Positions 1 through 64,000 of a stretch of DNA of 64,000 nucleotides are shown in pieces; position 1 is the first letter of the stretch; each line of letters starts with the position of its first letter. A program made the position numbers and the translations under genes. The stretch is taken from the IMG/VR virus record IMGVR_UViG_3300028591_000009, positions 32,001-96,000 of that record. One strand, 5' to 3'. The notes below the pieces were generated by a model. That model was given only the letters and a program-made list of their open reading frames with translations. It made no database searches and had not been told where the DNA came from. Source of the stretch: a virus. Lineage: Duplodnaviria > Caudoviricetes.

Positions 1-3000
1 AGAAACAATTGGTTTGATGACAATCTTGTTCCTACTATACAAGAAACATCAAAAGATGATATGGGAAATACCGTAAGTAACTATTTCTAGTATACAGTTG
101 CCGGAGAACCTATATTAATCTCGTTGGTAAAAACTACTATAGACGGCAATGGAATGAGAAGATTCCATGAGGCAACATTAGACAAACCAAAACTCATAAT
201 AAAGTTGCATAATTATGACGCTCATAGTTATAACAACCCACAAGACTTCAAGTTGTATAGATTTGTAAGAATGGGTACTGTATTTGATGCTGACGGAGAA
301 CCAATAAGCTTCCCTATATATGGAAGAATATCATAGATTGGCGGAGTAATGTACGGACATCATATTATTACGTATCGAGACGATCTTGATATGTCTTGGG
401 AGCGAGATACTAAATGGTATACAGACAATCTTGACGCCAAAATGGTCGAAGGTATTGCTCAAATAAAAGATCAATTTGAAATTGAGTTTAGGAAAAACGA
501 AGACCAAATAGCAAAAGGTGTTGTTACAAGAGAGGAGTTGAAATTAGAAACTGCCAAAAATATGGTAGAACAACCAATTATGGGTTCATATGAAGATGGA
601 ACTCCGATTGGGTATACAAGAAGTAATGCTACTTAGTTCTACGAAATGGTAAAATCCATGTCTATGTATCATGTTTTGTACGATAAGAAAAATGTTAGAT
701 ACGATCATAATAACTCTCTTAGATCAATTAAAAAACCAGAACCAATAAAAGATTCTAGTAGATATACGCTGCATTCAGGAGGTGCTCCAGGATCAGATAC
801 ATATTGGGGAGAAGTTGCTACTCAATATGGTATAGACAGTTAGCGTCATTATTATCACGGAGAACAATCTCCTTCTAATGCTCCAAACGCAAATACAAGA
901 ATAACAGAAGGTGATTATAACGAGGGTAAAAAAGAAGCTGCAGCTGCTGCAAAATATAATTGGGGTTATCAATACGATTCGATGAAAGACGATCGTCTTG
1001 TTCGCAATTGGAGCCAGGTTAAATACGCAGATGGAATATTTGCAATAGGCCATATAGCTAATCCTGGTGATCCTGTATTCCCAAATCAACCAAATGACAC
1101 TCGCAAAGCAATACATCCGTGTGTTTAGGGTGGTACTGGTTATGCAGTAGGAATGGCAATACTTCACTAGAAACCTGTATATGTGTTTGACCAAGAAGAA
1201 AATCAATGGTTTGCTTGGGATGGATCACAATTTAATCCTATAGATACTCCAACGCTAACTCTTAATTTTGCAGGCATTGGAACTAGAGAGATTAACGAAG
1301 CCGGTAAATAGGCAATTAGAGATGTTTTTGAAAAGACGTTTAAAAAGGTTGTAGAAACAAAGTCAGAAGAACAAAAGAAGATAGATATTTGGAGTACTAA
1401 TCACGACAAATATGCAAATCTTTCTAATGTTGCTATAAGATCTATTGATATTACCCCATCTATCGTATCTGTTGTAAACGAGCATTTCCCGCAAAAAGAA
1501 TCTGCAAAAGCTTTAGATAAACTTGATAATATAACAGAAAGTAGAATGATAAATCGCATATTGCGATTAGCTCCAGAAGGATTTGATAAGTTTAATTCTG
1601 TAGAACAACTATTCTAGCTTATTAAGTTCGAAGCAATGAAGCAATTTATAAGAGAATCTGCTAAAGATTTATACGGATTATCTGGTGTAGATATTGCAAA
1701 AGGATCTACTGAAACTGCTGCTGCAATAAAGAGTGTACTGGATGGTATTAAAGATAAGCAGGATAGAATATTTAAGTCCACCGGATCTAAGATTACTTCT
1801 ATAAGCCATGAAATGATACCTGATATTGATGGTATTAGAGATGCGTTCTTTAACGAAAAGTGGAATCAAGGTGGTCCAGATAATGTATTGAACAGTACTG
1901 CATATGCTATTATTCGCGAGATAATGCTACAATCGTTCTTACAAAATACAGGAGCAGCAAAGTTATTGTTGTCTACAGAGGATTCTGAATTGACACACGA
2001 GAAAGGCGGACTTTATTGGAAGACTGGATTCCCAGCTGCGCTTATGAGCGTTCGTGCCGAAATAGCAGAAAACTATAATACCATTAAAGATGTTGAAAGT
2101 AGAGCTCTTACTTTATTAGGTGGAGATGAAATGGCATATAAGGAATATACGACAGCCATTAAAGCCGGAAAAGAAGGAAAGATGTTCTCTGATGTAGAAC
2201 CGTTCTTTACTCCGGAAGAAGCCGAGCAAATAAAATAGGCTATTCCTAATATGAAGTTCATGGGTAATGATGGTAAGCTTATTGTTACTAGTGCTAGCAG
2301 ACACACAGATCCTGTATTCTATGCAACAGAAGTAATAAATATACTTAGAGAAAATTCTACCAAGCCGTTTACCGATCCAACTAGAATAAATGTTATTGAG
2401 TTATGGAGTAAACATGACGGCATACCAATGTAGAACATTCTCGAGGCTTGTAAGAAGTATAGAGTTGCTCCGATGGTATCATTTAGTATTACAACGCTTG
2501 GAAATACAGTATTTGAGCCTGGTGTTATGAAAGCAGACGATTTGCTTGATAATATAGAAAAGCTTATAAATATAGGTATTCTTGATCCAAGGGTTACTAC
2601 TTTTAGAATAGATCCAATTCTTGTTGGCGTTACTAGTATTCAACAGCTTAAACATGTTATAGAACGTGGTGCGAACATGGGTATTAGAAAGTTTGTTACA
2701 TCTCCTGTACAATCGTATGCGTCTATGCCAAATAGAAGCGTAATTCCTTATGTTGACAAAGCTCTCAAGTCTGACAGTGATTCGTTTATAAAATATCCAG
2801 ATGCTGTAACACAGACTGGAGAATACAACTGGATGAAATATTATGGTAAAGATAAACATAGACCACAATACATAGCGTTTACACCAAAAGCTGAATATGT
2901 TAAACCATACATAGACATGTTCCAAGAAATGATGTCTAAATATGGAATATCTATACAAAGCTGTGCTGTACCTATGGCAGGACTTACACCTTCTGCATGT

Positions 3001-3612
3001 CTTGACCCAGAAATCATAGAAGCTATTACTTCTCTTAAGACAGATGCAGTAGAGGATGCTACTAGAAAGTTCTGTAAGTGTTACGGTGTACATTCTGATG
3101 TATTTAGATACAATGACGAATGTAAGAGTTCTTGTGTATATTGTTATGCAGGACAAATGAAGACAGATCCGTTTGATTATTATGACGAATATGGAAAACT
3201 AAAAGATTTTGCTTATAGTAAAGTAAATGAGTATTCTGAAATAGAAGACGGTCCTGTTAAAGTTGTAATTCGCAACGACGAATATACACTGAATGGAAGA
3301 GATGTTGTAGACGCAAATGGACAACCTGTTGACGCTGATACCAAAAATCGTGTAATATGGAAACGTGCAGTTGATATAAACAAGGCAAATCTTGTCAAGG
3401 TTGGCGGTATATATTATGTTGTAACAAACACTGGTATTATATTTAACTGGGGTACTGCTAAAGTTGAAAACTTTGGAAAATATGATACCTTAAAGAAGAC
3501 TATTTTAAGAGCTGCACAGGTTCAATATGATAAACCTGTAGTAAGCACTGTATTTAATGCAGCTGAGTTAAAACAACTTGGCGAATCACGTAAAAAATTC
3601 TGTAAAGTTTAA
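1..3612 (+). CDS. C-terminal part of a giant virion (cargo-type) protein, TAG-recoded, with SLOG-like, NADAR-like and DUF1848-like domains; 5' end lies outside the window
   Basis: Track ORFs 124, 349, 646, 1636, 2251 and 2473 are all frame 1; the breaks I read are TAG and the ORF ends TAA at 3610-3612. Motifs LHSGGAPGSD/GGTGYAV/FAGIGTR (SLOG), LSN..SVEQLFQ..LLLST..LTH (NADAR), FSITT..FEPGV..FRIDP..CxxxCVYCYA (DUF1848). Confidence 0.8.
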
Positions 3613-3614
3613 TT

Positions 3615-6600
3615 ATGGTATGTATTTATAATCCGTCTACGGAACAAATAAATGCATTAGATCGATATTCACGTATACTAGGCAGCGAAGAAGCTGCCTA
3701 CTACGTGTTATCGTAGAATAATGGATTTCCGCTAGACAAAACACCGAGCGATGAAGATTCTGACTTATATATAGATCTTGTCAATCATTATGGCAACGAA
3801 GAAGAAGCTATAAGAACAAAAGCAATGTTGTATACACAGCGATTCTTTGATGCAAATGGAGACTGGACTATGGGTTCGATGACTGATCCCTCGATGTATG
3901 ATGCAAAAGGAGAACCAAAGTCAAGTTTTGTACTTGGTTCAATGACTGGTGAAATGGAAAGTCTTATGAATCACCAGTTTTTGTTGGATACAGTTCATCC
4001 AACAATAGAATAGAGCGATCTTTCCAGAATTAGCCCTACAGATGATTTATCTGATTACGCTGTAGAATAGTTGATTAGGGAAAGCTACGATTAGTATACA
4101 GAACGACATAGAAACGAATATAAAAGAAACCATCCATCTGCCACAGATACCGAACTTGCCGAGTAGGAAGTTGTTGCTAGCAGATAGTGGTATAGTCGTA
4201 AGGTGTAGTCTATATTAACCGAACAAGTTAGATCTCTAGCTGAAGCTTTTGGATTGGTATATATACAAAAACCGAATGGTACTGTAGAATTACAAACAAG
4301 AGGAAGAAATGCTGTTACTGGTGTAAAAGAGCTAAGATTGAAGTTTTTAAATAATATAATAAACGATAGATTTGAAGACGAGTTAAGACAGTCTATATTA
4401 GGAAATGTAGTATTGTCTAAAGAGTTTACACTTAAAGTTCCAGGCGCAAAAGATTACATAAACGAAGCTGTTATACAACGTCGTAAAAGCGATAAGTTAA
4501 TAGCTGCTAGTACTCTTATAAACGTAAGCCTTACAGGTGGTACATCTACAACTGTAAATAAAGCATTAGCGTATCATTATATTACAATGTTTGTAGATAG
4601 CCCTCTAATTCAAGCTGGTTTGGAGGCCGTGAGAGATACTGACGACAGAAGCGAATTGTATCTTGTAAATAAGCTAGTTGATATAATAACAACTCCAGCC
4701 ATAGTTGGTGTAGAAAATTCTTCTTACGTTGGTAAAGCTTTTGAAAATGGAGTGTCTTATGAAACGTTTAAATCGTTTTGGGACGAATTCGACGATCTTA
4801 TTCATTAGGTTATAACAAACGGTGTAAAGTCTGAAGAAGCTAAAAAGAAGATATTATCTGTAGTTGCTGCAGCATTTATAACAAATGATCAATATAACTT
4901 GTGGAATCGCTCATTTGGTTATATGACAACAGGACCGATCGATTATTATGCGCAATGGTATTCTACAAAATATAAACCTTGGGGTGAATAGAATGAGGCT
5001 TAGTTATCAGAAATAGAAGCGTTCTTCAATTTATTGGAAACGTATTATCAAAATAAAATAAAAAGACAGGAACGAGATGCCAACGTATCTGCCGAACAAA
5101 CAACAAGAACCTCATTGGCTTTATAGTTCTTATAGTAGTCTGATAAAATGGATCCTACTTCGCAAGAAGAAGTTTTTAATAGTCTGTTTGAACTTGCATA
5201 TCAAGAAATTAGAGATGCCACGGAAGCTATTCAAAACCTCCATAATATAACTGGTATAAACGATAGATTTTCTAAGCTTGGTAGTATGTATAGCGATACA
5301 ATATCGTTTTATAATTATATACTAAATAATTAGCTAACTAAACATTTTGATCCAAGCAGTACAAAATTCCCAAGACAGATTGGTATGTATAATATGTTGT
5401 CTAATATGCTAAAAACATTAGATGGCATGTATAAAGAAAAACTGTATGATGTTTCATGTGAGTTTGTCGATAAATATATAGACAAACATATGGATATAAA
5501 TCAGGTAACTGCCGAAATGGTAAGGAACGCCAAAGAAAACGCACATAGAGAGCTTAGAAATAATGCTATATATGGAGATCTTAAGAATTACGAACTGTGG
5601 ATTACAATGAACTCTTTATCCAAAAGTTCGGTAGTAAGAATGATGCATGATTCTTTGCGCAGATTGAATTATAATCGAGATCAAGAAACATTATATGTGG
5701 CTCAATAGCTGCAAAAAGCTTTAAAAAAGGCATAGAAATCTTTGCTTAAAGGTGGAATTAAGTGGGCAGGATATAGGTTTGTACCAAAGAATTTCCAGAT
5801 GTTGTTTATGGAAAGATATGATGACGGTACACCTTCTGGAATGTTTACAAGAAAACGTCATTATGGTAATTTCTTTAAACGTAGAGCAGAGCTTGTAGTA
5901 CAGTTAGTAAGAGACATCGAGAAAGATATACAAAATAAAACTGGAAACATATATTTCAAGATGGAGCTTGATGACTACGGCAACCCTATATTTCCTGACG
6001 GAGAAGAGTGGGATGAATATTGGAGAAAATATTCACACGCTGTCAATGATTTTGAATGCAAAAATGGACATAAACGCTTCTTGCAAGAATATTACGACCT
6101 AAGAATAGATACTTTATCTAGAAAAGCAATTGCTCTCGAAGATAATATATAGAATTCTATAGATATAATCGAAAGTAGTGTGACAGAAGATGAGGTTTAT
6201 CGTCCAGACAGACTAACCAGAGAAGAGCGTGCTTAGTTATAGGATTTATATAGACAGCAAGATAATCTTGGAAATGAATATACTTTACTTGGAGAAAAGA
6301 AAAATGGAGAAGACCTTAAAATAGCTTAGGAAATAAAAGAGTTTAGAAGGCTTATTAAAGATCGCGTTGTTTATGAAACAGACGAAGATAAATATGAAGC
6401 CGCCAAAGCTAAAGTAGATCCGTCTGAGTTATCAGAATTTGAAAAATGGTCTACAAGTCTAGAAATAAATCCAAAATTTTGGGAAATTTATAAAATTCTC
6501 CAAAAAGAATACAGAGATCAATTTCCAGCTTATTTGAATCCTAATTTTGAACAAATAGAACGTCTTGGTAAAGAACGAAATGATATCGTAGATATAGTAA

Positions 6601-9600
6601 AACACAGACGCGGTTTTGCAATGCCAAATTTAAGAGATTTATCAGAAAGCTCTTGGAGAAGAGTAAAAGAGATAGATGAAGAAATGGATATTGCATACGA
6701 ACCGATTGTTGCGTATATGAAGTCAATGCCAAAAGGGTCTTTAATTCCTTCAGCATTCAAACGTATAGCAAGGTTAGATGATGTTATGGACAATAAAGAA
6801 CCAGACACAACAGCGTTTGACGCGTTAATGGATGAAGCAAGACAACTAGACGATGAAGAATCTTTAGCTTTAGGTGTTCGTGTAAACACACACGAAATGG
6901 AAGCTTTGGATAAATATACAAGAACCGTTGTTACTGATGGAGGAATAAAAACAGTTCCGTTAAGTATATTTTCATATATGAAACCTTCCGTTTTCCCAGA
7001 CGACGTAAAAGCCAGATTTGGAATAGGAGACGATTTTAAATATACGTTAATGCTTCCAAATAGAAAGTATAATAAGATGGTTGAACCAAGTTCTTCTAGA
7101 TATGCAGAACCATCTCTTGTTGATCCTGAATTTGATCCAAACGAAGATTCATATGTACAACCAACAGAGTTAAATCCAATATACGAAGTACTTGAAAAAG
7201 AGGCACCAAAAGAAGTATTTGAACTATATAAGTTATGCATGCAAATAAAACAAGAAGCTGACACATATATACCAATAAGTACAAAGCTTAAATATTTCTT
7301 ACCTCAAATGAGAGCATCTGATATGGCTGTAATAAGTAGAATGTTATCAAGAGGTTTATTGTCAACAACATAGGAAGTGTTTACAAATAAATTTATCGCC
7401 AACGAAACCGATGAAGAAATCATAGATGATTTTACTACACTTCCAGACGGAACTAGAGTAAACAGTGTTCCTTTAAAATTTGTTGATAAACTCAGAGATC
7501 CTTCACTATTATCTTCAGATGTTGTAGGTTCGCTAGTGCTTTATCAACACATGGCATCTAACTATTATTATAAACAATAGGTTGAGCAGTTATATCAAGC
7601 GTTATTATAGCAACTCGGTTAGGATTCTGATATTGTTACAGACGACGGAACCAGACATCTTGTACTTGGTAAAACAACAAACCAATATGCAAAATATAAA
7701 AACGTAATGGATAATTTGTTGTATGACCAAAAACAATTATGGGGAGAACGTGGAAGTTAGAAAATAACTGGTGTACAAAAAACTTTAATAAAAACCGCAA
7801 AATTTATTGCAAAACTTGGTACTATAACTGCATTGGGAAGAAATATTCTATCCTAGACTACCGGTTTCTTTGATGCTGCCGGAAAATTACATTCGTTTGC
7901 TTTTGCAGGAGACGCGTTTAATGTTAAGAATATAACAAGAGCTATTGCAATTTTTGATAAATATTTAATATCTGGAAGACTGTTTTTGGCTACTGGATAG
8001 ATATTACCAAACAATATAATAGCTGCGATAATGCAGAAGAATAATTTGAGCACTGGAATTCAATATAAATATCAGGGTGGATATAAAAATCGCTTTAGAA
8101 GATTTGTTGGAATGGAGCGCTCTGGTATGGGTGGATTTAGAGTTAGTGATTACGCTATAAATGCAGTTACAGCATTGTCTATATACGACAATTACAGACT
8201 ATTAGACGATTAGTTTTTACCAGAACGATCATTTAAAAATAAGCTGTATAAACTAGGATATTCCTCAAAAGAAATAGATAGAATGTACGATGACGCGTTA
8301 CCGTTATTGGACGCATATAATTATAAAGATAGTGTATTCTTCTTTGGAGATCCTGAGTTTGAACTTAAACAAGAGTATAAAGATATGCTCGGTGAAGCTG
8401 GTGTTACAAAACTAGAACAAGATATAGCAATAGCTGTATAGACTTGGACTCCAAAATTTAACGGAGCTGTTGCCGATGAAGATAAAGCTGTAATACAACA
8501 AAACATACTTGCTGGTTTTACAGTTGCTCTTCGTTCGTATCTCATTAATGAATTACAAACGCGTTTTGTAAACGGTGCAGATTTTTAGGATCCAAATATA
8601 TCTGAACACAAGCTTGAAATATTATAGGCTAGAAGAAAGGCTCTTGTTAAAGTATACAAACAGTCTTTAACTGATAATAAAAAGAAAACTAAACTACAAA
8701 AGCTTTTTGATAGACGTTCTGAAATAGAAGCAGAATTAATAAGTCTTAAGAGTTCTGGTGATATTAACAGTATAAATTGGGGTAATATAAAAGATTTAAT
8801 CGGATTATCTTCTATTGAGGTTGGGCTAGGATATGTTATAGGAAGTATAGCAGGCCCTGTTGGAGCATATGTTGGAGCTGGTCTTGGATTAGCTCAAGCG
8901 GCTGCAAACTTTTATACAAACCGTAAATAGTCTTCTGGAAGTAATGTTGGTATATTTATGTCTAAAGTTCGTAAATTAGAAGTCGAACTTAAAAGTATAA
9001 ATGCCTAGATTAGAGCGTATGAAGCTAGCGATAGCCGAGATTTGATTCTTATGGAAATACAATAGATAAACGAGCAAATTGTAAACATAAAAAATAAAAT
9101 CAATGAAAATCAAGGCTATTACGACTATGCGAGAAATATGTATACAAACGGATCTAATAGACTTGCCGGAAGATTAATTATGAATCTTGCTAGAAAAGCA
9201 CAGTTTTATATAAACACAATGCTTCCAGAAAGATTTAAGAGTTTATCTCCGAAATATAATCCAAAAATAACTCCAAATCAAATAAAAGGACTTAAACGTA
9301 TTGTTTATGATCTTGTACGTTTGATGTAGTGGTGGCTTATAACAACATTCTGTTTGTCATGGTATCGTTACGATGACGGTAGAGCTTTCTTAGGTGGAAA
9401 GTTCAACGAATAGACAACTTCTGTAATGCATAAAATGGATAGTGGTATAAAATCTGCCATAGACCCTGTAATGACATCTGATACATGGATTAAATTCTGG
9501 GAAGGTGTACACGATTCTTCGACAGATGGAGTTATTAGTCATATACCATTCTTTGATAAAGTTGCAGAAAACAAGTCTGACGCAATGCTTGGTTATACTA

Positions 9601-10106
9601 AAAAAGTTAGTAGAACTACAAAAGCAGTTACACGTAAAAAAATGGATGCTGTTCAAAAACAATTAGATTTTATAAAAATAGCAGCCGCTGCTTAGTCTCT
9701 CAAAAACTTTACAGAAGGTATAGCACCATACGACTACCAGACAATCAACGACCTTACAAACTCAGTTTCTGCAACAATAAATGTAATGACAAAATCTGTA
9801 GAGGCTGGACAAAATATGATTGTTGAAGGCCAACAAGGTAAACTAGAAGATCCTATGCAAGGTGGACCTTATACGGGATATTTTACCAGATCGGAATATG
9901 GTGCTGCACATTCTTGGTATAGGCCTTTTGGTTATCCTGCTTCTTATGAACAATCTACAGAAATAGGTTTGGTTAACCGCGTTAATTATCTAGGAAATAC
10001 TGGTCTTAATAGATTTGTAATACCCAAGAAAGAATCTGTTTAGAAGAAAGGAAATAAAAAGAAGAGCGGTAGAAAATCAAATCGTGGTGGACGTAAGTTA
10101 CGTTAA
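3615..10106 (+). CDS. Giant (~2160 aa) TAG-recoded virion/ejection protein with a hydrophobic Gly-rich segment
   Basis: ATG at 3615; track ORFs 3825 to 9786 share one frame, split by TAG; ends TAA 10104-10106; position matches the last giant cargo gene of crAss-like phages. Confidence 0.75.
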
Positions 10107-10160
10107 CTTTTAAAATCAAACGAAAAGTTTCTTTTATAATATTCTGTAATATGCAGTCTT

Positions 10161-10206
10161 AATAAAAAAAGCCTGGCTATCATTTTTCGATAGCTAGGCT
10201 TTCTTT
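10161..10206. terminator. Intrinsic terminator between the converging late and early blocks
   Basis: AAAGCCTGGCTATC-7nt-GATAGCTAGGCTTT hairpin with A/T tracts on both sides. Confidence 0.7.
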
Positions 10207-10680
10207 GTATCCTGATTCCGTTGTTAAGTCTGGATAAGAATAATCCTCCTCTGGTACAGACGCTGTATCTATACCAAGAAGAGGATTTTCACCAAGTAAT
10301 ATACGATTTACATCAGATTCTTCTAAATTCCAAAACTTTAATGTTTTTTCAACGTCGGCTCTATCAAAACTTGGAATTCCTTTTAGCAAACTTTTCATTT
10401 TACTTCCAATCAAAGATATAGTATACAATGTATAATAATGTCCTTGAATTTTAACAGTTTTCCAAGAGTATAAAGACTTCATTTGCTGTATTTTAGACAT
10501 AACAACTGCACCTTCATATGTACGGTCTTCTGCTCTATACAACAAAAATAAATGATTTAACAAGTCTGGATGATTTATATTGTTTATATAACCATTAACA
10601 AATCCAGCCTGACTAGTAAAATCATCTTTTGAAAAATTTTCATCTATTAATGGAATTATTAGTTTTACTTGTGTACTCAT
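10180..10680 (-). CDS. Hypothetical protein
   Basis: 166 aa ORF overlapping the stop of the upstream nuclease. Confidence 0.7.
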   Translation of the reverse strand: MSTQVKLIIPLIDENFSKDDFTSQAGFVNGYINNINHPDLLNHLFLLYRAEDRTYEGAVVMSKIQQMKSLYSWKTVKIQGHYYTLYTISLIGSKMKSLLKGIPSFDRADVEKTLKFWNLEESDVNRILLGENPLLGIDTASVPEEDYSYPDLTTESGYKESLAIEK

Positions 10681-11693
10681 AGGTTCAATGACTCTGAGCC
10701 ATCGCCTTCATAATATTCTCTACTATGTTCCCACTTATTGTTAGTCTGATGCCAATATATATCTTGCATAGCTTTCAATATAGTATCTTTTCTAGAATAT
10801 ACATCAAACTGATCAATCTTAAATACACGAATATCACCACTTCCTGTAGTATCTATACCGATAATATAGAACTCAAAAGACCATTTATTCCAGTCTTCTT
10901 TGAGCTCATATCGCAAATACCATACGACAGCTTGATAATAATAACAAAGCTGTCTGAGATAGTCATATTGATTCATACTATCCTCAAAGTGCCATAACTT
11001 TTGTGTAGTCTTTAAGTCATATATGATAGCTTTCTTATTCTTAAAATCAAGAGTAAGACCATCTAACAATGACTTACACGCAACACCAGCTGCCATTTTT
11101 ACATAGTATGTCCAGTTTATATGAAATTCGTGATGATTCTCAAACACTACATCATCTTTATAATCACGAAGTGTTCTCGAAGCTTCTATTATAGAGTAAG
11201 CAAGTTTATGGGATTGTACATTCTGCTTAATTCTCTCAAGCATTCTGTACTCTGAAGGAGTTATCATAATACGACCATCGTTTTCTTTCAGGAAGTCTAT
11301 ATAATCCTTCAGCGTAGAGGCTATTTTCAGGCCTTCTGACAGCATTTTGTCTTCTGACTTTCCTGCTGTACTATATGCTTCTTTATAAGCGCTTAGAATG
11401 GCTCTATTCGGCTCTATTTCTAAAGAAGATGCTAAAGCCTGACAGAACTTCTCTTGCTGTGCAGAGAAAGGTCTACTTTTGTTCCAGACTACATAGTCCT
11501 TTTGAAACTCTTCAGGCTGTAACAGATACTCGTGAATCATAGTTCCACGCTCCAACACAGGGTTCTTTTCCTCTGGTGGAGGGTCTGTAAGCATCTTATG
11601 CAAAAAGGCTGGTCCCTTGTTTAGGAACCAGCCTATGTTCGAATTGGATATTCTAGTTAAATCCTCATAATAAGGAACTGATATGTCCATCAT
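10677..11693 (-). CDS. PD-(D/E)XK exonuclease (RecE/DUF3799-like)
   Basis: ISNSNI..RGTMIHEYLL, KSLLD..IYDLKTT, YLRQLCYY motifs. Confidence 0.8.
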   Translation of the reverse strand: MMDISVPYYEDLTRISNSNIGWFLNKGPAFLHKMLTDPPPEEKNPVLERGTMIHEYLLQPEEFQKDYVVWNKSRPFSAQQEKFCQALASSLEIEPNRAILSAYKEAYSTAGKSEDKMLSEGLKIASTLKDYIDFLKENDGRIMITPSEYRMLERIKQNVQSHKLAYSIIEASRTLRDYKDDVVFENHHEFHINWTYYVKMAAGVACKSLLDGLTLDFKNKKAIIYDLKTTQKLWHFEDSMNQYDYLRQLCYYYQAVVWYLRYELKEDWNKWSFEFYIIGIDTTGSGDIRVFKIDQFDVYSRKDTILKAMQDIYWHQTNNKWEHSREYYEGDGSESLNL

Positions 11694-12472
11694 CGTTTAG
11701 ATATGTTAAGGAATTCAATAATATCATCAAAGGAATCATCAGGATTATTCTTTATCTCTTCTCCAAATATAATAACATTATCATAAGATATAGTATCAAC
11801 ATTGCTGCAAATATATTCTGCTGCTGCATCTGCTTTATCTTTATCCCCAATAATATCATTAATGATTCCTTTAACACTATCCTTTGTAAGACCTCCAAAA
11901 CACTTCTTATAACGTATACGAGAACACCTATCGTTCAAATACGTATTGATTTCCTTCTCATCATTACATGTTGCAATAACCATCTTTTTACAAGTAGGTT
12001 TTACACCATCTAAAAATCCAAGGAGATAACGAGTATTCCAATACTTATCGATTTCGTCAAAGATAATACATACATCGGTTGTAAATTTCGCAAAAAACGG
12101 CTCAATGTCATCAGACGACATTTTACTGTCTACTACTATGATAGGCAGGCCAGACTCTTTAGCTATTTTCTTAGCCATAAGTGTCTTACCACATCCTTTC
12201 ATACCACTAAGAAGTATGCCTGTTGTCATCTTCTCAGTTTTATTAAACGTATCGATAGCTTTGTTTATAAATTTAATATCTTTATCGTTCAAATAGTACT
12301 TCTTTGGAAATTCGAAATCTTTGTCTTCGACTAAATAATCCACATACAAATCACGATCGTGAATTAAAGTATATACCTTACCTGGTATAAGATCATAGTC
12401 TACACCGAAAGGTTTTGGGATTATATGGCCGTTATCATTGACAAAAGAATTGTTTTTATTTTGTTTTTCCAT
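11690..12472 (-). CDS. AAA+ ATPase
   Basis: Walker A GMKGCGKT, Walker B IIFDEID, ATCN, DRCSR. Confidence 0.85.
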   Translation of the reverse strand: MEKQNKNNSFVNDNGHIIPKPFGVDYDLIPGKVYTLIHDRDLYVDYLVEDKDFEFPKKYYLNDKDIKFINKAIDTFNKTEKMTTGILLSGMKGCGKTLMAKKIAKESGLPIIVVDSKMSSDDIEPFFAKFTTDVCIIFDEIDKYWNTRYLLGFLDGVKPTCKKMVIATCNDEKEINTYLNDRCSRIRYKKCFGGLTKDSVKGIINDIIGDKDKADAAAEYICSNVDTISYDNVIIFGEEIKNNPDDSFDDIIEFLNISKR

Positions 12473-12854
12473 TTTTACTGACTTTAAGTTCTTGAATCAT
12501 GGCGTCTACATCTTTATGATTTCTCACAAGATATAGCTTAGTTTTCGCGTGATGCTTATACAAGTAATACTTGAAAAGCTTCCAACGCAAAGGAAATGAA
12601 TCTCCCATAAGACCTTTACATTCTACTATAAAACCTCGTCCTACGAAGTCTGGTAGATATGTAATAGGTCTTATTTTTTGACCCATCCACTCGAACTTTG
12701 GTAGCAGAGTAAAATGCTTTGGCTCATATTTTACAGGTATCCCTGCTTCCATAAAAGCTTCATACGTATAGAGTTCGAGCTTACTACGAAAATGTAGTCC
12801 ATACGCATCGACCGCTGTCGCATTTTTAACCCTACCTTTAGACTTCGACATCAT
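12456..12854 (-). CDS. DUF1064/endonuclease I-like nuclease (possible Holliday junction resolvase)
   Basis: FRSKLE..YEP..F.L..TYLPDF..IVECKG motif. Confidence 0.75.
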   Translation of the reverse strand: MMSKSKGRVKNATAVDAYGLHFRSKLELYTYEAFMEAGIPVKYEPKHFTLLPKFEWMGQKIRPITYLPDFVGRGFIVECKGLMGDSFPLRWKLFKYYLYKHHAKTKLYLVRNHKDVDAMIQELKVSKNGKTK

Positions 12855-13098
12855 AACAGATGTCCTTCACACCTCTATCGTCTAATCGAACTGCTGTAAT
12901 GATTTTACCATTCTTTCTTATAGCAACATAGGTATACTTGTCATTATCAAACTTTCTATCTATGGCTATCAGTTCGTATCCATCCGATAAACTCTTAATC
13001 ACATAAGGCTGTGTAGCATTCTTATATGAAATGTATAGTGATACGATTGTGGTGATAAACGCACCCAAAAACGTACCAAGGATCAATGTCTCAACCAT
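12838..13098 (-). CDS. Small membrane-anchored protein
   Basis: N-terminal hydrophobic helix; overlaps both neighbours. Confidence 0.6.
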   Translation of the reverse strand: MVETLILGTFLGAFITTIVSLYISYKNATQPYVIKSLSDGYELIAIDRKFDNDKYTYVAIRKNGKIITAVRLDDRGVKDICYDVEV

Positions 13099-14062
13099 AC
13101 TGTATTGTTTTTTGTAACCAATTCTTTACTTCTGTAAAGTCGTTTGACTTCACCGCGTCCGAAATATCTTTTGAGTTAAACTTCTTATGGACAAATATAG
13201 CATCTATTTTATATTTCTTACTATATTCTCTAGCTTTCCTCATACCAGTTGCATCTCTGTCAAATAGTATGACAATACGCTTCCATTTATATCGTAAAGA
13301 CTTCAATATATCATCAGGTATAAATGTAGTCTCACTCGAAGGTGATATAGCACTAAAACCCATCTCATACAAACACATAACATCTTTTAAAGACTTAGTG
13401 ATTATAAGGATATCCCCTCCCTCATAGGGCAGTTCAGCCAATCCCTGTACGTGCCGATTTGTCAGATTGGTACGCCATTTAGTATACTTTGAGGCTAAAG
13501 GTCTATAAATTTTAAATTTATCATAAACCTTATATGCATACATAGGACTGGTATCTTTGTAGGTTCCTCTGACGACTCTATTACAAAGATAGTATTTAAT
13601 GCTAAATACATTGAATTTCTTCAACGTATCCAGAGATATATGGAATTGCTTCCAGTATTTTTTATCAACTTCTGTAAATGGTTGACGAACTATTCCGATG
13701 TCAGATTCTCCAGAAGGAGTATATGACCGTGTCACAGTTGCCACACTGCTGGTTGGATTGGATCGCTTAACGATTCTCAGCAGTTCTTTCTCTAGTTCCT
13801 CACGTGTTTGAATATTCTTATAGAGTTTCATGAACTTCAGAGCATTTCCAGACACTCCTGTTCCATGATCTTTAAACAATAAAGCACCATCCTTAGTTGC
13901 GAATATAGCGAACGATGGCATCTTATCGTCTCCTCTTAAAGGACTATTCATAAGTTTCCCTGGCTTAAAAGCACCAAGATAATAAGAATAGATAGTATAG
14001 TCATCCACTTTATTCAACAAGTCTCTAAGACTCATTGTAATCGCTGTTTTTGTACTATACAT
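13091..14062 (-). CDS. DNA primase (crAss-type TOPRIM)
   Basis: SPLRGDDKMPSF..FKDHG N-domain; IITKSLKDVMCL, LFDRDATG, KDISD TOPRIM motifs. Confidence 0.85.
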   Translation of the reverse strand: MYSTKTAITMSLRDLLNKVDDYTIYSYYLGAFKPGKLMNSPLRGDDKMPSFAIFATKDGALLFKDHGTGVSGNALKFMKLYKNIQTREELEKELLRIVKRSNPTSSVATVTRSYTPSGESDIGIVRQPFTEVDKKYWKQFHISLDTLKKFNVFSIKYYLCNRVVRGTYKDTSPMYAYKVYDKFKIYRPLASKYTKWRTNLTNRHVQGLAELPYEGGDILIITKSLKDVMCLYEMGFSAISPSSETTFIPDDILKSLRYKWKRIVILFDRDATGMRKAREYSKKYKIDAIFVHKKFNSKDISDAVKSNDFTEVKNWLQKTIQYG

Positions 14063-14083
14063 GGCTTATAAGCTCTTAGTATG

Positions 14084-14166
14084 TGGGAAATGAGGGATTC
14101 GAACCCTCACGGTCAACTGACCAAGGGATTTTAAGTCCCTCGCGGCTACCTTTACGCCAAAATCCC
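14084..14166 (-). tRNA. tRNA-Leu(TAA)
   Basis: Cloverleaf with AGGGA-CTTAAAA-TCCCT anticodon arm, long variable arm, GGTTCGAATCC T arm. Confidence 0.9.
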
Positions 14167-14170
14167 GACC

Positions 14171-14470
14171 TTATACAACTCTAAACTCATTCTTGAGTTT
14201 ATTTTTAAGTTGCCATTTGTACATTTTTTCAATTTCTTTCAATTGTGAATCATCTTCACAATAATCTACCCAAGGTGTCCATACGACACCTTCATGGGTC
14301 CAATATTGATATCGTTTTTGTATCATAACTGAAGGGGCTGACAGATTTATTCCATCAGTCTTCCACCACTGACCGTTTATTCTAACATAATCGCCAGCAA
14401 TACACTTTCGTGGGCTGTCAACGTGCGAATATACGCGTATTAAATTAGAAAGGTTGGTCGTCAGCACCAC
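14171..14470 (-). CDS. Hypothetical protein
   Basis: 99 aa ORF in operon direction; start uncertain. Confidence 0.5.
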   Translation of the reverse strand: MVLTTNLSNLIRVYSHVDSPRKCIAGDYVRINGQWWKTDGINLSAPSVMIQKRYQYWTHEGVVWTPWVDYCEDDSQLKEIEKMYKWQLKNKLKNEFRVV

Positions 14471-14573
14471 TGACTGTCATAACCAGTAGAACGGGTCGTT
14501 TTTTCGTCTCCATTCCCTTAGTTTCAGCCAATCATCATAATGCATATAGTATGTAATACCATTTACATTAATC

Positions 14574-15164
14574 TCAAAAAGGCAGGTCGTCAGCACCTGT
14601 AGTCTCAGTAACCGGAGCAGTTGTTACACTGAGCGGATCTGCAGCAGGTTCTCTATCTGCTACAATGGGACGCTCCAAAAGATCGTTCTTCCAAAGCTTA
14701 ATCTGAGACTCTGTTACACTCATAGGTTCAATGAAAATACCATTCTTGGATACCTGTGTATAACCGTTCTTATCATAAGTTACCTTAAGACGAGCGGTAC
14801 CACTTTCTCCATCGTTAAGACACATCTTAGCCCAAGTAATCATCTCGATAAATGAAGAACCTTCAAAATCGTTATGACCACCTTTAATTGCATCTATTAC
14901 CTGCAGAATACGACCGAACTGCTGATTATCACGACGCTGAAGATCTTCATCCGTCTTAATCCACATATTCTTCTCATTCTTCCACTCAGTCATAGTAGCG
15001 GTCTGACCATTTTCATTCTCAAAGATAATCTCCAAGAAATCACGACCGTTAGGTGTCTTATTAACGTTTACCTCTTTTAAGGTAATATTCTCATTAATGC
15101 CCACAGGCATATATGAAGAGTTAAACTCCTCATTATTTGTTGTTGCTGTTTTTGTACTATACAT
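14574..15164 (-). CDS. Single-stranded DNA-binding protein (phage OB-fold type)
   Basis: Acidic C-terminal DDLPF tail; located next to the Sak4-like ATPase. Confidence 0.7.
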   Translation of the reverse strand: MYSTKTATTNNEEFNSSYMPVGINENITLKEVNVNKTPNGRDFLEIIFENENGQTATMTEWKNEKNMWIKTDEDLQRRDNQQFGRILQVIDAIKGGHNDFEGSSFIEMITWAKMCLNDGESGTARLKVTYDKNGYTQVSKNGIFIEPMSVTESQIKLWKNDLLERPIVADREPAADPLSVTTAPVTETTGADDLPF

Positions 15165-15181
15165 AATTTTTAAACTCTGAG

Positions 15182-15928
15182 TTATACTTCTGGTTTATAA
15201 ACACGATCCCAATAGGTTGTTATAGTTCCATCTTCGTTACCTGTTGCTATAACAATATCTTTACCTGCGATGTGCCTAGCACGTGCTTCCATAATCGTTC
15301 CGTCTCCTCCAGACTTGAAGCTGATGTGAGTTTCATTATCTTTGCGATAGACGTACCCGACAGCGTCGGCCATACCACACACAATTTTCCCAAGTTTACC
15401 AACGAGGTCGATTTCTTTTGCGTTAACTTCTTCTCCATCTTTATCGGTGATACTGTCTTTGACATGGCCTATTAGAATAAATTCGTCACAAAGGTCCTTG
15501 AACATATCAATTACCTTCTTCACAGCGTCTCTTAGATATTTGTAACCTGCTCCACGAGCGAGCGTAGTGACATCCGTTCCTTTCCAGTTTTTTCCAAGTT
15601 CCGTTTGTCTATATAGAGTGCAAGCATAAGACATACAAATGTCTTCAAGACGTGTGGCATTGTCTATTGTAATGTGTTTATAGAAATTATGTCCCAACTC
15701 ATCATTCTTAGCTCGAACGGCTTGTGCAATCTCTCCAAGATCATTAATGGTACGTGCCTGAACAGCTAGCGCATCAATGAACTTAGATCCGCCTTCAAGG
15801 TCTATGATGAGATTATTCTCCAACTGAGCTACAGCACTGGTCTTACCTGCCTTAGGAAGGCCGTATAAAACCAAATACTGCGGATTAGTCGAAGTTGCAG
15901 GAACTTTTTGAGTTGGTAATATTATCAT
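15182..15928 (-). CDS. AAA_24 / Sak4-like ATPase (ssDNA annealing)
   Basis: LYGLPKAGKTS, IIDLEGG, ITIDN, LIGH, MADAVGY. Confidence 0.85.
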   Translation of the reverse strand: MIILPTQKVPATSTNPQYLVLYGLPKAGKTSAVAQLENNLIIDLEGGSKFIDALAVQARTINDLGEIAQAVRAKNDELGHNFYKHITIDNATRLEDICMSYACTLYRQTELGKNWKGTDVTTLARGAGYKYLRDAVKKVIDMFKDLCDEFILIGHVKDSITDKDGEEVNAKEIDLVGKLGKIVCGMADAVGYVYRKDNETHISFKSGGDGTIMEARARHIAGKDIVIATGNEDGTITTYWDRVYKPEV

Positions 15929-15949
15929 ATTGACTTATAGTTCTAATGA

Positions 15950-16426
15950 TTAAAGAAGATTAATATTAATATTAGCTGCACCGTTGGTGTAGATATTAAT
16001 AATAGTCTTCTTGGTATTGGTACTCAATGACTTCAGGAAGTTGAAATCAGAGAAATCGGTATACTTATATGAATCGAAACCGATCTGGATCTCATCCTCG
16101 TAGAAAACAATGGGGGTACCATCACTCAGAGTATACATCTTACCGTAGATATACGGAATAGAGTAACTCTTCTTATACTTCTTATAATTAGCAAGAAAAT
16201 CAATAGCGTTGTCAAGCTTAGTATCATACTTCTTGCCCAGAAGAGCCTTGAAGAGGGCAGAGTCCTCATCATTCTTCTTACTGTTGTTAAACAGATAACT
16301 ATTCTTCTTAATTACATCAGCAATAACAAGATCGTCAAGAATCTTAGAATAGTTGGGTTTGCTACTAGTTGAAAAGGGAATACTATTGTTGTTGTTCTTC
16401 TTACCAAAAGTGTATGTTGTAATCAT
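15950..16426 (-). CDS. Hypothetical protein
   Basis: 158 aa ORF in replication operon. Confidence 0.65.
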   Translation of the reverse strand: MITTYTFGKKNNNNSIPFSTSSKPNYSKILDDLVIADVIKKNSYLFNNSKKNDEDSALFKALLGKKYDTKLDNAIDFLANYKKYKKSYSIPYIYGKMYTLSDGTPIVFYEDEIQIGFDSYKYTDFSDFNFLKSLSTNTKKTIINIYTNGAANININLL

Positions 16427-16467
16427 AATTCAGCCTATTTTTTAAGTTAATACTAGCCATCTGCGCA

Positions 16468-17391
16468 TTAACTTTCAACCAGATTGTTGTACATCAAATC
16501 GTTCTCGAATTCAAGAATACAAGGCTTTCCTGCATCTCTGTTTTTCAACATGTGCATGTACACCTTATTTTGTGTAGGTAAACGGTTTGGACCGTACTCT
16601 TGGATGTTCAATATCTCTGGTCTATGCATCACAAGGACATAATCGCTTGCTTGGAACATTGCATCAGATGACGATAAATCACTTCTCATTGGGTAATGAC
16701 TCAATGGGTTGTTTATCCTCTCTGAAGACTCAATATTTCTATTCATCTGAGCGATCTGTATAACTGACGTCATCGGGAGCTTTTTAGCCTGGATGAATAC
16801 TCTTTCGAGTTCAGATGTAGTTTCTATAACAGAACCTACTTGTTTTGTCAGCAACGTGTGATCGTATACAATAATAAAGTGTTTCTTAGAACCCTTTATA
16901 TGTGACTCATAGAAAGATTTAATAGTTCGTTCTACCTCTGAAGGAGTAGTTGGATTATCTACAAAATAGATAGGATACTCTTTCAACTGGTTAGATACTG
17001 CAACTACGCGTTTAAACGTCTCATCGTCCAGGTCCATTTCTGAACTATACAAGGTAGAAGTAGTTATTCGAAGTTTATTCGACAACGTTCTTCCAACTTG
17101 CCTAAATCCAACCATCTCTAATGAGAAGTTTAGAATGACTATGTCTTCAGTTGGATTCAAATCAATTATGTCGGTAGTTAGCTCATTAACAAATGAGCTC
17201 TTTCCACTTCCAGATATACCAGCTATGGTAATGACAGTATTAGGTTCAATACCTCCCATACACTGCTTATTAAACTTTCTCCACCTAGTTTTAAGAGATA
17301 CAATATTATGCTCTCTTCTTCCTCTAACGTAGTTGATAGCCTCTTGGGCCACAACACTCATCGGACGTACATTAGATAAGTTCTGTTCCAT
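16468..17391 (-). CDS. DnaB-like replicative helicase
   Basis: AGISGSGKS, FSLEM, YDH, AQMNR, SDL..ASD, KNRD motifs. Confidence 0.9.
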   Translation of the reverse strand: MEQNLSNVRPMSVVAQEAINYVRGRREHNIVSLKTRWRKFNKQCMGGIEPNTVITIAGISGSGKSSFVNELTTDIIDLNPTEDIVILNFSLEMVGFRQVGRTLSNKLRITTSTLYSSEMDLDDETFKRVVAVSNQLKEYPIYFVDNPTTPSEVERTIKSFYESHIKGSKKHFIIVYDHTLLTKQVGSVIETTSELERVFIQAKKLPMTSVIQIAQMNRNIESSERINNPLSHYPMRSDLSSSDAMFQASDYVLVMHRPEILNIQEYGPNRLPTQNKVYMHMLKNRDAGKPCILEFENDLMYNNLVES

Positions 17392-17938
17392 AAGAGTTTA
17401 CTGATATTTTGGAATTATCGTTCATTTCATCTTCTACAGCTTCCCATTGGCTACGTGTCAACCAATTCCACATGGTCATCATATAGCTAAGAGAGCCTTC
17501 TCTCATACGCTTAGATACTTCATAGTCGAGACACTTAATAATATGCTCGGCCATTGCAGAACTCCTTCCGCACTTGGTATTAAAGAAATGTCGACACTTA
17601 TTTACGTTCGCACGCAGATAAGATTTACTTCCATCCGCTCTCACAACATACACAGGATACATATCATAGAAAAGGTCGAAGTACTCTTTTTTAAGAGTAA
17701 CTTGTTGTAACAACTTCTCTGATGGTTCATATGTAACTGAATCACCTCTCCCTATCGAGTTGACCAAATGTTGATCGAGTAAGTATTGTATTTCGTCGTC
17801 GCTGATTAGGCTGACAATCTTGCGGACGTCTTGATATTTAGGCTGATTCTTATCCAACACAATACTCAGAAACAATAATTGATTTGCGTTTAATTCTGGA
17901 TTTTCATCCAAAATCTTTGTGTTTACTTCAATAATCAT
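17372..17938 (-). CDS. Putative replication initiator or helicase partner
   Basis: Winged-helix-like N-terminus and FDLFYDMYP..WL..QWE C-domain; lies between PolB and DnaB. Confidence 0.5.
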   Translation of the reverse strand: MIIEVNTKILDENPELNANQLLFLSIVLDKNQPKYQDVRKIVSLISDDEIQYLLDQHLVNSIGRGDSVTYEPSEKLLQQVTLKKEYFDLFYDMYPVYVVRADGSKSYLRANVNKCRHFFNTKCGRSSAMAEHIIKCLDYEVSKRMREGSLSYMMTMWNWLTRSQWEAVEDEMNDNSKISVNSYGTELI

Positions 17939-17968
17939 ACTATCGACTCTTGGGTTCTAAGTGTATTA

Positions 17969-19840
17969 CTAAAATAATTCTAGTTGTTGTTCAGTAAAGT
18001 CAGCAATTATCTTTTTGGCTTCACTGGTATAGTAACGATAGTTAATTTTGCGATCTTCTATCGGTGTATCATCAAACTTATTCAGGATTGTTACTCCTGA
18101 TTTTGTTAACATATTTGTTCGGTCTCTACCATCTTCAGGATTATCCTTATAAAGGTATTCACCGTTAGTGCTTGCATAAAATCTATTGATACGTTGTACA
18201 GGTTTATCACCATGCATAACTTTAAACTTCTTATCTACAGCTTGTGACATTAAGAAATCACGGATATCTTTATCCTTCTCAATAGTTTCTGTCACTGGAA
18301 TGTTATGGACAAAGTAATTTATTACAGCTTTTGGAATGACTACTGGTGCTAGTCCCTTCCCAAGCTTTGTTTTTGTAATAAACATACCTTTTTCTTCTAT
18401 CTCTCCGCCTTTCAAGACCCCAAAGTAGTCATTGATAGCGTATTGATAGAATGCTTCGTACTCATCTACTTCAAAACCAAGTTGTGTAATCTGTTCTACC
18501 TCTGAGATGGCTCTCTCTATACCCTCTTTAAGGCTGTTTTTAGCCCTGTAGACGACGCCATCAGTGTTGACCTGAATGATTTCACATCCAAGCTCCAAAA
18601 GCCTGTCTACAAGCATTAAAAGGATTAGCTGACCGTTTATTCTAATCTTAAAAACATTGAACGGATCATACATCCAACTTACCTCCTGTTGCATTTTACC
18701 AGTAGGAGAATTAAGCACGATCTTTAGAAACAGATTCTTAATCTTTTGACCAGTACGTTTTGCTTCTATTCGTTCATAATAAATACCTTCGAATATATCG
18801 CAAAATAGTTTTCCTAAGTGTCGAGGACCCAATTGATACTTAATTAATAAGCTTGGATACATACTAGTGACGTCGGCGTGTCCTATGTGCTCGTCATCTT
18901 TAGGGTGGAATATTTTCGGAGTATGTATAGAGTGAATACCTCCTACGCCTACTGAATACACCACATTTGAGAGAACAAACTTCTTCTCATAGCCTTTGCG
19001 CTCTTTAGAGTATACGATCTGTTTCTTCATATCCTCAAGAACGTCCTGTAACTTTGGATTTTTGTATTTTATAAACGGCAGAATAACATCCTTCAATGGA
19101 ATATAATCCATAGGAGAACGCATTTCCTTTATAACATTTTTTGGAATACCTGACCGTTTAGAATATTCTTCTAACAGGAAGGTTTCTGCCATTTTAACAC
19201 TGTCCATAGAAAGACAATCTATGCCGTGTTCTTTTTCGATAAACAACCTTAAATCGATTTGCTCTTTCAAGCGGCTTAATAACTCAGTAGTCGATTCAAC
19301 ATCGTTTATATTGTATGCTATCATTTCGTCAATTTTATCTACAGGCAAGGGTTGATCGAAATCTCCCTCATACTCATAGACATTCTTATAGTGCATTGTA
19401 ACCTGCATGGTTTTCAAACCCACTCTAAGCTTTTGACTAAACTGCATTGTGAGTAAGTCCATAGACTCGAAGTAATGTGCATACTTCCATCGTTTGAGCT
19501 TCTCACGACTCCCATCTTCGTCTTCCACTATCGTAGTAGATAGATTAAACAAAGACTGACAAATCTTCCAATAAGGTAAACTTGCCAGTGTATGTGAATA
19601 ATCAATTATATAATTGATTATAACATCGTCATAATGATGGTTATTATAACCACAAAACATTCGCATGCTTTGTTTACCCTCAGATAAAAAGAAACCAACT
19701 AGATCTTCTAGTTGATTCCTTCTTTCTGATATCTCAAATTTGTATAGTCGACTTGTCTCTGTATCTTTACAGCAACAGTGGAAACAATTAGGGAATATCT
19801 CTACGTCGTATACGTAGACTATTCGATTTCGTATCCACAT
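17969..19840 (-). CDS. DNA polymerase family B
   Basis: Exo YDVE and GYN..YD; DVTSMYPS, KIVLNSPTGK, NTDG; ends QLELF then TAG TAA. Confidence 0.92.
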   Translation of the reverse strand: MWIRNRIVYVYDVEIFPNCFHCCCKDTETSRLYKFEISERRNQLEDLVGFFLSEGKQSMRMFCGYNNHHYDDVIINYIIDYSHTLASLPYWKICQSLFNLSTTIVEDEDGSREKLKRWKYAHYFESMDLLTMQFSQKLRVGLKTMQVTMHYKNVYEYEGDFDQPLPVDKIDEMIAYNINDVESTTELLSRLKEQIDLRLFIEKEHGIDCLSMDSVKMAETFLLEEYSKRSGIPKNVIKEMRSPMDYIPLKDVILPFIKYKNPKLQDVLEDMKKQIVYSKERKGYEKKFVLSNVVYSVGVGGIHSIHTPKIFHPKDDEHIGHADVTSMYPSLLIKYQLGPRHLGKLFCDIFEGIYYERIEAKRTGQKIKNLFLKIVLNSPTGKMQQEVSWMYDPFNVFKIRINGQLILLMLVDRLLELGCEIIQVNTDGVVYRAKNSLKEGIERAISEVEQITQLGFEVDEYEAFYQYAINDYFGVLKGGEIEEKGMFITKTKLGKGLAPVVIPKAVINYFVHNIPVTETIEKDKDIRDFLMSQAVDKKFKVMHGDKPVQRINRFYASTNGEYLYKDNPEDGRDRTNMLTKSGVTILNKFDDTPIEDRKINYRYYTSEAKKIIADFTEQQLELF

Positions 19841-19867
19841 GACTCATAGGTTCTTTAGTTAATACTA

Positions 19868-19948
19868 GGGACAGGTGCTGGATTCGAACCAACATTCTAC
19901 AGCTGACCTATAGCATTACTGCAGTACTACCATTATACTAACCCATCC
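19868..19948 (-). ncRNA. tRNA-like RNA with enlarged (14-16 nt) anticodon loop
   Basis: Acceptor GGATGGGT/ACCTGTCC, D arm GTAT-AATGGTA-GTAC, T arm GTTGG-TTCGAAT-CCAGC. Confidence 0.7.
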
Positions 19949-19951
19949 TTG

Positions 19952-20050
19952 TGTACACCGAGGAATCGAACCTCTCTCCGTTTCGCGAGGACTCGCTTGG
20001 CGATGTCCACGAAGAACCGTCCTAACGTCAATTAGACTTCGGTAGTGTAC
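19952..20050 (-). ncRNA. tRNA-like RNA with extended D-position and anticodon-position arms
   Basis: Acceptor GTACACT/GGTGTAC, T arm GAGG-TTCGATT-CCTC, two long internal hairpins. Confidence 0.6.
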
Positions 20051-20088
20051 TAACACAGTTACGTGCTAAGCAGAGGCTTTACTGTGCA

Positions 20089-20856
20089 TTATGCGGCCTT
20101 ACGCTCAGGAAGGATTATTCGTCCTTTCTTGCGCTTATGGTCTCTCAGATTTCCAGCAACAAACTTCTCACTCTTAGCGGAAGCCTCGTTTACTTTCTTC
20201 TGAGCGTGTTTGAGAAGTTTAGAATCCTTCTTGAGTTCATTGACTTTATGACCTTCGCCATTTATGTCTTTGATCTCAGCGATCTGCTTCTCCTCAAACT
20301 TATGTTCACCAGTCTTATACCGACCAGTCAACGGTAACTTGTCAAACATTGAGACAACAAAGTCTCTGATGCGAGTCAAAGCCTCCTCACGTTCTTTCTC
20401 CCAAAGAGGAATATATTCGTCTTTGAAGAGATCGTCTGTAGGACAGGGCTTCGGATGTTTATGTTCCCACCTCTTCATCTTCTCGTCTTCATAAGCCTTC
20501 ATCTTTGCGGCTTTGCCGAGATTCTTCCAAAGCTTCTTCTCGTGGGCGTGTGCATCTGGGAACTCTGATGGATAATCCCACTTCTTAAGTTCTACGGTAC
20601 CATCTTTGTATCTTATCCACTTTTGTCCACGACATCTTTTACGAAGATTCTTTGGTTGAGGATATCCTTCTTTTGGATTTGTCCAACCACCTCCCTTAGT
20701 ACCTTTTACAGTACCCCAGGAATATTTAATATCAATGATATCTTCCTTCTTAGCCTCAGGTATTGTACAGTTTCTAACGGAATGCTGACGACTGTTGGCT
20801 GCAAGGTTCGCTACTTTTCTTCTACGAGCCTTAAGACGTATGCTGCTATGTGCCAT
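20089..20856 (-). CDS. Lys/Arg-rich hypothetical protein ending -KAA
   Basis: 255 aa ORF, highly basic. Confidence 0.7.
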   Translation of the reverse strand: MAHSSIRLKARRRKVANLAANSRQHSVRNCTIPEAKKEDIIDIKYSWGTVKGTKGGGWTNPKEGYPQPKNLRKRCRGQKWIRYKDGTVELKKWDYPSEFPDAHAHEKKLWKNLGKAAKMKAYEDEKMKRWEHKHPKPCPTDDLFKDEYIPLWEKEREEALTRIRDFVVSMFDKLPLTGRYKTGEHKFEEKQIAEIKDINGEGHKVNELKKDSKLLKHAQKKVNEASAKSEKFVAGNLRDHKRKKGRIILPERKAA

Positions 20857-20885
20857 ATTAGTTTACTTATTAGGTTTACCATATG

Positions 20886-21761
20886 TTATGCAGCCTTTTT
20901 AACGTTCGTAGAGGCCTTTTCTGAGCCTTTAGAGCTCTTTTTAGCGTTCAGCTGTACAGTTATAGCTTTCTGCTTAGCAATGCGCTCAGCAAGGCTTAAA
21001 ACAGCCTGCGTACTGTTGGCCTTTATCCACGCTCGCTTACCAATTTTAACTTTCGTCTTATTGGTTCCGGCGTTTGGACGGGGCGACGGCTTACGTCTTG
21101 CCAGGAGTTTTCCGTTCTTATTAAACTTCTCAGAACCGTGAGTTCTAATCGGTTTAATCTCTCTTGTAATCTTATCTTTAAGTCTACCTATTTGCATTCT
21201 ATGAATGGCACGAGTAGATCCACGACCTTTGAATGTCGCTGCTTTTGCAGCAGCTTTCTTCTCAGCCGTATTGTTAGTAGGCTTCTTTACCTTCTCTCTA
21301 TCTTCCTTAGAGATTACAGACTCCATCTTCTTGGCGTAAGGATATATCTTAGCCTTAGGTGGAGCGATCTCGCGTATCTTCGCGAGTACATCCTGGTTAC
21401 CGTCAATAGAGAAAAACGTATCTCCGTGATACTTATAATGAATATTAGCCTTTGCCAGGGCTTCCTTCACCATGGGACCATCGTCACGATTCAACATTAT
21501 TAAAATGTTGTATTCCTTAGGAGCGTCGAGCTGTTCTATGAGTTTCTTTACGAGCTCTTCTGTTTTTTCGTCGTCGAACTTCATACGCTTACAACGGCGA
21601 CGCAGAGCGTTAATACGGAAACTACGGTACTGTTCCTCACGAGCCTTCTTGCGGGCTTCCGTTTCTTTCATTAGAGTTACTTTACCTGTGGGAACTTTGG
21701 ATGTATTCTTGTTGGTAGCCTGACTCTTCTGAGCAGTTTCTACCTTTGTATTGTTATTCAT
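20886..21761 (-). CDS. Lys-rich hypothetical protein ending -KKAA
   Basis: 291 aa ORF with basic low-complexity C-terminal half. Confidence 0.7.
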   Translation of the reverse strand: MNNNTKVETAQKSQATNKNTSKVPTGKVTLMKETEARKKAREEQYRSFRINALRRRCKRMKFDDEKTEELVKKLIEQLDAPKEYNILIMLNRDDGPMVKEALAKANIHYKYHGDTFFSIDGNQDVLAKIREIAPPKAKIYPYAKKMESVISKEDREKVKKPTNNTAEKKAAAKAATFKGRGSTRAIHRMQIGRLKDKITREIKPIRTHGSEKFNKNGKLLARRKPSPRPNAGTNKTKVKIGKRAWIKANSTQAVLSLAERIAKQKAITVQLNAKKSSKGSEKASTNVKKAA

Positions 21762-21775
21762 ATTGATTATGCTAT

Positions 21776-21955
21776 TTATTTGTTAAAAACTTTGTTAATT
21801 AAACGAGTAATAAAACTCTTTCTCTTGAAGATATATACTATACCCTCTTCACCAGAATTGAATACAGCCTTAAGGTTGTAATCTTTGCTGTGTTTGTTTA
21901 AATCGGTGTTTGCCATAAAATGAGGCAGAACCACCTGCTTGTATTTTGGTTTCAT
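21776..21955 (-). CDS. Small hypothetical protein (start revised to MKPKYK)
   Basis: ATG directly preceded by CATTTATCAAAG leader motif. Confidence 0.55.
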   Translation of the reverse strand: MKPKYKQVVLPHFMANTDLNKHSKDYNLKAVFNSGEEGIVYIFKRKSFITRLINKVFNK

Positions 21956-22003
21956 CTTTGATAAATGAATTTTGTTAAACATGTTAATTATTGGGAAATA
22001 TTG

Positions 22004-22065
22004 CGATCAGTGCGGGAACGATCCGCTCGTACGTTTCTTTACACGTACGCACCAGCATTCTGATC
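22004..22065 (-). ncRNA. D-armless tRNA-like element
   Basis: GATCAG/CTGATC stem, CGTACGT/ACGTACG arm, GCGG-ATCGTTC-CCGC T-like arm. Confidence 0.45.
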
Positions 22066-22075
22066 CATATGTATT

Positions 22076-22618
22076 TTACGCTGCCATATCAATCTTAAAC
22101 ATATCTGCTGTTGCAGCATCGAGATCGATAGAAGTCTTCGTATTAAAGTCCTCCATTGCAGTATCAAACTTGTTAGCCTTCAACTGGAGATCCTTAATCA
22201 TAGAAGCAATCTTTGCAGATGTGAATACCTCATCCTTACCGATATTCTTCAGACCCTTCTGAGCCTTAGTCTTCTGGTCAAGAGTAGGAATCATCTTCAA
22301 CTGACAAATAGCCTCCTTCATCTCGCAAGCCATAAAAATACTATAATTGTTCGTCTTCTTAAACGCCTCCTTGTCAAAAGTAGTAATACCCATATTCAAA
22401 TACATAAGCATACCCTTAATATAGACAAGTTTCTCGGCCATCTGTGTGATCTCATTATAGAGATTCTTCACATCATGGGAACGCAGACCAGCCTTAATCT
22501 CTTTCTTGGAGAGAAGGTTCTCTGCCTTAATATAATTCCAATACTTCTTCTTCTTAGAATTAATCTCATCGCGCATAGCGATTATCTTACTTGAATTCAA
22601 CTTAATTGATTTCGTCAT
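22076..22618 (-). CDS. Helical hypothetical protein ending -DMAA
   Basis: ORF from track, start revised to MTKSIKL. Confidence 0.65.
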   Translation of the reverse strand: MTKSIKLNSSKIIAMRDEINSKKKKYWNYIKAENLLSKKEIKAGLRSHDVKNLYNEITQMAEKLVYIKGMLMYLNMGITTFDKEAFKKTNNYSIFMACEMKEAICQLKMIPTLDQKTKAQKGLKNIGKDEVFTSAKIASMIKDLQLKANKFDTAMEDFNTKTSIDLDAATADMFKIDMAA

Positions 22619-22895
22619 ACTATAAACATTTGATTTAGTTAAACTTCCGTGAATTATGTTGAATTCGAGATTACCTACGTGCCTTATATCCAATCGCTTG
22701 TGTATAAAGCTAAAACTAATCTCCGAGGAGAGGGTCCCTCGAGACCCTACTCCTCAAAACACCCTCAAGTGTATAAATGAGATTGTTTTTATTGTTGTTT
22801 TTACACTTCTCAACTAAGATAAGAATTGTAATAATAAGTGTTTGTAAATCCTTGTCTGCTAATGCCTCGACATATACAGACTAAATCCCTCGAGA

Positions 22896-23483
22896 TTATT
22901 CATCGGACGTACTTACACTCATTCCTACTATCCCCGTTTCCAGGTTAAGAAATGCTTTACCAGTTGCGTCAGGAAAGTGAAATACGCGATGCTTGTCGGA
23001 TACGTTCACGTTCACGACAACGGGCTCTGCAACAGGTTTGACGACTACGCTTGAGCCTGACTTCCTCCGGTCTCCCTCGAGAGACGCTCCACCGCCTTTA
23101 TTGTTGCATACATGCTCGTGTATCTCGAATAAACGAGAAACAACCCAATCATATTCATTTTCGCGTTGTGCTTTCTTAGCAATTTCAACACCAAGTCCTT
23201 CTTCAATGGCAACTGCATTGTCACCTACAGAAAGACTCACAAGGGCATCCCATACGGCTAATGCCCAACTCTCGAACGGCAGTTTTACCTGACATCCGAT
23301 TAGTCGATTCCAGAAATCAAAGCTTGTTTCACCAAGAACTACAGTTCCATCGTCACAAACTCTGAAGATTGCGTATGATTTACCCTCTCCGCCGACAGCT
23401 TTTACTTTTTCTGCGACGGTCTCATTTTTCATCAACTGGACCATCAAACCGATAGACCAGTCTGTGAGGGATTTAACCTTCAT
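22896..23483 (-). CDS. Hypothetical protein
   Basis: 195 aa ORF, coupled to upstream gene. Confidence 0.65.
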   Translation of the reverse strand: MKVKSLTDWSIGLMVQLMKNETVAEKVKAVGGEGKSYAIFRVCDDGTVVLGETSFDFWNRLIGCQVKLPFESWALAVWDALVSLSVGDNAVAIEEGLGVEIAKKAQRENEYDWVVSRLFEIHEHVCNNKGGGASLEGDRRKSGSSVVVKPVAEPVVVNVNVSDKHRVFHFPDATGKAFLNLETGIVGMSVSTSDE

Positions 23484-23484
23484 A

Positions 23485-24159
23485 TTACTCGTTAGATGTA
23501 TGAACGTTAATCACACTCGTAGCGCCACCATTAAGGATGTCCTTAATCTTGACATTATCCATCTTGGAGTCGTTCCACTCCTTAGAAATCTCATCTGCTT
23601 TCTTATCGTTCTCGACGATAGCGCCCTGGATGTTCTGCTTCATCTTGTTCAGAGCTGACATCAGCATGTCAATGTTCTTGAGTTCAGCGCGGTTAGCGTC
23701 GTTCAGAACCTTGGCAACCTTCTTAGCGTCCAGGAAGAAGTTCTCACCCTCAGCGTGAATAGCAGCCTCGATTGCATCTTCGATGGGCTTCTCGGTTACA
23801 ACTGGATTAACACCGTTGTTGAGCGGGAAGAACAAATCACGAGTGCCATCGGGGCGAGCATTGATAGAGATACCTACCTGCTTAGCCTCACCGATACCTA
23901 CTGTATCGAAGCAAGCACCAATGATATCCTTGGTACGGAGCGTGTACTTGCGAGGAGAACGATTGGTAATCAACAGAGCAACACCAGGAGTGTTTGCCTG
24001 CTTCTTGTCGTTCTCAAAGCCTTCCTTGCCGCCGGCCCAGATTTCCTTCATTTCAACTTCAGTGTAAGCTTTGCCTAGCAAAGCACCAATAAGACTAGCA
24101 GCCTGACGAGTGCTAGGGATGACGTTTGAAATATTAACGTCGATAGTTTTTTCTGCCAT
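23485..24159 (-). CDS. Hypothetical protein with C-terminal coiled coil (start revised to MAEKTI)
   Basis: ORF with A-rich leader. Confidence 0.7.
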   Translation of the reverse strand: MAEKTIDVNISNVIPSTRQAASLIGALLGKAYTEVEMKEIWAGGKEGFENDKKQANTPGVALLITNRSPRKYTLRTKDIIGACFDTVGIGEAKQVGISINARPDGTRDLFFPLNNGVNPVVTEKPIEDAIEAAIHAEGENFFLDAKKVAKVLNDANRAELKNIDMLMSALNKMKQNIQGAIVENDKKADEISKEWNDSKMDNVKIKDILNGGATSVINVHTSNE

Positions 24160-24224
24160 TTTTCTTTCCTTTTTGATATCGTGGTTGATCCACCAACGAA
24201 AGATTAATAATTCCTGCTTCAAGG

Positions 24225-26345
24225 TGCAGGTTTACCTTGTTTTATATAAGTTTTACATCCGGCTCGGTGGCTCTACTAGATGTTGACGTTAGACGGTTAT
24301 TGTGATTTCAGTTGCTGTGCTTACGGGAAGCACGCTTCTATTAGAGACTAGTTACACTTCTATATTCCTTAAAATGAAGCTCAACTCATGTAACGGGAAT
24401 CCAACGGTAGGATTATCTAAGCCCATCATCTCAATAGGTTCGAAAACTTTGAACGCTGAATATGTGTATCAAACACTAACCCTATTTGTCGGTATGTTTA
24501 TATTTTCGTAAACATTTATTAAATTTATATTAAATCCAATATTCACTTTTTTCGAGTCCGTTGGCAAAATTTTGGAATTATCCAACTAATGTTCATAGGA
24601 CTCACCACAAAAATTTTGCATAGTTTCTCTGTTAGTATATTTCCCAAGTACCTTAAGAGTTAACTACACTACGATTGTCATTTAACCACAGATTTTCTCT
24701 CCTGTTGCATGATTTAAGGCTCATACTACTATTACCTTTCCTTGTTATTTCAACGTGCTTGTGTTTACCTACGTAAGGATTACGTTTCTTTATCGAACAA
24801 TCTAAGAGCTCCATAACTCTTTTCAAGTACTACGATTTAAAATTCTTCCTAGCGATTCTACGGTACTAAATATTTCTTCTCTTGGATGTGTTTACTCACC
24901 CTCATTATTTATAGTGCACGAATACTGGAGGAATTCCACCTCATACATCGCTTCTTGTCACCCACTTAATGTTCCGCTTCATCGAGTCCTAGTTTCACAA
25001 ACTATCCCAAATGCAACTGGTTGTACGGTTTGCTACTTCTATTTCCTTTACCCCTCCGAGACAGGGAGGTGATTTCACTTCGCGATAAGCTGCCCATCGA
25101 TTAAATGTATATGACTTCATGGTCTCTACCGAACACATAGATTTGCTGTCTATGCTCTGATAGGATTCATCTTGTCTATTTGCTTCTCAGGAACGGTTGG
25201 CACTCGATTTCTGGCGTGAAAGCACTCACAAACATTACAAACGGAGTCTTTCGTTGATATACAACATTAATTTCTCCCAGCCAGGGGACATCAATTTTTG
25301 TTAAACATGTTAATTATCTCTTTTGTTTTCTACTACGTATTATCTTCGTTAGAATCTTCTCCCGATAAAGTATAACGGTATATTGTATACAGTTCGTCAT
25401 CTAACTATCATCTTACTTTCGAAGGAAGCGATCTCTCTCTATACTGGAATGTATAGGCTTCGAATCGACCACCTAGATAAGAAATTTTTGGCTATCTAGT
25501 AACCATCTAAAACGCATTTCCTCATCCTTCAAACATAATACTCGCTTACCAGTACTTGTTATCAATTGAAATAGAGTTTCTCCGCGCTCTTCATCCGCGT
25601 ACCATAGGCTCCAGAACCATATGGATTAAGTGGCGCATCCACTTGTAGTCATTTCCTCTTATATCCCGCACAAACGACTAAAGCCTGGCGGTCATCTTCA
25701 TCATATTTTCCTCTGTACCCCATCCCTGGCACCCCTTCAACGGAGTTGTGCACGAATCGAACGGCAAGGATTTCTCCAAGGACCGTAGTTACGGTACGGC
25801 GCAGACAGTCACACCTTCTGCTAGGCGAATATACTCAGATATTTTTCATCCCTTCATACACGTTGTGGAGACGTGGAACACTAGACTACAGCTTAAAGTT
25901 GATACATCATTGAGTGTTTTGGCTTCAAACTCAATGTTGCGACTCCTGTTTCGTTATGCTATCCTTATGTATCATCAGATAGTATGTCGAATACGGTTCA
26001 GTTTTGCCCATCATTCGGGACTTATGCGTCTTCCTTACTAATACCCCACACTTCAAAGAGTCTGGCAAGAGCATAAAGGACTCTGCTGGTATATATTAGT
26101 GTTAGGGTCTGATACATACGCTCACCCTACTTACTATAAGCGATTCGATTATGTAGTACGCATAAAACTTATAGCATTTCATCCTACCTTTTGGATTTCT
26201 CACCATTTGAGATGGCTAACATATTCTCGGATCAAGTTGTACTATTCGCATTCTAAGGTTGATGAGACCTACTCCGTAGACGAATGCTGACGTGTGCCCA
26301 TCGGGCGGGGAATGTATGAATCCTCATACATCCCCCATGCACCGG
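24225..26345. other. ~2.1-kb hairpin-rich region without a convincing ORF (candidate long ncRNA locus)
   Basis: No - strand ORF of 60 aa or more in the track; TAA/TGA stops in all - frames where sampled; many short stems. Confidence 0.5.
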
Positions 26346-26350
26346 AGTGA

Positions 26351-26833
26351 CTAACGCTTGTAGACTACCTCACCGTCGACTGTGAGGCAAATGGACGCTT
26401 TAGGAGGTCCAACAGTGTCTGGGGTGTACTCCTCGCGAACCCCACGTACTTTGTTGTTAACAATACTATCAGGAATTATAGCTGGTGTGCTCAACCCCTG
26501 ACGTTTTATTGTGGCACGAGCAGATGTACGCTTCTTCTTGTACACTAGGTTCTTTACTCTCGGAGCTTGAGATGTGTCCTTAACAACCACTATTTCTAGT
26601 GGGACATACTCTTTCTCCGTTTTGTTCTGTCTCTCAACTATAGGTTGAGTGATAGATGGCAACGGCAATGCTCGATAATCGGGCAGCGTTGCAGCGTTCA
26701 ATGTCTGATGCTTGCGCATAGACATCTCATTGTTCTCTACCTCCGCTAATGACCACCCTGCTAGGGCAAACAATAGCGAACAAATAATTGTTGTAACTAG
26801 TTTCATACCTTTGATAGATTTCGAAACTATCAC
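26351..26833 (-). CDS. Membrane-anchored hypothetical protein (TAG stop)
   Basis: Hydrophobic N-terminal helix. Confidence 0.65.
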   Translation of the reverse strand: MIVSKSIKGMKLVTTIICSLLFALAGWSLAEVENNEMSMRKHQTLNAATLPDYRALPLPSITQPIVERQNKTEKEYVPLEIVVVKDTSQAPRVKNLVYKKKRTSARATIKRQGLSTPAIIPDSIVNNKVRGVREEYTPDTVGPPKASICLTVDGEVVYKR

Positions 26834-26838
26834 ATCAC

Positions 26839-28230
26839 TTAACCCTTCTTCTCCTCAGGAACAGGAACTTCAACGAGATTGCTCTCCTTGTAGTTGATAG
26901 ACTGAGACAGAGGATCGGTGAACATGTTGACAATAATGCCAGCACGCTGCTGAACATTCTTCAGCAATGCCTCATTAGTCTCATCATCAAGCTCCTTACC
27001 CTTGAACTCAGGATAGTAAGTGTCAATGATATTACCAACCAGACGGTGAGCAAGTTTGTACTCCTCAGAGTCAGTCTTGTCAGACTTGTAGTTGTCAATC
27101 AAAGCGTCTACTACCTCGAATGAAGGATTGGTAGTTTCTGTGATAATCAGGTTCAACTCCTCGATGGCGGTCTCGTTTGCACGAATAGCAGTTTCAGTTG
27201 CTACCTTTGCAGCGCCCTTCTCGTTCTCAAGATGCTTCTTCTGCTCCTTGATAACTTCGTTGCACTCAGCTATTCTACTGTTACATGACCACAGTAAGAG
27301 AATGCGAACGATGTCAGCCACGTACTGATCGTCAATGGTATTGTCCTTCTCAGGAACGGCACTGCGACGATAGAGGCAGAACGACGAAATGGGACTTCCA
27401 GTCTCAGCGGAACGCTTGCGAAGAAAGTAAGCAGTGCCAGTCAATGCAAATGGGCAAGGACCAACAATCTCTGCTATCTCATCCAGCAACTTCTGGCGAG
27501 ACTTATCCTTAACTTCGTTAACGGCAGCCGTCTTGTCCTCAGTAGCATTGGCCTGGATGGTCAAATAGCCACGATAGAACTTGATGGTACGTTGTACACG
27601 TGCGTCTGGGCGATCAATACCGTCAGAGATAGGCTTTACGAGCATGGCTGTGAGAGATGCCTTTAACTGCTCAGGAGTCTTTATCTCCGCAGGATTGCTA
27701 ACTGCCTTGGCGACAGATTCCATTTCCTTCTTTTTGCTTTTGATGGTCTTTTCAGACACGTCCTTCTTGTCAATTGTAACAACACGTGTCTCAGCTGGAA
27801 GAAGGCCAACAACACCTGCCTGTTTGAGCTGTTCCTCTGTAGGAGCAGGAAGCATCTTGAACTCAGGAAGCTTAATTCCGCGCTCAATTGCCATACCCAT
27901 CAAGGCGTTGTAGTTGTTCTCGTTAGCTGTGATGATAAGACCAGCAACACTGTTGCCAGATGCTATCTCAGTAATAGCGACATCGAGGATTGATACTTGT
28001 GCAAGCATGGTGAGACCATCGATAGTGCACTGAGAAGGCTTCTCGGTATTGGTCATCAAGAATGCACGTTCGTTTTGTAGTGCGCCAATATAAGCGACTT
28101 TATCGCTCTGGCTCATACCCTTTGTGTTAGGGTTATTGTTTACAGGAAACTTCACTGTAGTATTATTTTCAGGAGCTCCCTGTGCTTCTGCTGCTGCTGC
28201 AGCTGCAGAAGTCTTGTTGTTTTTTGCCAT
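26839..28230 (-). CDS. Hypothetical protein, 463 aa
   Basis: Long ORF preceded by CGTTATCAAA leader variant. Confidence 0.8.
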   Translation of the reverse strand: MAKNNKTSAAAAAAEAQGAPENNTTVKFPVNNNPNTKGMSQSDKVAYIGALQNERAFLMTNTEKPSQCTIDGLTMLAQVSILDVAITEIASGNSVAGLIITANENNYNALMGMAIERGIKLPEFKMLPAPTEEQLKQAGVVGLLPAETRVVTIDKKDVSEKTIKSKKKEMESVAKAVSNPAEIKTPEQLKASLTAMLVKPISDGIDRPDARVQRTIKFYRGYLTIQANATEDKTAAVNEVKDKSRQKLLDEIAEIVGPCPFALTGTAYFLRKRSAETGSPISSFCLYRRSAVPEKDNTIDDQYVADIVRILLLWSCNSRIAECNEVIKEQKKHLENEKGAAKVATETAIRANETAIEELNLIITETTNPSFEVVDALIDNYKSDKTDSEEYKLAHRLVGNIIDTYYPEFKGKELDDETNEALLKNVQQRAGIIVNMFTDPLSQSINYKESNLVEVPVPEEKKG

Positions 28231-28313
28231 TTTGATAACGGTTTTTTAAATTAATTACTTGTGGTTGGTTAGTCCACTTAACTATAACCATAGGAACTGA
28301 TTGTAGTAGACTT

Positions 28314-28727
28314 TCAAGAATCGTCTACAATTTCTACACTGTTTGGCGGGTTTGGCAAAGCGTGTAGGTATAGTCTATGAGTCACCCCACAGACATCACT
28401 TAAAGTCTGGTTAGGCTCAACCATATCAGGCGTATAATCCTGACTCACAAGGCTTGAAGTTACCTTCACTGGTGTTGTATAGTCTACATACTCAGGAATA
28501 CATACGAATGTTCCCTGTGTAGCCAACAACCCTTGTGTGGGGTACGCCTGGTTGAGCATGACCTGACTTTGTTCCTTCTTTTCGATTGCCTTATGAGCAA
28601 TCGTTCCTACTGTGAAAGCTAATGTATAGCTTACAAATAGGGCCCAGAATACTTTGTTGCTATTGTTGTATCTTGCGATACCCAATATAAACAGTGTTCC
28701 GAGAATGAACAATAAAGCTACTGTCAT
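28314..28727 (-). CDS. Two-TM membrane protein coupled to the ECF sigma gene
   Basis: Two hydrophobic segments; ATGA overlap with sigma stop. Confidence 0.65.
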   Translation of the reverse strand: MTVALLFILGTLFILGIARYNNSNKVFWALFVSYTLAFTVGTIAHKAIEKKEQSQVMLNQAYPTQGLLATQGTFVCIPEYVDYTTPVKVTSSLVSQDYTPDMVEPNQTLSDVCGVTHRLYLHALPNPPNSVEIVDDS

Positions 28728-29287
28728 GATTGTAATTTTAAACGTTGTCTTAACTTACGTCTAGTCCTGGAGAGCGTGGATTTTATAGTTCCTACTGGTA
28801 CTCTAGGATTAAACGTCTTACTAATCTCTTCTACGGTTAAATTATCTACATAAAATCTTTCAAAGATCTTACGAGTGACCTCTGGAAGTTTCTCAAACTC
28901 ACGAAGTAGTTCCTTATACGTCAGATGATTGACTAAGTCATCTTCAGCACAAGCCTGAATATTGGAGTTTAGTCGGTCCTCCTTTATATCAGCTACTTGT
29001 TTGTTCTTTATACTACGCAAATAATCAATTGCAGTTCGATTAGTCAATATTCGCAGCCAACCCCCAAAGGAGTCGTATGCTACAAATTTCGAGAGTTTAT
29101 CATGCACTTTAAGAAAGACAATATTTGCCACTTCTTTAGACTCGTCCATATCTTTTAGATACTGGAACAAAAGACTCTCTACAAAGCCTTTATACTTGTA
29201 GTAAAGTGCATTAAAAGCAAGCTCATCGCCTGCTTGCGCTTTTTTGATTAAGTCAACTTCAGTTGGGGTGATTCTAGGATTCTTCAT
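28724..29287 (-). CDS. ECF-type sigma-70 factor
   Basis: AQAGDELAFNALY, SFGGWLRILTNRTAIDYLR (region 2), LTVEEIS..VGTIKSTLSRTR (region 4). Confidence 0.9.
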   Translation of the reverse strand: MKNPRITPTEVDLIKKAQAGDELAFNALYYKYKGFVESLLFQYLKDMDESKEVANIVFLKVHDKLSKFVAYDSFGGWLRILTNRTAIDYLRSIKNKQVADIKEDRLNSNIQACAEDDLVNHLTYKELLREFEKLPEVTRKIFERFYVDNLTVEEISKTFNPRVPVGTIKSTLSRTRRKLRQRLKLQS

Positions 29288-29389
29288 AATCAAAAACAAT
29301 TTACTCGGTTTATTAAGGTGTCACTCCTGTACGCGGAACCGAAACGCTTAGTGGGCAGTGGGAATACCAATCCCGTTAGGTTTTCTGCC

Positions 29390-29824
29390 CTAGAATGGTA
29401 AATCTTCTGTGTTTATCTCAGAAAGTTCGCCATTGATTGTAGTTACAAAGTTGCGATGTATCTTGCTACTCAATTTAGCAGACAATCTTCCATCATATAC
29501 CAGTTTGTTAAGTAAACCTGTTGCTATTCGCATTCGAACACCTATCGTTCGATAATCAGCTAGCCCTAATAATAGGACTATCTTTTTGTTTACCCACACC
29601 AATATACTATGGAGATCATCATTGCGCCAAATCTCGTACAGAATTTCATCATCAACTTCGTCGTCACATAACGAAAACACCTTGGTATTTTCTACTATAC
29701 CCTTTACGCCTTGATTGTATGCGATACGTAAATGATCGTAAATAACACTAGGTTTTTGATTCTCGTCATCTACTCCTATCGGAGTCAAATATTTGGAAAA
29801 TATACTACACATACTCTTTTTCAA
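29390..29824 (-). CDS. Hypothetical protein with SSB-like EDLPF tail (TAG stop)
   Basis: 144 aa ORF. Confidence 0.65.
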   Translation of the reverse strand: MKKSMCSIFSKYLTPIGVDDENQKPSVIYDHLRIAYNQGVKGIVENTKVFSLCDDEVDDEILYEIWRNDDLHSILVWVNKKIVLLLGLADYRTIGVRMRIATGLLNKLVYDGRLSAKLSSKIHRNFVTTINGELSEINTEDLPF

Positions 29825-30362
29825 AACTCTTTATTAAGAAGTCAACTAATCTATCTACAAATGCATATTTAGCTTGTTTTTCTTCTTCTGAAGCGTCTCT
29901 TGAAGGCATGAGTTCGCTAAGATGAGTATTAATAATCTCAATACGTATATCAAGATCAGTTCTACCTATCTTTTTAGAGTTATCATACGTATTTTGTACA
30001 TACGCGTGATTAGTTCTGAACCAGTTTACCCATGAAGTAACCCTTTTCCAATATATTTTCGTACTTGGATCTTTTGGGTCATTTGTATCAGTAAGCTCGT
30101 CCCAATCAATACTTCTCTCAAATATAAAGTTTTTAGGTTTACCTTTAACAATTCCAAGTATAGCTCGTACGATCTCCTTCTTATTTTCAGGAGCTTTTTG
30201 TATAAGTCTGCTTTCATTATCAACTTTATCGCCTATAATCTTTACGAAATGAGTATAAGTATGTTCAACCCATGCATTTTTAGATTTTGTAAACTTCAAT
30301 GCAAGGTCTACAACTTTGGGACAGCGGTCCCGTAACATTTCACGATATCCTAGTTTTTTCAT
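29805..30362 (-). CDS. Hypothetical protein
   Basis: 185 aa ORF starting just after tRNA-Arg. Confidence 0.7.
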   Translation of the reverse strand: MKKLGYREMLRDRCPKVVDLALKFTKSKNAWVEHTYTHFVKIIGDKVDNESRLIQKAPENKKEIVRAILGIVKGKPKNFIFERSIDWDELTDTNDPKDPSTKIYWKRVTSWVNWFRTNHAYVQNTYDNSKKIGRTDLDIRIEIINTHLSELMPSRDASEEEKQAKYAFVDRLVDFLIKSFEKEYV

Positions 30363-30364
30363 AG

Positions 30365-30438
30365 TGATTCCTGAACGATTCGAACGTTCGACCGACAGAT
30401 TAGAAATCTGTTGCTCTATCCAACTGAGCTAAGGAACC
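30365..30438 (-). tRNA. tRNA-Arg(TCT)
   Basis: ACAGA-TTTCTAA-TCTGT anticodon arm; canonical D and T arms. Confidence 0.9.
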
Positions 30439-30499
30439 TTTTGAGGCGTTTGTTTTTATAGTGGTGTCAAGCGAGCCTCTGTAAGCATGTCCACAACAT

Positions 30500-30549
30500 T
30501 GGAATGAGTGCAGGCTTCGAACCTGCCATAGTTCCGTTATTACTCATTC
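30500..30549 (-). ncRNA. Mini tRNA-like element (acceptor stem plus T arm only)
   Basis: GAATGAGT/ACTCATTC stem, 15-nt linker, GCAGG-TTCGAAG-CCTGC. Confidence 0.6.
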
Positions 30550-30860
30550 ACCGTTCACAGGCACTTAGGTAGCCTGTACACCGACTTCACGCTGCCTCCT
30601 GGAGACCCGTGTAGTCTGCAATGTTATAATTGCCAGTTAATTTTTATATCGAAGCGCTTAACGTCTTACTTTCCGCTGCCGTCAAAACCATTCAAGCCCA
30701 GATTAAAAGCTCCCGCCTCTATCCTCTGTACACCTTCTTCAGTGCCAGCGAGTACACAATTCAGGGAGCTTGGAGTGTTAATCAATAATACACGTGGACC
30801 TGGGCGGAATCGAACCGCCGTCCGAACAGCATATCCTAGGACACGCTAAGATTTCACTTG
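30550..30860 (-). ncRNA. ssrA: Permuted two-piece tmRNA: acceptor piece (~30860-30795) precedes coding piece (30699-~30550)
   Basis: GGGCTTG/CAGGTCC-A acceptor with G3-U70; GGCGG-TTCGATT-CCGCC T arm; GGTTTTGAC 5' motif; TAACT-GGC resume context; tag GNYNIADYTGLQEAA* at 30634-30587; outer boundaries approximate. Confidence 0.8.
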
Positions 30861-31338
30861 TGAACCTCACAATGATCAGTTGTAAGATTCGATTTAAGGC
30901 TATTTACAGCCTCTCTGACGCATTTTCTATACTCTTGTGGGTAGCTAATCCTCTGGAGTATATTAAACGCTTAGAATGGCTTTTTCATAAACCTTTATTT
31001 GTAGTACATTGCCCTGACTGACTCTCTGGTTCTTGCAGAATATACTCGCATTCTTGATATACAACGCGGTAGCTGCTTCCCTTAATGAAGGTTGACCGCT
31101 CACAGTAGCACCGGTTCATGACTCATACGTCGTAATTGTTGATCTAATGGCAGCATATTATTACACCGTGCTGACGGTGTTGATTTTCGCACGTGACTCA
31201 AAGGTTCTTGTGTATGTGTCAATTCACATAAAGCAGACTACTTCATCCATACCAGGCGCAATGCCATTTTTACATTTTTCGACTGCTTATACACCACTGA
31301 TTCTAGGATTCTGGGTGAGTGAAAATCATATAATGGGA

Positions 31339-31833
31339 TTAATCCCACCAGTAGGCGTAACGACCCTCATAGCTGGCGCGCAGCTCTTCGAGATCCTTAC
31401 GTAACTGCTTGTTGCTCTCAGAGATCTTCTTCTCAATCTCCTCGTTCAACTTACGCTTCTCTTCCTTGTACTCGGTAGGAGTCAGGACTGGCTCTTTGCA
31501 CTTGTTCTTTGTGGGAACCAGGCGACCGTTGACAATCTCTGTCTCAAAGCCGATTACACGCTCGAGCAGCTTCTTCGTTCCGTCCAACTTCTCCTTGGTG
31601 ATGTCGTCTTCACGGCGACGTGCACGGAGTTCCGCACGGGTCTTGACGTTCTGATAGGTGGCCAGACCAATTGCATCCTTGATCTCGCGCTTCTTCTTGT
31701 CTGCCTCCTCCTTCTTCATGTCGGCGACAGCAGCCTCTACCAGAGACTCCTCATCCACGTGGTTGTTTACTTTGAAATCCTGAGGCTCTGCTGCATTTTC
31801 AGCTGCCTTCTTGTTTTCTTTCTTTTCTGCCAT
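31339..31833 (-). CDS. Charged coiled-coil hypothetical protein
   Basis: 164 aa ORF with CATTTATCAAAA leader. Confidence 0.75.
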   Translation of the reverse strand: MAEKKENKKAAENAAEPQDFKVNNHVDEESLVEAAVADMKKEEADKKKREIKDAIGLATYQNVKTRAELRARRREDDITKEKLDGTKKLLERVIGFETEIVNGRLVPTKNKCKEPVLTPTEYKEEKRKLNEEIEKKISESNKQLRKDLEELRASYEGRYAYWWD

Positions 31834-31866
31834 TTTTGATAAATGTTTAATTGTTTAACTTAAAGT

Positions 31867-31998
31867 TTATTTATATTCCTCATAAGTTGAGGCTTTATGC
31901 TTTACTGTACGTGTGTACGGCACTGCATTCTTGTGTTTTGGACTCTCTGACTTAAAACGTATTGTTTTGCCATTAAATCCGTACTTACCATGACACAT
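31867..31998 (-). CDS. Small basic protein (43 aa, MCHGKYGFNG...)
   Basis: Read by hand; fills the gap between neighbouring genes. Confidence 0.4.
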   Translation of the reverse strand: MCHGKYGFNGKTIRFKSESPKHKNAVPYTRTVKHKASTYEEYK

Positions 31999-31999
31999 A

Positions 32000-32593
32000 T
32001 CACATAATGTTTATGATACTTCTCACATCTTTTTCTACCTTACTCCAGTTACCACCAGAATTAGCGTTCAATATATCTATTGCGCTTTTAACTGCTTCGG
32101 TTTCTTTTGTAATGATACCGTCTCGGATTTGTTTTATTACTTCAATCAAATCCCACAGTCTACCTGCGTAGCTGTTCATAAAATATACTGCTTGTGATAC
32201 AGCATAACTAGATGGTCCGTGTGTTATACGACCACCGCCGTCACAAATAATGCGAGTTATGTCATCTATATCAATGTCAATAGGCACTGATATTTTACCT
32301 TCTTCAAGCATAGCCAGGGCCTGAGCAAAGGTAATATTCAAGATACTTTCAAGACGATGAGCAGCTTGTGTGCGCTTAACGTCATCTATTGAAGAGATGG
32401 ATATTATATTCATCTTTTTCTCTTGTTTACTATCTCTGTCCAATATAGCTCTACTAATACTATCAGAGTCGAAATGCTTAATCTCTGTTACACCATCACA
32501 CCAGGATGTTGTTAACAGACCATTAGCAAGTGCTTCTACGTTACCTTTTGTAGGTTTTGTTCCTTCGTAGAATACAATAAGCGCGTTCACCAT
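32000..32593 (-). CDS. Hypothetical protein
   Basis: 197 aa ORF. Confidence 0.7.
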   Translation of the reverse strand: MVNALIVFYEGTKPTKGNVEALANGLLTTSWCDGVTEIKHFDSDSISRAILDRDSKQEKKMNIISISSIDDVKRTQAAHRLESILNITFAQALAMLEEGKISVPIDIDIDDITRIICDGGGRITHGPSSYAVSQAVYFMNSYAGRLWDLIEVIKQIRDGIITKETEAVKSAIDILNANSGGNWSKVEKDVRSIINIM

Positions 32594-32594
32594 A

Positions 32595-33128
32595 TCACTC
32601 TATCTTTTCTTCTGTTGTTACACGGATCTTAACAGGCTTTCCGTTTACAGTATCTGTGCGGTAGCGATATGATGTAGAAATAATATTATCACGTTTATCG
32701 CCTAGATCTGTAGCAGAGGTATCGACAGGTTGTGCAGGATTATCGGAGCCCTTAACGTTTGGTAGATTATTATATACGTCTTGGTTGTCTAGATATTCGA
32801 GCACTAGCTCACGTTTGCTTACACTCCCGTTCTTTGATATACATACACCAGCAACATTTTGTATAATCTGTTCTGGTAGCTGTACAAAAATGTCGTCAAG
32901 CTGTTTGTCATCAACGTAGAAATCTCTGAATGAGAGGAGTTCATCTGTGCTATTAAACACAGGATTGGTGTAATCTGCTATTTTAGCAGACGCAATACTG
33001 TCCATGAGCATTTCAATGCCTGAACCATCTACAGATTGTTTGGTTACATGGTCGTATATCTGTAGTCCTACGACCGAAACCACAGCGCCTAGAAGTGCTG
33101 CAGCGAATAATTTTAAGAATGTTTTCAT
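32595..33128 (-). CDS. Secreted or membrane-anchored hypothetical protein
   Basis: Signal-anchor N-terminus; CATTTATCAAAG leader. Confidence 0.7.
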   Translation of the reverse strand: MKTFLKLFAAALLGAVVSVVGLQIYDHVTKQSVDGSGIEMLMDSIASAKIADYTNPVFNSTDELLSFRDFYVDDKQLDDIFVQLPEQIIQNVAGVCISKNGSVSKRELVLEYLDNQDVYNNLPNVKGSDNPAQPVDTSATDLGDKRDNIISTSYRYRTDTVNGKPVKIRVTTEEKIE

Positions 33129-33310
33129 CTTTGATAAATGAATTTAGAAAATAATATTATTTGCTATGCCCAGTTTTTAAGGAACTTGGAAAAAACCTTG
33201 ACACTTTTTGTTAGTTTCTTAATTTTAAATACATACAAAAGGAGGATTCTCCCCTAAGAACCCTCCTGTATAATGAATCTCTTATGAAAATAGTTAAAGC
33301 CGCAGGTCGC

Positions 33311-33565
33311 CTAAGATTTAAAGTCTTGTTTGACATGTGCCCGTGCGATATGCACGGACGGTTTAACTGTTTTGACGTAAGGATATTCATGCGTCTCTAC
33401 CTTATTTTCAGGGGGTGGCAGATACGCAATTCTGCTATCAGCATCTTTTTGTTCAGCAAACGGATATTGAATATTTTCTATTATATAATAATCTCCAACT
33501 TCCATTATTGTTTCTGGACATTGAGCTGCTAATATAGCAACAAGATGTAAAGCATTTATAAACAT
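33311..33565 (-). CDS. Hypothetical protein (TAG stop)
   Basis: 84 aa ORF. Confidence 0.45.
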   Translation of the reverse strand: MFINALHLVAILAAQCPETIMEVGDYYIIENIQYPFAEQKDADSRIAYLPPPENKVETHEYPYVKTVKPSVHIARAHVKQDFKS

Positions 33566-33687
33566 ATTGTATGTATTTTATAGTGAAGATTGTAGTATAC
33601 GGGGAAAAGATATATGCTCTTTAACTCGGGTAAAGTAAAAATGGTACACCCTACAACACCACCGTGTTGATTATACTACAATCTTAG

Positions 33688-33759
33688 TAGTCTATAGCAG
33701 AGTCGAACTGCTCTTTACAGAATGAAAATCTGTCGTCCTAACCGATAGACGAATAGACC
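33688..33759 (-). tRNA. tRNA-Glu(TTC)
   Basis: ACAGA-TTTTCAT-TCTGT anticodon arm; GGTCTAT/ATAGACT acceptor. Confidence 0.9.
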
Positions 33760-33837
33760 AGGTGCCCCTCCGCTGAGGGGCTAAATTAAAATCATCATGA
33801 CTAAAAGTAATTAAAACGGATTTTGCCTTCACAGGTG

Positions 33838-33911
33838 TGGACCAGCCTGGGCTTGAACCAGGGACCCTCAGATTATGAGTCTGATGCTCTAACCAACTGA
33901 GCTACAAGTCC
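33838..33911 (-). tRNA. tRNA-CAT (elongator Met or Ile2)
   Basis: TCAGA-CTCATAA-TCTGA anticodon arm; canonical D and T arms. Confidence 0.9.
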
Positions 33912-34463
33912 GTTGTGCTGTTTTCATGGCCACCAGAGGGGAGAGCAAATACCTATAAAGCCAATCTTCGCGCACAGCACTAAGCGTATTATTTAAAACG
34001 TCCTACACGTACTACTCTCTGAAAGCGTGATTTCGTACCCCTCCAAACCACCTCGGACGTATATTGTTCCCACAGTTGCACTTACGGCATACGTTTAAAG
34101 CATCCTTACTACGGGAGAGGTGCGACCTCTTGCGTTAGTTACTACGTGTGTCGATCTTTCCGACATATTTACCACGAGATTTCTATTACGACTGTGGGGT
34201 TGCTAAAATTATACAAGTTCCCTAGGAATTTCCATGGAGTCTGATTCACTCGTATAATTTTTACAACATGCATGCACCCTCTCCCCATTGACACATCTGT
34301 TGTGCACTACATCCTTCTCTCTTCAGACTTAAACTGTCATTATTGGTGGAATGTGCTGTCAGGCCTTGAGGTTTCCTGATATCTGGTGGGTTCTATGCAT
34401 GTTAAATTGAATCTACTATTCTCACGAACCGTAGATTCTAATTGCAAATTAATTATGAACAAA

Positions 34464-34661
34464 TCAAGTGTTGATTCGTTTTAATATTACTTGATACATT
34501 GCGCAGTCGTATCTTTTTTCTTTTATAGCACTATCGATTACACTTGGGCATAGACTATAATCGTTCAAATCACATCCTCGACAACCACATTCTCTTTTAC
34601 GAGCTTTGTATACAGTATTATTTACTGTAATCAGTTGTCCAGGTTTGATAAACTTAGTCAT
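34464..34661 (-). CDS. Small Cys-rich protein (paralog of 36694-36918)
   Basis: KPGQLITV..Y..CxxC..C..C. Confidence 0.65.
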   Translation of the reverse strand: MTKFIKPGQLITVNNTVYKARKRECGCRGCDLNDYSLCPSVIDSAIKEKRYDCAMYQVILKRINT

Positions 34662-35080
34662 TAGAAATCGCTAGATTCTATTATTTCTCCAAGTTGTAAT
34701 CGTACTTGTGGTTTTTTGTTCCAATAGACAGTGCTAACACCATCTATTCTAACAATAACTGTTCTTGTGCTATACTTTACCGAACGTATTTGCACTACTT
34801 CTGCGCTTTGCATTTTTAATGTATTCCACTTCTGTGAAATATCGTGTATTATTGCTTTCTGTACTTTCTCCTTGATTCGTGTAACGATATCATCAGATAG
34901 TACAAAATTCAATACTTTAGGCTCGTACACATTTGCTCTTGCAAGCACCGATGTACTTTTTCCGTTGATCATATGAGCAACTACTATTTTAGAGTTGTAT
35001 TTAAACTCTTCTATCCTTAAATAAGGACCTACTGGTGTTCCATCGCTGATTTTACGACGAATAATTTGACCTTTTTTCAT
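34661..35080 (-). CDS. Hypothetical protein
   Basis: 139 aa ORF. Confidence 0.6.
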   Translation of the reverse strand: MKKGQIIRRKISDGTPVGPYLRIEEFKYNSKIVVAHMINGKSTSVLARANVYEPKVLNFVLSDDIVTRIKEKVQKAIIHDISQKWNTLKMQSAEVVQIRSVKYSTRTVIVRIDGVSTVYWNKKPQVRLQLGEIIESSDF

Positions 35081-35146
35081 CCTCTACATCTATACGTTAA
35101 GTATAAAAATGCAGCGATCATTAATAAGCCAATCCAAAAGCCAGGA

Positions 35147-35527
35147 TCAACTTTGTTGTTTTTGTTTAGTACCATTGATTGCTACAATTTTTGGTTTTTT
35201 ACTTTTCTGAGACTTGTGGCTCAGAATCCACTTTATCGCAATATTAATAGCTTTGCGTTTAGCTTCCCACACGTTTGGCATCCAATTTGTTTTACCGATA
35301 TATTGACGTGCATTCCATCCCCATTTTGGATTACATATCTTTACTGAGAATCCATATACTACTTTACCTTCGTCTTTTCCCGATGGAGATACAAATGGTT
35401 CTGCTGTATTATAAATCTCAATACGATATTTAACTCTAAGAGCATGAATTACATCATCAATAACCTTGTCGAATATATTAATTCTCCACAAATCGAATAT
35501 TTTATAGTCTTTTACCCTATGTTCCAT
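35147..35527 (-). CDS. Hypothetical protein
   Basis: 126 aa ORF. Confidence 0.6.
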   Translation of the reverse strand: MEHRVKDYKIFDLWRINIFDKVIDDVIHALRVKYRIEIYNTAEPFVSPSGKDEGKVVYGFSVKICNPKWGWNARQYIGKTNWMPNVWEAKRKAINIAIKWILSHKSQKSKKPKIVAINGTKQKQQS

Positions 35528-35530
35528 AGA

Positions 35531-35773
35531 TTATTGCGTAATGATAAAATTGCCTTGTATGCTGATTCCAAGATTCTTAGCATTTTCCCTGATAGAGTGT
35601 ACCAATACTTTAGCAGCATTGGGAGTTACGTCTTTACATAACAGCATAGAGCTGTCCCCATCCTTATAGAATACTCTTCTAATAGGATTTATGGGAACAG
35701 ACTCTCTGTTTTTCTTCTTAGGCGGATGCAGTTGGTTCTGGGTTCTTACGTTCATACGCAGTAATATCCACAA
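35531..35773 (-). CDS. Hypothetical protein
   Basis: 80 aa ORF; start uncertain. Confidence 0.45.
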   Translation of the reverse strand: MWILLRMNVRTQNQLHPPKKKNRESVPINPIRRVFYKDGDSSMLLCKDVTPNAAKVLVHSIRENAKNLGISIQGNFIITQ

Positions 35774-36170
35774 TTATATTTACGTGCTCTCCCAGGACAG
35801 CTTTTACTTCTTTTTCGAATTTAGCTATCATGGCATCTATAATCGCATGCTTTTCAGCATACAGTAGTGCTTCATTAATATCATCAGGAAGCTCGTCAAT
35901 AAGGTCACAAATGATTACAGATGCTTCTAACAAATCTTCTTTCGCTTTACGCATCTCCAATTCTGACACACTGTCTTTCAACAGTCGACCTACTTTTATC
36001 TGGAAATCAGATGTAGGGTCAAGAATCATTACATCTACGTGTAAATCACGTGCTGCCTCAACGACGCGTTTCTTATTCACGTCTATTTTGAGAGCTTTAA
36101 TCTGTTTGGAATCCAGTATTGTACCAATTTCAAGCTGAATACCTGCTTCTGTTGCTTTTGTAAATAACAT
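35718..36170 (-). CDS. Hypothetical protein (start revised to MLFTKA)
   Basis: ATG preceded by CATTTATCAAAG leader. Confidence 0.65.
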   Translation of the reverse strand: MLFTKATEAGIQLEIGTILDSKQIKALKIDVNKKRVVEAARDLHVDVMILDPTSDFQIKVGRLLKDSVSELEMRKAKEDLLEASVIICDLIDELPDDINEALLYAEKHAIIDAMIAKFEKEVKAVLGEHVNIIVDITAYERKNPEPTASA

Positions 36171-36218
36171 CTTTGATAAATGTTTAAAGTTAACTATTAG
36201 ATTCACTTAACCCAGAAT

Positions 36219-36527
36219 CTACTTGGGCTTATTTGCTTCGTTTAACATTTCTGTTATCTTAGGCAAATATTGACGGTATTTTTTACCAGTCTTTTTACTT
36301 GTTCGCCAAATAAACGCTTTACCGTTTTTTGAGAGATAAACTGGATACACTGTGCCATCTGATGCCTGGTACTCATATCCTGTTGGAGTTCCTTGATTCT
36401 CTGAAGAATCCTTCTGTACAATGAAAGTTTTACCTTTCAATGTTACATTTTTCTGTGCAAATGCGTTTGATACGCAACATCCTAGCATTAGCACAATGGT
36501 TGCTAGGAATAGAAAGATTTTATTCAT
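36219..36527 (-). CDS. Signal-peptide-bearing hypothetical protein (TAG stop)
   Basis: MNKIFLFLATIVLMLGCCVSNAFA-Q signal peptide. Confidence 0.7.
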   Translation of the reverse strand: MNKIFLFLATIVLMLGCCVSNAFAQKNVTLKGKTFIVQKDSSENQGTPTGYEYQASDGTVYPVYLSKNGKAFIWRTSKKTGKKYRQYLPKITEMLNEANKPK

Positions 36528-36694
36528 TTTTCTGGAATTGATAATTCACGCCAAATAATAGCACAGCAATTCGCAAAGAATGGTAATGACCAAGGATGAA
36601 ATTGTACATTTTTATTGCACAACATGAGAATACCACAAAGAGCATTCATAGCCAGCCATATAATTACGGCATTTTCCTTAATAACCTTTTTCAT
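36524..36694 (-). CDS. Small membrane protein (56 aa, MKKVIKENAVIIW...)
   Basis: Read by hand; start and stop overlap both neighbours. Confidence 0.5.
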   Translation of the reverse strand: MKKVIKENAVIIWLAMNALCGILMLCNKNVQFHPWSLPFFANCCAIIWRELSIPEK

Positions 36695-36918
36695 TATTTT
36701 ACGAGTTTAAAGTAACAATCTTGTAACATTGGCCTATCTTTTGAATAGTATTCCTTAAAACAGAATCTTTCGCATATTGTATGGTAGACTGAAAGATTCC
36801 AAAATGCACATTTATTGCACGGAGGCCAACCTTTAATATTGCCTTTTACAACACGATAAATATGATTACCTATTGTAACTAATTGTCCAGGTTTAAGCGG
36901 CTTTTTGTTTTTGTCCAT
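36694..36918 (-). CDS. Small Cys-rich protein (start revised to MDKNKK)
   Basis: KPGQLVTI..Y..CxxC..C..C. Confidence 0.6.
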   Translation of the reverse strand: MDKNKKPLKPGQLVTIGNHIYRVVKGNIKGWPPCNKCAFWNLSVYHTICERFCFKEYYSKDRPMLQDCYFKLVK

Positions 36919-37294
36919 TCTTCTTGGCGTTTCTGAAATCCTTATGGCATTTGTCTGAGCACCATACAGCCTCTTTGTGATTAGACGTGAAAGTCTTACC
37001 ACAATGGCGGCATTTACACTGGAACTTTGGCACAAAATATGCTCTTCCATCCAATTTCATCTGAGAGAAAGCAAGACGTTCGAAATGACGATAACTCTTA
37101 GTCTTGATAATGCTAACACCAGCTTCTTTGATTACTATTTTAGCATCTTCGAAGCTTTTGTTCAGTACAACAATGAACGAGTGTGCAGGTTTATTCTTCT
37201 GAGCAGGATAAGTTGCTACAACATGTTCAATCTGGAAGTCTTTGAGTGCATTAGATGCTCTCGATACTTCGTTAACAATAATTTTCTTTGCCAT
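36893..37294 (-). CDS. Zinc-ribbon protein ending -KAA
   Basis: CRHCGKTF..WCSDKC; CATTTATCAAAG leader. Confidence 0.7.
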   Translation of the reverse strand: MAKKIIVNEVSRASNALKDFQIEHVVATYPAQKNKPAHSFIVVLNKSFEDAKIVIKEAGVSIIKTKSYRHFERLAFSQMKLDGRAYFVPKFQCKCRHCGKTFTSNHKEAVWCSDKCHKDFRNAKKNGQKQKAA

Positions 37295-37482
37295 CTTTGA
37301 TAAATGTATTTAGTTAATAATGTGAATATTTTTTAAACAAAAACCTGTAATCTGACTCACGACAATACAAGCAGGGAGGCTAACACGCTTCGGCTCGTGT
37401 ATTTACTCACTTGTATTCGATTTACCAGATAGTACTTTACGATCTAAGGGTTTTGATAACCTCTTTGTAGTACAGGTTGGAG

Positions 37483-37770
37483 CTATCTTACAATAACTAG
37501 TCCAGTGGGTTTAAGCATAGCTGCTTGTACTTCTGTTATTGGAAACAAGCGACCCCAGCATCTAGTATAATACTTGGGTTTTATTCTTTGTAATACAACT
37601 CCTTCTACTCTTTCGTGATGCTCACTGATATATTTTTCGTGAGCTCTAGCCACATAACCGCCGCGCGAAGAGCCACACGCAGCTAGGCTAAATCGTTGTC
37701 TTGCCATAATATATTGTGTTAAAATGAATGTGCAAGTAAAAAGGGCGGCTAATAGAATGTGGCTAATCAT
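37483..37770 (-). CDS. Hypothetical protein (TAG stop)
   Basis: ORF; real start probably MARQRF. Confidence 0.45.
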   Translation of the reverse strand: MISHILLAALFTCTFILTQYIMARQRFSLAACGSSRGGYVARAHEKYISEHHERVEGVVLQRIKPKYYTRCWGRLFPITEVQAAMLKPTGLVIVR

Positions 37771-39002
37771 TTTATTTCATATATGGCAAATCGTGCCGCC
37801 CTTACGCATTTTATAAGGTTGCGCTTCCTTCTGCTGAACGCAGTTGTGGTTGATAACCCAATTTCGACTAAAATGTGTTAATATAAAAAGGATGGGTCAG
37901 CCTTTCGGCTGAACTCTCCCACCCTTTGTTAACACAGTGTTGCGCTTAACTACTAATGGTGGCGGATAAACCGTACAGAACACCATATTCGTTCACTGAG
38001 GCTACTTGCATTTAAACTCTCAAAATGCTTTCACTAATTCCAAACATGCACACGCATCTCTGCTTATGTGCACATCCCATATCACTGACGCAACTCAATG
38101 ACTGCAGGCCCACCGTGACTTGTGGGAGGAAATACGCTTGATTTCGTATGTTGCATCAAAATGCCAAGTGTAACAACATTTATATACGACCACACTTGAG
38201 AGGAGTGTGATTACCTAATACTGCTGACTACTGTCGCATCCTTTTTAGGCATACCGTCCAAACACAGCCCCATATTCAGGGTAAGGGATTCCGATTTCCC
38301 CTCGGAATAACAAGGTTCAAGCTATCACAGGACATATCTGTGTTCACTCTAGAGTTAGGTTTATCGCATAGTCTCGCTTTTGGGGTCACTCATATTCCCT
38401 CACATTGTAGTCAATGAACCAGACGGCAGGCATCAAGCAGTACACACTGATAATGTCCAGTGTTGACCTGACTGTTTTTAGCCTGAACTGCAGCCTTAGC
38501 TGCGAATCCGTCAATTTGCTCAGTAAACTCTTTTCCCCCGCAAGCGGTCAAACTCACAGGGTACTTTTACTTTTTGTAGTACATTGTGAATTGATTTTGA
38601 AACAAGAATAACGATATTTCACATTATCCATGTTTAATTTGCACGCATTTTATGGTCTCGTGCTGACAATGAAAAGAAATTTACATATTACCCACTCATG
38701 CCTTACTTATGAGTTGTCGTGTACATCAGGGCGCTACTGCGGCTTGGTACGTGACGTGGGATTTAATATATTAACACATTATCACCAATATTGGGAGGGA
38801 ATGTGAGTAAGTTCAATAGTATACGGATTAGATTCAAACGAAAAGTTGTATGGATATGTGCTATGTTTTCCCTATAAGGTTAGTGAGGAATGTGAGCGCA
38901 TACTCACGTCGTTAGACTATGAATGGCGTGCAAGGTAATAAAAGCGCTCCCAAAGCCCGCATAAGCGGGCAAAGGGAGTGCGTTGTTGTAAGACTGCTAA
39001 TC

Positions 39003-39734
39003 TTATCCAAGCGGGTCGGCAACTTGCTGTTGTCCTGCTGCACCTTGCTGAGCACCTGGTGCTACGCTGGCAGCATTGAACGGATTTTGCTGTGCTGCAC
39101 CTGCTTGAGGCTGTGGAGCTGCTTGAGGCTGAGCATTTGATTCAGGACCTGAAATGGTCTGATACTCTCTTGGAGCCAAGATGTAGAACATCTTCAAGAC
39201 TTGGTCTCTGCGCTCTTGTGCTGACCAACCCTGCCAATATTCTTTCTTGGGCTTGCCAGTAGCCTCGTCTAACACGTATTTTCTCTTTGGACGCGTGTTT
39301 GCGACACCATTGATGTACACAGTCTCAGTGAGAATTGTGCCAGTTGCTGGGTCGTATGCGTCTTCCGTTGGCAATGAATAAATACAATGCAAGTTCAACG
39401 AGTCGTAAGGAATAGGCTTGTTTGTAGCCTTATCTACGACAGGATTGTCTGTTAGTTTGCCGTCAGCTCCTTCTGCACGACGGAAATACACTGCACCTAA
39501 TTTCACAGTGCGGTCTTCAATGACCGCATCATTTGAGTTGAAATAGTCGGTGATGCATTTGTCAAGCGGAAGTTCATTCTGGATGCACTCACGTGCAGCG
39601 GCAATGAATCCTGGGTTGAACATCGGAAGAGAGAAACCGTTATCAGTATTGCGCTCTGATACAGCTGTTGTTGCGAGGTAAACTGAACCGTTAGAACCCT
39701 CGGCAATCTTACAATTTACTAATTTGTACTTCAT
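39003..39734 (-). CDS. Early protein with Q/A/P-rich tail (start revised to MKYKLV)
   Basis: 243 aa; low-complexity C-terminus. Confidence 0.7.
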   Translation of the reverse strand: MKYKLVNCKIAEGSNGSVYLATTAVSERNTDNGFSLPMFNPGFIAAARECIQNELPLDKCITDYFNSNDAVIEDRTVKLGAVYFRRAEGADGKLTDNPVVDKATNKPIPYDSLNLHCIYSLPTEDAYDPATGTILTETVYINGVANTRPKRKYVLDEATGKPKKEYWQGWSAQERRDQVLKMFYILAPREYQTISGPESNAQPQAAPQPQAGAAQQNPFNAASVAPGAQQGAAGQQQVADPLG

Positions 39735-39805
39735 AATCGTATAGTTATTTGGTGAAACATTAGCAAATGTAAGCGAAAAAGAAAGCTGGTGCAGAGCACC
39801 AAGTA

Positions 39806-39994
39806 TTATCCTGCAAGAGCCGTGGAAGCTGAGAATATTCCACCACATCCTGCAACATAGTACTTGATGCTCTTGTTGTCTTCTGAGGATTCCATAAGGC
39901 GAGCAAAATCAATTGCATCACCTTCGTTATCAAACTCACGAACAACTCTGGCGCTGAAAGCGCCAATCTTTTGTAAAACAGCAAACTTTTTCAT
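39806..39994 (-). CDS. Small early protein (MKKFAVLQ...)
   Basis: Protein-like C-terminal part of track ORF 39806-40345, A/T-rich leader. Confidence 0.55.
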   Translation of the reverse strand: MKKFAVLQKIGAFSARVVREFDNEGDAIDFARLMESSEDNKSIKYYVAGCGGIFSASTALAG

Positions 39995-40487
39995 ATCTTG
40001 AATGTAATTAATAAAACATCCAACACGTTGCTTTTGGCTATATATTAATAGCTGCAGCAAGAAGCATAACTTGTGTGGTGCTGCGATAAGGAGAGGATGG
40101 TTAGTCCTCCCTGGTTGTCTGCCCTTTTTGGGGGGCGTTAGCCCTGCTGGGTAAAACAACAGCGTCACACCTTTGGAAGGTGTAACAAACACTGTTTTCA
40201 TCCTGCGTATTGCCGCAAGGCAATAACGCAAGAAGAAATAGTGTGGCGGAAGATGCGCAAGCTCACGTGCCAAGCGAGTTGCAAAGCGGGCGCTATGTGA
40301 CTTTACCCTTACAATTGGGCAGTCGTTCACAAACACGGTCACCAAAACACCGCTTTTTGTTTGGTGGCGATAGGCAAAGGAGGATTAGTGATTGGCAGGG
40401 GGTGGTTTTCATTTCGGCGTTAGCCCGGGAGTGCAACGTGGAGTCTTTCTCCTCTCCGCACTCACACAAAAAATTTTAAAAATTTTG

Positions 40488-40526
40488 CAAAAAAAATAAA
40501 GGAGGCCGATTACTCAGTCTCCTTCT
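40488..40526 (-). terminator. Intrinsic terminator ending the lysis block
   Basis: AAGGAG-ACTGAGTAATCGGC-CTCCTT followed by TATTTTTTTT on - strand. Confidence 0.65.
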
Positions 40527-40716
40527 TTTCTTCTGATCCAGTCAACCATGCAGCTATAGTTTTGTGGTCGTTTAATTCGTTACATATTTCTAATGCCTGT
40601 TCAGCTGTCAACCCTAATTCAGTTATATTTTTGCTTATTACAGGTCTAATTTTCTTTCCACCAAAAGAATCATTTATTTTTTCTGCTTTTAATGGACAAA
40701 AATGTATTTCAATCAT
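40510..40716 (-). CDS. Hypothetical protein
   Basis: 68 aa ORF. Confidence 0.55.
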   Translation of the reverse strand: MIEIHFCPLKAEKINDSFGGKKIRPVISKNITELGLTAEQALEICNELNDHKTIAAWLTGSEEKKETE

Positions 40717-40799
40717 AATTATAATTATCTAGTCCACAATGTGATTTTGGTTCTTCTTCTAAGACCTCCATCTCTACAGGTTCAATGTCACTCATAATA

Positions 40800-41198
40800 T
40801 TACTTTTTTAGTTGCATTTCTGTTACATTTGCTACGATATCTGCCTCTAATCCTTTTCTCAGAGATTCTAAACGGTTTGATACTTCATCAGCACCTTCTT
40901 TACAAGACATTAGCTTTCTAGTCATTTTTACACTACCGATGATAGAAGGAATGAATGAAATCAACTTATTTCTAAACGCAATACATACAGCACTGATTCC
41001 AGAAAGGATTGAAATTACAGTATTTACATCGTACTGATCGTATGCTATATAACCAAGGAGTCCAGCAATCGCGTATTTTATAACTTTTGCTATATTTTCA
41101 AATACTCCAGTATGTCCTATATTATACATATATTTAAACGAGTCAAATAGTTCCTGGGACATATTGCGGAACATCTCGTATTTTTCCATCGAATTCAT
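40800..41198 (-). CDS. Two-TM protein, candidate holin
   Basis: Two hydrophobic helices; directly downstream of amidase. Confidence 0.45.
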   Translation of the reverse strand: MNSMEKYEMFRNMSQELFDSFKYMYNIGHTGVFENIAKVIKYAIAGLLGYIAYDQYDVNTVISILSGISAVCIAFRNKLISFIPSIIGSVKMTRKLMSCKEGADEVSNRLESLRKGLEADIVANVTEMQLKK

Positions 41199-41205
41199 AA
41201 TGATA

Positions 41206-41820
41206 TTATTTCTTAAATATTGACTTAAATACGCTTATAATAGTATTCCACAAACTCTGTTTCTCTACCGTATTTTGTGGTTTAACAAGAGGTTCTGTAG
41301 GTATTTCTGCTACTCCAATTGCTGGATGTAGGGCTGATTTATCTACTTCTATGTCATTTACTACTTCTTTTACGCTTACTTCCTTCTTCTCTCCTAAGAG
41401 TGTTGGAAGCTCTGCTTTTACGTCAAAACATGGGCACATTTTGTGCCAATTTATGGGATTTGGACCCCAAATATCACGGTGTCCGAGAATTTCTGCGTCT
41501 GGGTAGCGCGAGTGTAGGTCTTTTAATACGGAAGAAAGTGCCCTTTTTTGTGCTTCAGTACGGTTGTCTACAGGTCTTCCTTGCCTATCAACCCCTCCAA
41601 TATAGCAGACATTGATTGCGGTACTGTTGTAACCAGCAACTCCGTTTGAAGGCTTGTCTTCTGGCTGTAATTTAACTATTTCTCCATCTGGTCTAATGAT
41701 ATAATGATAACCAGGGGCTTTCCACCGGTTTACGTTCTTCCAATATTTCTGTATTTCTGCTACAGTTTGGGTCTGTGGGCCTGCTGTGCAGTGTACAAAT
41801 ATACGTTTAATCTGTCTCAT
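41206..41820 (-). CDS. N-acetylmuramoyl-L-alanine amidase (Amidase_2) endolysin
   Basis: IFVHCTA, GYHYII, NVCYIGG, GHRD, KMCPCFDV (T7 lysozyme-like Zn ligands). Confidence 0.92.
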   Translation of the reverse strand: MRQIKRIFVHCTAGPQTQTVAEIQKYWKNVNRWKAPGYHYIIRPDGEIVKLQPEDKPSNGVAGYNSTAINVCYIGGVDRQGRPVDNRTEAQKRALSSVLKDLHSRYPDAEILGHRDIWGPNPINWHKMCPCFDVKAELPTLLGEKKEVSVKEVVNDIEVDKSALHPAIGVAEIPTEPLVKPQNTVEKQSLWNTIISVFKSIFKK

Positions 41821-42010
41821 TTTCTTTAAAGAATTCTATTAATGCTGTACGCTTATTTCTATCTTTTATGGGCCCAAATATCCATTCCCAATCGTCATTA
41901 GATATTTCTTTACGTGTTATTATCTCCTGTTTATCATCTTCTGTGAGGTCAAATTCATCATTATCAGCAGATATTATACACGTGTATATGTATGATTGCA
42001 AATCGTTCAT
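41807..42010 (-). CDS. Hypothetical protein
   Basis: 67 aa coupled ORF. Confidence 0.55.
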   Translation of the reverse strand: MNDLQSYIYTCIISADNDEFDLTEDDKQEIITRKEISNDDWEWIFGPIKDRNKRTALIEFFKENETD

Positions 42011-42219
42011 AGTTTTACTAACCTATATCTCCCAGTTTCGTCTTTATAAAACTCACGTTCTCCGCATATATTCTCTATTTCCCTGTTATGGAATCTATTT
42101 GCTTCCCACATAGCTTCTAATGGGTTATCTGTAAGCATTGAATTAGGCATATTTGGCTTACTATAATCTACAACCTTATATTTGCCTATTATGTGTTCAA
42201 AGTGACTCGCTCTTTTCAT
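42007..42219 (-). CDS. Hypothetical protein
   Basis: 70 aa coupled ORF. Confidence 0.55.
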   Translation of the reverse strand: MKRASHFEHIIGKYKVVDYSKPNMPNSMLTDNPLEAMWEANRFHNREIENICGEREFYKDETGRYRLVKL

Positions 42220-42580
42220 CTTTTACTTCCTCAAAATCTACGTATTCATCCATTTTTGTTTCCTTAGCTTCTTCAGCTTCAACTTCAGCTTTTAGGTCTT
42301 CCATAGCCTTCTGTATCTGCTCCTGAGTAGTATGTTCTACCTTAGGCATAAGCTCTGGGTGTAGGATATACTGATTAAAGATATAAGACTGTAAATTCTT
42401 GATGTAAGTATTATAAATACTTAATTTTGGGTTATTTGGCTCTTTTTCTGATAGTTCATTCAGCTTTTTCTGGTATTGTTCTATACGTTTTTGAGCCTCA
42501 TCGATAGTAAGATCAGAAGTATCGTCTATAGATCTCAATAACTCTCCATCGATATCGTATATGTTACTATTAGTCGTCAT
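42197..42580 (-). CDS. Acidic coiled-coil hypothetical protein
   Basis: 127 aa ORF. Confidence 0.65.
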   Translation of the reverse strand: MTTNSNIYDIDGELLRSIDDTSDLTIDEAQKRIEQYQKKLNELSEKEPNNPKLSIYNTYIKNLQSYIFNQYILHPELMPKVEHTTQEQIQKAMEDLKAEVEAEEAKETKMDEYVDFEEVKDEKSESL

Positions 42581-42615
42581 AAAGGTGATTTTTAAGTCTA
42601 TTACTTGTATCTCTC

Positions 42616-43116
42616 TTAATTATTTCGTAAGCTTCTAACCAGGCCTGGTCTTCCAAGCATTTTTTCAGCGTGGTATACGTACTTTGTGCATTCTGTTTCT
42701 TCGTATTCTCCATCTTCGTTGATCGTCATATGAGTGAATAGTTGTTGTTTTTTCCAATTATTGTAGATATTGAATGCCTGTTTCTTTTCGTGTTTGCCGG
42801 AGTATTGATGTATACAGTTTAACATTCTGTGTGCATCTACACATCCGCAAGCTCTTATACAGCATATATCGTCAATAAAAGATTCAACACCTTCATCTCC
42901 GTACTTGTCTTTGATGATGTTATATTCAGCTCTTGCTTGTTGGAAGTATTTGTTCTATTCATCATAATCTGGTTCTAAACCTAGGATAAACGCACTGTTT
43001 ATGGGGATTCCGTGAATATAGAAATACTTACAATTGTCAGTTACTGGCTATGATATATCTTTTAAGCTTAAGAAATCTGAGTAAAATAATATGGCATTCA
43101 GTTCTATATGATTCAT
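42616..43116 (-). CDS. TAG-recoded hypothetical protein (166 aa, MNHIELNAILFY...)
   Basis: ATGA overlap with upstream gene; two in-frame TAG; continues in frame into track ORF 42616-42825. Confidence 0.75.
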
Positions 43117-43529
43117 ACTTTAGTCCAAGTTCTATAAATACATTCCGTTACCCATCCCAATAAGTAAGCGAATAATTCATTACTATCGTCCTTGAATACT
43201 TCTTCTCCAATCTTGGAGTATATTCTCATACAAACATGTAAAGCCTCATGAGCACAAGTATTTATTAGATCTACATTCTTGTCTATACCCTTTACGTTTG
43301 TATCATTACAATATTTGACTAGTATTATAGCTCTATTAGTCTTTCTATCATAACCAGGCTGAGTAAAAGCTAAAGCATCATCATCTTCAAAATCTTGTTC
43401 TTGAATAGTCATATAACGCTTATTTATCTGTGCTATGGTAGTATACTTATTTGCTACAACTATATCAACGTTGTATACAGTTGGGTATATATCTATTATA
43501 CTCTTCTTCTTAGTCTTACTATTCTTCAT
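43113..43529 (-). CDS. HExxH zincin-like protein
   Basis: NTCAHEALH..NELFAYLLGW. Confidence 0.65.
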   Translation of the reverse strand: MKNSKTKKKSIIDIYPTVYNVDIVVANKYTTIAQINKRYMTIQEQDFEDDDALAFTQPGYDRKTNRAIILVKYCNDTNVKGIDKNVDLINTCAHEALHVCMRIYSKIGEEVFKDDSNELFAYLLGWVTECIYRTWTKV

Positions 43530-43587
43530 GTATATATAATTATATATAATATATATTAGGGGGTTCTTAGGGGGAATTTTGGCTTAT

Positions 43588-43667
43588 TAACGTAAAAATG
43601 GCAAAAACAGTTGCATTTTGAAAAATTTTATACGTTTTTGCAACCATATTTCGCCAAAGTTACGTTA
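43588..43667. promoter_or_regulatory. Divergent pair of ECF-type promoters, TGCAAC-N14/15-TTACGTTA
   Basis: Same bipartite motif on - (43615-43588) and + (43639-43667) strands at the strand switch. Confidence 0.65.
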
Positions 43668-43697
43668 TGCCGTCGAAATTTGAGAAAAACAAATAAT

Positions 43698-44114
43698 ATG
43701 AGCAAAGTATTAAGAGTAATTGATCCATTTTTCGTAATGGAGATTGGAGATACATTTGAACTCTCTGAAGACGGTAAAGAGTATGTTTCTCATCACAGCG
43801 AGGAGTTTCATACTGCAAAAGAAGATAGTGAAGTTAATTCTACTTACGATTCAGTATTCAAGATTTCTCTGAAGTGGGCACAGCAGCTCATTGAGGATGG
43901 ATACCTTGAGGAAGTAGAGGAAACTCCAAAGAACGCTACTCCTTTTGTGAACGTATTCGACGAGATTGATAGATTGATTGACAAGTACCAGAAAGAGGCT
44001 AATGAGCTCAGCAATAGCAAAGAGTTGATTCCAGAATGCCTGAAGGTTGAGAAGACAACAGTACTTACAAACCTTCTGAGTGTACTTAATTATCTTAAAT
44101 CATTGAGAAAATAA
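43698..44114 (+). CDS. Hypothetical protein (start revised to MSKVLRV)
   Basis: First gene of late operon; A-rich leader. Confidence 0.7.
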   Translation: MSKVLRVIDPFFVMEIGDTFELSEDGKEYVSHHSEEFHTAKEDSEVNSTYDSVFKISLKWAQQLIEDGYLEEVEETPKNATPFVNVFDEIDRLIDKYQKEANELSNSKELIPECLKVEKTTVLTNLLSVLNYLKSLRK

Positions 44115-44530
44115 TGGACGAGAATACAAACATTATAGACCAATCGCAGCTTGCAGAAGATGTTGCTAGTAAGATTAAATACAGTTTCTTCGATCATTTT
44201 CTGATTAAGCCGCTGGATCCGGTCAAGGTTAAGAAAGAGTTTAGTAAACCTGTCACTAACGGTGTTCCTACCAAGGACGCTGACGGTATTGAAGCACAAG
44301 ACTTCGATAAAGTAGAGACAGAGGTTAAAGAAGTTGATTCTGATTATTTGAAGGGCGTAGTCATTAAGCTTCCTTTGTATTATGAAAATGAAAATGCACA
44401 GGATGGTACTTACAAGAACATCAAGCCTGGCGATATTGTAGTATTCAGAGCTACAGCAGGTCTTGGTTTTGATCTGATAAAGAACAGTCGACTTATTAGA
44501 CTCTACGATATACTTGGTATAGAAAAGTGA
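44114..44530 (+). CDS. GroES-like co-chaperonin
   Basis: DHFLIKP..(long mobile loop)..KGVVIK..IKPGDIVVF..LIRLYDILG. Confidence 0.6.
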   Translation: MDENTNIIDQSQLAEDVASKIKYSFFDHFLIKPLDPVKVKKEFSKPVTNGVPTKDADGIEAQDFDKVETEVKEVDSDYLKGVVIKLPLYYENENAQDGTYKNIKPGDIVVFRATAGLGFDLIKNSRLIRLYDILGIEK

Positions 44531-44742
44531 TCGACATAGAGAATGTTATAAAAGAAGTTTCAAAGAGAACTGGTGAAGACGTAGATACAGTAGCAATGGT
44601 ATGTAAGCATGTATTTAATCAACTGGTAAAGATAATGAAGGACGATGAAGACACTAGAGACATACTATTAAACCACTTCATGAAGTTCAAATTGAAACGT
44701 AGATATAAAGAAAACAAATCTAAAAGTTATACAGTCGTATGA
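44527..44742 (+). CDS. HU/IHF-like DNA-binding protein
   Basis: IKEVSKRTG..V..VF..I..ILLNHFMKFKLKRR pattern. Confidence 0.6.
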   Translation: MIDIENVIKEVSKRTGEDVDTVAMVCKHVFNQLVKIMKDDEDTRDILLNHFMKFKLKRRYKENKSKSYTVV

Positions 44743-45098
44743 AGACGTTATTTATTAGAGAAGGGATGAATATGACAGTAGATCCCGAAACAAACGAGAT
44801 CAGTAGTGTTTCATCAGCTCGCGAAGCTATTCAACGTATTTACGTTGCTCCAGAGCCAATGCACGTTATTTATCAGTCAGGTCAGCGTAGAGAAGAGGCT
44901 GATGTTGAGAAGAATGATGTTATTGTTACATTCTATACTGATGAGTTCGATAAGCGAATGATTGTAGTAAAGAGTGAGGAGTGGACTAAGAATATCGAAG
45001 GATACGAGAAGCGCATGGAAGAAGCAAAAACTAAGTGCGAAGATTGTTGTGGCACTCAAGAAGCGTGTACTAAATGTCCTAAATCGTTTGCTGCGTAA
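44739..45098 (+). CDS. Hypothetical protein, Cys-rich tail ending -FAA
   Basis: 119 aa coupled ORF. Confidence 0.65.
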   Translation: MKTLFIREGMNMTVDPETNEISSVSSAREAIQRIYVAPEPMHVIYQSGQRREEADVEKNDVIVTFYTDEFDKRMIVVKSEEWTKNIEGYEKRMEEAKTKCEDCCGTQEACTKCPKSFAA

Positions 45099-45119
45099 TC
45101 AGAATAAAATATAAGTATT

Positions 45120-45467
45120 ATGAAGACTGAAAAGAAAACAAAGAGTGTAAAGAAGAGTACTAGTAAGAAGCCTGAGTATTTTGTAGATCTTACTGATGTA
45201 AAGACTCCTAATGATGTATACGTAGAGTTTGCTCTTGCTAAACAGAAGGCAGGTAAGCCACTTACAGATGACGAGTTGGAGACAATCATCGGATACGCAA
45301 TCTACAGAACACTGAACACCGTAAGAAAGTTTGTTTCAGAGTTGCCTTATAAGGAGGTAAATATTGAGGGCGATGAGAAAATCATTCTGGACGCTAAGGG
45401 CAATATTAGAGTAAAGAAGCCTAATATCTTCCGTAGATTCTGGAATTGGATTACTAGAAAGGGATAA
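45120..45467 (+). CDS. Hypothetical protein with amphipathic C-terminus
   Basis: 115 aa; KKPNIFRRFWNWITRK. Confidence 0.65.
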   Translation: MKTEKKTKSVKKSTSKKPEYFVDLTDVKTPNDVYVEFALAKQKAGKPLTDDELETIIGYAIYRTLNTVRKFVSELPYKEVNIEGDEKIILDAKGNIRVKKPNIFRRFWNWITRKG

Positions 45468-45561
45468 TATCCCACATACAGCCGATACGTGGGAGGCTGA
45501 GATTCAGGTGGCCACCTGGACCCACGTGAAATTTCCATAATAAAGTTAAAATTAGTTGGTA

Positions 45562-45613
45562 TCCTATCGCATAGAGCCTTATCAAGAGCGGGGAGCGTTA
45601 CCTCGGGTAGGAA
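45562..45613 (+). ncRNA. Mini tRNA-like element
   Basis: TCCTATC/GGTAGGA 7 bp, 20-nt linker, CGGGG-AGCGTTA-CCTCG. Confidence 0.5.
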
Positions 45614-45646
45614 CTACATTGAAATTTTTTCATAATAATATCTTAA

Positions 45647-45729
45647 GGGTGGCGTTAAGCCCCAGGTGGTTTTGGAACGGCTGGAACAATGATACAGGAT
45701 GCCGAGGGGTTCGATTCCCCTACCAACCA
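45647..45729 (+). ncRNA. tRNA-like RNA with 19-nt anticodon-position loop
   Basis: Perfect T arm AGGGG-TTCGATT-CCCCT, CGGC/GCCG arm, imperfect acceptor; 1 nt upstream of the suppressor tRNA. Confidence 0.5.
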
Positions 45730-45730
45730 C

Positions 45731-45805
45731 TGTCCTATGGTGTAGTGGTAGCACAGGAGGCTCTAACCCTCCAGGTCCGGGTTCGATTCGATGGTAGGAC
45801 GACCA
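45731..45805 (+). tRNA. Amber suppressor tRNA (anticodon CTA), probably Gln
   Basis: TGTCCTA/TAGGACG acceptor plus ACCA; GGAGG-CTCTAAC-CCTCC arm; CTA at 45763-45765; T stem imperfect. Confidence 0.88.
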
Positions 45806-45821
45806 ATAAACAAAATAATAC

Positions 45822-46373
45822 ATGCAGATGAATATTAAATTTAAAAGACTTACAGAAAATGCAATCGCACCTGTTAAGGCACATGCCGCAGATGCAGGAT
45901 TTGATTTGACGTGTTCATCTATCACAACTGAGATTAACGAACGCGGTCAGTTGATTATAGTATATCACACTGGTTTGGCATTCGAAATCCCCGAAGGATA
46001 TTTTGGAGCACTGGTACCAAGGTCTTCAATTGCTAACAAGACACTTACTCTTACTAACTGTATTGGCGTAATTGATGCTGGTTATCGTGGTGAGGTAATG
46101 GCTAAGATGAAGGCTACTACTGATGTAATTCCTGCAGTATATAAAGAAGGTGAACGATTCGCTCAGTTGCTTATCTTGCCTGTACCAGAAGTGCAGTTTG
46201 AGGAGTCAACAGAGCTTTCTGAGAGCGACCGTGGAGAGAACGGTTATGGCTCTACAGACCAAACAAGCGCAGCAACGGGATCTCAGAGTCTTCCGGAAAG
46301 TGAAGGCAAGCCTATAAACTCTGAGACCGCAACAGAGCCAGCGGCTGGGGAGAACGCCCCTGAGCAGGCGTAA
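45822..46373 (+). CDS. dut: dUTPase (trimeric)
   Basis: AGFDL, PRSS, GVIDAGYRGE, FAQL, RGENGYGST. Confidence 0.93.
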   Translation: MQMNIKFKRLTENAIAPVKAHAADAGFDLTCSSITTEINERGQLIIVYHTGLAFEIPEGYFGALVPRSSIANKTLTLTNCIGVIDAGYRGEVMAKMKATTDVIPAVYKEGERFAQLLILPVPEVQFEESTELSESDRGENGYGSTDQTSAATGSQSLPESEGKPINSETATEPAAGENAPEQA

Positions 46374-46489
46374 TAATAACGTTATAAAAGCCTGGGTAAC
46401 TTAGTACATAAGATGGCGAAGTTACAACGGAGAGGGAGCCTCAATAGGGCCCCCTCGAACCGTATATATAAACTACTAAATAGTGCTCT

Positions 46490-48349
46490 ATGGAACAACT
46501 TAATTATAGATTTTTAAATTATAAAAAATACAAGACCTTTGCTAAGGATTTAGCTGACGAGAAAATCCGCGAAGATGCGATTGTATTCGTACAAGACAAA
46601 CCTTGTATATGGGCACGTGGAAAAGAGTATGTTTGTGACGGACCGAATACAGCTGATATTCAAAGTGGAACGTTTACTTTTAAAAACGGTAAAGATGAGG
46701 TAATATTTTCTGCATCGTAGGAAGATGGAGTTATAACTCTTACGGATGGGAATGGTAATAGTATCGCTTAGGAATACGTATTGAAGGATTGGTACGACGG
46801 ACTTAAAATCAATCTTCGTACTAAGTTTGGCAGCGTTGATAAAAAGATTGAAGATGCTGAAGAGAATATAAGAGATCTTGGTACAGATAAACAAGATAAA
46901 CTTATCCCTGGCGAAAACATATCTATTACTAACAACAAAAACGGTAAGCCAATCATTAGTGCAATTATTGATACTAGTCTATATATAATGGTATCATCAT
47001 TGGACGATGTAGCTTATCCCAATCCAAATAAAATATATCTGCTTGAAACAACAGACCAAAACGGAGATACTATACACGAATAGTACAAATGGTCTAAGGA
47101 AGATCAAGAATGGATCCGCATAGGTACTGCTACTCCTGAAGTAGATATGAGTAAATATCTAGAACAGGAATATGAATACCTAGAGCAGAATTATCAACCT
47201 AAGGGTGAATATGCAGGTAAACAGTGGGTTTTAGAAACATTTGTAAAACAATCAAGTGTATATACTCCTACAGACGGTAGTGCAATCGGTGGAGGATCTG
47301 ACGACGAAGGGTCTTCTGGTGTTGTAATACCTTCTGGAAATAGCAATATAACGGTAGATAAGACTTTAAGTACTTTATCAGCAAACCCTGTAGAAAATAG
47401 AACTATAACAATAGCGTTATAGGGCAAAGTAGACAATAACACTCTACAGCAATACGCGAAGAAGTCAGAATTGTCTGGTAAAGTAGATGCTACTGAATTA
47501 GAAAATTATGTAACAAACATACAACATATACAAGACTTAGCTACAAAGCAGAATGTTTTGACAGCTGGTAGTGGTATATCTATAGAAGATGATACAATTA
47601 GTGTTGATGTAGATACTAATCCTATACTTATTGTATCAGAATTACCAAGCAACCCAAATCCAGATAAGATCTACCTACTTGAGACAGTTCAAGATGGTGA
47701 GACTGTTTATATTGAACACAGATATATAAACAACGAATGGGTTGAGTTTGGCAGAAAAGAAATCACTATAGATCTTGCTCCTTATGCTACTAAGTCAGAA
47801 GTTAGTTCTACACTGAACAACTATCTAACTAAAGCAGAAGCTTCATAGAACTATCAGACTATCATAGATGATTATTCTACTAAAGATGAGCTTGAAGAAG
47901 TTGATCAAAAGTTTGATGACTATGCTACAAGCGACGATCTTTCTGAAGCATTACAATATGTAGCTAACGAATATCAAAAAAGAGGTAATTATGTATATGC
48001 AGGACAAGTTTCTGCTGCGTTAAATGCTTTATAGCAGGTAATAGACCAGAAGTATGTATTAAAGAAAGATGTATATAGACCAAACGAATCAGGTTGGTCT
48101 TCTTCAAATCCTACAGCTATTGATGTATAGGGTACTGAAGGAAATGCATCAGATTCTGGATACAGTTCTAACATGGTTACTCTTACTACCGAACAATATC
48201 AACAGTTGGTAGACAAAGGTCTTGTAAACGAATCAACATATTATTTCACTTACGAAGGTGAAGTAGAAACAGATTGGACATTTGGAGGAACATTTCCAGT
48301 TATCCTTGGAGGTAGCGGTATAGGTGAGTTCCCAATAACATTAACATAA
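46490..48349 (+). CDS. TAG-recoded tail fibre-like protein (~619 aa) with internal duplication
   Basis: Track ORFs 46490, 46781, 47147, 47471 in one frame; repeat KQ..L..G..ISI...PNP.KIYLLET twice; TAA at 48347-48349. Confidence 0.75.
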
Positions 48350-48354
48350 TAACT

Positions 48355-49359
48355 ATGAATTTAAATCATAATACAAACAAACAAACAGGCGATCAGCTTA
48401 CAGCAGCAGAATGGAATAATCTTGCTGCTGATGTAAATGAATTGGGAGCTGGTGGTGCAGGAAATAACGACACACATGTCTATTTTGATAGCACAAACAA
48501 ACACAACCTTAACCTTGTTACTACGGACTCCGATCAATACATCGACGAGAATAATAAGGTAAAGGGCGGCAAGATTAACATCGAACCGTATAGCGATCTT
48601 CAAATCAAACCTGGTGACGACATTACATTGTATTCTCATCACAGAGAAGATCCAGAAGAACTGGCTGTAAAGGTTCTTAATGGTGCAGAGGTTTCTGCTA
48701 CAGATCAGGCTGAGATCGATGAATACCCTGTAGATCTTCAATTAAACGCATCAAACGTAATTCTTACAACCAAAGACAAGGCTATTACTATTGCCGAAAA
48801 GAATAAGGCTCGTGCAGCCGAAGGAAAAGACAATACTGCAGATAAAGCCAACATTATGAATGTAGAAGTTAAGACTGGTACAAAAGCTAAGAAGGCTACT
48901 GCATCTAATGGTCAATACGGTTATTTGAAGGTTCGCGCAAACGCTATCGATCTTCGTTGTGAAGACCACGGTGGCATTGCTATTCAACCTAAAGGTTATG
49001 ATAGTGATGGCAATATGAACAAGATTAAGTTCGAACATGGCGGTGGCGACGGCCTCGAGTTTGGTACATTCAACACCGAAAAGAGTTCATTGTTCACAGA
49101 CGAATATCGTTTCAACAAGAACGGCGAGATTTATCTTGCTACTCGTCAGACCGAAGCTTCTGGTAAGACAGATGATACCGGTATCTTTGACAACACTCCT
49201 AGCGGCAAGACAGCTACAAACGCACTGAAGTATGTAAAGCAAGCCGACGATTTCTATGATGTTATTGACAGCAACGATCCACATTGCACATGGGGTGATA
49301 TCGTAACATATATTTCTTGGGCTAAAGCAAACAACCAGGGACCCTGGGCAAATCTTTAA
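48355..49359 (+). CDS. Putative tail/virion protein
   Basis: 334 aa, no TAG; KQTGDQLTAAEWN N-terminal motif typical of fibre proteins. Confidence 0.7.
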   Translation: MNLNHNTNKQTGDQLTAAEWNNLAADVNELGAGGAGNNDTHVYFDSTNKHNLNLVTTDSDQYIDENNKVKGGKINIEPYSDLQIKPGDDITLYSHHREDPEELAVKVLNGAEVSATDQAEIDEYPVDLQLNASNVILTTKDKAITIAEKNKARAAEGKDNTADKANIMNVEVKTGTKAKKATASNGQYGYLKVRANAIDLRCEDHGGIAIQPKGYDSDGNMNKIKFEHGGGDGLEFGTFNTEKSSLFTDEYRFNKNGEIYLATRQTEASGKTDDTGIFDNTPSGKTATNALKYVKQADDFYDVIDSNDPHCTWGDIVTYISWAKANNQGPWANL

Positions 49360-49365
49360 TAACTT

Positions 49366-49563
49366 ATGATACACGTAAACAATCATAATATAGTTGGTGT
49401 TTATAGTGGTAATAGGGATATTGTAAAAGTATACAGCGGACTACGCTTAGTCTGGAGTAAGATAATAGACGTTATAACAGAAACATTAAGTTGTTACGCC
49501 AATGGGTATTGGATAGATGAAAACCCTTGGACTGACGAAACACCTTGGTTTAAAGAACAATAA
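49366..49563 (+). CDS. Small tail-associated protein
   Basis: IVKVYSGLRLVW..CYANGYWIDENPW. Confidence 0.65.
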   Translation: MIHVNNHNIVGVYSGNRDIVKVYSGLRLVWSKIIDVITETLSCYANGYWIDENPWTDETPWFKEQ

Positions 49564-49565
49564 AT

Positions 49566-52500
49566 ATGGATTTATATACAGAAAAAATCAATGAATTTAC
49601 CGATTGGGTTTCGGGAGAGAACAGTCTAACTAACGGTAATGATACAAATAATCTTCCGGTATCCGGCGCAAGAATCAGAGAACTTCTTCAAGATCATTTG
49701 AAAGAACCAATATATCTATGGAGAGACACTACTGAGAATTTATACAGGATTTTCAGTAGTGCCGATGCATGGAGAATTTGGGATTCTGATAGAACAAGAT
49801 ATGCTGATCTAGAACTTGCAAGCTTCGTAGCTCCTTCGGAATATGGCATAGAGGTAACGTTTCCAGAAAACGGTACTATACTATACGCTCGTGAAGGTGT
49901 TCATGATGAGAATACTGTCGTATCTTATAGTTGGAATGTTGTTGATGGTAAAGGCAACGAACTTGACGAAAACATGTATGTAACATACAGTATAGTAGAG
50001 AACGGTGCTTATGTACCTACAACAAAAACTCCATCTGAAAAAAATGTAAGAGAAGATTTATATGATTATCTTTCTACTGGTTTGAATACAGTAGAGATTT
50101 CGTTTAAAGGCGCAGATAGTGGAGCTGAAACAAAGAAGACAATTACAGTTCACGTACTTAAACTAAATGTTAGTACAGACTTTAATTATACAACAGTTAG
50201 AGAAAATTTAAAACCTCTTAACTTTTCATTGTATGCAGACAGAAACGTATAGGGTCCTTTGAGTTTTAAAACTCGCAGATACTATTACGGTTCTGGTAAA
50301 TTCAACGAAGCTGCACAAGAATAGTATGAAAATACATTTAATATTAGAACTGCGGACGAAAACAACTTGACTCCTAGTGCAGAATATCAAGAATCTGGTT
50401 CTGAAGATGCTACGCGATTAAAAGCTGGTTTACATGCGGTATAGGTTATTGGTAGAATGATCCTAAATAATAATCAGTTTAATAGCAATCTTTTATACTA
50501 TTTGTTTGGCGTAGGTTTTCAACCAGGCAGCGAGACAATGTATCATGGTATAGCGGCAGAGTGTAACTTTAACGGCAAAATAGATTTTATTGGTCCTACA
50601 GAGTTTATGCTCGAGGCCACGCAATATGAATAGTTTACTCTAAATTGGGGTTATATTAGTTATATTGGTGGAATGAATAACAGCATTTCGTGGTATATGC
50701 GAGACGTGAACAATGAGGATCCTGAGGATGTAAATGAAACATTCATTACAACTGTAGAATGTTCGTCAAACGTAGCTGCTAGTCCTCTTAAATACATGCC
50801 CGTAGAATATACCGATTCTGGAAGAAGTACATTTCTTGTAGCAAAAATTTCTGGAACGGATATAATTGAACTTCCGATATATATCAAAGAAAGCGAACTT
50901 GGTATTAGTGAAACTGGAGGTGCCGATTTAAAACTCAAACTTTCTGCATACGGAAGACTCAACGAAAATACAAACGTTTCTACATGGGAATATAATACAT
51001 ATTCTACAACGTTTACCAATGTAAAATGGAATCCTGCAAGCGGATGGTATGATAATAGTTTACGATTATCTGGAATCGATTCTACAGCAGTAATCAATTA
51101 CAACCCGTTTGGAGATATAGATGCTACAAACAAAGGTGTTACTGTAGAGGTTGAGTTTGAATCTGAATATGTTTCTTCTACAGACGAGGAGCTTATTAGA
51201 CTAGGTAGTTCGTTAAATAGCGAACCGCACATTAGTATATTTGCTAACAAAGCTTAGTTGTTTATACAAGGATCTCCTATTATTACTACTAACTATAAAG
51301 CTAACGAACGCGTAAAACTTGCGTTTATTGTTGAGCCTAGAAATAATGTAAGCGAAGAGATTAAGAACGTAATCTTTATTGTAAACAATGGTATATGCGA
51401 AAGAGCAGCTGGTTGGAAAGATTATGAACCTGCGGTATTTTCCGCAAATACTGGAAATATTACTATAGGAGGGTGTAATTCTGGAATACGTGTATATAAT
51501 ATAAGATGTTATACCAAAGCTATTACGATTTTAAACGCTTATAATAATTTTGTATACGATAGTGATGACAAGGCGTCTATTGTAGGACGAAATAATATTT
51601 ACGCTAACAACGAAATAAATCTTAAGAAATGTCAAGATAAAATCGATGTAATTATTTTAAAAGGTCCTTTGAATAAAGTATTAAGCCGCAATACTACAAA
51701 AGATGGTTCTAACAGCGAATGTGATATACAACGCATATGTGCTAAAGATCGCTCCAAAAACTTTACTGTAACTCACGGACGTATTCGTAAACATGGTCAG
51801 TCTACGTTGAACTATCCTCTTACTTCTTATAAGTTGTGGACATGGTCTTCTGTAGATGAAGTAAGACCTAGCTTAATAATTGATGCTTCTGAAGATATCC
51901 CGTTCTCTAAGAATAGATACCAGATGAAGAACGATGCAATACCTTCAAACAAGTTTGTATTGCAAGCCAACTATGCAGACTCATCTGGTACACACAATGG
52001 TGGTTTCTTAAGACTTATTTAGGATATCTGGTATAATAGCCAGATTGATGGAGAATATAAGCTTAGGACATAGCCGTAGTTGTTTAGCTCAAATCAGACA
52101 ATCTCTGTATAGACCGGAGATGAGATGACTACTGCTGAATCTAATCTCTTTAGAGGTATGAATGCGCAGGGTAAATAGTGGGGAGATTACTTTGGACTTA
52201 CTCCGTTCCCGTATGTATTAAGAACGGCGCCAGATTCATTCCCATGTTTAGTATTCTACCAAAACGACGATGCTGGAGATACAGCCGCACACTTCTTAGG
52301 ACAATATGTATTTATGGATGATAAGAAGTCTGATTATACATATGGACAGAGAAGTATATACAAGGTAGACAACGTGCAGTCTGGTACCAACAATGCCAAC
52401 GACCCGTTCTGTGTTAAGAGAGATCCTAAGACGGGAGAATCTATTTGGGATGAAAAGAAGGGTACTAAGATTTGGGACAACGATAAGGTTCTTCGTATTG

Positions 52501-55500
52501 AATGTCTTTCTGTAAACAGCACGCTTGCAGACTTCCGTGGTACTACTGCTGATAATAGTGGTCGTCAATTCGATAATGTTATACTTGGTTCAAATGAAGA
52601 TAATACAAGTATTGGTTGGGAAGAAGACTTTGAATTGGTATACCCAGAGAAAGAGGAAATTACCACATCTAAACAATTTGACGCCAATAAGTTTGTAGCT
52701 ACTGTACAACCATTTACGGAATGGTTGCGTTGGATCATTGGTACTTATCATAACCAAGCGCAGTTTGAAGCTACTGCAGCACAACACCTAGACCTTTATA
52801 AGATGGCTGCTTATTACATCTTTGTATTGAGATTTGGTCTTGTGGACTCATTGGAACGTAATGCTCAGATTAAGACGTACGATGGTAAACACTTCCATTA
52901 TGAGCCTTGGGATATGGATATCGCATTAGGTAACCGAAACACTGGCGGTATTGCATTTAATCCTCCTATCGACCGTAATACGATGATGGATGCTACTACA
53001 GGAGCTATTTCTGGTAGATCTGTTATTGATACAAACAATGACGATGTTCCCGATACTACAGTATCTAACTGGCTGTTCGATGCTCTTGAAGCATGGCCAT
53101 ATTGGATGAATACTATTGTTCCGAAGGTAGCTGATGCTATGTATAAGCAGGGTCTTACGTATACAAACGTAATTAACATGCTTGATGGACAGTATCAGGA
53201 TGCCTGGTGCGAAACAATCTATAATGAGACTGGTAACTTCAAATATGTTGTAAACCGTCAAAACGTAGATAGCAATGGCAATATTCTATCTGGATATGAT
53301 GATAGCTGGTTGTCATGGTTACAAGGAGCTCGTACAACTCACCGTCACTGGTGGTTGAAGACCTCTATGGACTACTACGATGCTAAGTGGGGTGTAGGCG
53401 AATTTATGGAGAAGAACATGTACATCGGTTGTGAAATGCACAATGTACAAGGATCTATAAACATTGTTCCTACTTCTTCTACATATTTCATGTTTGAACG
53501 TGAAGCAACTAAGTTTGGTCCATTTGCGGCAACTGTAGACGATCCTTTAGAGTTTGATGTATCTTCTATTAACTCTGGTGCGAAGGTTCCGTTTAAAATG
53601 TACGGCGCCAACTTTATCAAAGAGATTGATATTAGCGACGTAGCAAGCGGCCTTCAAGTATTTTCTATTGCCAACGCATTCTCATCTGAAGTAGGACCTG
53701 TGATAACCAAAGTAAATATTGGAGTTAAGGTTACTTAGCAAGATGCAAATACATATACAGGCCAAGAAAATAATAAAGAAATTTAGATTGCTGCCGGTAG
53801 TTCATTGAATGCTATAGAAGAATTAAATATTCGTGGACAACGTAGTTCAGGTCTACTCGGTACTGGTCGTATACAAGGTCTTGATTTTATAGCTAACACA
53901 AAGACTATTAAGAAGATCTATGCTATGGGTGCCGGTATGAATACACTCAATAGCTGTATAGGTACAGACTTTGATACTCTTGAACTTCCAGATACCATTT
54001 CTTCTATTACATTTAATAGTACTACTTGGGATCCAAATAAATTATCGTTCTGGCATACTACATCTGGTGGTTATGTAACTAGAACTTACACTGATTATAA
54101 AGTAGACGAACAAGGCGAGGTAGTTTATGAGAACGGTGAACCTGTAATGGAGGAGTACACTGTACAGGAAATGAATCCTGCTACATATACAAAGTATGAT
54201 CTCGACGATGCTCAAATAGGAGTATCTATTCCTAGAGGATTGTTAGCGGTTCGTATGACAGGTACTACTGGTAAAAATGCTTGTGCTAGACAGTTTGTTG
54301 TAGACTGGATCGCTTCTATTATCAAATGGGGTACCGAAGATTGGGATAACCAAGAAAACGGTGCAGATGAATACGCATCCCTCGATGAATATTTAACACA
54401 TCTATTCAATGAGAGAACTCTTTCTGTAGAGAATATATATTGGAACAATTCAGCAATTCCTGGTTTGAGTTATGAACAACTTACTTGGATTGCTAAATTT
54501 AATAATATAGATTATTCTCAACAATATACAACTCATCCAAACATAACTAATTTTTCTAGAGGTTATGTAGTACTTACAGATACTAATGCTCTTACTGGTA
54601 TTCAAACATCTTATTTGTCTACATGGTTTGGTGAAGGTGTATTTGTATTAAACAGTAGTGGTCTTGTAATCGATCAATAGTTAGAATATACAACCATATC
54701 TGTAGGTCCTGCCGCATATGTAGAAAATAACGAAATATATATAAAAGAAGGTACATCTGCAAGAATACAGGCGACGAAGTTTAATCTTAGACCATCATTA
54801 TCTTCTACAGAATTTTAGCTTTCTGCTCCAGATTCACAGCTATCTGCATCATCTTATAGAGGAACTAGTATTGTTTCTAATAGGATAGGCGTAGGAGATG
54901 AAGTTATTTATTATCTAAAAGCCGATCCATATGTTACTGGATAGGATTATGATGTTAGACTTGCAAGTGGTTCTGGTAGTGTTATTATCCATGTAAAAGC
55001 TTTAGATTATCCAGAACAAATATTCTTAAGCATACAAGGTAATAAAAAGTTAGATGATAGTGGTTCGAATACAGATTTCTACAAATATGATAAAGGCTTT
55101 GATACATTTGTATTAGGAAACTAGGCTGGTCCATTCTTAGTTGGTGTACAATTTAAAGAAGGCGATAGATGGGTGAATACTCCATCTAACGATACAATTA
55201 AACCTTCGTATGCTAAATTTAAAGTATATAAAAATGATGTACTTTGTTCTAGATTTGAGTACGGAATAAATTATACAGACTTTATACAAGCAGGACTAAC
55301 GACAACTACTTTTGTAGATCAAGCAGACACATCTCTATCTTACATTACTGGATATAAACCTACATCAGACATATACAAATATTTTATCCCACTGAATGTA
55401 GAAAGAACTGTTCAGCAAGAACCGTTAAAATATAGAGTTGATTGTGAGATTAAACTTGGTGGTATGATTACTACGCTTAGCGCCAACATTATACTAATTA

Positions 55501-56513
55501 AGGATTTTGTTGTTGCGCCAGAAGGAAATCCATTGTGGGGTCTTATAAATAACTCGTATGTTCAACAAAAAGGATCTAATTACACACGAGGCGGATTCTA
55601 TAGAAGTATTACTGATTTTATTGTAGGCGATATAAGTGTTGACGGATAGTATAATTTAAATGGTACTTGGACAACAGTAGGATCTAGTATACAAAACACA
55701 ATATCAAGCGGAAGTGGTACTGCTACTAGTATGTTTAAGTACTTACCTGGTATACACGGTATTAAACTTGATGGATCTACAATGGCTTCTACTGCAGAAG
55801 GTATAACCAATATCGATTTGTCTAACGTTCAAGATCTTGTTACGTTCTCTATATAGGATTGTACAAATCTTACTGGTACTATAGATCTATCTTCATTTGC
55901 TAACCTTGAAGAAGTTGATGCTAGCGGAACTACAGTTAATGTATTGATTCCTACACGATCAAAAATAACTAAATATGAATTAGGAGCTCCAACATCAATC
56001 AGCATTATTAATCCTACTGTATTATAGCCTAGTGGAGTTAAAGTAGATTCATGGGGTAATATTAATTCATTGGTATTAAAAAATATACCTGGCAATAATA
56101 CTTATGCAATGTTTGAGCAAATTATGCAAACATACATGTTTGGAGGAGGTCTTATTTGGGGTAAACGCATAAACATTGAAGGGGAAACAGGAGCTGACGC
56201 TTTTGTAGATGATACTAACGAGTGGTGTGTGTCGACATATATTGATATACAAGGTATTTCTTCAATATCAGTAAATGCACCTCATTATACAGGTATACTA
56301 TATTTAGATTCACATTATAAAAAAATTGAGAGAGAAAGATTCTTTGGTAGCGATGATAGTAATGTAGAAACCACAATTACACCTCCGCAAGGAACATATT
56401 ATATGATATGGGGAATTTTATCTAATACAAGCACGCCATCCGTATACTCCAAGAATGTATGTTTTAAAAATGCTAATACAGGACGCACTTTGTTTGAATA
56501 TAAGCCCTCTTAA
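49566..56513 (+). CDS. Giant (~2315 aa) TAG-recoded tail protein with LamG-like, CotH kinase-like and LRR-like regions
   Basis: Track ORFs 49566 to 56070 share one frame, split by TAG; HGQSTLNYP..YK, LQANYADSSGTHN, DSLERN, WDMDIALG motifs; ends TAA. Confidence 0.78.
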
Positions 56514-56541
56514 TTTATACAATAAAGATATTTAATTAGTC

Positions 56542-57441
56542 ATGACATCGTTAAGAATTGAATAGGGATCTGCTGTAGAAAACGTTTCAGAATCTCTTAT
56601 AAAGAAATTGTATGATATAGCTGTTGAAGTACCGCTGCCTGGTGCAGGAGAAGAAGATGCCGCATATCTTTCTGGTCACATAGCAGTAGAGTATACTTAT
56701 AAGTCATATGTTGATTATTTGGCAGGTACTATTGGAGAAGGTTCTTCTGGAGTTGTAACTACAATTAGACAAAACGCAGGTGGAAGATTTGGAGATTTAA
56801 GAATAGATGTAACACGTGGATATTGGATTTTGTTTGAAGATGAAGCTGTAGAAAATGTATTAAAAACAATGTTGCATAAGTCTGGATTAGTTAGTAGTGA
56901 TTTAGATACAATTACCTCATTAACTAGAAGCAGCGGATTTAAAAATAATACTTCCATCACTTCTTTAAACGATCTTTAGTATTTAACTTATTGTACTGTT
57001 ATAGATGAAGAAACGTTTTGGGGCGCAAGTAACTGTGTTACTATGAAACTTCCTCCTATGGTAAGAAGGATTGAAGATTTAAGAAATATGTCAAAAGTTG
57101 AAGGATTAAGAATTCCATCTACATGCACCGGAAATACAGATGGCAATTTGTTTATTAGAATGTTTGACAGCTTGAATCTTTTGGTTGTGGATGGCACTAT
57201 AGACGAACTTAACATGGATGAAGAAAGTGGAAGGTTTGCTGCTCCTACTAATATAGTAATAAACGGCCTTGTAAATAAAATTGTAGTACAAGGAAAAAAT
57301 TATACTACGTGGGGAGGAACAATTTGGGTAGATGATGTTGCTACATATAAAGCTAAAAGCGGTTTTTCTTCATACAAGAGTAATTTGAGTCCTATATCTA
57401 GTATGCCAGCTGCATTATAGAATGCTGTTGCACAATTATAA
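56542..57441 (+). CDS. TAG-recoded BspA/LRR_5-like tail protein (299 aa)
   Basis: ATG 56542; joins ORFs 56608 and 57043; FKNNTSITSLNDLQYLT..IDEETFWG. Confidence 0.65.
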
Positions 57442-57475
57442 TCAATAACACAACCTCAAGTGTCTAAAATGAGGA

Positions 57476-57517
57476 TGCGTAGAATGGTTAATCTTGGTTC
57501 GATTCCAAGCTGCGCAC
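57476..57517 (+). ncRNA. Mini tRNA-like element (acceptor stem plus T arm, 10-nt linker)
   Basis: TGCGTAG/CTGCGCA, AATGGTTAAT, CTTGG-TTCGATT-CCAAG. Confidence 0.65.
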
Positions 57518-57580
57518 AACGCATTAAGCGTTTTACTAATTAACTAACTTTTATTCACTAATTAAACTAAAATTAAAACT

Positions 57581-58474
57581 ATGGAAAGTTCTAAGATTAT
57601 GATGTTCCCTGAGATGGGAAGTAATAGTATTGATCCAAACCTGCTGATGGCTTTGAATAACAACGGTGGTTTTGGTGGTAATAACTGGATTTGGATTTTG
57701 TTCCTTTGGCTGATTTGGGGCTGGGGAGGCAATGGTAACTGGGGCGGAAACGGTTCTAATGGTTTCCTGTCTAACCAGATTGCTAATGACTCAGGTCGTG
57801 AGTTGCTGATGAACGCTATCCAAGGTAACGGTAACGCTATTCGTGATATAGCTACTATGTTGAACACTGAAGTTCAGACTGTTCAAAATGGTATATTCAC
57901 GCTGAACAACGCTATTACTTCTGTAGGTACTCAGGTGGGCATGAGTGGTTTGCAAATCTAGAACGCTATCCAGAGTGGTAATGCATCAATTGCAAGTCAG
58001 ATATGTCAGTGCTGCTGCGAGAACCGTTTGGCTATCGCTAATCAGACTAACACCTTGCAGTCACAGATGGCTGCTGCTCAAGCTGCCGATCAACTCGCAG
58101 TTTGTCAGTAGACCAACACGCTTAGCACATAGGCTGAGCGCAATACTCGTGACATTGTTGATGCTATTCAGAATCAGTCTGTTATGATCAACGATAAGTT
58201 CTGTGATCTCGAGAAGAGAGAGCTGCAGGACAAGATCAACTCATTGACTGCTGATAACGCTCTGTTACGTTCAAATGCAAACAACTCTGCACAGACCGCA
58301 TTTATTAACGAGAAGTTCAATATTGTAAATGCTGAACTCGCTGCTATTAAGGCATCGCAGCCTAATACAATCCCTGTTCAGTGGCCAAATGTTGTAGCTG
58401 TAAATACTACTCCTTACGGAGGTCCGTTTGTTGGTTATAACAACGGTTGGGGTTCTAATAGCTTCTGGAATTGA
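57581..58474 (+). CDS. TAG-recoded Gly/Trp-TM coiled-coil protein (297 aa, CCCE motif)
   Basis: ORFs 57581 and 58184 in frame via three TAG; WIWILFLWLIWGWGG; CQCCCENR. Confidence 0.8.
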
Positions 58475-58490
58475 TTGAAAGGAGGTACTT

Positions 58491-58850
58491 ATGTTTGGTA
58501 CTACTAATTATCCATTCAATTTCTCTAATAGAAGAGGAATTCCTATGTTGGAGACTACATCTGTTACAGTGACAGATACTAATGTAGTACTTAATCTTCC
58601 GAATAGAGCGTTCAGATGGTTAAACGATAAAGGCGTAATCCTCCTTCGTTTGAATCAGCCTATTCCAGAAGGTACTACTGCAACACTACCGGTGTTATTC
58701 TCCTCAAATGATTTTACACAACCGCTGACGAATATTGGTGGCACTGCAATTACTGTTGCTTAGATAACTGGCACAGGAGTATACCTTATATATTATGATA
58801 AGGATGCTAATTTAATGCAGATGATGACCACTGCTATTCCTGCAGCATAA
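58491..58850 (+). CDS. TAG-recoded hypothetical protein (119 aa) ending -PAA
   Basis: One TAG; TAA at 58848-58850. Confidence 0.7.
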
Positions 58851-58876
58851 TTACTAATATTTAACTTTATTGAATT

Positions 58877-59179
58877 ATGATAGTTATTGAAATGCGCGAA
58901 GCTGCACAAGAGAAAGCTCTCGAACTCGTAGATGAATTGCACGAGTTGGGTCATGAAAAGAAAATGATCTTATGTGAGCTTGAAGATACATTATATGATT
59001 GTTTTGAAAGCTCAGACAAAGAGCATAAAGAAGAGGAGTCCGAAGAAGGAACAGACCTCGGCTTTAAGCGTCACTACGCTATGCGTAACTTTAACGATGA
59101 AGATAAAGATACAGAAAAGTATCATAGTTATCGTGGAAGAATGCGTATGCGTAGAAACAGAATGGGTAGATATGTATAA
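58877..59179 (+). CDS. Hypothetical protein with Arg/Met-rich tail
   Basis: 100 aa ORF. Confidence 0.65.
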   Translation: MIVIEMREAAQEKALELVDELHELGHEKKMILCELEDTLYDCFESSDKEHKEEESEEGTDLGFKRHYAMRNFNDEDKDTEKYHSYRGRMRMRRNRMGRYV

Positions 59180-59233
59180 TTTGTACACCTGGGGGTTACG
59201 GCCCCCGGGTATGTACAATAAATTATTAACAAT

Positions 59234-59725
59234 ATGTTTTCAGGATTAAGACAGGGTACAGCTCTTTATGTATTAGATAAGAGCAAAGAACCTAAAGTTA
59301 TTACGGGCTATGTGGAACGTGTAAGTGTACCACACCCTATGTATCCTAACTACAACCCATCTGTGAGCTTTGGAGCAAACCTTCAAACAGTTGTAGATGT
59401 AACGGTTAAGTTGGGCGATGAAAGAAAAGAATTTGTTGGAGTACCGAGTACTGCTACAGTTCATTCTTATGGAGATTATATACTCAGTGAGTCTAAGGAT
59501 AGCATGATTTAGGAAGTTACAACAATGCTAGAAAACAGTAAAAGTATAGTAGCTAATGTTGAACAACATAAATCAAACATATCAGCTTGTGAGAAGATAC
59601 TTAAGGAGCTGAATCCAGTATACGCTAAAGAACAAGAAAGAGATGAGGCTATTGACAACATCTCTGGACGTATGGATCGTATAGAGGATATACTTGCTAG
59701 ACTTGAGAACAAGTTGGGTATGTAA
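59234..59725 (+). CDS. TAG-recoded hypothetical protein (163 aa)
   Basis: ORFs 59234 and 59525 in frame via TAG 59510-59512. Confidence 0.75.
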
Positions 59726-59726
59726 T

Positions 59727-60122
59727 ATGATCGCACAATATATACAGTTAGGAAATAAAGGCTGGAATGTGTTAGTATATTACGGTGTACACGAAGAAGA
59801 CTTTATAGAAGTACAAGACGCCCTTAAACAACTAGGGTGTTCACACAGAGATGTACGTAGATCTTTAAAAGTATTAACTAAAGAGAATACTGGATTTACT
59901 TTTAGTAACTCTGAATACAAGATGAGTATAATCTGTATAGGTCCTTCGTCAGATATAAGTCAATTTGTAAACACAGCAATACATGAAGCTAAACACGTTC
60001 AGTCTCACATATGTTCATACTATGATATCCCAGAGAACAGCGAGGATGCCGCATATCTAATTGGGTATCTAGTACAGAGAATGTATAAAATGTTCTCTAA
60101 GATTATAAAATAGTATGTTTGA
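59727..60122 (+). CDS. HExxH zincin-like protein
   Basis: NTAIHEAKH..SEDAAYLIGY; TAG at 60111-60113 reads through to TGA 60120-60122. Confidence 0.65.
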
Positions 60123-60633
60123 TATAAAAGGTGATAAAATTTCTCTCAATACTGAGGATTTGGCTATACCTCCTTTTAAGGAGCATTATAATAAAGCAAA
60201 AGACAAGTCCTCAGCATTGAAGGAGATAGAATATGTAATATGGCTACACAAATGGAATACTCCATATGAAGCATACCCGTTAGAGACACGGGCATAGACA
60301 GTAGCCAAAGATATATTTGGAGACGAAAAATATATACCCACTGAAGATGTGAAGGAGCTAGCTAAGCGGTTCTTAGAGTTTCAAGAAACACCAGGAACTA
60401 GGCTACTATCAGCTTCACAAACTGCAGCAGAAGGACTTATTGCTGCTTTGAATGATTATTCACAAGGTAGCATGGATATTGATACAGCCATTAAGGTTAC
60501 GCGTATATTAAAGGATGTAGGCAACATTGTTAAGTCATTAGATATAGCAATGAAACAAGCTAAGGCAGAACAAGTAGATGCAGGTAGAGTTAAAGGTGGT
60601 GGTATAATTGGAAGATACGAAATACCTAGGTAA
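60115..60633 (+). CDS. TAG-recoded helical protein (172 aa), possible terminase small subunit
   Basis: ORFs 60115 and 60349 in frame; helical with RVKGGG tail; near TerL; function is inference. Confidence 0.55.
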
Positions 60634-60648
60634 TTAAATATTTAAAAC

Positions 60649-63444
60649 ATGATAAATACTATATTTTATTTTACAGACTCACTTCCTTATGAGACCTATC
60701 AAACAAAGATTGATAAGGATAGTGATGATGGTATAGCTTCTAAAACCATTGTGTTTGCCAAACAGCAAGGTAAGATATACAACAATGGTTTTTCATATGG
60801 TATCACTCAATCTGAAATACAACAACTTATAAATGCTAGTGTTGCTACAAGTCAAGGTAAACTTGAAAACGATGACGCTGTAATAAGAGAGGCTCTTACA
60901 ACTTTGTCTGGTGATTTAAGTGGTGCTAAAGGAAGAATTAGTACTGCAGAACAAGCAATAACGACACTGCAAAACACTCTATCTACAACACAAGGTAATC
61001 TTTCAAACTATGTTACTTTAGATACTGATCAAGAATTGACAGGAGAAAAGTTGTTTAGAGGAGCAAACTAGTTTACATTTAACAATTTGTCTAAAGACGG
61101 AGTTCTTGTACAAAGTGGAACAAATAGTGTAAATGTAAAATAGTCTAGAATAACATCCCAGCAGATTACTACTCCAAAGATTGTTGTAACTGGGCAGCCA
61201 TCAGATAATGTACTTCTTGCAGGTGGTTCTTCTTTAAGTCTTTCAGAACAAGGTTACGCTAGTGGAAGTGCTGTTCAAGATGGATTTGAGGATGTTTATG
61301 AGTAGCTCGACGATAAGCTTTCTTTATCTACTGGTGGTACTGTAGATGGCGATATTACAGCGGATAGTTTTATAAAGACTGGTTCATCTAATAACTACGT
61401 ATTACTAGGTGGTGGTGGTCATAAACTACTTAGCGAAATTACTCCAGCTAGTCCTGGTACTACAGTGGTACACGAAGATTATGATGATACAGAACTTAGA
61501 GGTCTTATCGCAAATCTAGATAATGCTATAGATAGTGTAAGTGCAACTGCAGATGATACAGCGGGAGACCTTTCAGATTTACTTACGAATTTAGACAACA
61601 GTATTAAAACAAAAGTAGAAAGCTTGCTTGACGATGCTGCGTGGGTTCAAAACAATTTTCCAGCAGGTACAACAGGAAGCGCTTCTAATTTTGGGCAATC
61701 TGATGTAGAATCTTATTTGCAAACTATTGGCGTTTGGGAATAGAATGAAGCTCACACTGCGTCTACCACAAAATGGTCTGAACTAAGCCAATCTGTAGAT
61801 GGAATTGCATCTAGAGTTACTTAGCTAGAAGGGGCTACTGCTACTGGTGGAAATGTAAACTACTCATTACTTTCTTCTAGTTTGTACGCATACATTCACG
61901 ATCATTATGCAGATTCCGGTGTAGAATCAACGTGGGGTAAATTCGGACAGCTTACTACTGGGGATATCTAGATGATACAGTGGATGTCTTCTGGTATGAA
62001 TGCCCAAGCTAGTGATTCTACTTCTGTGGCTAATCTGTTTGCAGCTGCTAAGGATTATCAGACAAATTAGTCTGCGATAGCCGATGCTAAAGCTCTTGTA
62101 ACTAGAGACGGTAATGATAATCTTACTGCTACTTCTTACATGACCGCTATGGTAGATCAGGCTATTGGTGGCATTAGATCAGATGTTGGTGGTAACTATG
62201 CGAGCACTACTGTATTTAATAAGATTGATGATGACGAAGACATTTTATCAGCACTTGTGACCAAAGTAACTGGGGATGGTTCGTCGGTATCGAGTAGTGC
62301 GGATATATTGGCGAAGGTAAATAATATGAGTGCCGGTGTTGTCACAACTGCTACGCTAGATAATGCTACAGCTAGTCTTATTACAAATAATGCATCTAGT
62401 GGATTAAAAACAGCAGTAATGGGTAAAATAGACACTGCCATAAATACTGCAAAACTAGATCTTGTTGCCGCAAATGATTATAATGCCGCATCTATTGTCG
62501 CTATGGTAAATGCATCTAACGATTCTAGCATTAAACTTAGCGCAGATAAAATTACTCTTGACGGTCAAACAGTAGCAAGCAGCATTAGAGCTAATGACAT
62601 TACACTTACTGGTCAAGTACAGGCAGATAATTTTTAGGCCGGAAGTGGGTCTGGCGTTAATATTAAAACTACAGGAAGTACAATTTCATTCTGTGACGGA
62701 GCTACAGAAAAAGCTAGATTTGTACTTGAAGGAAGCGGATTGTAGTTATATATAATGGATGAAAATGGAAACTGGAGAAAGATTAATTGGTCAAATTGGA
62801 CTGATGTAAATGCTACATCGTATACTCCAGTAACGGTATATAAGATTGTAAATGGCTCGTTTGATCAAAGCGTTGTTTATTTTTAGAACGGAACTTGGTA
62901 TACAGCTCCAAACACATCGTCTGGAACTCCAAGCGGTACTTTTTATATAAAAGTAAACCCTGCTTATTTAGAATCAGATTCTAGCGTATATTTTGATTAC
63001 AGCACTCCTGTAATATACGCTCCGGTTCCATTAACAGTTTACGTAGACGGTTCAATTGATTCTACCGAAACGATTGCAATGCCTATATATGAATATGATA
63101 TAGATGTTTATATAGAAGTTACGTTGAGTAATAGCGGTGTTGTAGAGACAAATAATAAAATTTATACGACTTCTAATTTCCCAGAACACGCATCTATCGA
63201 AAGAGACGGATATGGTGCAATACACAGTTCTCGCGTATATTATGGATCTACATTAAAATATATAATTCCTTCAAACGTAAGTACTAGCTCTATAGGATGG
63301 AAATATATAAATAATGATATGAAAACTGTAAATGGTACAACGGTTACAGTAACTGATAGCAGTCTTGTTGAAGCTGAATCTAATATAAATGGTGCAAATG
63401 TAGTTCAAACATAGAAGTATACATTTGAAGATTACGACGCATAA
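60649..63444 (+). CDS. TAG-recoded tail fibre-like protein (~931 aa)
   Basis: ORFs 60649, 61465, 62140, 63079 in frame; YVTLDTDQELTGEK, FIKTGSSNNYVLLGGGG, IKLSADKITLDG fibre-type motifs. Confidence 0.72.
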
Positions 63445-63473
63445 TACTGAACCGTCTCTATAATATATAACAT

Positions 63474-64000
63474 ATGGTAGACTTTAATAAGAAAATATAC
63501 AATTCTAATAAATTCAGATAGAGTGCTCTGTTCTTCTAGGAACATGGAGCCTATACACTTGCACCCAGAGGAACTACAGATTATAATACGTTCTGGGATA
63601 GGGAGACTGATAGATGTCTCAACGGCTATGTTGCTGAGGATGGAGATTCTATTACAGGCTACCATTATTTTTACTTAAATTATTGTCCTATTATGAAACT
63701 TGAGGAAGTTGAATATACAGACAGATACGGAAATAAACGTAAACGTAGAGAGCGTATATTCGGCTTCCCAAGATTCTGGGACAGTGATTATTATTACTTC
63801 AATGCAATAGAAGAAGCTGAAAATGAAGGAAAGCATATGGCGGTTCTTAAGTGTAGACAAAGAGGCTACTCGTTCAAAGGCGCCAGTATGCTAGTCAGAA
63901 ACTACGAGCTCATCCCAGGAAGTAAAAACTTCGCTGTCGCAAGTGAACAAAAATTCCTTGTTGGAGATGGTATTCTCACCAAAGCTTGGCAAATCATGGA
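63474..64000 (+). CDS. terL: Terminase large subunit, N-terminal part (TAG-recoded, runs off the window)
   Basis: Read by hand: ITGYHYFYLNY, FPRFWDSD, Walker A region LKCRQRGYSFK; two TAG near the N-terminus. Confidence 0.88.

Follow-up and report, generated by a model that had tools for sequence, protein, structure and literature searches.

tRNA top-half structures at fixed intergenic positions in a crAss-like gut phage and its relatives: candidate signals for transcript processing

In animal mitochondria, polycistronic transcripts are cut at single tRNAs that lie between the genes. Among bacteria, few cases are known in which RNase P cuts mRNAs at tRNA mimics. Plant mitochondria possess t-elements (Forner et al. 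2007, PMC1920247), tRNA-like signals at mRNA boundaries that RNase P and RNase Z recognise as processing sites. Mimicry of tRNA is also found in YrlA, a bacterial Y RNA-like non-coding RNA, phages included (Chen et al. 2014, PMC4201824; Rfam RF02553). For phages, we have found no description in the literature of tRNA-like punctuation as it is known for plant mitochondria.

Here we report that tRNA top-half RNA structures occur at fixed intergenic positions in a gut phage of the crAss-like group and in phages related to it. The window, i.e., the whole stretch analysed, is 64,000 nucleotides long (positions 32,001 to 96,000 of IMG/VR record IMGVR_UViG_3300028591_000009). A first-pass annotation had listed seven such elements (E1–E7, Table 1), and reading the sequence on the gene strand, we have found all of them in place, between genes and in the same orientation as the ORFs on either side; transcription is assumed. 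For E6, which had been given as 45647–45729, the T arm and the 19-nt loop stand, while the 5' boundary has to be moved, as the orthologues place the start of its 5' strand GGTGGTTTTGG at 45665.

Table 1 Features of the window discussed in the text.
Feature	Coordinates	Strand	Description
tRNA-Leu(TAA)	14083..14166	-	canonical; alone between two co-directional genes
E1	19869..19948	-	tRNA-derived; 8-bp acceptor (G-1:C73), D arm, T arm, 16-nt 'anticodon' loop
E2	19952..20050	-	cloverleaf-like with long arms; 7-bp acceptor, 4-bp D-like stem closing multiloop, 7-bp middle arm with variable tip, T arm
Conserved hairpin	20053..20087	-	GCACAGT ... ACTGTGT, loop AAAGCCTCTGCTTAGCACGTA; directly 5' of E2
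E3	22004..22066	-	D-armless mimic; 6-bp acceptor GATCAG/CTGATC, TGGTG linker, 7-bp hairpin with loop GTAAAGAA, T arm GCGG ATCGTTC CCGC
tRNA-Arg(TCT)	30364..30438	-	canonical; downstream of E4
E4	30500..30549	-	minihelix (G)AATGAGT / 15 nt / GCAGG TTCGAAG CCTGC / ACTCATT(C)
Permuted (two-piece) tmRNA	30587..30845	-	tag GNYNIADYTGLQEAA; Rfam RF04321, 64.5 bits; ARAGORN
tRNA-Glu(TTC) and tRNA-Met(CAT)	33687..33911	-	canonical
E5	45562..45613	+	minihelix TCCTATC / 20 nt / CGGGG AGCGTTA CCTCG / GGTAGGA; swapped T loop
E6	45665..45729	+	mimic; acceptor helix with two bulges, hairpin CGGC/GCCG (19-nt loop), T arm AGGGG TTCGATT CCCCT
Suppressor tRNA (anticodon CTA)	45731..45805	+	directly 3' of E6
E7	57476..57517	+	minimal minihelix TGCGTAG / 10 nt / CTTGG TTCGATT CCAAG / CTGCGCA; 7-bp acceptor, 5-bp T stem; strict scan match

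Comparison of the sequences shows E1–E7 to be RNA structures under selection, in which the acceptor-stem/T-arm coaxial stack is retained and the anticodon half has been lost, shrunk or replaced. In six of the seven elements, the stack comprises 12 positions (7+5 or equivalent) and the T stem abuts the 3' acceptor strand without a spacer; the linkers, by contrast, measure 10 nt at the least and over 90 nt at the most. RNase P and RNase Z need no more of a substrate than this conserved part. A regular anticodon arm (5-bp stem, 7-nt loop, U33, readable anticodon) is lacking in all seven. That place is taken by a 16-nt loop in E1, a 7-bp stem with variable tip in E2, an 8-nt loop on a 7-bp stem in E3, linkers of 10–20 nt in E4, E5 and E7, and a 19-nt loop in E6. 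A G-rich linker, present in most elements, could support the elbow. The exchange of A54/U58 in the T loop, which had been noticed in two elements, is real in E3 (ATCGTTC) and E5 (AGCGTTA), and in the same slots of relatives the swapped loop alternates with the canonical TTCGAAT. At the 3' side, mimics and real tRNAs have a common flank, N73-C-(A/T)-A, and CCA is never present: C74 is found in 30/30 real tRNAs and 28/36 mimics, C75 in 0/30 and 0/36, respectively.

In a strict acceptor-plus-T-arm scan, the whole 106.6-kb genome yields 6 T-loop sites (three true tRNAs plus E1, E4 and E7), compared with 0.6 in dinucleotide shuffles. The strict scan misses E2, E3, E5 and E6; the support for E2 comes from a covariance model and that for the other three from orthologues. 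In 1.38 Mb of sequence from relatives, there are 39 distinct non-tRNA strict top-half matches against 2–7 in shuffles, and 32 of them are intergenic, with 31 on the gene strand and 1 antisense.

We have further asked, slot by slot, how often at least 11 of 12 pairs occur together with a T-loop-like loop. A scanner accepting any 7-nt loop had not separated the real sequence from shuffles, and it was replaced by this T-loop-constrained one. The counts are 31/56 for the DNA polymerase slot (3.6% in shuffles), 12/27 for the E3 slot (1.5%), 5/6 for the E4 slot (1.7%), 9/11 for the E5/E6 slot (5%) and 8/11 for the E7 slot (5%), where binomial P values overstate independence because the relatives share phylogeny. 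Within every slot, many distinct stem sequences occur among the relatives and the pairing is kept. An nhmmer search of the relatives with E1, E4 and E5 gave no sequence homologues, and those slots are conserved in shape only. In the minimal elements E4, E5 and E7, the T loop is the only sequence that relatives have in common. The single dispersed family proposed by the first-pass annotation gives way to several slot-specific families.

One may argue that the elements are decaying tRNA pseudogenes, i.e., functionless remnants of phage tRNA turnover, and published crAss annotations do label such loci pseudo-tRNAs (10.64898/2026.08.21.746148). E1 and E3 are clearly tRNA-derived. On the Rfam tRNA model (RF00005), E1 scores 42 bits with a 16-nt insertion and is the only element to pass the gathering score of 29, and in its 5' part E3 is similar to the tRNA-Gln that occupies the same slot in L066 and L078; moreover, E1 has no sequence homologue in relatives, though its slot is filled in most of them. 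In a genome-wide search, E2–E7 went unreported on this model even at E<=1, and the orthologue of E7 in L011 reaches 23.7 bits. Against decay, the 12-bp stacks have been maintained by compensatory changes in five slots and dozens of relatives, only the bottom half decays and the top half stays intact, the strand bias in intergenic matches is 31 to 1, and the families of E2 and E3 are conserved in shapes that are not those of tRNAs. The covariation largely refutes this explanation; we reject decay and consider it very improbable. That structure is under selection had been suggested before, and positional conservation, covariation and a match rate above that of shuffles, three tests set in advance for their power to refute it, all strongly support the suggestion.

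E1 and E2 precede the DNA polymerase gene, with the end of E1 29 nt before the ATG. ARAGORN (-i) reads E1 as tRNA-Asp with a 9-nt intron, which we rejected: the residual loop AGGTCAG has no U33, and we know of no bacterial splicing system for such a 9-nt tRNA intron. E2 scores 109 bits on covariance model R1. This model has 34 significant members, each from a different related locus and all upstream of the polymerase gene. In this family, 97.6% of cells are paired and 19/21 pairs show compensatory changes on both sides, values reached by 0/500 shuffles. E2 has no Rfam match at E<=10 and belongs to a new cloverleaf-like RNA family. The hairpin directly 5' of E2 is conserved as well, with a recurring loop and a covarying stem (CACGGT/ACCGTG in L063 and L077), and the polymerase leader beside E2 carries a motif common to replication genes. 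A blastn search with E2 and this hairpin against named phages gave no match. Scanning IMG/VR with a 17-mer of the E2 core gave 32 matches, among which 22 loci were new; by the covariance model only 2 of these are real members, and the rest are chance. In some relatives, the polymerase slot holds real tRNAs (Met, His, Asn).

G-U pairs are confined to one strand (e.g., UG in 20 of the E2 sequences at one pair), which points to RNA rather than DNA. This bears on the explanation that the elements act as DNA or transcription signals, such as replication or recombination hairpins, attP-like tRNA fragments or terminators. Small hairpins do follow some elements (E7), and the occupant of a slot differs between close relatives, suggesting recombination. 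However, strand-specific G-U pairs are frequent, U tracts are absent, both acceptor strands are present, unlike in attP fragments, and all the elements lie on the transcribed strand. We regard this explanation as the least probable, slightly behind even decay. In addition, ATTAAC was rejected as a promoter placing the elements at transcript 3' ends, as the motif is not enriched (31–35 observed vs ~58 expected per strand).

The E3 slot tells of a gene end. E3 starts ~10 nt past the stop codon of ORF 22076–22693, and in relatives that have the genes on both sides (27 distinct spacers, that of the window among them) its orthologues stand directly past the stop codon of the homologous gene. Some relatives have a real tRNA-Gln in this slot instead. 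The orthologue alignment gives a consensus fold with compensatory pairs. At the acceptor stem, the two E3 subgroups could not be aligned by MAFFT. The junction of E3 contains two mismatches. A search for targets complementary to its loop gave nothing informative.

E2 and E3 retain single-stranded sequence, namely GAAAC, GTTAGGAYGG, the loop GTAAAGAA and an invariant T arm. Their conservation exceeds the needs of a pure processing signal, and once excised, these RNAs may serve in some other way as well. This raises the alternative that the elements are stable tRNA-like small RNAs acting in trans, either as decoys or sponges for top-half readers (acceptor-end-modifying toxins, the CCA-adding enzyme, TruB/TrmA, EF-Tu) or as regulators of phage genes, e.g., DNA polymerase, with processing only releasing them. 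The near invariance of these segments where flanking proteins are only 50–80% identical would fit such a role, as would the covariation, which shows the importance of the folded RNA, and the constant position of E2 beside the polymerase leader with its replication-gene motif. On the other hand, E4, E5 and E7 lack the shared sequence, the slots follow gene boundaries and not a promoter or terminator of their own, and the elements are replaceable by real tRNAs of differing identity. Decoys for anticodon nucleases would require an anticodon loop, and a Ro60/TROVE domain partner was not found in the genome. Overall, we think a role in trans unlikely, yet less so than the two explanations above.

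E4, a strict scan match, lies between the permuted tmRNA, whose coding piece it directly follows, and tRNA-Arg on its 3' side; it is separated by 37 nt (30550–30586, small hairpin included) from the TGA that closes the tag frame. This position is where a two-piece tmRNA needs a 3' cut. The tmRNA was found in 5/5 complete relatives, and 4/5 relatives have E4 orthologues with covarying stems after it. We also considered E4 as the alanine-accepting tRNA-like domain of the tmRNA and rejected this, since in the ARAGORN prediction both halves of the domain precede the tag, at a distance from E4; its output can be read as the stem GGGCTTG/CAGGTCC with G3:U70, and the Rfam match stops at 30587, short of E4.

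E5 is upstream of the suppressor tRNA, and its orthologues in L019, L007, L016, L020, L009 and L011 have different acceptor and T stems, that of L011 with a canonical TTCGAAT loop. E6 adjoins the suppressor tRNA with a spacer of 1–2 nt; in its orthologues (L011, L013, L021), the hairpin stem covaries, plus one acceptor pair (T/A to A/T). E7 is followed by a small hairpin and then by the leader of ORF 57581–57961. Its slot contains minimal forms in L011, L015, L016 and L020, and forms of 75–107 nt with a D arm in L006, L007, L009, L010, L011, L019 and L021.

Structure, conservation, covariation, strand and position of the elements are established by these comparisons, and from them we infer cleavage and its consequences. 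Host RNase P would cut the 5' end of each element, and host RNase Z or an equivalent 3' activity would cut past the discriminator or C74, for which t-elements are the natural precedent (PMC1920247). In this way, the elements would part neighbouring mRNAs in the polycistronic early and late transcripts: those of the polymerase slot would fix the 5' end of the DNA polymerase leader, E3 would fix the 3' end of the upstream mRNA, E4 would free the coding piece of the two-piece tmRNA, and E5 and E6 would free the suppressor tRNA. The junction mismatches of E3 and the acceptor bulges of E6 might act as weakeners of RNase P recognition. No CCA-adding enzyme, metallo-beta-lactamase-fold RNase Z or RNase P component was found in the phage genome, and the proposed cutting would therefore depend wholly on the host. 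Pfam recognised only dUTPase among ten flanking proteins, and no related loci were found for the 463-aa ORF 26839–28230.

Overall, the reading we hold to be somewhat probable is that the selected top-half mimics, like t-elements, act in cis as signals to RNase P and RNase Z of the host. The first-pass annotation had left the choice between transcript punctuation and decoys; punctuation fits the comparative evidence better because the slots are fixed to gene boundaries, tRNAs and mimics interchange, the 3' flank is common to both, and E4 follows the tmRNA coding piece, while the decoy half of that proposal has neither gained nor lost support. A wider scheme is conceivable but more doubtful, in which a clade-wide tRNA-punctuation system runs on bacterial enzymes. 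Real tRNAs and mimics in fixed slots would direct the RNase P and RNase Z cuts of early and late polycistronic RNAs, including maturation of the two-piece tmRNA and of the amber-suppressor tRNA, and the excised E2 RNA would also control DNA polymerase expression or replication.

If the punctuation reading is true, this would be the first case found of a bacterial virus with top-half mimics as systematic transcript punctuation, and a mechanism of organelles and a few eukaryotic long RNAs would be extended to phages. It would also account for the recurrent 'pseudo-tRNAs' that tRNA finders report in Crassvirales genomes, and offer a handle on how abundant gut and rumen phages shape mRNA, tmRNA and code-switching suppressor tRNA. 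RNA databases gain, at the least, a structured RNA family that is new and well supported (E2), plus a second (E3), and the shortest elements are natural minimal substrates, 41–50 nt, for RNase P and RNase Z of Bacteroidales. As a model, the cultured phage crAss001 was considered and set aside, its tRNAs being clustered and only one or two unannotated tRNA-like candidates being present.

Among the known systems, canonical tRNAs (RF00005) share with the elements the acceptor stem, the T arm, the T-loop consensus and the 3' flank, whereas E2–E7 are without a D arm, an anticodon arm, or both. The topology of YrlA, with the acceptor end closed and the anticodon end open, is the opposite of theirs; its model (RF02553) at E<=10 gave no match in the stretches with E1, E2, E3, E5 and E6, and E4 and E7 were scanned at the gathering threshold only. 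The mascRNA of MALAT1 and its MEN-beta counterpart (RF01684) are likewise top-half mimics, which RNase P and RNase Z cut within a long transcript, but they form a eukaryotic family, and E6 is not a member because its weak local match reaches 15.3 bits (E=2.5) against a gathering score of 42.5. In animal mitochondria, the punctuating units are functional tRNAs, while more than half of the phage units have no usable anticodon arm. The t-elements differ in that their cleavage has been demonstrated, whereas that of the phage elements is predicted; the latter would also rely on bacterial enzymes, fall into slot-specific families with strong covariation and a minimum of 41 nt, and adjoin a tmRNA and a suppressor tRNA. 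The t-elements and the phage elements are alike in several respects: a non-canonical fold with an acceptor stem and a GGTTCRANYCC T arm, real tRNAs in the same role, and, in the phage elements as in t-elements, an acceptor stem and T arm with a T-loop-like loop set in sense-strand spacers at gene boundaries.

The source record, of which bases 32001-96000 form the window, is complete (106.6 kb, terminal repeats present), and the phage is assigned to Crassvirales, the closest named genomes being the Suoliviridae phages cr272_1 and cr273_1 (~75% DNA identity to the window across replication genes). According to the window ORFs, the gene strand is minus up to ~43.5 kb and plus thereafter. ARAGORN and Rfam have identified five canonical tRNAs (Leu, Arg, Glu, Met, and a CTA suppressor) and a circularly permuted tmRNA, single or paired, each between co-directional protein genes.

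We have read the seven tRNA top-half mimics (acceptor stem plus T arm; E1–E7) on the strand of the neighbouring genes and folded them. The stems proposed by the first-pass annotation are recovered, and so are the swapped T loops of E3 (ATCGTTC) and E5 (AGCGTTA), which carry A54 and U58. For E6, the T arm and loop hold, while the 5′ start has to be moved from 45647 to 45665, where the 5′ strand GGTGGTTWTGG begins according to four orthologues; two bulges interrupt its acceptor helix, in which one pair swaps T-A to A-T among orthologues. E1 reaches 42 bits on the Rfam tRNA model, in an alignment that requires a 16-nt anticodon loop. An intron-bearing tRNA was rejected for E1: ARAGORN calls it only with a 9-nt 'intron' allowed, and the residual loop lacks U33.

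Positions of the mimics and neighbouring features in the window, and of one element in crAss001
Feature	Position	Strand	Remarks
ORF	15950-16426		Preceded by the CTAGTATTAAC repeat
Repeat of CTAGTATTAAC	16427-16456	-
Polymerase leader	19841-19868	-	CTAGTATTAAC...AGAACCTATGAGTC-ATG; near-invariant among relatives
E1	19869-19948	-	Mimic
E2	19952-20050	-	Mimic
Hairpin	20053-20087	-	Conserved 21-nt loop AAAGCCTCTGCTTAGCACGTA, covarying stem; precedes the polymerase-slot tRNA-like element in many relatives, some without E2
ORF	20886-21761
Small ORF	21800-21980	-	~60 aa (MKPKYKQ...), conserved; between E3 and ORF 20886-21761; found in L025, L026, L033, and L040, absent from other relatives
E3	22004-22066	-	Mimic
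E4	30500-30549	-	Mimic
tmRNA	30587-30845	-	Circularly permuted, two-piece, phage-encoded; tag GNYNIADYTGLQEAA
Hairpin ACGTGGGAGGCTGAGATTCAGGTGGCCACCTGGACCCACGT	~45487-45535	+	Upstream of E5
E5	45562-45613	+	Mimic
E6	45665-45729	+	Mimic
CTA suppressor tRNA	45731-45805	+
dUTPase gene	45822-46373	+	Downstream of the suppressor tRNA; Pfam 74 bits
E7	57476-57517	+	Mimic
crAss001 element	4141-4234	+	94 nt, unannotated

The first-pass annotation had named similar match rates in shuffled sequence, or a lack of positional conservation or covariation, among the results that would speak against the family. Our strict scan demanded seven acceptor pairs, a linker of 4–95 nt, five T-stem pairs, a TTCRANN loop, and zero spacer between the T stem and the 3′ acceptor strand. 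On both strands of the whole genome it finds six T-loop sites, namely three true tRNAs and E1, E4, and E7, against a mean of 0.6 in 30 dinucleotide shuffles. Only ten T arms with a TTCRANN loop occur genome-wide: five in the tRNAs plus tmRNA, four in E1, E4, E6, and E7, and one within an ORF. In 1.38 Mb of related loci, ARAGORN reports 53 genes and the strict scan 44 further sites (39 distinct sequences; 2–7 in shuffles). Among the distinct sites, 31 are intergenic on the gene strand and one is intergenic on the opposite strand; the other seven lie within long ORFs, about the background level. Directly after the discriminator, 30/30 real tRNAs and 28/36 mimics have C; the position that follows is never C in either set, and the third is A in 24/30 and 28/36, respectively. 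That is, the mimics and the real tRNAs of the phage have a common 3′ context.

Relatives were fetched via the DNA polymerase (80 loci) and a late protein (23), and five complete ones were reached via the tmRNA model. The slots of E1–E7, i.e., intergenic positions fixed relative to neighbouring genes, are kept in relatives. In nearly every one, an acceptor-plus-T-arm element ends about 25–31 nt before the polymerase ATG, followed by a conserved leader, CTAGTATTAACTAAAGAACCTATGAGTC. In some relatives this slot is taken by a real tRNA (Met, His, or Asn), in many by an E2-type RNA, and in the rest by other minihelices. With a T-loop-like loop required, at least 11 of the 12 pairs are present in 31 of 56 distinct upstream regions (3.6% in shuffles), and these 31 use 25 different acceptor strands; cr272_1 keeps the geometry with a degenerate loop.

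A covariance model of E2, built from 12 sequences, recovers 34 significant members, one per locus, all of them lying upstream of the polymerase gene in the same orientation, and IMG/VR has two more. In the alignment of 38 sequences, 97.6% of cells are paired and 19/21 pairs show changes on both sides; 0/500 shuffles equal these values, and slid registers fall to 39–56% paired. In the fold, the acceptor has 7 bp, and a D-like stem of 4 bp closes a multiloop that contains GTTAGGAYGG; a 7-bp middle arm, with a tip of anything between a 7-nt loop and a 27-nt insertion, and the T arm complete it. E2 has zero Rfam matches at E<=10 and is a new covarying RNA family.

For E3, we have compared 27 distinct spacers (window included) from relatives having both flanking genes. 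They begin with a tRNA-like element ~10–12 nt past the upstream stop codon. Eleven sequences form a group that retains the E3 shape; their T arm is invariant, and compensatory changes affect both the middle hairpin and the acceptor. In a second group the loops are canonical (TTCGAAT or TTCGATG), one relative has a bare minihelix, and five have a real tRNA-Gln. The 5′ sequence of this tRNA-Gln resembles that of E3, which thus appears to be a tRNA-Gln in reduced form. Neutral decay of tRNA genes would account for the origin of E1 and E3, but it leaves the compensatory changes, the strand bias, and the conserved non-tRNA shapes unexplained, and is very unlikely; these same features bear out the earlier argument for selection on structure. 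At the level of sequence comparison, the structures and their maintenance by selection are demonstrated. Strand-specific G-U pairs and the lack of U tracts agree badly with a role at the DNA level or as terminators, which we consider extremely unlikely.

The permuted tmRNA occurs in 5/5 complete relatives, and in four of them a minihelix lies just past its coding piece. Acceptor strands in this E4 slot are AATGAGT, GGTGAGG, AGTGAGG, or AGTGAGT, each with a matching 3′ strand. E4 is not the tRNA-like domain of the tmRNA; ARAGORN puts that domain at a different place, which makes E4 an additional element. The tmRNA has a G3:U70 pair by reading of the printed ARAGORN stems, and tags end in EAA in 4/5 complete relatives.

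Upstream of the suppressor tRNA, six relatives have an E5 orthologue with different stems and three an E6 orthologue; where E6 is missing, only about two bases separate E5 from the tRNA. The E7 slot has minimal forms in the window and four relatives, and longer forms (D arm plus a 44–76-nt middle part) in seven; L011 has both, and on the tRNA model its long form reaches 37 bits, a 47-nt stretch replacing the anticodon arm. The suppressor tRNA itself has just 34 bits on Rfam and a poorly paired T arm (CCGGG TTCGATT CGATGG) conserved among relatives, and, unlike all other tRNAs here, appears to begin U1-G72 and to encode ACCA. The hairpin ACGTGGGAGGCTGAGATTCAGGTGGCCACCTGGACCCACGT, conserved and covarying in the window and five relatives, has zero Rfam matches at E<=10 and might serve the suppressor-tRNA module as a leader or regulatory RNA.

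Across the slots, the conserved part is the 12-position acceptor/T stack plus T loop, and the decoding part varies freely. This stack and loop are the portion read by RNase P, RNase Z, and the CCA-adding enzyme. Mimics and real tRNAs interchange within one slot, slots are tied to gene boundaries, one falls at the point where a 3′ cut is required for the two-piece tmRNA, and another adjoins a tRNA needing a 5′ cut. The simplest mechanism fitting these features is cis-acting processing by host tRNA maturation enzymes, which we infer, cleavage included, as somewhat probable. Enzymes of the RNase P/RNase Z type would cut phage transcripts at the mimics, with the E4-slot element supplying the 3′ cut for the tmRNA and the element adjoining the suppressor tRNA its 5′ cut. 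Host enzymes would be needed since neither a CCA-adding enzyme nor a metallo-beta-lactamase-fold nuclease was found encoded by the phage. Once released, the RNAs may also work in trans, either regulating the adjacent polymerase gene or serving as a decoy for tRNA top-half readers; E2 and E3 conserve more sequence than a cut site requires and such a role is compatible with processing, yet we hold it rather doubtful. Overall, the finding is real and well supported by comparison, and the processing mechanism is plausible.

One crAss paper gives two such loci as low-scoring pseudo-tRNAs (10.64898/2026.08.21.746148). In cultured crAss001 (MH675552), tRNAs are clustered, without the dispersed arrangement of the window phage. 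The 94-nt element of this cluster, between tRNA-Lys and tRNA-Phe, has a perfect acceptor and T arm (GGGTACA ... GGGAG TTCGAGT CTCTC TGTGCCC), and crAss001 encodes a Ro60/TROVE protein adjoining a 900-nt gap. E1's tRNA score aside, none of E1–E7 belongs to the tRNA, YrlA, mascRNA, or tmRNA tRNA-like domain families, and text searches of the literature collection consulted gave no account of conserved tRNA-like punctuation for any phage. Plant mitochondrial t-elements, which were found by the same GGTTCRANYCC search and coincide with mRNA ends, are documented to undergo cis-processing by tRNA maturation enzymes (PMC1920247). The phage mimics would work alike, the t-elements being a functional class and no sequence family. 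The phage elements are plausibly a new variant of t-element-like RNA signal.

What the first reader, a model, noticed from the sequence alone, without database searches (positions are those of the whole stretch)
30550..30860. Phage-encoded, circularly permuted, minimal two-piece tmRNA
Seen on the - strand: the tmRNA 3' module (TGCTGTTCGGAC-GGCGG-TTCGATT-CCGCC-CAGGTCC-A, ending 30795) comes before the 5' module (GGGCTTGAATGGTTTTGACGGCA, starting 30699). They are separated by a ~95-nt spacer that folds on itself (AAGCTCCC/GGGAGCTT). The halves form a 7-bp acceptor stem with the G3-U70 alanine determinant, plus a GACGGCA/TGCTGTT helix. TAACT-GGC opens the tag GNYNIADYTGLQEAA-TGA, and the tag end is enclosed by GACTACAC/GTGAAGTC. 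Known: permuted tmRNAs occur in Alphaproteobacteria, some Betaproteobacteria and some cyanobacteria; Bacteroidota tags resume on Gly and end in AA. Inference: this is an independent permutation in a phage, with little room left for the usual pseudoknots (coding piece ~150 nt). It may rescue ribosomes stalled during the TAG code switch or after host RNA attack.
Basis: partly seen in the sequence, partly recalled or inferred. Interest (0 to 1): 0.92.

Follow-up and report, generated by a model that had tools for sequence, protein, structure and literature searches.

The report
Two-piece tmRNA gene in crAss-like phage
This rumen crAss-like phage really does carry a back-to-front (two-piece) gene for tmRNA, the RNA that frees stalled ribosomes. 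Standard tools find it and related phage genomes already annotate it, so it is a sound but largely known feature. One point is under-described: it looks like a separate, host-derived lineage of such genes.

Summary
ARAGORN calls a permuted tmRNA at 30496-30886 (-) with tag GNYNIADYTGLQEAA. Rfam's tmRNA_permuted model (RF04321) scores 64.5 bits against a cut-off of 47.

I collected about 50 distinct relatives from ~100-kb crAss-like contigs.
- The acceptor stem, T arm and P2a helix covary strongly: 94% of cells paired against 75% in shuffles, and G3-U70 does not vary.
- The tag frame shows only third-position, synonymous change in a conserved Asp-Tyr-Thr motif.
- No upstream 5' end could make a one-piece gene.

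The find is not new as a kind. RefSeq annotates tmRNA at the syntenic place in cr131_1, cr272_1 and cr273_1. A 2022 supplement lists at least 11 crAssphage genomes, these three included, as carrying 'Permuted' tmRNA. This scan already holds many notes on phage two-piece tmRNAs from other DNA.

What I found described nowhere is that the family:
- fails the alpha, beta and cyano lineage models;
- shares Bacteroidia-type signatures (GGUUUUGAC, bulged-U P2a, GGC resume codon);
- has no room for PK1;
- ends in a tRNA-like element.

An independent permutation of a host-type tmRNA is plausible (about 0.55) but not proven. The function in infection is untested.

The parts
30862..30890 (-). Upstream hairpin: 11-bp stem with a CUGAUCA loop. 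It may be the 5' part of the acceptor piece or a flanking element.
   Evidence: Present in the minimum-energy fold of the precursor. The loop CTGATCA is kept, with differing stems, in the window's sub-clade by eye. Its membership in the mature RNA was not tested.
30795..30847 (-). Acceptor piece core. P2c strand AGCG (30847-30844), P2b strand TGTC (30843-30840), internal loop, P2a strand GCTG-T-TCG (30830-30823), GAC, T arm 30819-30803, acceptor 3' strand CAGGTCC (30802-30796), discriminator A30795. CCA is not encoded.
   Evidence: ARAGORN 3' tRNA domain, Rfam alignment, covariation of the T arm, acceptor and P2a. P2b and P2c covary by eye within the sub-clade.
30700..30794 (-). Intervening sequence of 95 nt, predicted to be removed. 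It folds into a hairpin closed by AAGCUCCC/GGGAGCUU.
   Evidence: In relatives its length runs from 15 to 181 nt and its sequence is not conserved, as expected for a discarded spacer.
30653..30699 (-). 5' tRNA-like half of the coding piece. Acceptor 5' strand GGGCTTG (30699-30693), D-loop analogue AATGGTTTTGA (30692-30682), P2a strand CGGCAGC (30681-30675), loop GGAAAGTAA, P2b strand GACG (30665-30662), conserved bulge TTAAG (30661-30657), P2c strand CGCT (30656-30653).
   Evidence: ARAGORN 5' tRNA domain. Acceptor pairs compensate in ten different sequence combinations. P2a covaries.
30587..30652 (-). AU-rich linker of 18 nt (30652-30635) followed by the tag reading frame: resume codon GGC at 30634-30632, 15 codons GNYNIADYTGLQEAA, stop TGA at 30589-30587.
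   Evidence: There are 19 tag variants of 12-20 residues, all in frame and all ending in Ala plus TGA or TAA. The Asp-Tyr-Thr codons vary only at third positions in 48 unique genes. A small GCAAU/AUUGC hairpin at the start of the tag covaries.
30583..30616 (-). Hairpin enclosing the end of the tag: GACUACAC/GUGAAGUC outer stem, GUCU-CCAGG-AGGC inner stem-loop.
   Evidence: One compensatory change (C-G to U-A) in cr272_1 and cr273_1. The other sub-clade has a similar helix in a shifted position.
30557..30577 (-). Hairpin after the tag: ACAGGC stem with a conserved 9-nt loop UACCUAAGU.
   Evidence: RNAalifold consensus with 3-5 changes on both sides per pair. A loop of similar sequence is kept in both sub-clades.
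30502..30549 (-). tRNA-like minihelix at the 3' end: 8-bp acceptor-like stem GAATGAGT/ACTCATTC, 15-nt linker, T arm GCAGG-TTCGAAG-CCTGC. By inference it is an RNase P cleavage signal that sets the 3' end of the coding piece.
   Evidence: An acceptor-plus-T-arm element starts about 36-41 nt after the stop codon in roughly 30 of 48 relatives. Its T arm covaries. ARAGORN calls some copies 'tRNA-???' with aberrant anticodon loops.
30364..30438 (-). tRNA-Arg (TCT), immediately downstream on the same strand and probably co-transcribed.

Best explanation
This is a functional, circularly permuted (two-piece) tmRNA gene of a 106.6-kb crAss-like phage.

Shown here:
- The gene order is 3' tRNA-like half, 95-nt spacer, 5' tRNA-like half, tag frame.
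- The two halves can form a 7-bp acceptor stem with G3-U70, a T arm and a three-part P2 helix. All of these are kept by compensatory change across about 50 relatives.
- The tag frame is under selection at the peptide level.
- The phage has no SmpB gene.

Inferred:
- The gene is transcribed with the standard-code genes and the tRNA genes of the - strand.
- Host RNase P cuts 5' of G30699 and 5' of the tRNA-like element at 30549.
- The 3' end after A30795 is trimmed and CCA is added by the host enzyme.
- The roughly 55-95-nt acceptor piece and the roughly 150-nt coding piece stay together through the acceptor stem and P2.
- Host AlaRS charges it with alanine through G3-U70.
- With host SmpB it enters stalled ribosomes and appends Ala-GNYNIADYTGLQEAA.

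Its likely role is to keep ribosome rescue running in the infected Bacteroidales cell, or to change its output. The phage tag differs from the host's GENNYALAA and carries a conserved Asp-Tyr-Thr motif. The gene most likely descends from a Bacteroidia-type one-piece tmRNA.
For: - ARAGORN calls a permuted tmRNA.
- Rfam RF04321 scores 64.5 bits, cut-off 47.
- Relatives at the syntenic place (tmRNA, tRNAs, two small ORFs, ECF sigma factor) are annotated as tmRNA in RefSeq.
- Ten different compensating acceptor-stem combinations occur, with G3-U70 kept.
- Formal pair counts: 94.4% paired against 75.2% in shuffles, 0 of 500 shuffles reaching the observed covariation. The result also holds on an alignment not fitted to the structure.
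- No upstream acceptor partner exists.
- Only third codon positions vary in the Asp-Tyr-Thr motif of 48 unique genes. All 19 tag variants stay in frame and end in Ala plus a stop.
- No SmpB in the complete genome with terminal repeats.
- Bacteroidia-type signatures are shared.
Against: - No expression, processing, charging or tagging data exist for any member.
- The Rfam score is modest. Five of 20 relatives tested, plus the three RefSeq relatives, fall below the cut-off.
- No pseudoknot was found, and PK1 supports function in model tmRNAs.
- The tag ends in QEAA rather than the usual ALAA, so it may not be a degradation signal.
- The proposed processing at the 3' tRNA-like element is inference only.
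Confidence: 0.88

Rival explanations
1. The gene is a two-piece tmRNA, but it was imported from one of the known permuted lineages (alpha, beta or cyano, perhaps through other phages). It later adapted to Bacteroidales hosts, so it is not an independent permutation.
For: - Two-piece tmRNAs are already common in aquatic phages (PMC9004378).
- The general model built from alpha, beta and cyano sequences does hit the window.
- For the window's sub-clade, the nearest neighbours of the 61-nt tRNA-like domain are a mixture of groups at 0.75-0.82 identity.
- Adaptation to host SmpB, AlaRS and RNase P could produce the Bacteroidia-like signatures by convergence.
Against: - The lineage models fail: beta_tmRNA scores 32 bits against a cut-off of 84, and none of 20 relatives passes alpha, beta or cyano. 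Nine of 12 other IMG/VR permuted tmRNAs do pass one.
- The GGC-Gly resume codon, GGUUUUGAC, GUUUGGAC and the bulged-U P2a are all shared with Bacteroidia one-piece genes.
- TLDs in the larger sub-clade (B), for which the larger part of the rows have such a neighbour, are nearest to Gly-type Bacteroidota at 0.82-0.89 identity.
Confidence: 0.3
2. The RNA is mainly a decoy or re-targeting device rather than a rescuer. It would compete with host tmRNA for SmpB and ribosomes, or attach a tag that is not a host degradation signal, so that phage products from truncated mRNAs are spared or host quality control is disabled.
For: - The phage tag differs from the host's GENNYALAA. In the window it ends in QEAA and carries a conserved internal Asp-Tyr-Thr motif absent from host tags.
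- The phage encodes no SmpB, so it must draw on the host pool.
- A tmRNA-like RNA of phage DS6A that lacks a tag frame is reported to inhibit endogenous tmRNA (PMC11915505).
Against: - The tag frame is intact and under peptide-level selection in all 48 unique genes, which a pure decoy would not need.
- Most family tags end in LVA, LAA or IAA, which resemble ordinary degradation tags.
Confidence: 0.15
3. There is no tmRNA here: it is a chance juxtaposition of a tRNA fragment and a short ORF, or an ordinary one-piece tmRNA with a miscalled 5' end.
For: ARAGORN's permuted mode gives false positives (one obvious case in L227). The Rfam score is only 17 bits above the cut-off.
Against: Covariation across about 50 relatives in three helices. 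Codon-periodic conservation of the tag. Conserved synteny. No upstream 7/7 acceptor partner within 800 nt.
Confidence: 0.02

Closest known systems
tmRNA genes annotated in crAss-like phages cr131_1, cr272_1 and cr273_1 (RefSeq NC_055902-NC_055904; Suoliviridae, Oafivirinae). They are listed, with at least eight other crAssphage genomes, as 'Permuted' in Table S1 of Buchholz et al. 2022 (PMC9004378).
   Same: Same family and same genomic place (tmRNA, tRNAs, small ORFs, ECF sigma factor). ARAGORN calls them permuted with tags GNINVVDYTGLQEAA and GNYNVVDYTHVA. About 81-83% identity over the coding core.
   Different: A different phage: only 15-27% of the 421-nt query aligns by blastn. The acceptor, T-arm and P2 sequences differ through compensatory changes. 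The window's gene passes the Rfam cut-off, while those three do not.
Two-piece tmRNAs of Alphaproteobacteria, a betaproteobacterial lineage and cyanobacteria (Keiler et al. 2000; Sharkady & Williams 2004; Rfam RF01849, RF01850, RF01851, merged in RF04321; PMC11915505).
   Same: Same permuted gene order, tRNA-like domain, G3-U70, P2 helix joining the two pieces, and a discarded intervening sequence.
   Different: - It fails the lineage models (beta 32 bits against 84).
- It resumes on Gly (GGC), not Ala.
- The D-loop analogue is UUUGAC, not UUCGAC.
- CCA is not encoded.
- There is no room for PK1.
- The coding piece of about 150 nt is, from my memory of the Caulobacter RNA (about 210 nt), shorter.
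Phage-encoded two-piece tmRNAs of aquatic myophages (OM43 phage Melnitz and pelagimyophages; PMC9004378).
   Same: A phage-borne permuted ssrA gene without a phage smpB, sitting among tRNA genes.
   Different: Those are alphaproteobacterial in type and Ala-resuming, and Melnitz has a glutamine riboswitch. This one belongs to a gut or rumen crAss-like phage, has Bacteroidia-type signatures and shows no riboswitch match.
One-piece tmRNA of class Bacteroidia, the presumed host type (about 395 nt, tag GENNYALAA and variants).
   Same: Shared features: GGUUUUGAC D-loop analogue, GUUUGGAC junction, P2a with a bulged U, GGC resume codon after UAAMY, 'GN...' tags in some orders, CCA usually not encoded.
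   Different: - The host gene is in standard order and carries the pseudoknot-rich middle.
- The phage gene is permuted, roughly 205-250 nt when mature, has no room for PK1, and I found no pseudoknot after the tag.
- The phage tag carries a different, longer peptide with a conserved Asp-Tyr-Thr motif.

Membership tests
tmRNA (SsrA) | tRNA-like domain: 7-bp acceptor stem with G3-U70, T arm with a GTTCGA-type loop, unpaired discriminator A, no anticodon arm. | tested here: met
   G3-U70 is kept in every relative whose stem could be placed. T arm 100% paired, acceptor 90-94% paired, with changes on both sides.
tmRNA (SsrA) | Short internal reading frame that starts without an initiation codon and ends in hydrophobic residues plus a stop codon. 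| tested here: met
   Tag GNYNIADYTGLQEAA followed by TGA. Nineteen in-frame variants, all ending in Ala. Only third-position variation in the conserved Asp-Tyr-Thr codons.
tmRNA (SsrA) | Pseudoknots (PK1 before the tag, PK2-PK4 after it). These are typical but not universal. | tested here: not met
   Only 18 AU-rich nt lie between P2c and the resume codon. After the tag I found two simple hairpins. No exhaustive pseudoknot search was run.
tmRNA (SsrA) | Works with SmpB, is charged with alanine, and tags non-stop products. | not testable with these tools
   No SmpB gene in the phage, so host SmpB would be needed. No biochemical data exist.
Permuted (two-piece) tmRNA, Rfam RF04321 | Gene order 3' half, intervening sequence, 5' half; score at or above the gathering cut-off. 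| tested here: met
   64.5 bits against 47. ARAGORN flags it as 'Permuted'. No upstream partner for a one-piece form.
Permuted (two-piece) tmRNA, Rfam RF04321 | Mature RNA exists as two base-paired pieces. | not testable with these tools
   Inferred from the variable, unconserved 15-181-nt spacer. No RNA end data.
Alpha, beta or cyano two-piece lineages (RF01849, RF01850, RF01851) | Score at or above the lineage model's gathering cut-off. | tested here: not met
   The best is beta_tmRNA at 32 bits against 84. None of 20 relatives passes, while 9 of 12 other IMG/VR permuted tmRNAs do.
Bacteroidia-type tmRNA (by descent) | GGUUUUGAC D-loop analogue, GUUUGGAC junction with bulged-U P2a, GGC resume codon. 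| tested here: inconclusive
   The signatures are shared. The whole-domain nearest-neighbour test favours Bacteroidia for sub-clade B, in about 14 of its 21 rows, and is ambiguous for the window's sub-clade. No supported tree was built.

The most novel reading that the evidence does not exclude
The crAss-like phage tmRNAs form a further, independent lineage of two-piece tmRNA. On this reading a Bacteroidia-type one-piece gene was permuted and stripped of its pseudoknots inside a phage lineage. It acquired a phage-specific tag with a conserved Asp-Tyr-Thr motif and a tRNA-like 3' processing element. That would be a natural minimal tmRNA showing which parts trans-translation really needs.
Probability: 0.5. 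Interest if true: 0.5.

Novelty: new member of a known kind. Interest (0 to 1): 0.33.

Why it matters
As a gene call it adds little. ARAGORN and Rfam find it, close relatives are annotated, and phage two-piece tmRNAs are documented.

Its value is comparative. The family is common in abundant gut and rumen crAss-like phages. It looks host-derived rather than alpha, beta or cyano in type, has no room for PK1, and is much smaller than the host's roughly 395-nt tmRNA. It is therefore a natural experiment on the minimal requirements for trans-translation and on how often circular permutation of this RNA has arisen.

The conserved Asp-Tyr-Thr tag motif suggests that tagged proteins meet a fate set by the phage. 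The gene's place in a genome that recodes TAG makes a testable link between suppressor-driven read-through and the demand for ribosome rescue.

Tried and rejected
1. **One-piece gene with an upstream 5' end.** Rejected: no 7/7 acceptor partner within 800 nt upstream.
Replaced by the covariation-supported GCUG(U)UCG/CGGCAGC.
3. **My first guess of a CTTAGCG/CGTTAAG helix.** Dropped in favour of P2b plus P2c with a conserved UUAAG bulge, which relatives support.
4. **A pseudoknot between the conserved loop UACCUAAGU and the upstream CUUAG.** The partner is not conserved outside the closest relatives, so I dropped it.
5. **TAG avoidance in the tag stop as evidence for adaptation to recoding.** Uninformative. 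The count is 0 of 48 in the phage family, but also 0 of 96 and 0 of 14 in host-type genes.
6. **Nearest-neighbour identity of the 61-nt tRNA-like domain as a test of origin.** Noisy. It is clear for most, not all, of one sub-clade.
7. **Comparator genomes through the 'Limnohabitans' MAG handle.** It turned out to share its phylum sample with the Bacteroides handle. This gave 0 of 121 genomes with a permuted hit over the cut-off, but no proteobacterial comparators.
8. **Sigma-70 promoter scan.** Nothing on the - strand, and the consensus does not suit Bacteroidales anyway.
9. **The tmRNA database paper's supplement.** It holds no per-phage listing.

Full report
**What is there.** On the - strand the window reads, 5' to 3':
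- a P2 strand, GAC and a T arm (GGCGG-TTCGATT-CCGCC, 30819-30803);
- the acceptor 3' strand CAGGTCC (30802-30796) and discriminator A30795;
- 95 nt of spacer (30794-30700);
- GGGCTTG (30699-30693), a D-loop analogue AATGGTTTTGA and the other P2 strands;
- 18 AU-rich nucleotides;
- a frame from GGC (30634) through 15 codons to TGA (30589-30587).

Rfam's tmRNA_permuted model RF04321 scores 64.5 bits against a gathering score of 47. The spacer's AAGCTCCC/GGGAGCTT helix is in its minimum-energy fold, though the fold is only 1.7 sd better than shuffles. No GG-initiated heptamer within 800 nt upstream pairs 7/7 with CAGGTCC. The only full partner, followed by the D-loop analogue, is the downstream one at 30699. 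The gene cannot be read as an ordinary one-piece tmRNA.

**The genome.** The window lies in a complete 106,602-bp virus record with direct terminal repeats. The nearest records are crAss-like phages of Suoliviridae/Oafivirinae. With TAG read as sense, the + strand genes open into frames of 2319, 2166, 1203, 932 and 625 codons holding 8-38 in-frame TAGs, whereas seven of the eight longest - strand frames hold none and one holds a single TAG. A tRNA with anticodon CTA sits at 45731-45805. The tmRNA gene lies in the standard-code - strand block. It is followed by tRNA-Arg(TCT), two small ORFs and an ECF-type sigma factor at 28724-29299, an order shared with cr131_1 and cr273_1. The genome has no SmpB gene.

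**Relatives and covariation.** Two pattern scans of IMG/VR, followed by ARAGORN, gave 63 permuted calls. These are 50 distinct sequences, mostly on contigs of about 100 kb.
- *Acceptor stem.* Anchoring on the T arm, the acceptor 3' strand appears in ten versions, each matched by a compensating 5' strand. Examples are CAGGTCC/GGGCTTG, CACGTCC/GGGCGTG, ATGGTCC/GGGCCAT, ATGCTCC/GGGGCAT, CATCTCC/GGGGATG and GCGGTCC/GGGCCGC. The third pair stays G-U throughout.
- *Spacer.* It varies from 15 to 181 nt and is not conserved.
- *Pair counts, unfitted alignment.* On a plain MAFFT alignment of 38 genes, the 19 pairs of acceptor, T arm and P2a are 89.6% paired against 73.3 +/- 0.9% in shuffles. There are 122 cells changed on both sides against 37 +/- 5, and 44-56% pairing when partners are slid.
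- *Pair counts, model-fitted alignment.* After re-alignment with a covariance model built from that alignment, 49 distinct genes give 94.4% against 75.2%, and 173 against 46 (0 of 500 shuffles reach this).
P2b (UGUC/GACG) and P2c (AGCG/CGCU), separated by a conserved UUAAG bulge, also change in step within the window's sub-clade, judged by eye.

**The tag is translated.** Among 48 unique genes there are 19 tag variants of 12-20 residues. All are in frame and all end in Ala followed by TGA (27) or TAA (21). All contain Asp-Tyr-Thr. In those nine nucleotides only the three third positions vary, always synonymously. That is the signature of selection on a peptide. Part of the same stretch is also one strand of a hairpin, so RNA-level constraint acts on it too.

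**Reduced architecture.**
- Only 18 nt separate P2c from the resume codon, so the usual PK1 cannot form.
- After the stop come the closing strand of the tag hairpin and a second hairpin (30577-30557) with a conserved 9-nt loop. That hairpin covaries.
- At 30549-30502 there is an acceptor-like stem plus T arm with only a 15-nt linker. An element of this kind starts about 36-41 nt after the stop in roughly 30 of 48 relatives. Its linker ranges from 11 to 91 nt, so some copies are of tRNA size. Some copies are called 'tRNA-???' with aberrant anticodon loops, one is accepted by Rfam as a tRNA, and the T arm covaries.
- I infer that RNase P cleavage at this element sets the 3' end of a coding piece of about 150 nt.
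- The host-type gene is about 395 nt.

**Is it known?** Yes, as a kind and as a family.
- RefSeq annotates 'transfer-messenger RNA, SsrA' at the homologous place in cr131_1, cr272_1 and cr273_1, and ARAGORN calls all three permuted.
- Buchholz et al. 2022 (PMC9004378) describe the two-piece tmRNA of phage Melnitz. They count 53 ARAGORN-called two-piece genes in phage genomes, and their Table S1 lists at least 11 crAssphage genomes, these three included, as 'Permuted'.
- The 2025 tmRNA database paper that produced RF04321 scanned RefSeq viruses and holds 79 phage sequences. It sorts permuted genes only into alpha, beta and cyano types.
- In the papers I could search, no main text discusses crAss-like phage tmRNAs.
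- This scan already holds 1749 notes on phage permuted tmRNAs in at least 1102 genomes, all on other DNA, one of them in a putative Bacteroidota jumbo phage.

**A separate lineage?** Several results say the family is not simply alpha, beta or cyano in type.
- The window scores 32 bits on beta_tmRNA (cut-off 84), with nothing better.
- Of 20 relatives, 15 pass RF04321 at only 48.6-72 bits, 5 fall below, and none passes a lineage model. The three RefSeq relatives also fall below.
- Twelve other permuted tmRNAs from IMG/VR score 89-153 bits on RF04321, and nine of them pass the alpha or beta model.
Those are one-piece tmRNAs of about 395 nt with tags such as GENNYALAA. They have the same GGUUUUGAC, GUUUGGAC junction and bulged-U P2a.
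- In an unselected sample of 56 tmRNAs from the phylum of a Bacteroides genome, UUUGAC occurs in 9 of 14 Gly-resuming genes and 2 of 42 others.
- The phage family resumes on GGC in 45 of 48 genes. Other phage permuted genes resume on Ala in 18 of 22.
- None of 121 genomes from that phylum has a permuted tmRNA over the cut-off.

Against this, the comparable domain is only about 61 nt. Nearest-neighbour identity favours Gly-type Bacteroidota in the larger part of the bigger sub-clade (best match in about 14 of its 21 rows, 0.82-0.89). It is ambiguous for the window's own sub-clade (0.75-0.82, mixed groups). Convergence on host factors cannot be excluded. I put an independent, host-derived permutation at about 0.55.

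**Function.** The mechanism given under the best explanation rests on established tmRNA biology and was not tested here. The absence of TAG as a tag stop says nothing, because host-type genes avoid it too.

**Verdict.** It is a member of an already annotated and tabulated family. What remains modestly open is its descent, its reduced structure and its tag.

Noticed in passing
window 30502-30549 (-): A tRNA-like minihelix (acceptor-like stem plus T arm, 15-nt linker, no D or anticodon arm) sits directly after the tmRNA coding piece. Relatives carry an equivalent element at the same distance from the stop, some nearly tRNA-sized with aberrant anticodon loops.
   Followed up: partly
window 30862-30890 (-): A hairpin with an 11-bp stem and a palindromic loop CUGAUCA lies just upstream of the acceptor piece. 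The loop is kept with differing stems in the window's sub-clade. Whether it belongs to the mature tmRNA is unknown.
   Followed up: no
window 1-10103 and 46472-63441 (+), compared with about 2500-39900 (-): TAG is read as sense only in the + strand genes, with 8-38 in-frame TAGs in frames of 625-2319 codons. Seven of the eight longest - strand frames have none and one has a single TAG. A tRNA with anticodon CTA at 45731-45805 lies about 670 nt upstream of the 46472-63441 block of + strand genes.
   Followed up: partly
L146:1090-1258, L211:5251-5419, L137:1162-1329 and other relatives: In the other sub-clade, a RAGATH-9 RNA lies directly upstream of the tmRNA gene, or within about 160 nt of it. 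Hatchet ribozymes, RAGATH-20, RAGATH-7 and RAGATH-1 hammerheads are scattered nearby. The window itself has no such Rfam hit.
   Followed up: no
L037, L067, L091, L429, L478 (IMG/VR contigs of about 97-134 kb): Other large phage contigs carry standard one-piece tmRNAs with long tags such as AEELSSFTFEDAMAFVGADYAVAA and a GGATTTGATTGC-type 5' end resembling some permuted members. Table S1 of PMC9004378 also lists crAssphage cr106_1 as 'linear'. These could bear on where the permutation arose.
   Followed up: no
L070:3893-4457 (-): A different permuted tmRNA on a 16-kb viral contig. It has a Bacteroidia-like 5' half (GGGCCTGACTTGGATTTGACAG), a 181-nt spacer and a 25-residue tag, GENNANDCKVIKMIPYGQEEMRKAA. 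It matches the crAss family model only partially (31 bits).
   Followed up: no
window 19869-19947 (-): Rfam calls a tRNA here (42 bits) that ARAGORN does not report.
   Followed up: no
PMC11915505, Supplementary Table S2: Forty-eight tmRNAs in Bacteroidota assemblies are classed as permuted (18 alpha, 23 beta, 7 cyano). They might be crAss-like phage contigs binned with their hosts.
   Followed up: no
window 28724-29299 (-): An ECF-type sigma factor gene (Sigma70_r2 and r4) lies about 1.3 kb downstream of the tmRNA, as in cr131_1 and cr273_1.
   Followed up: partly
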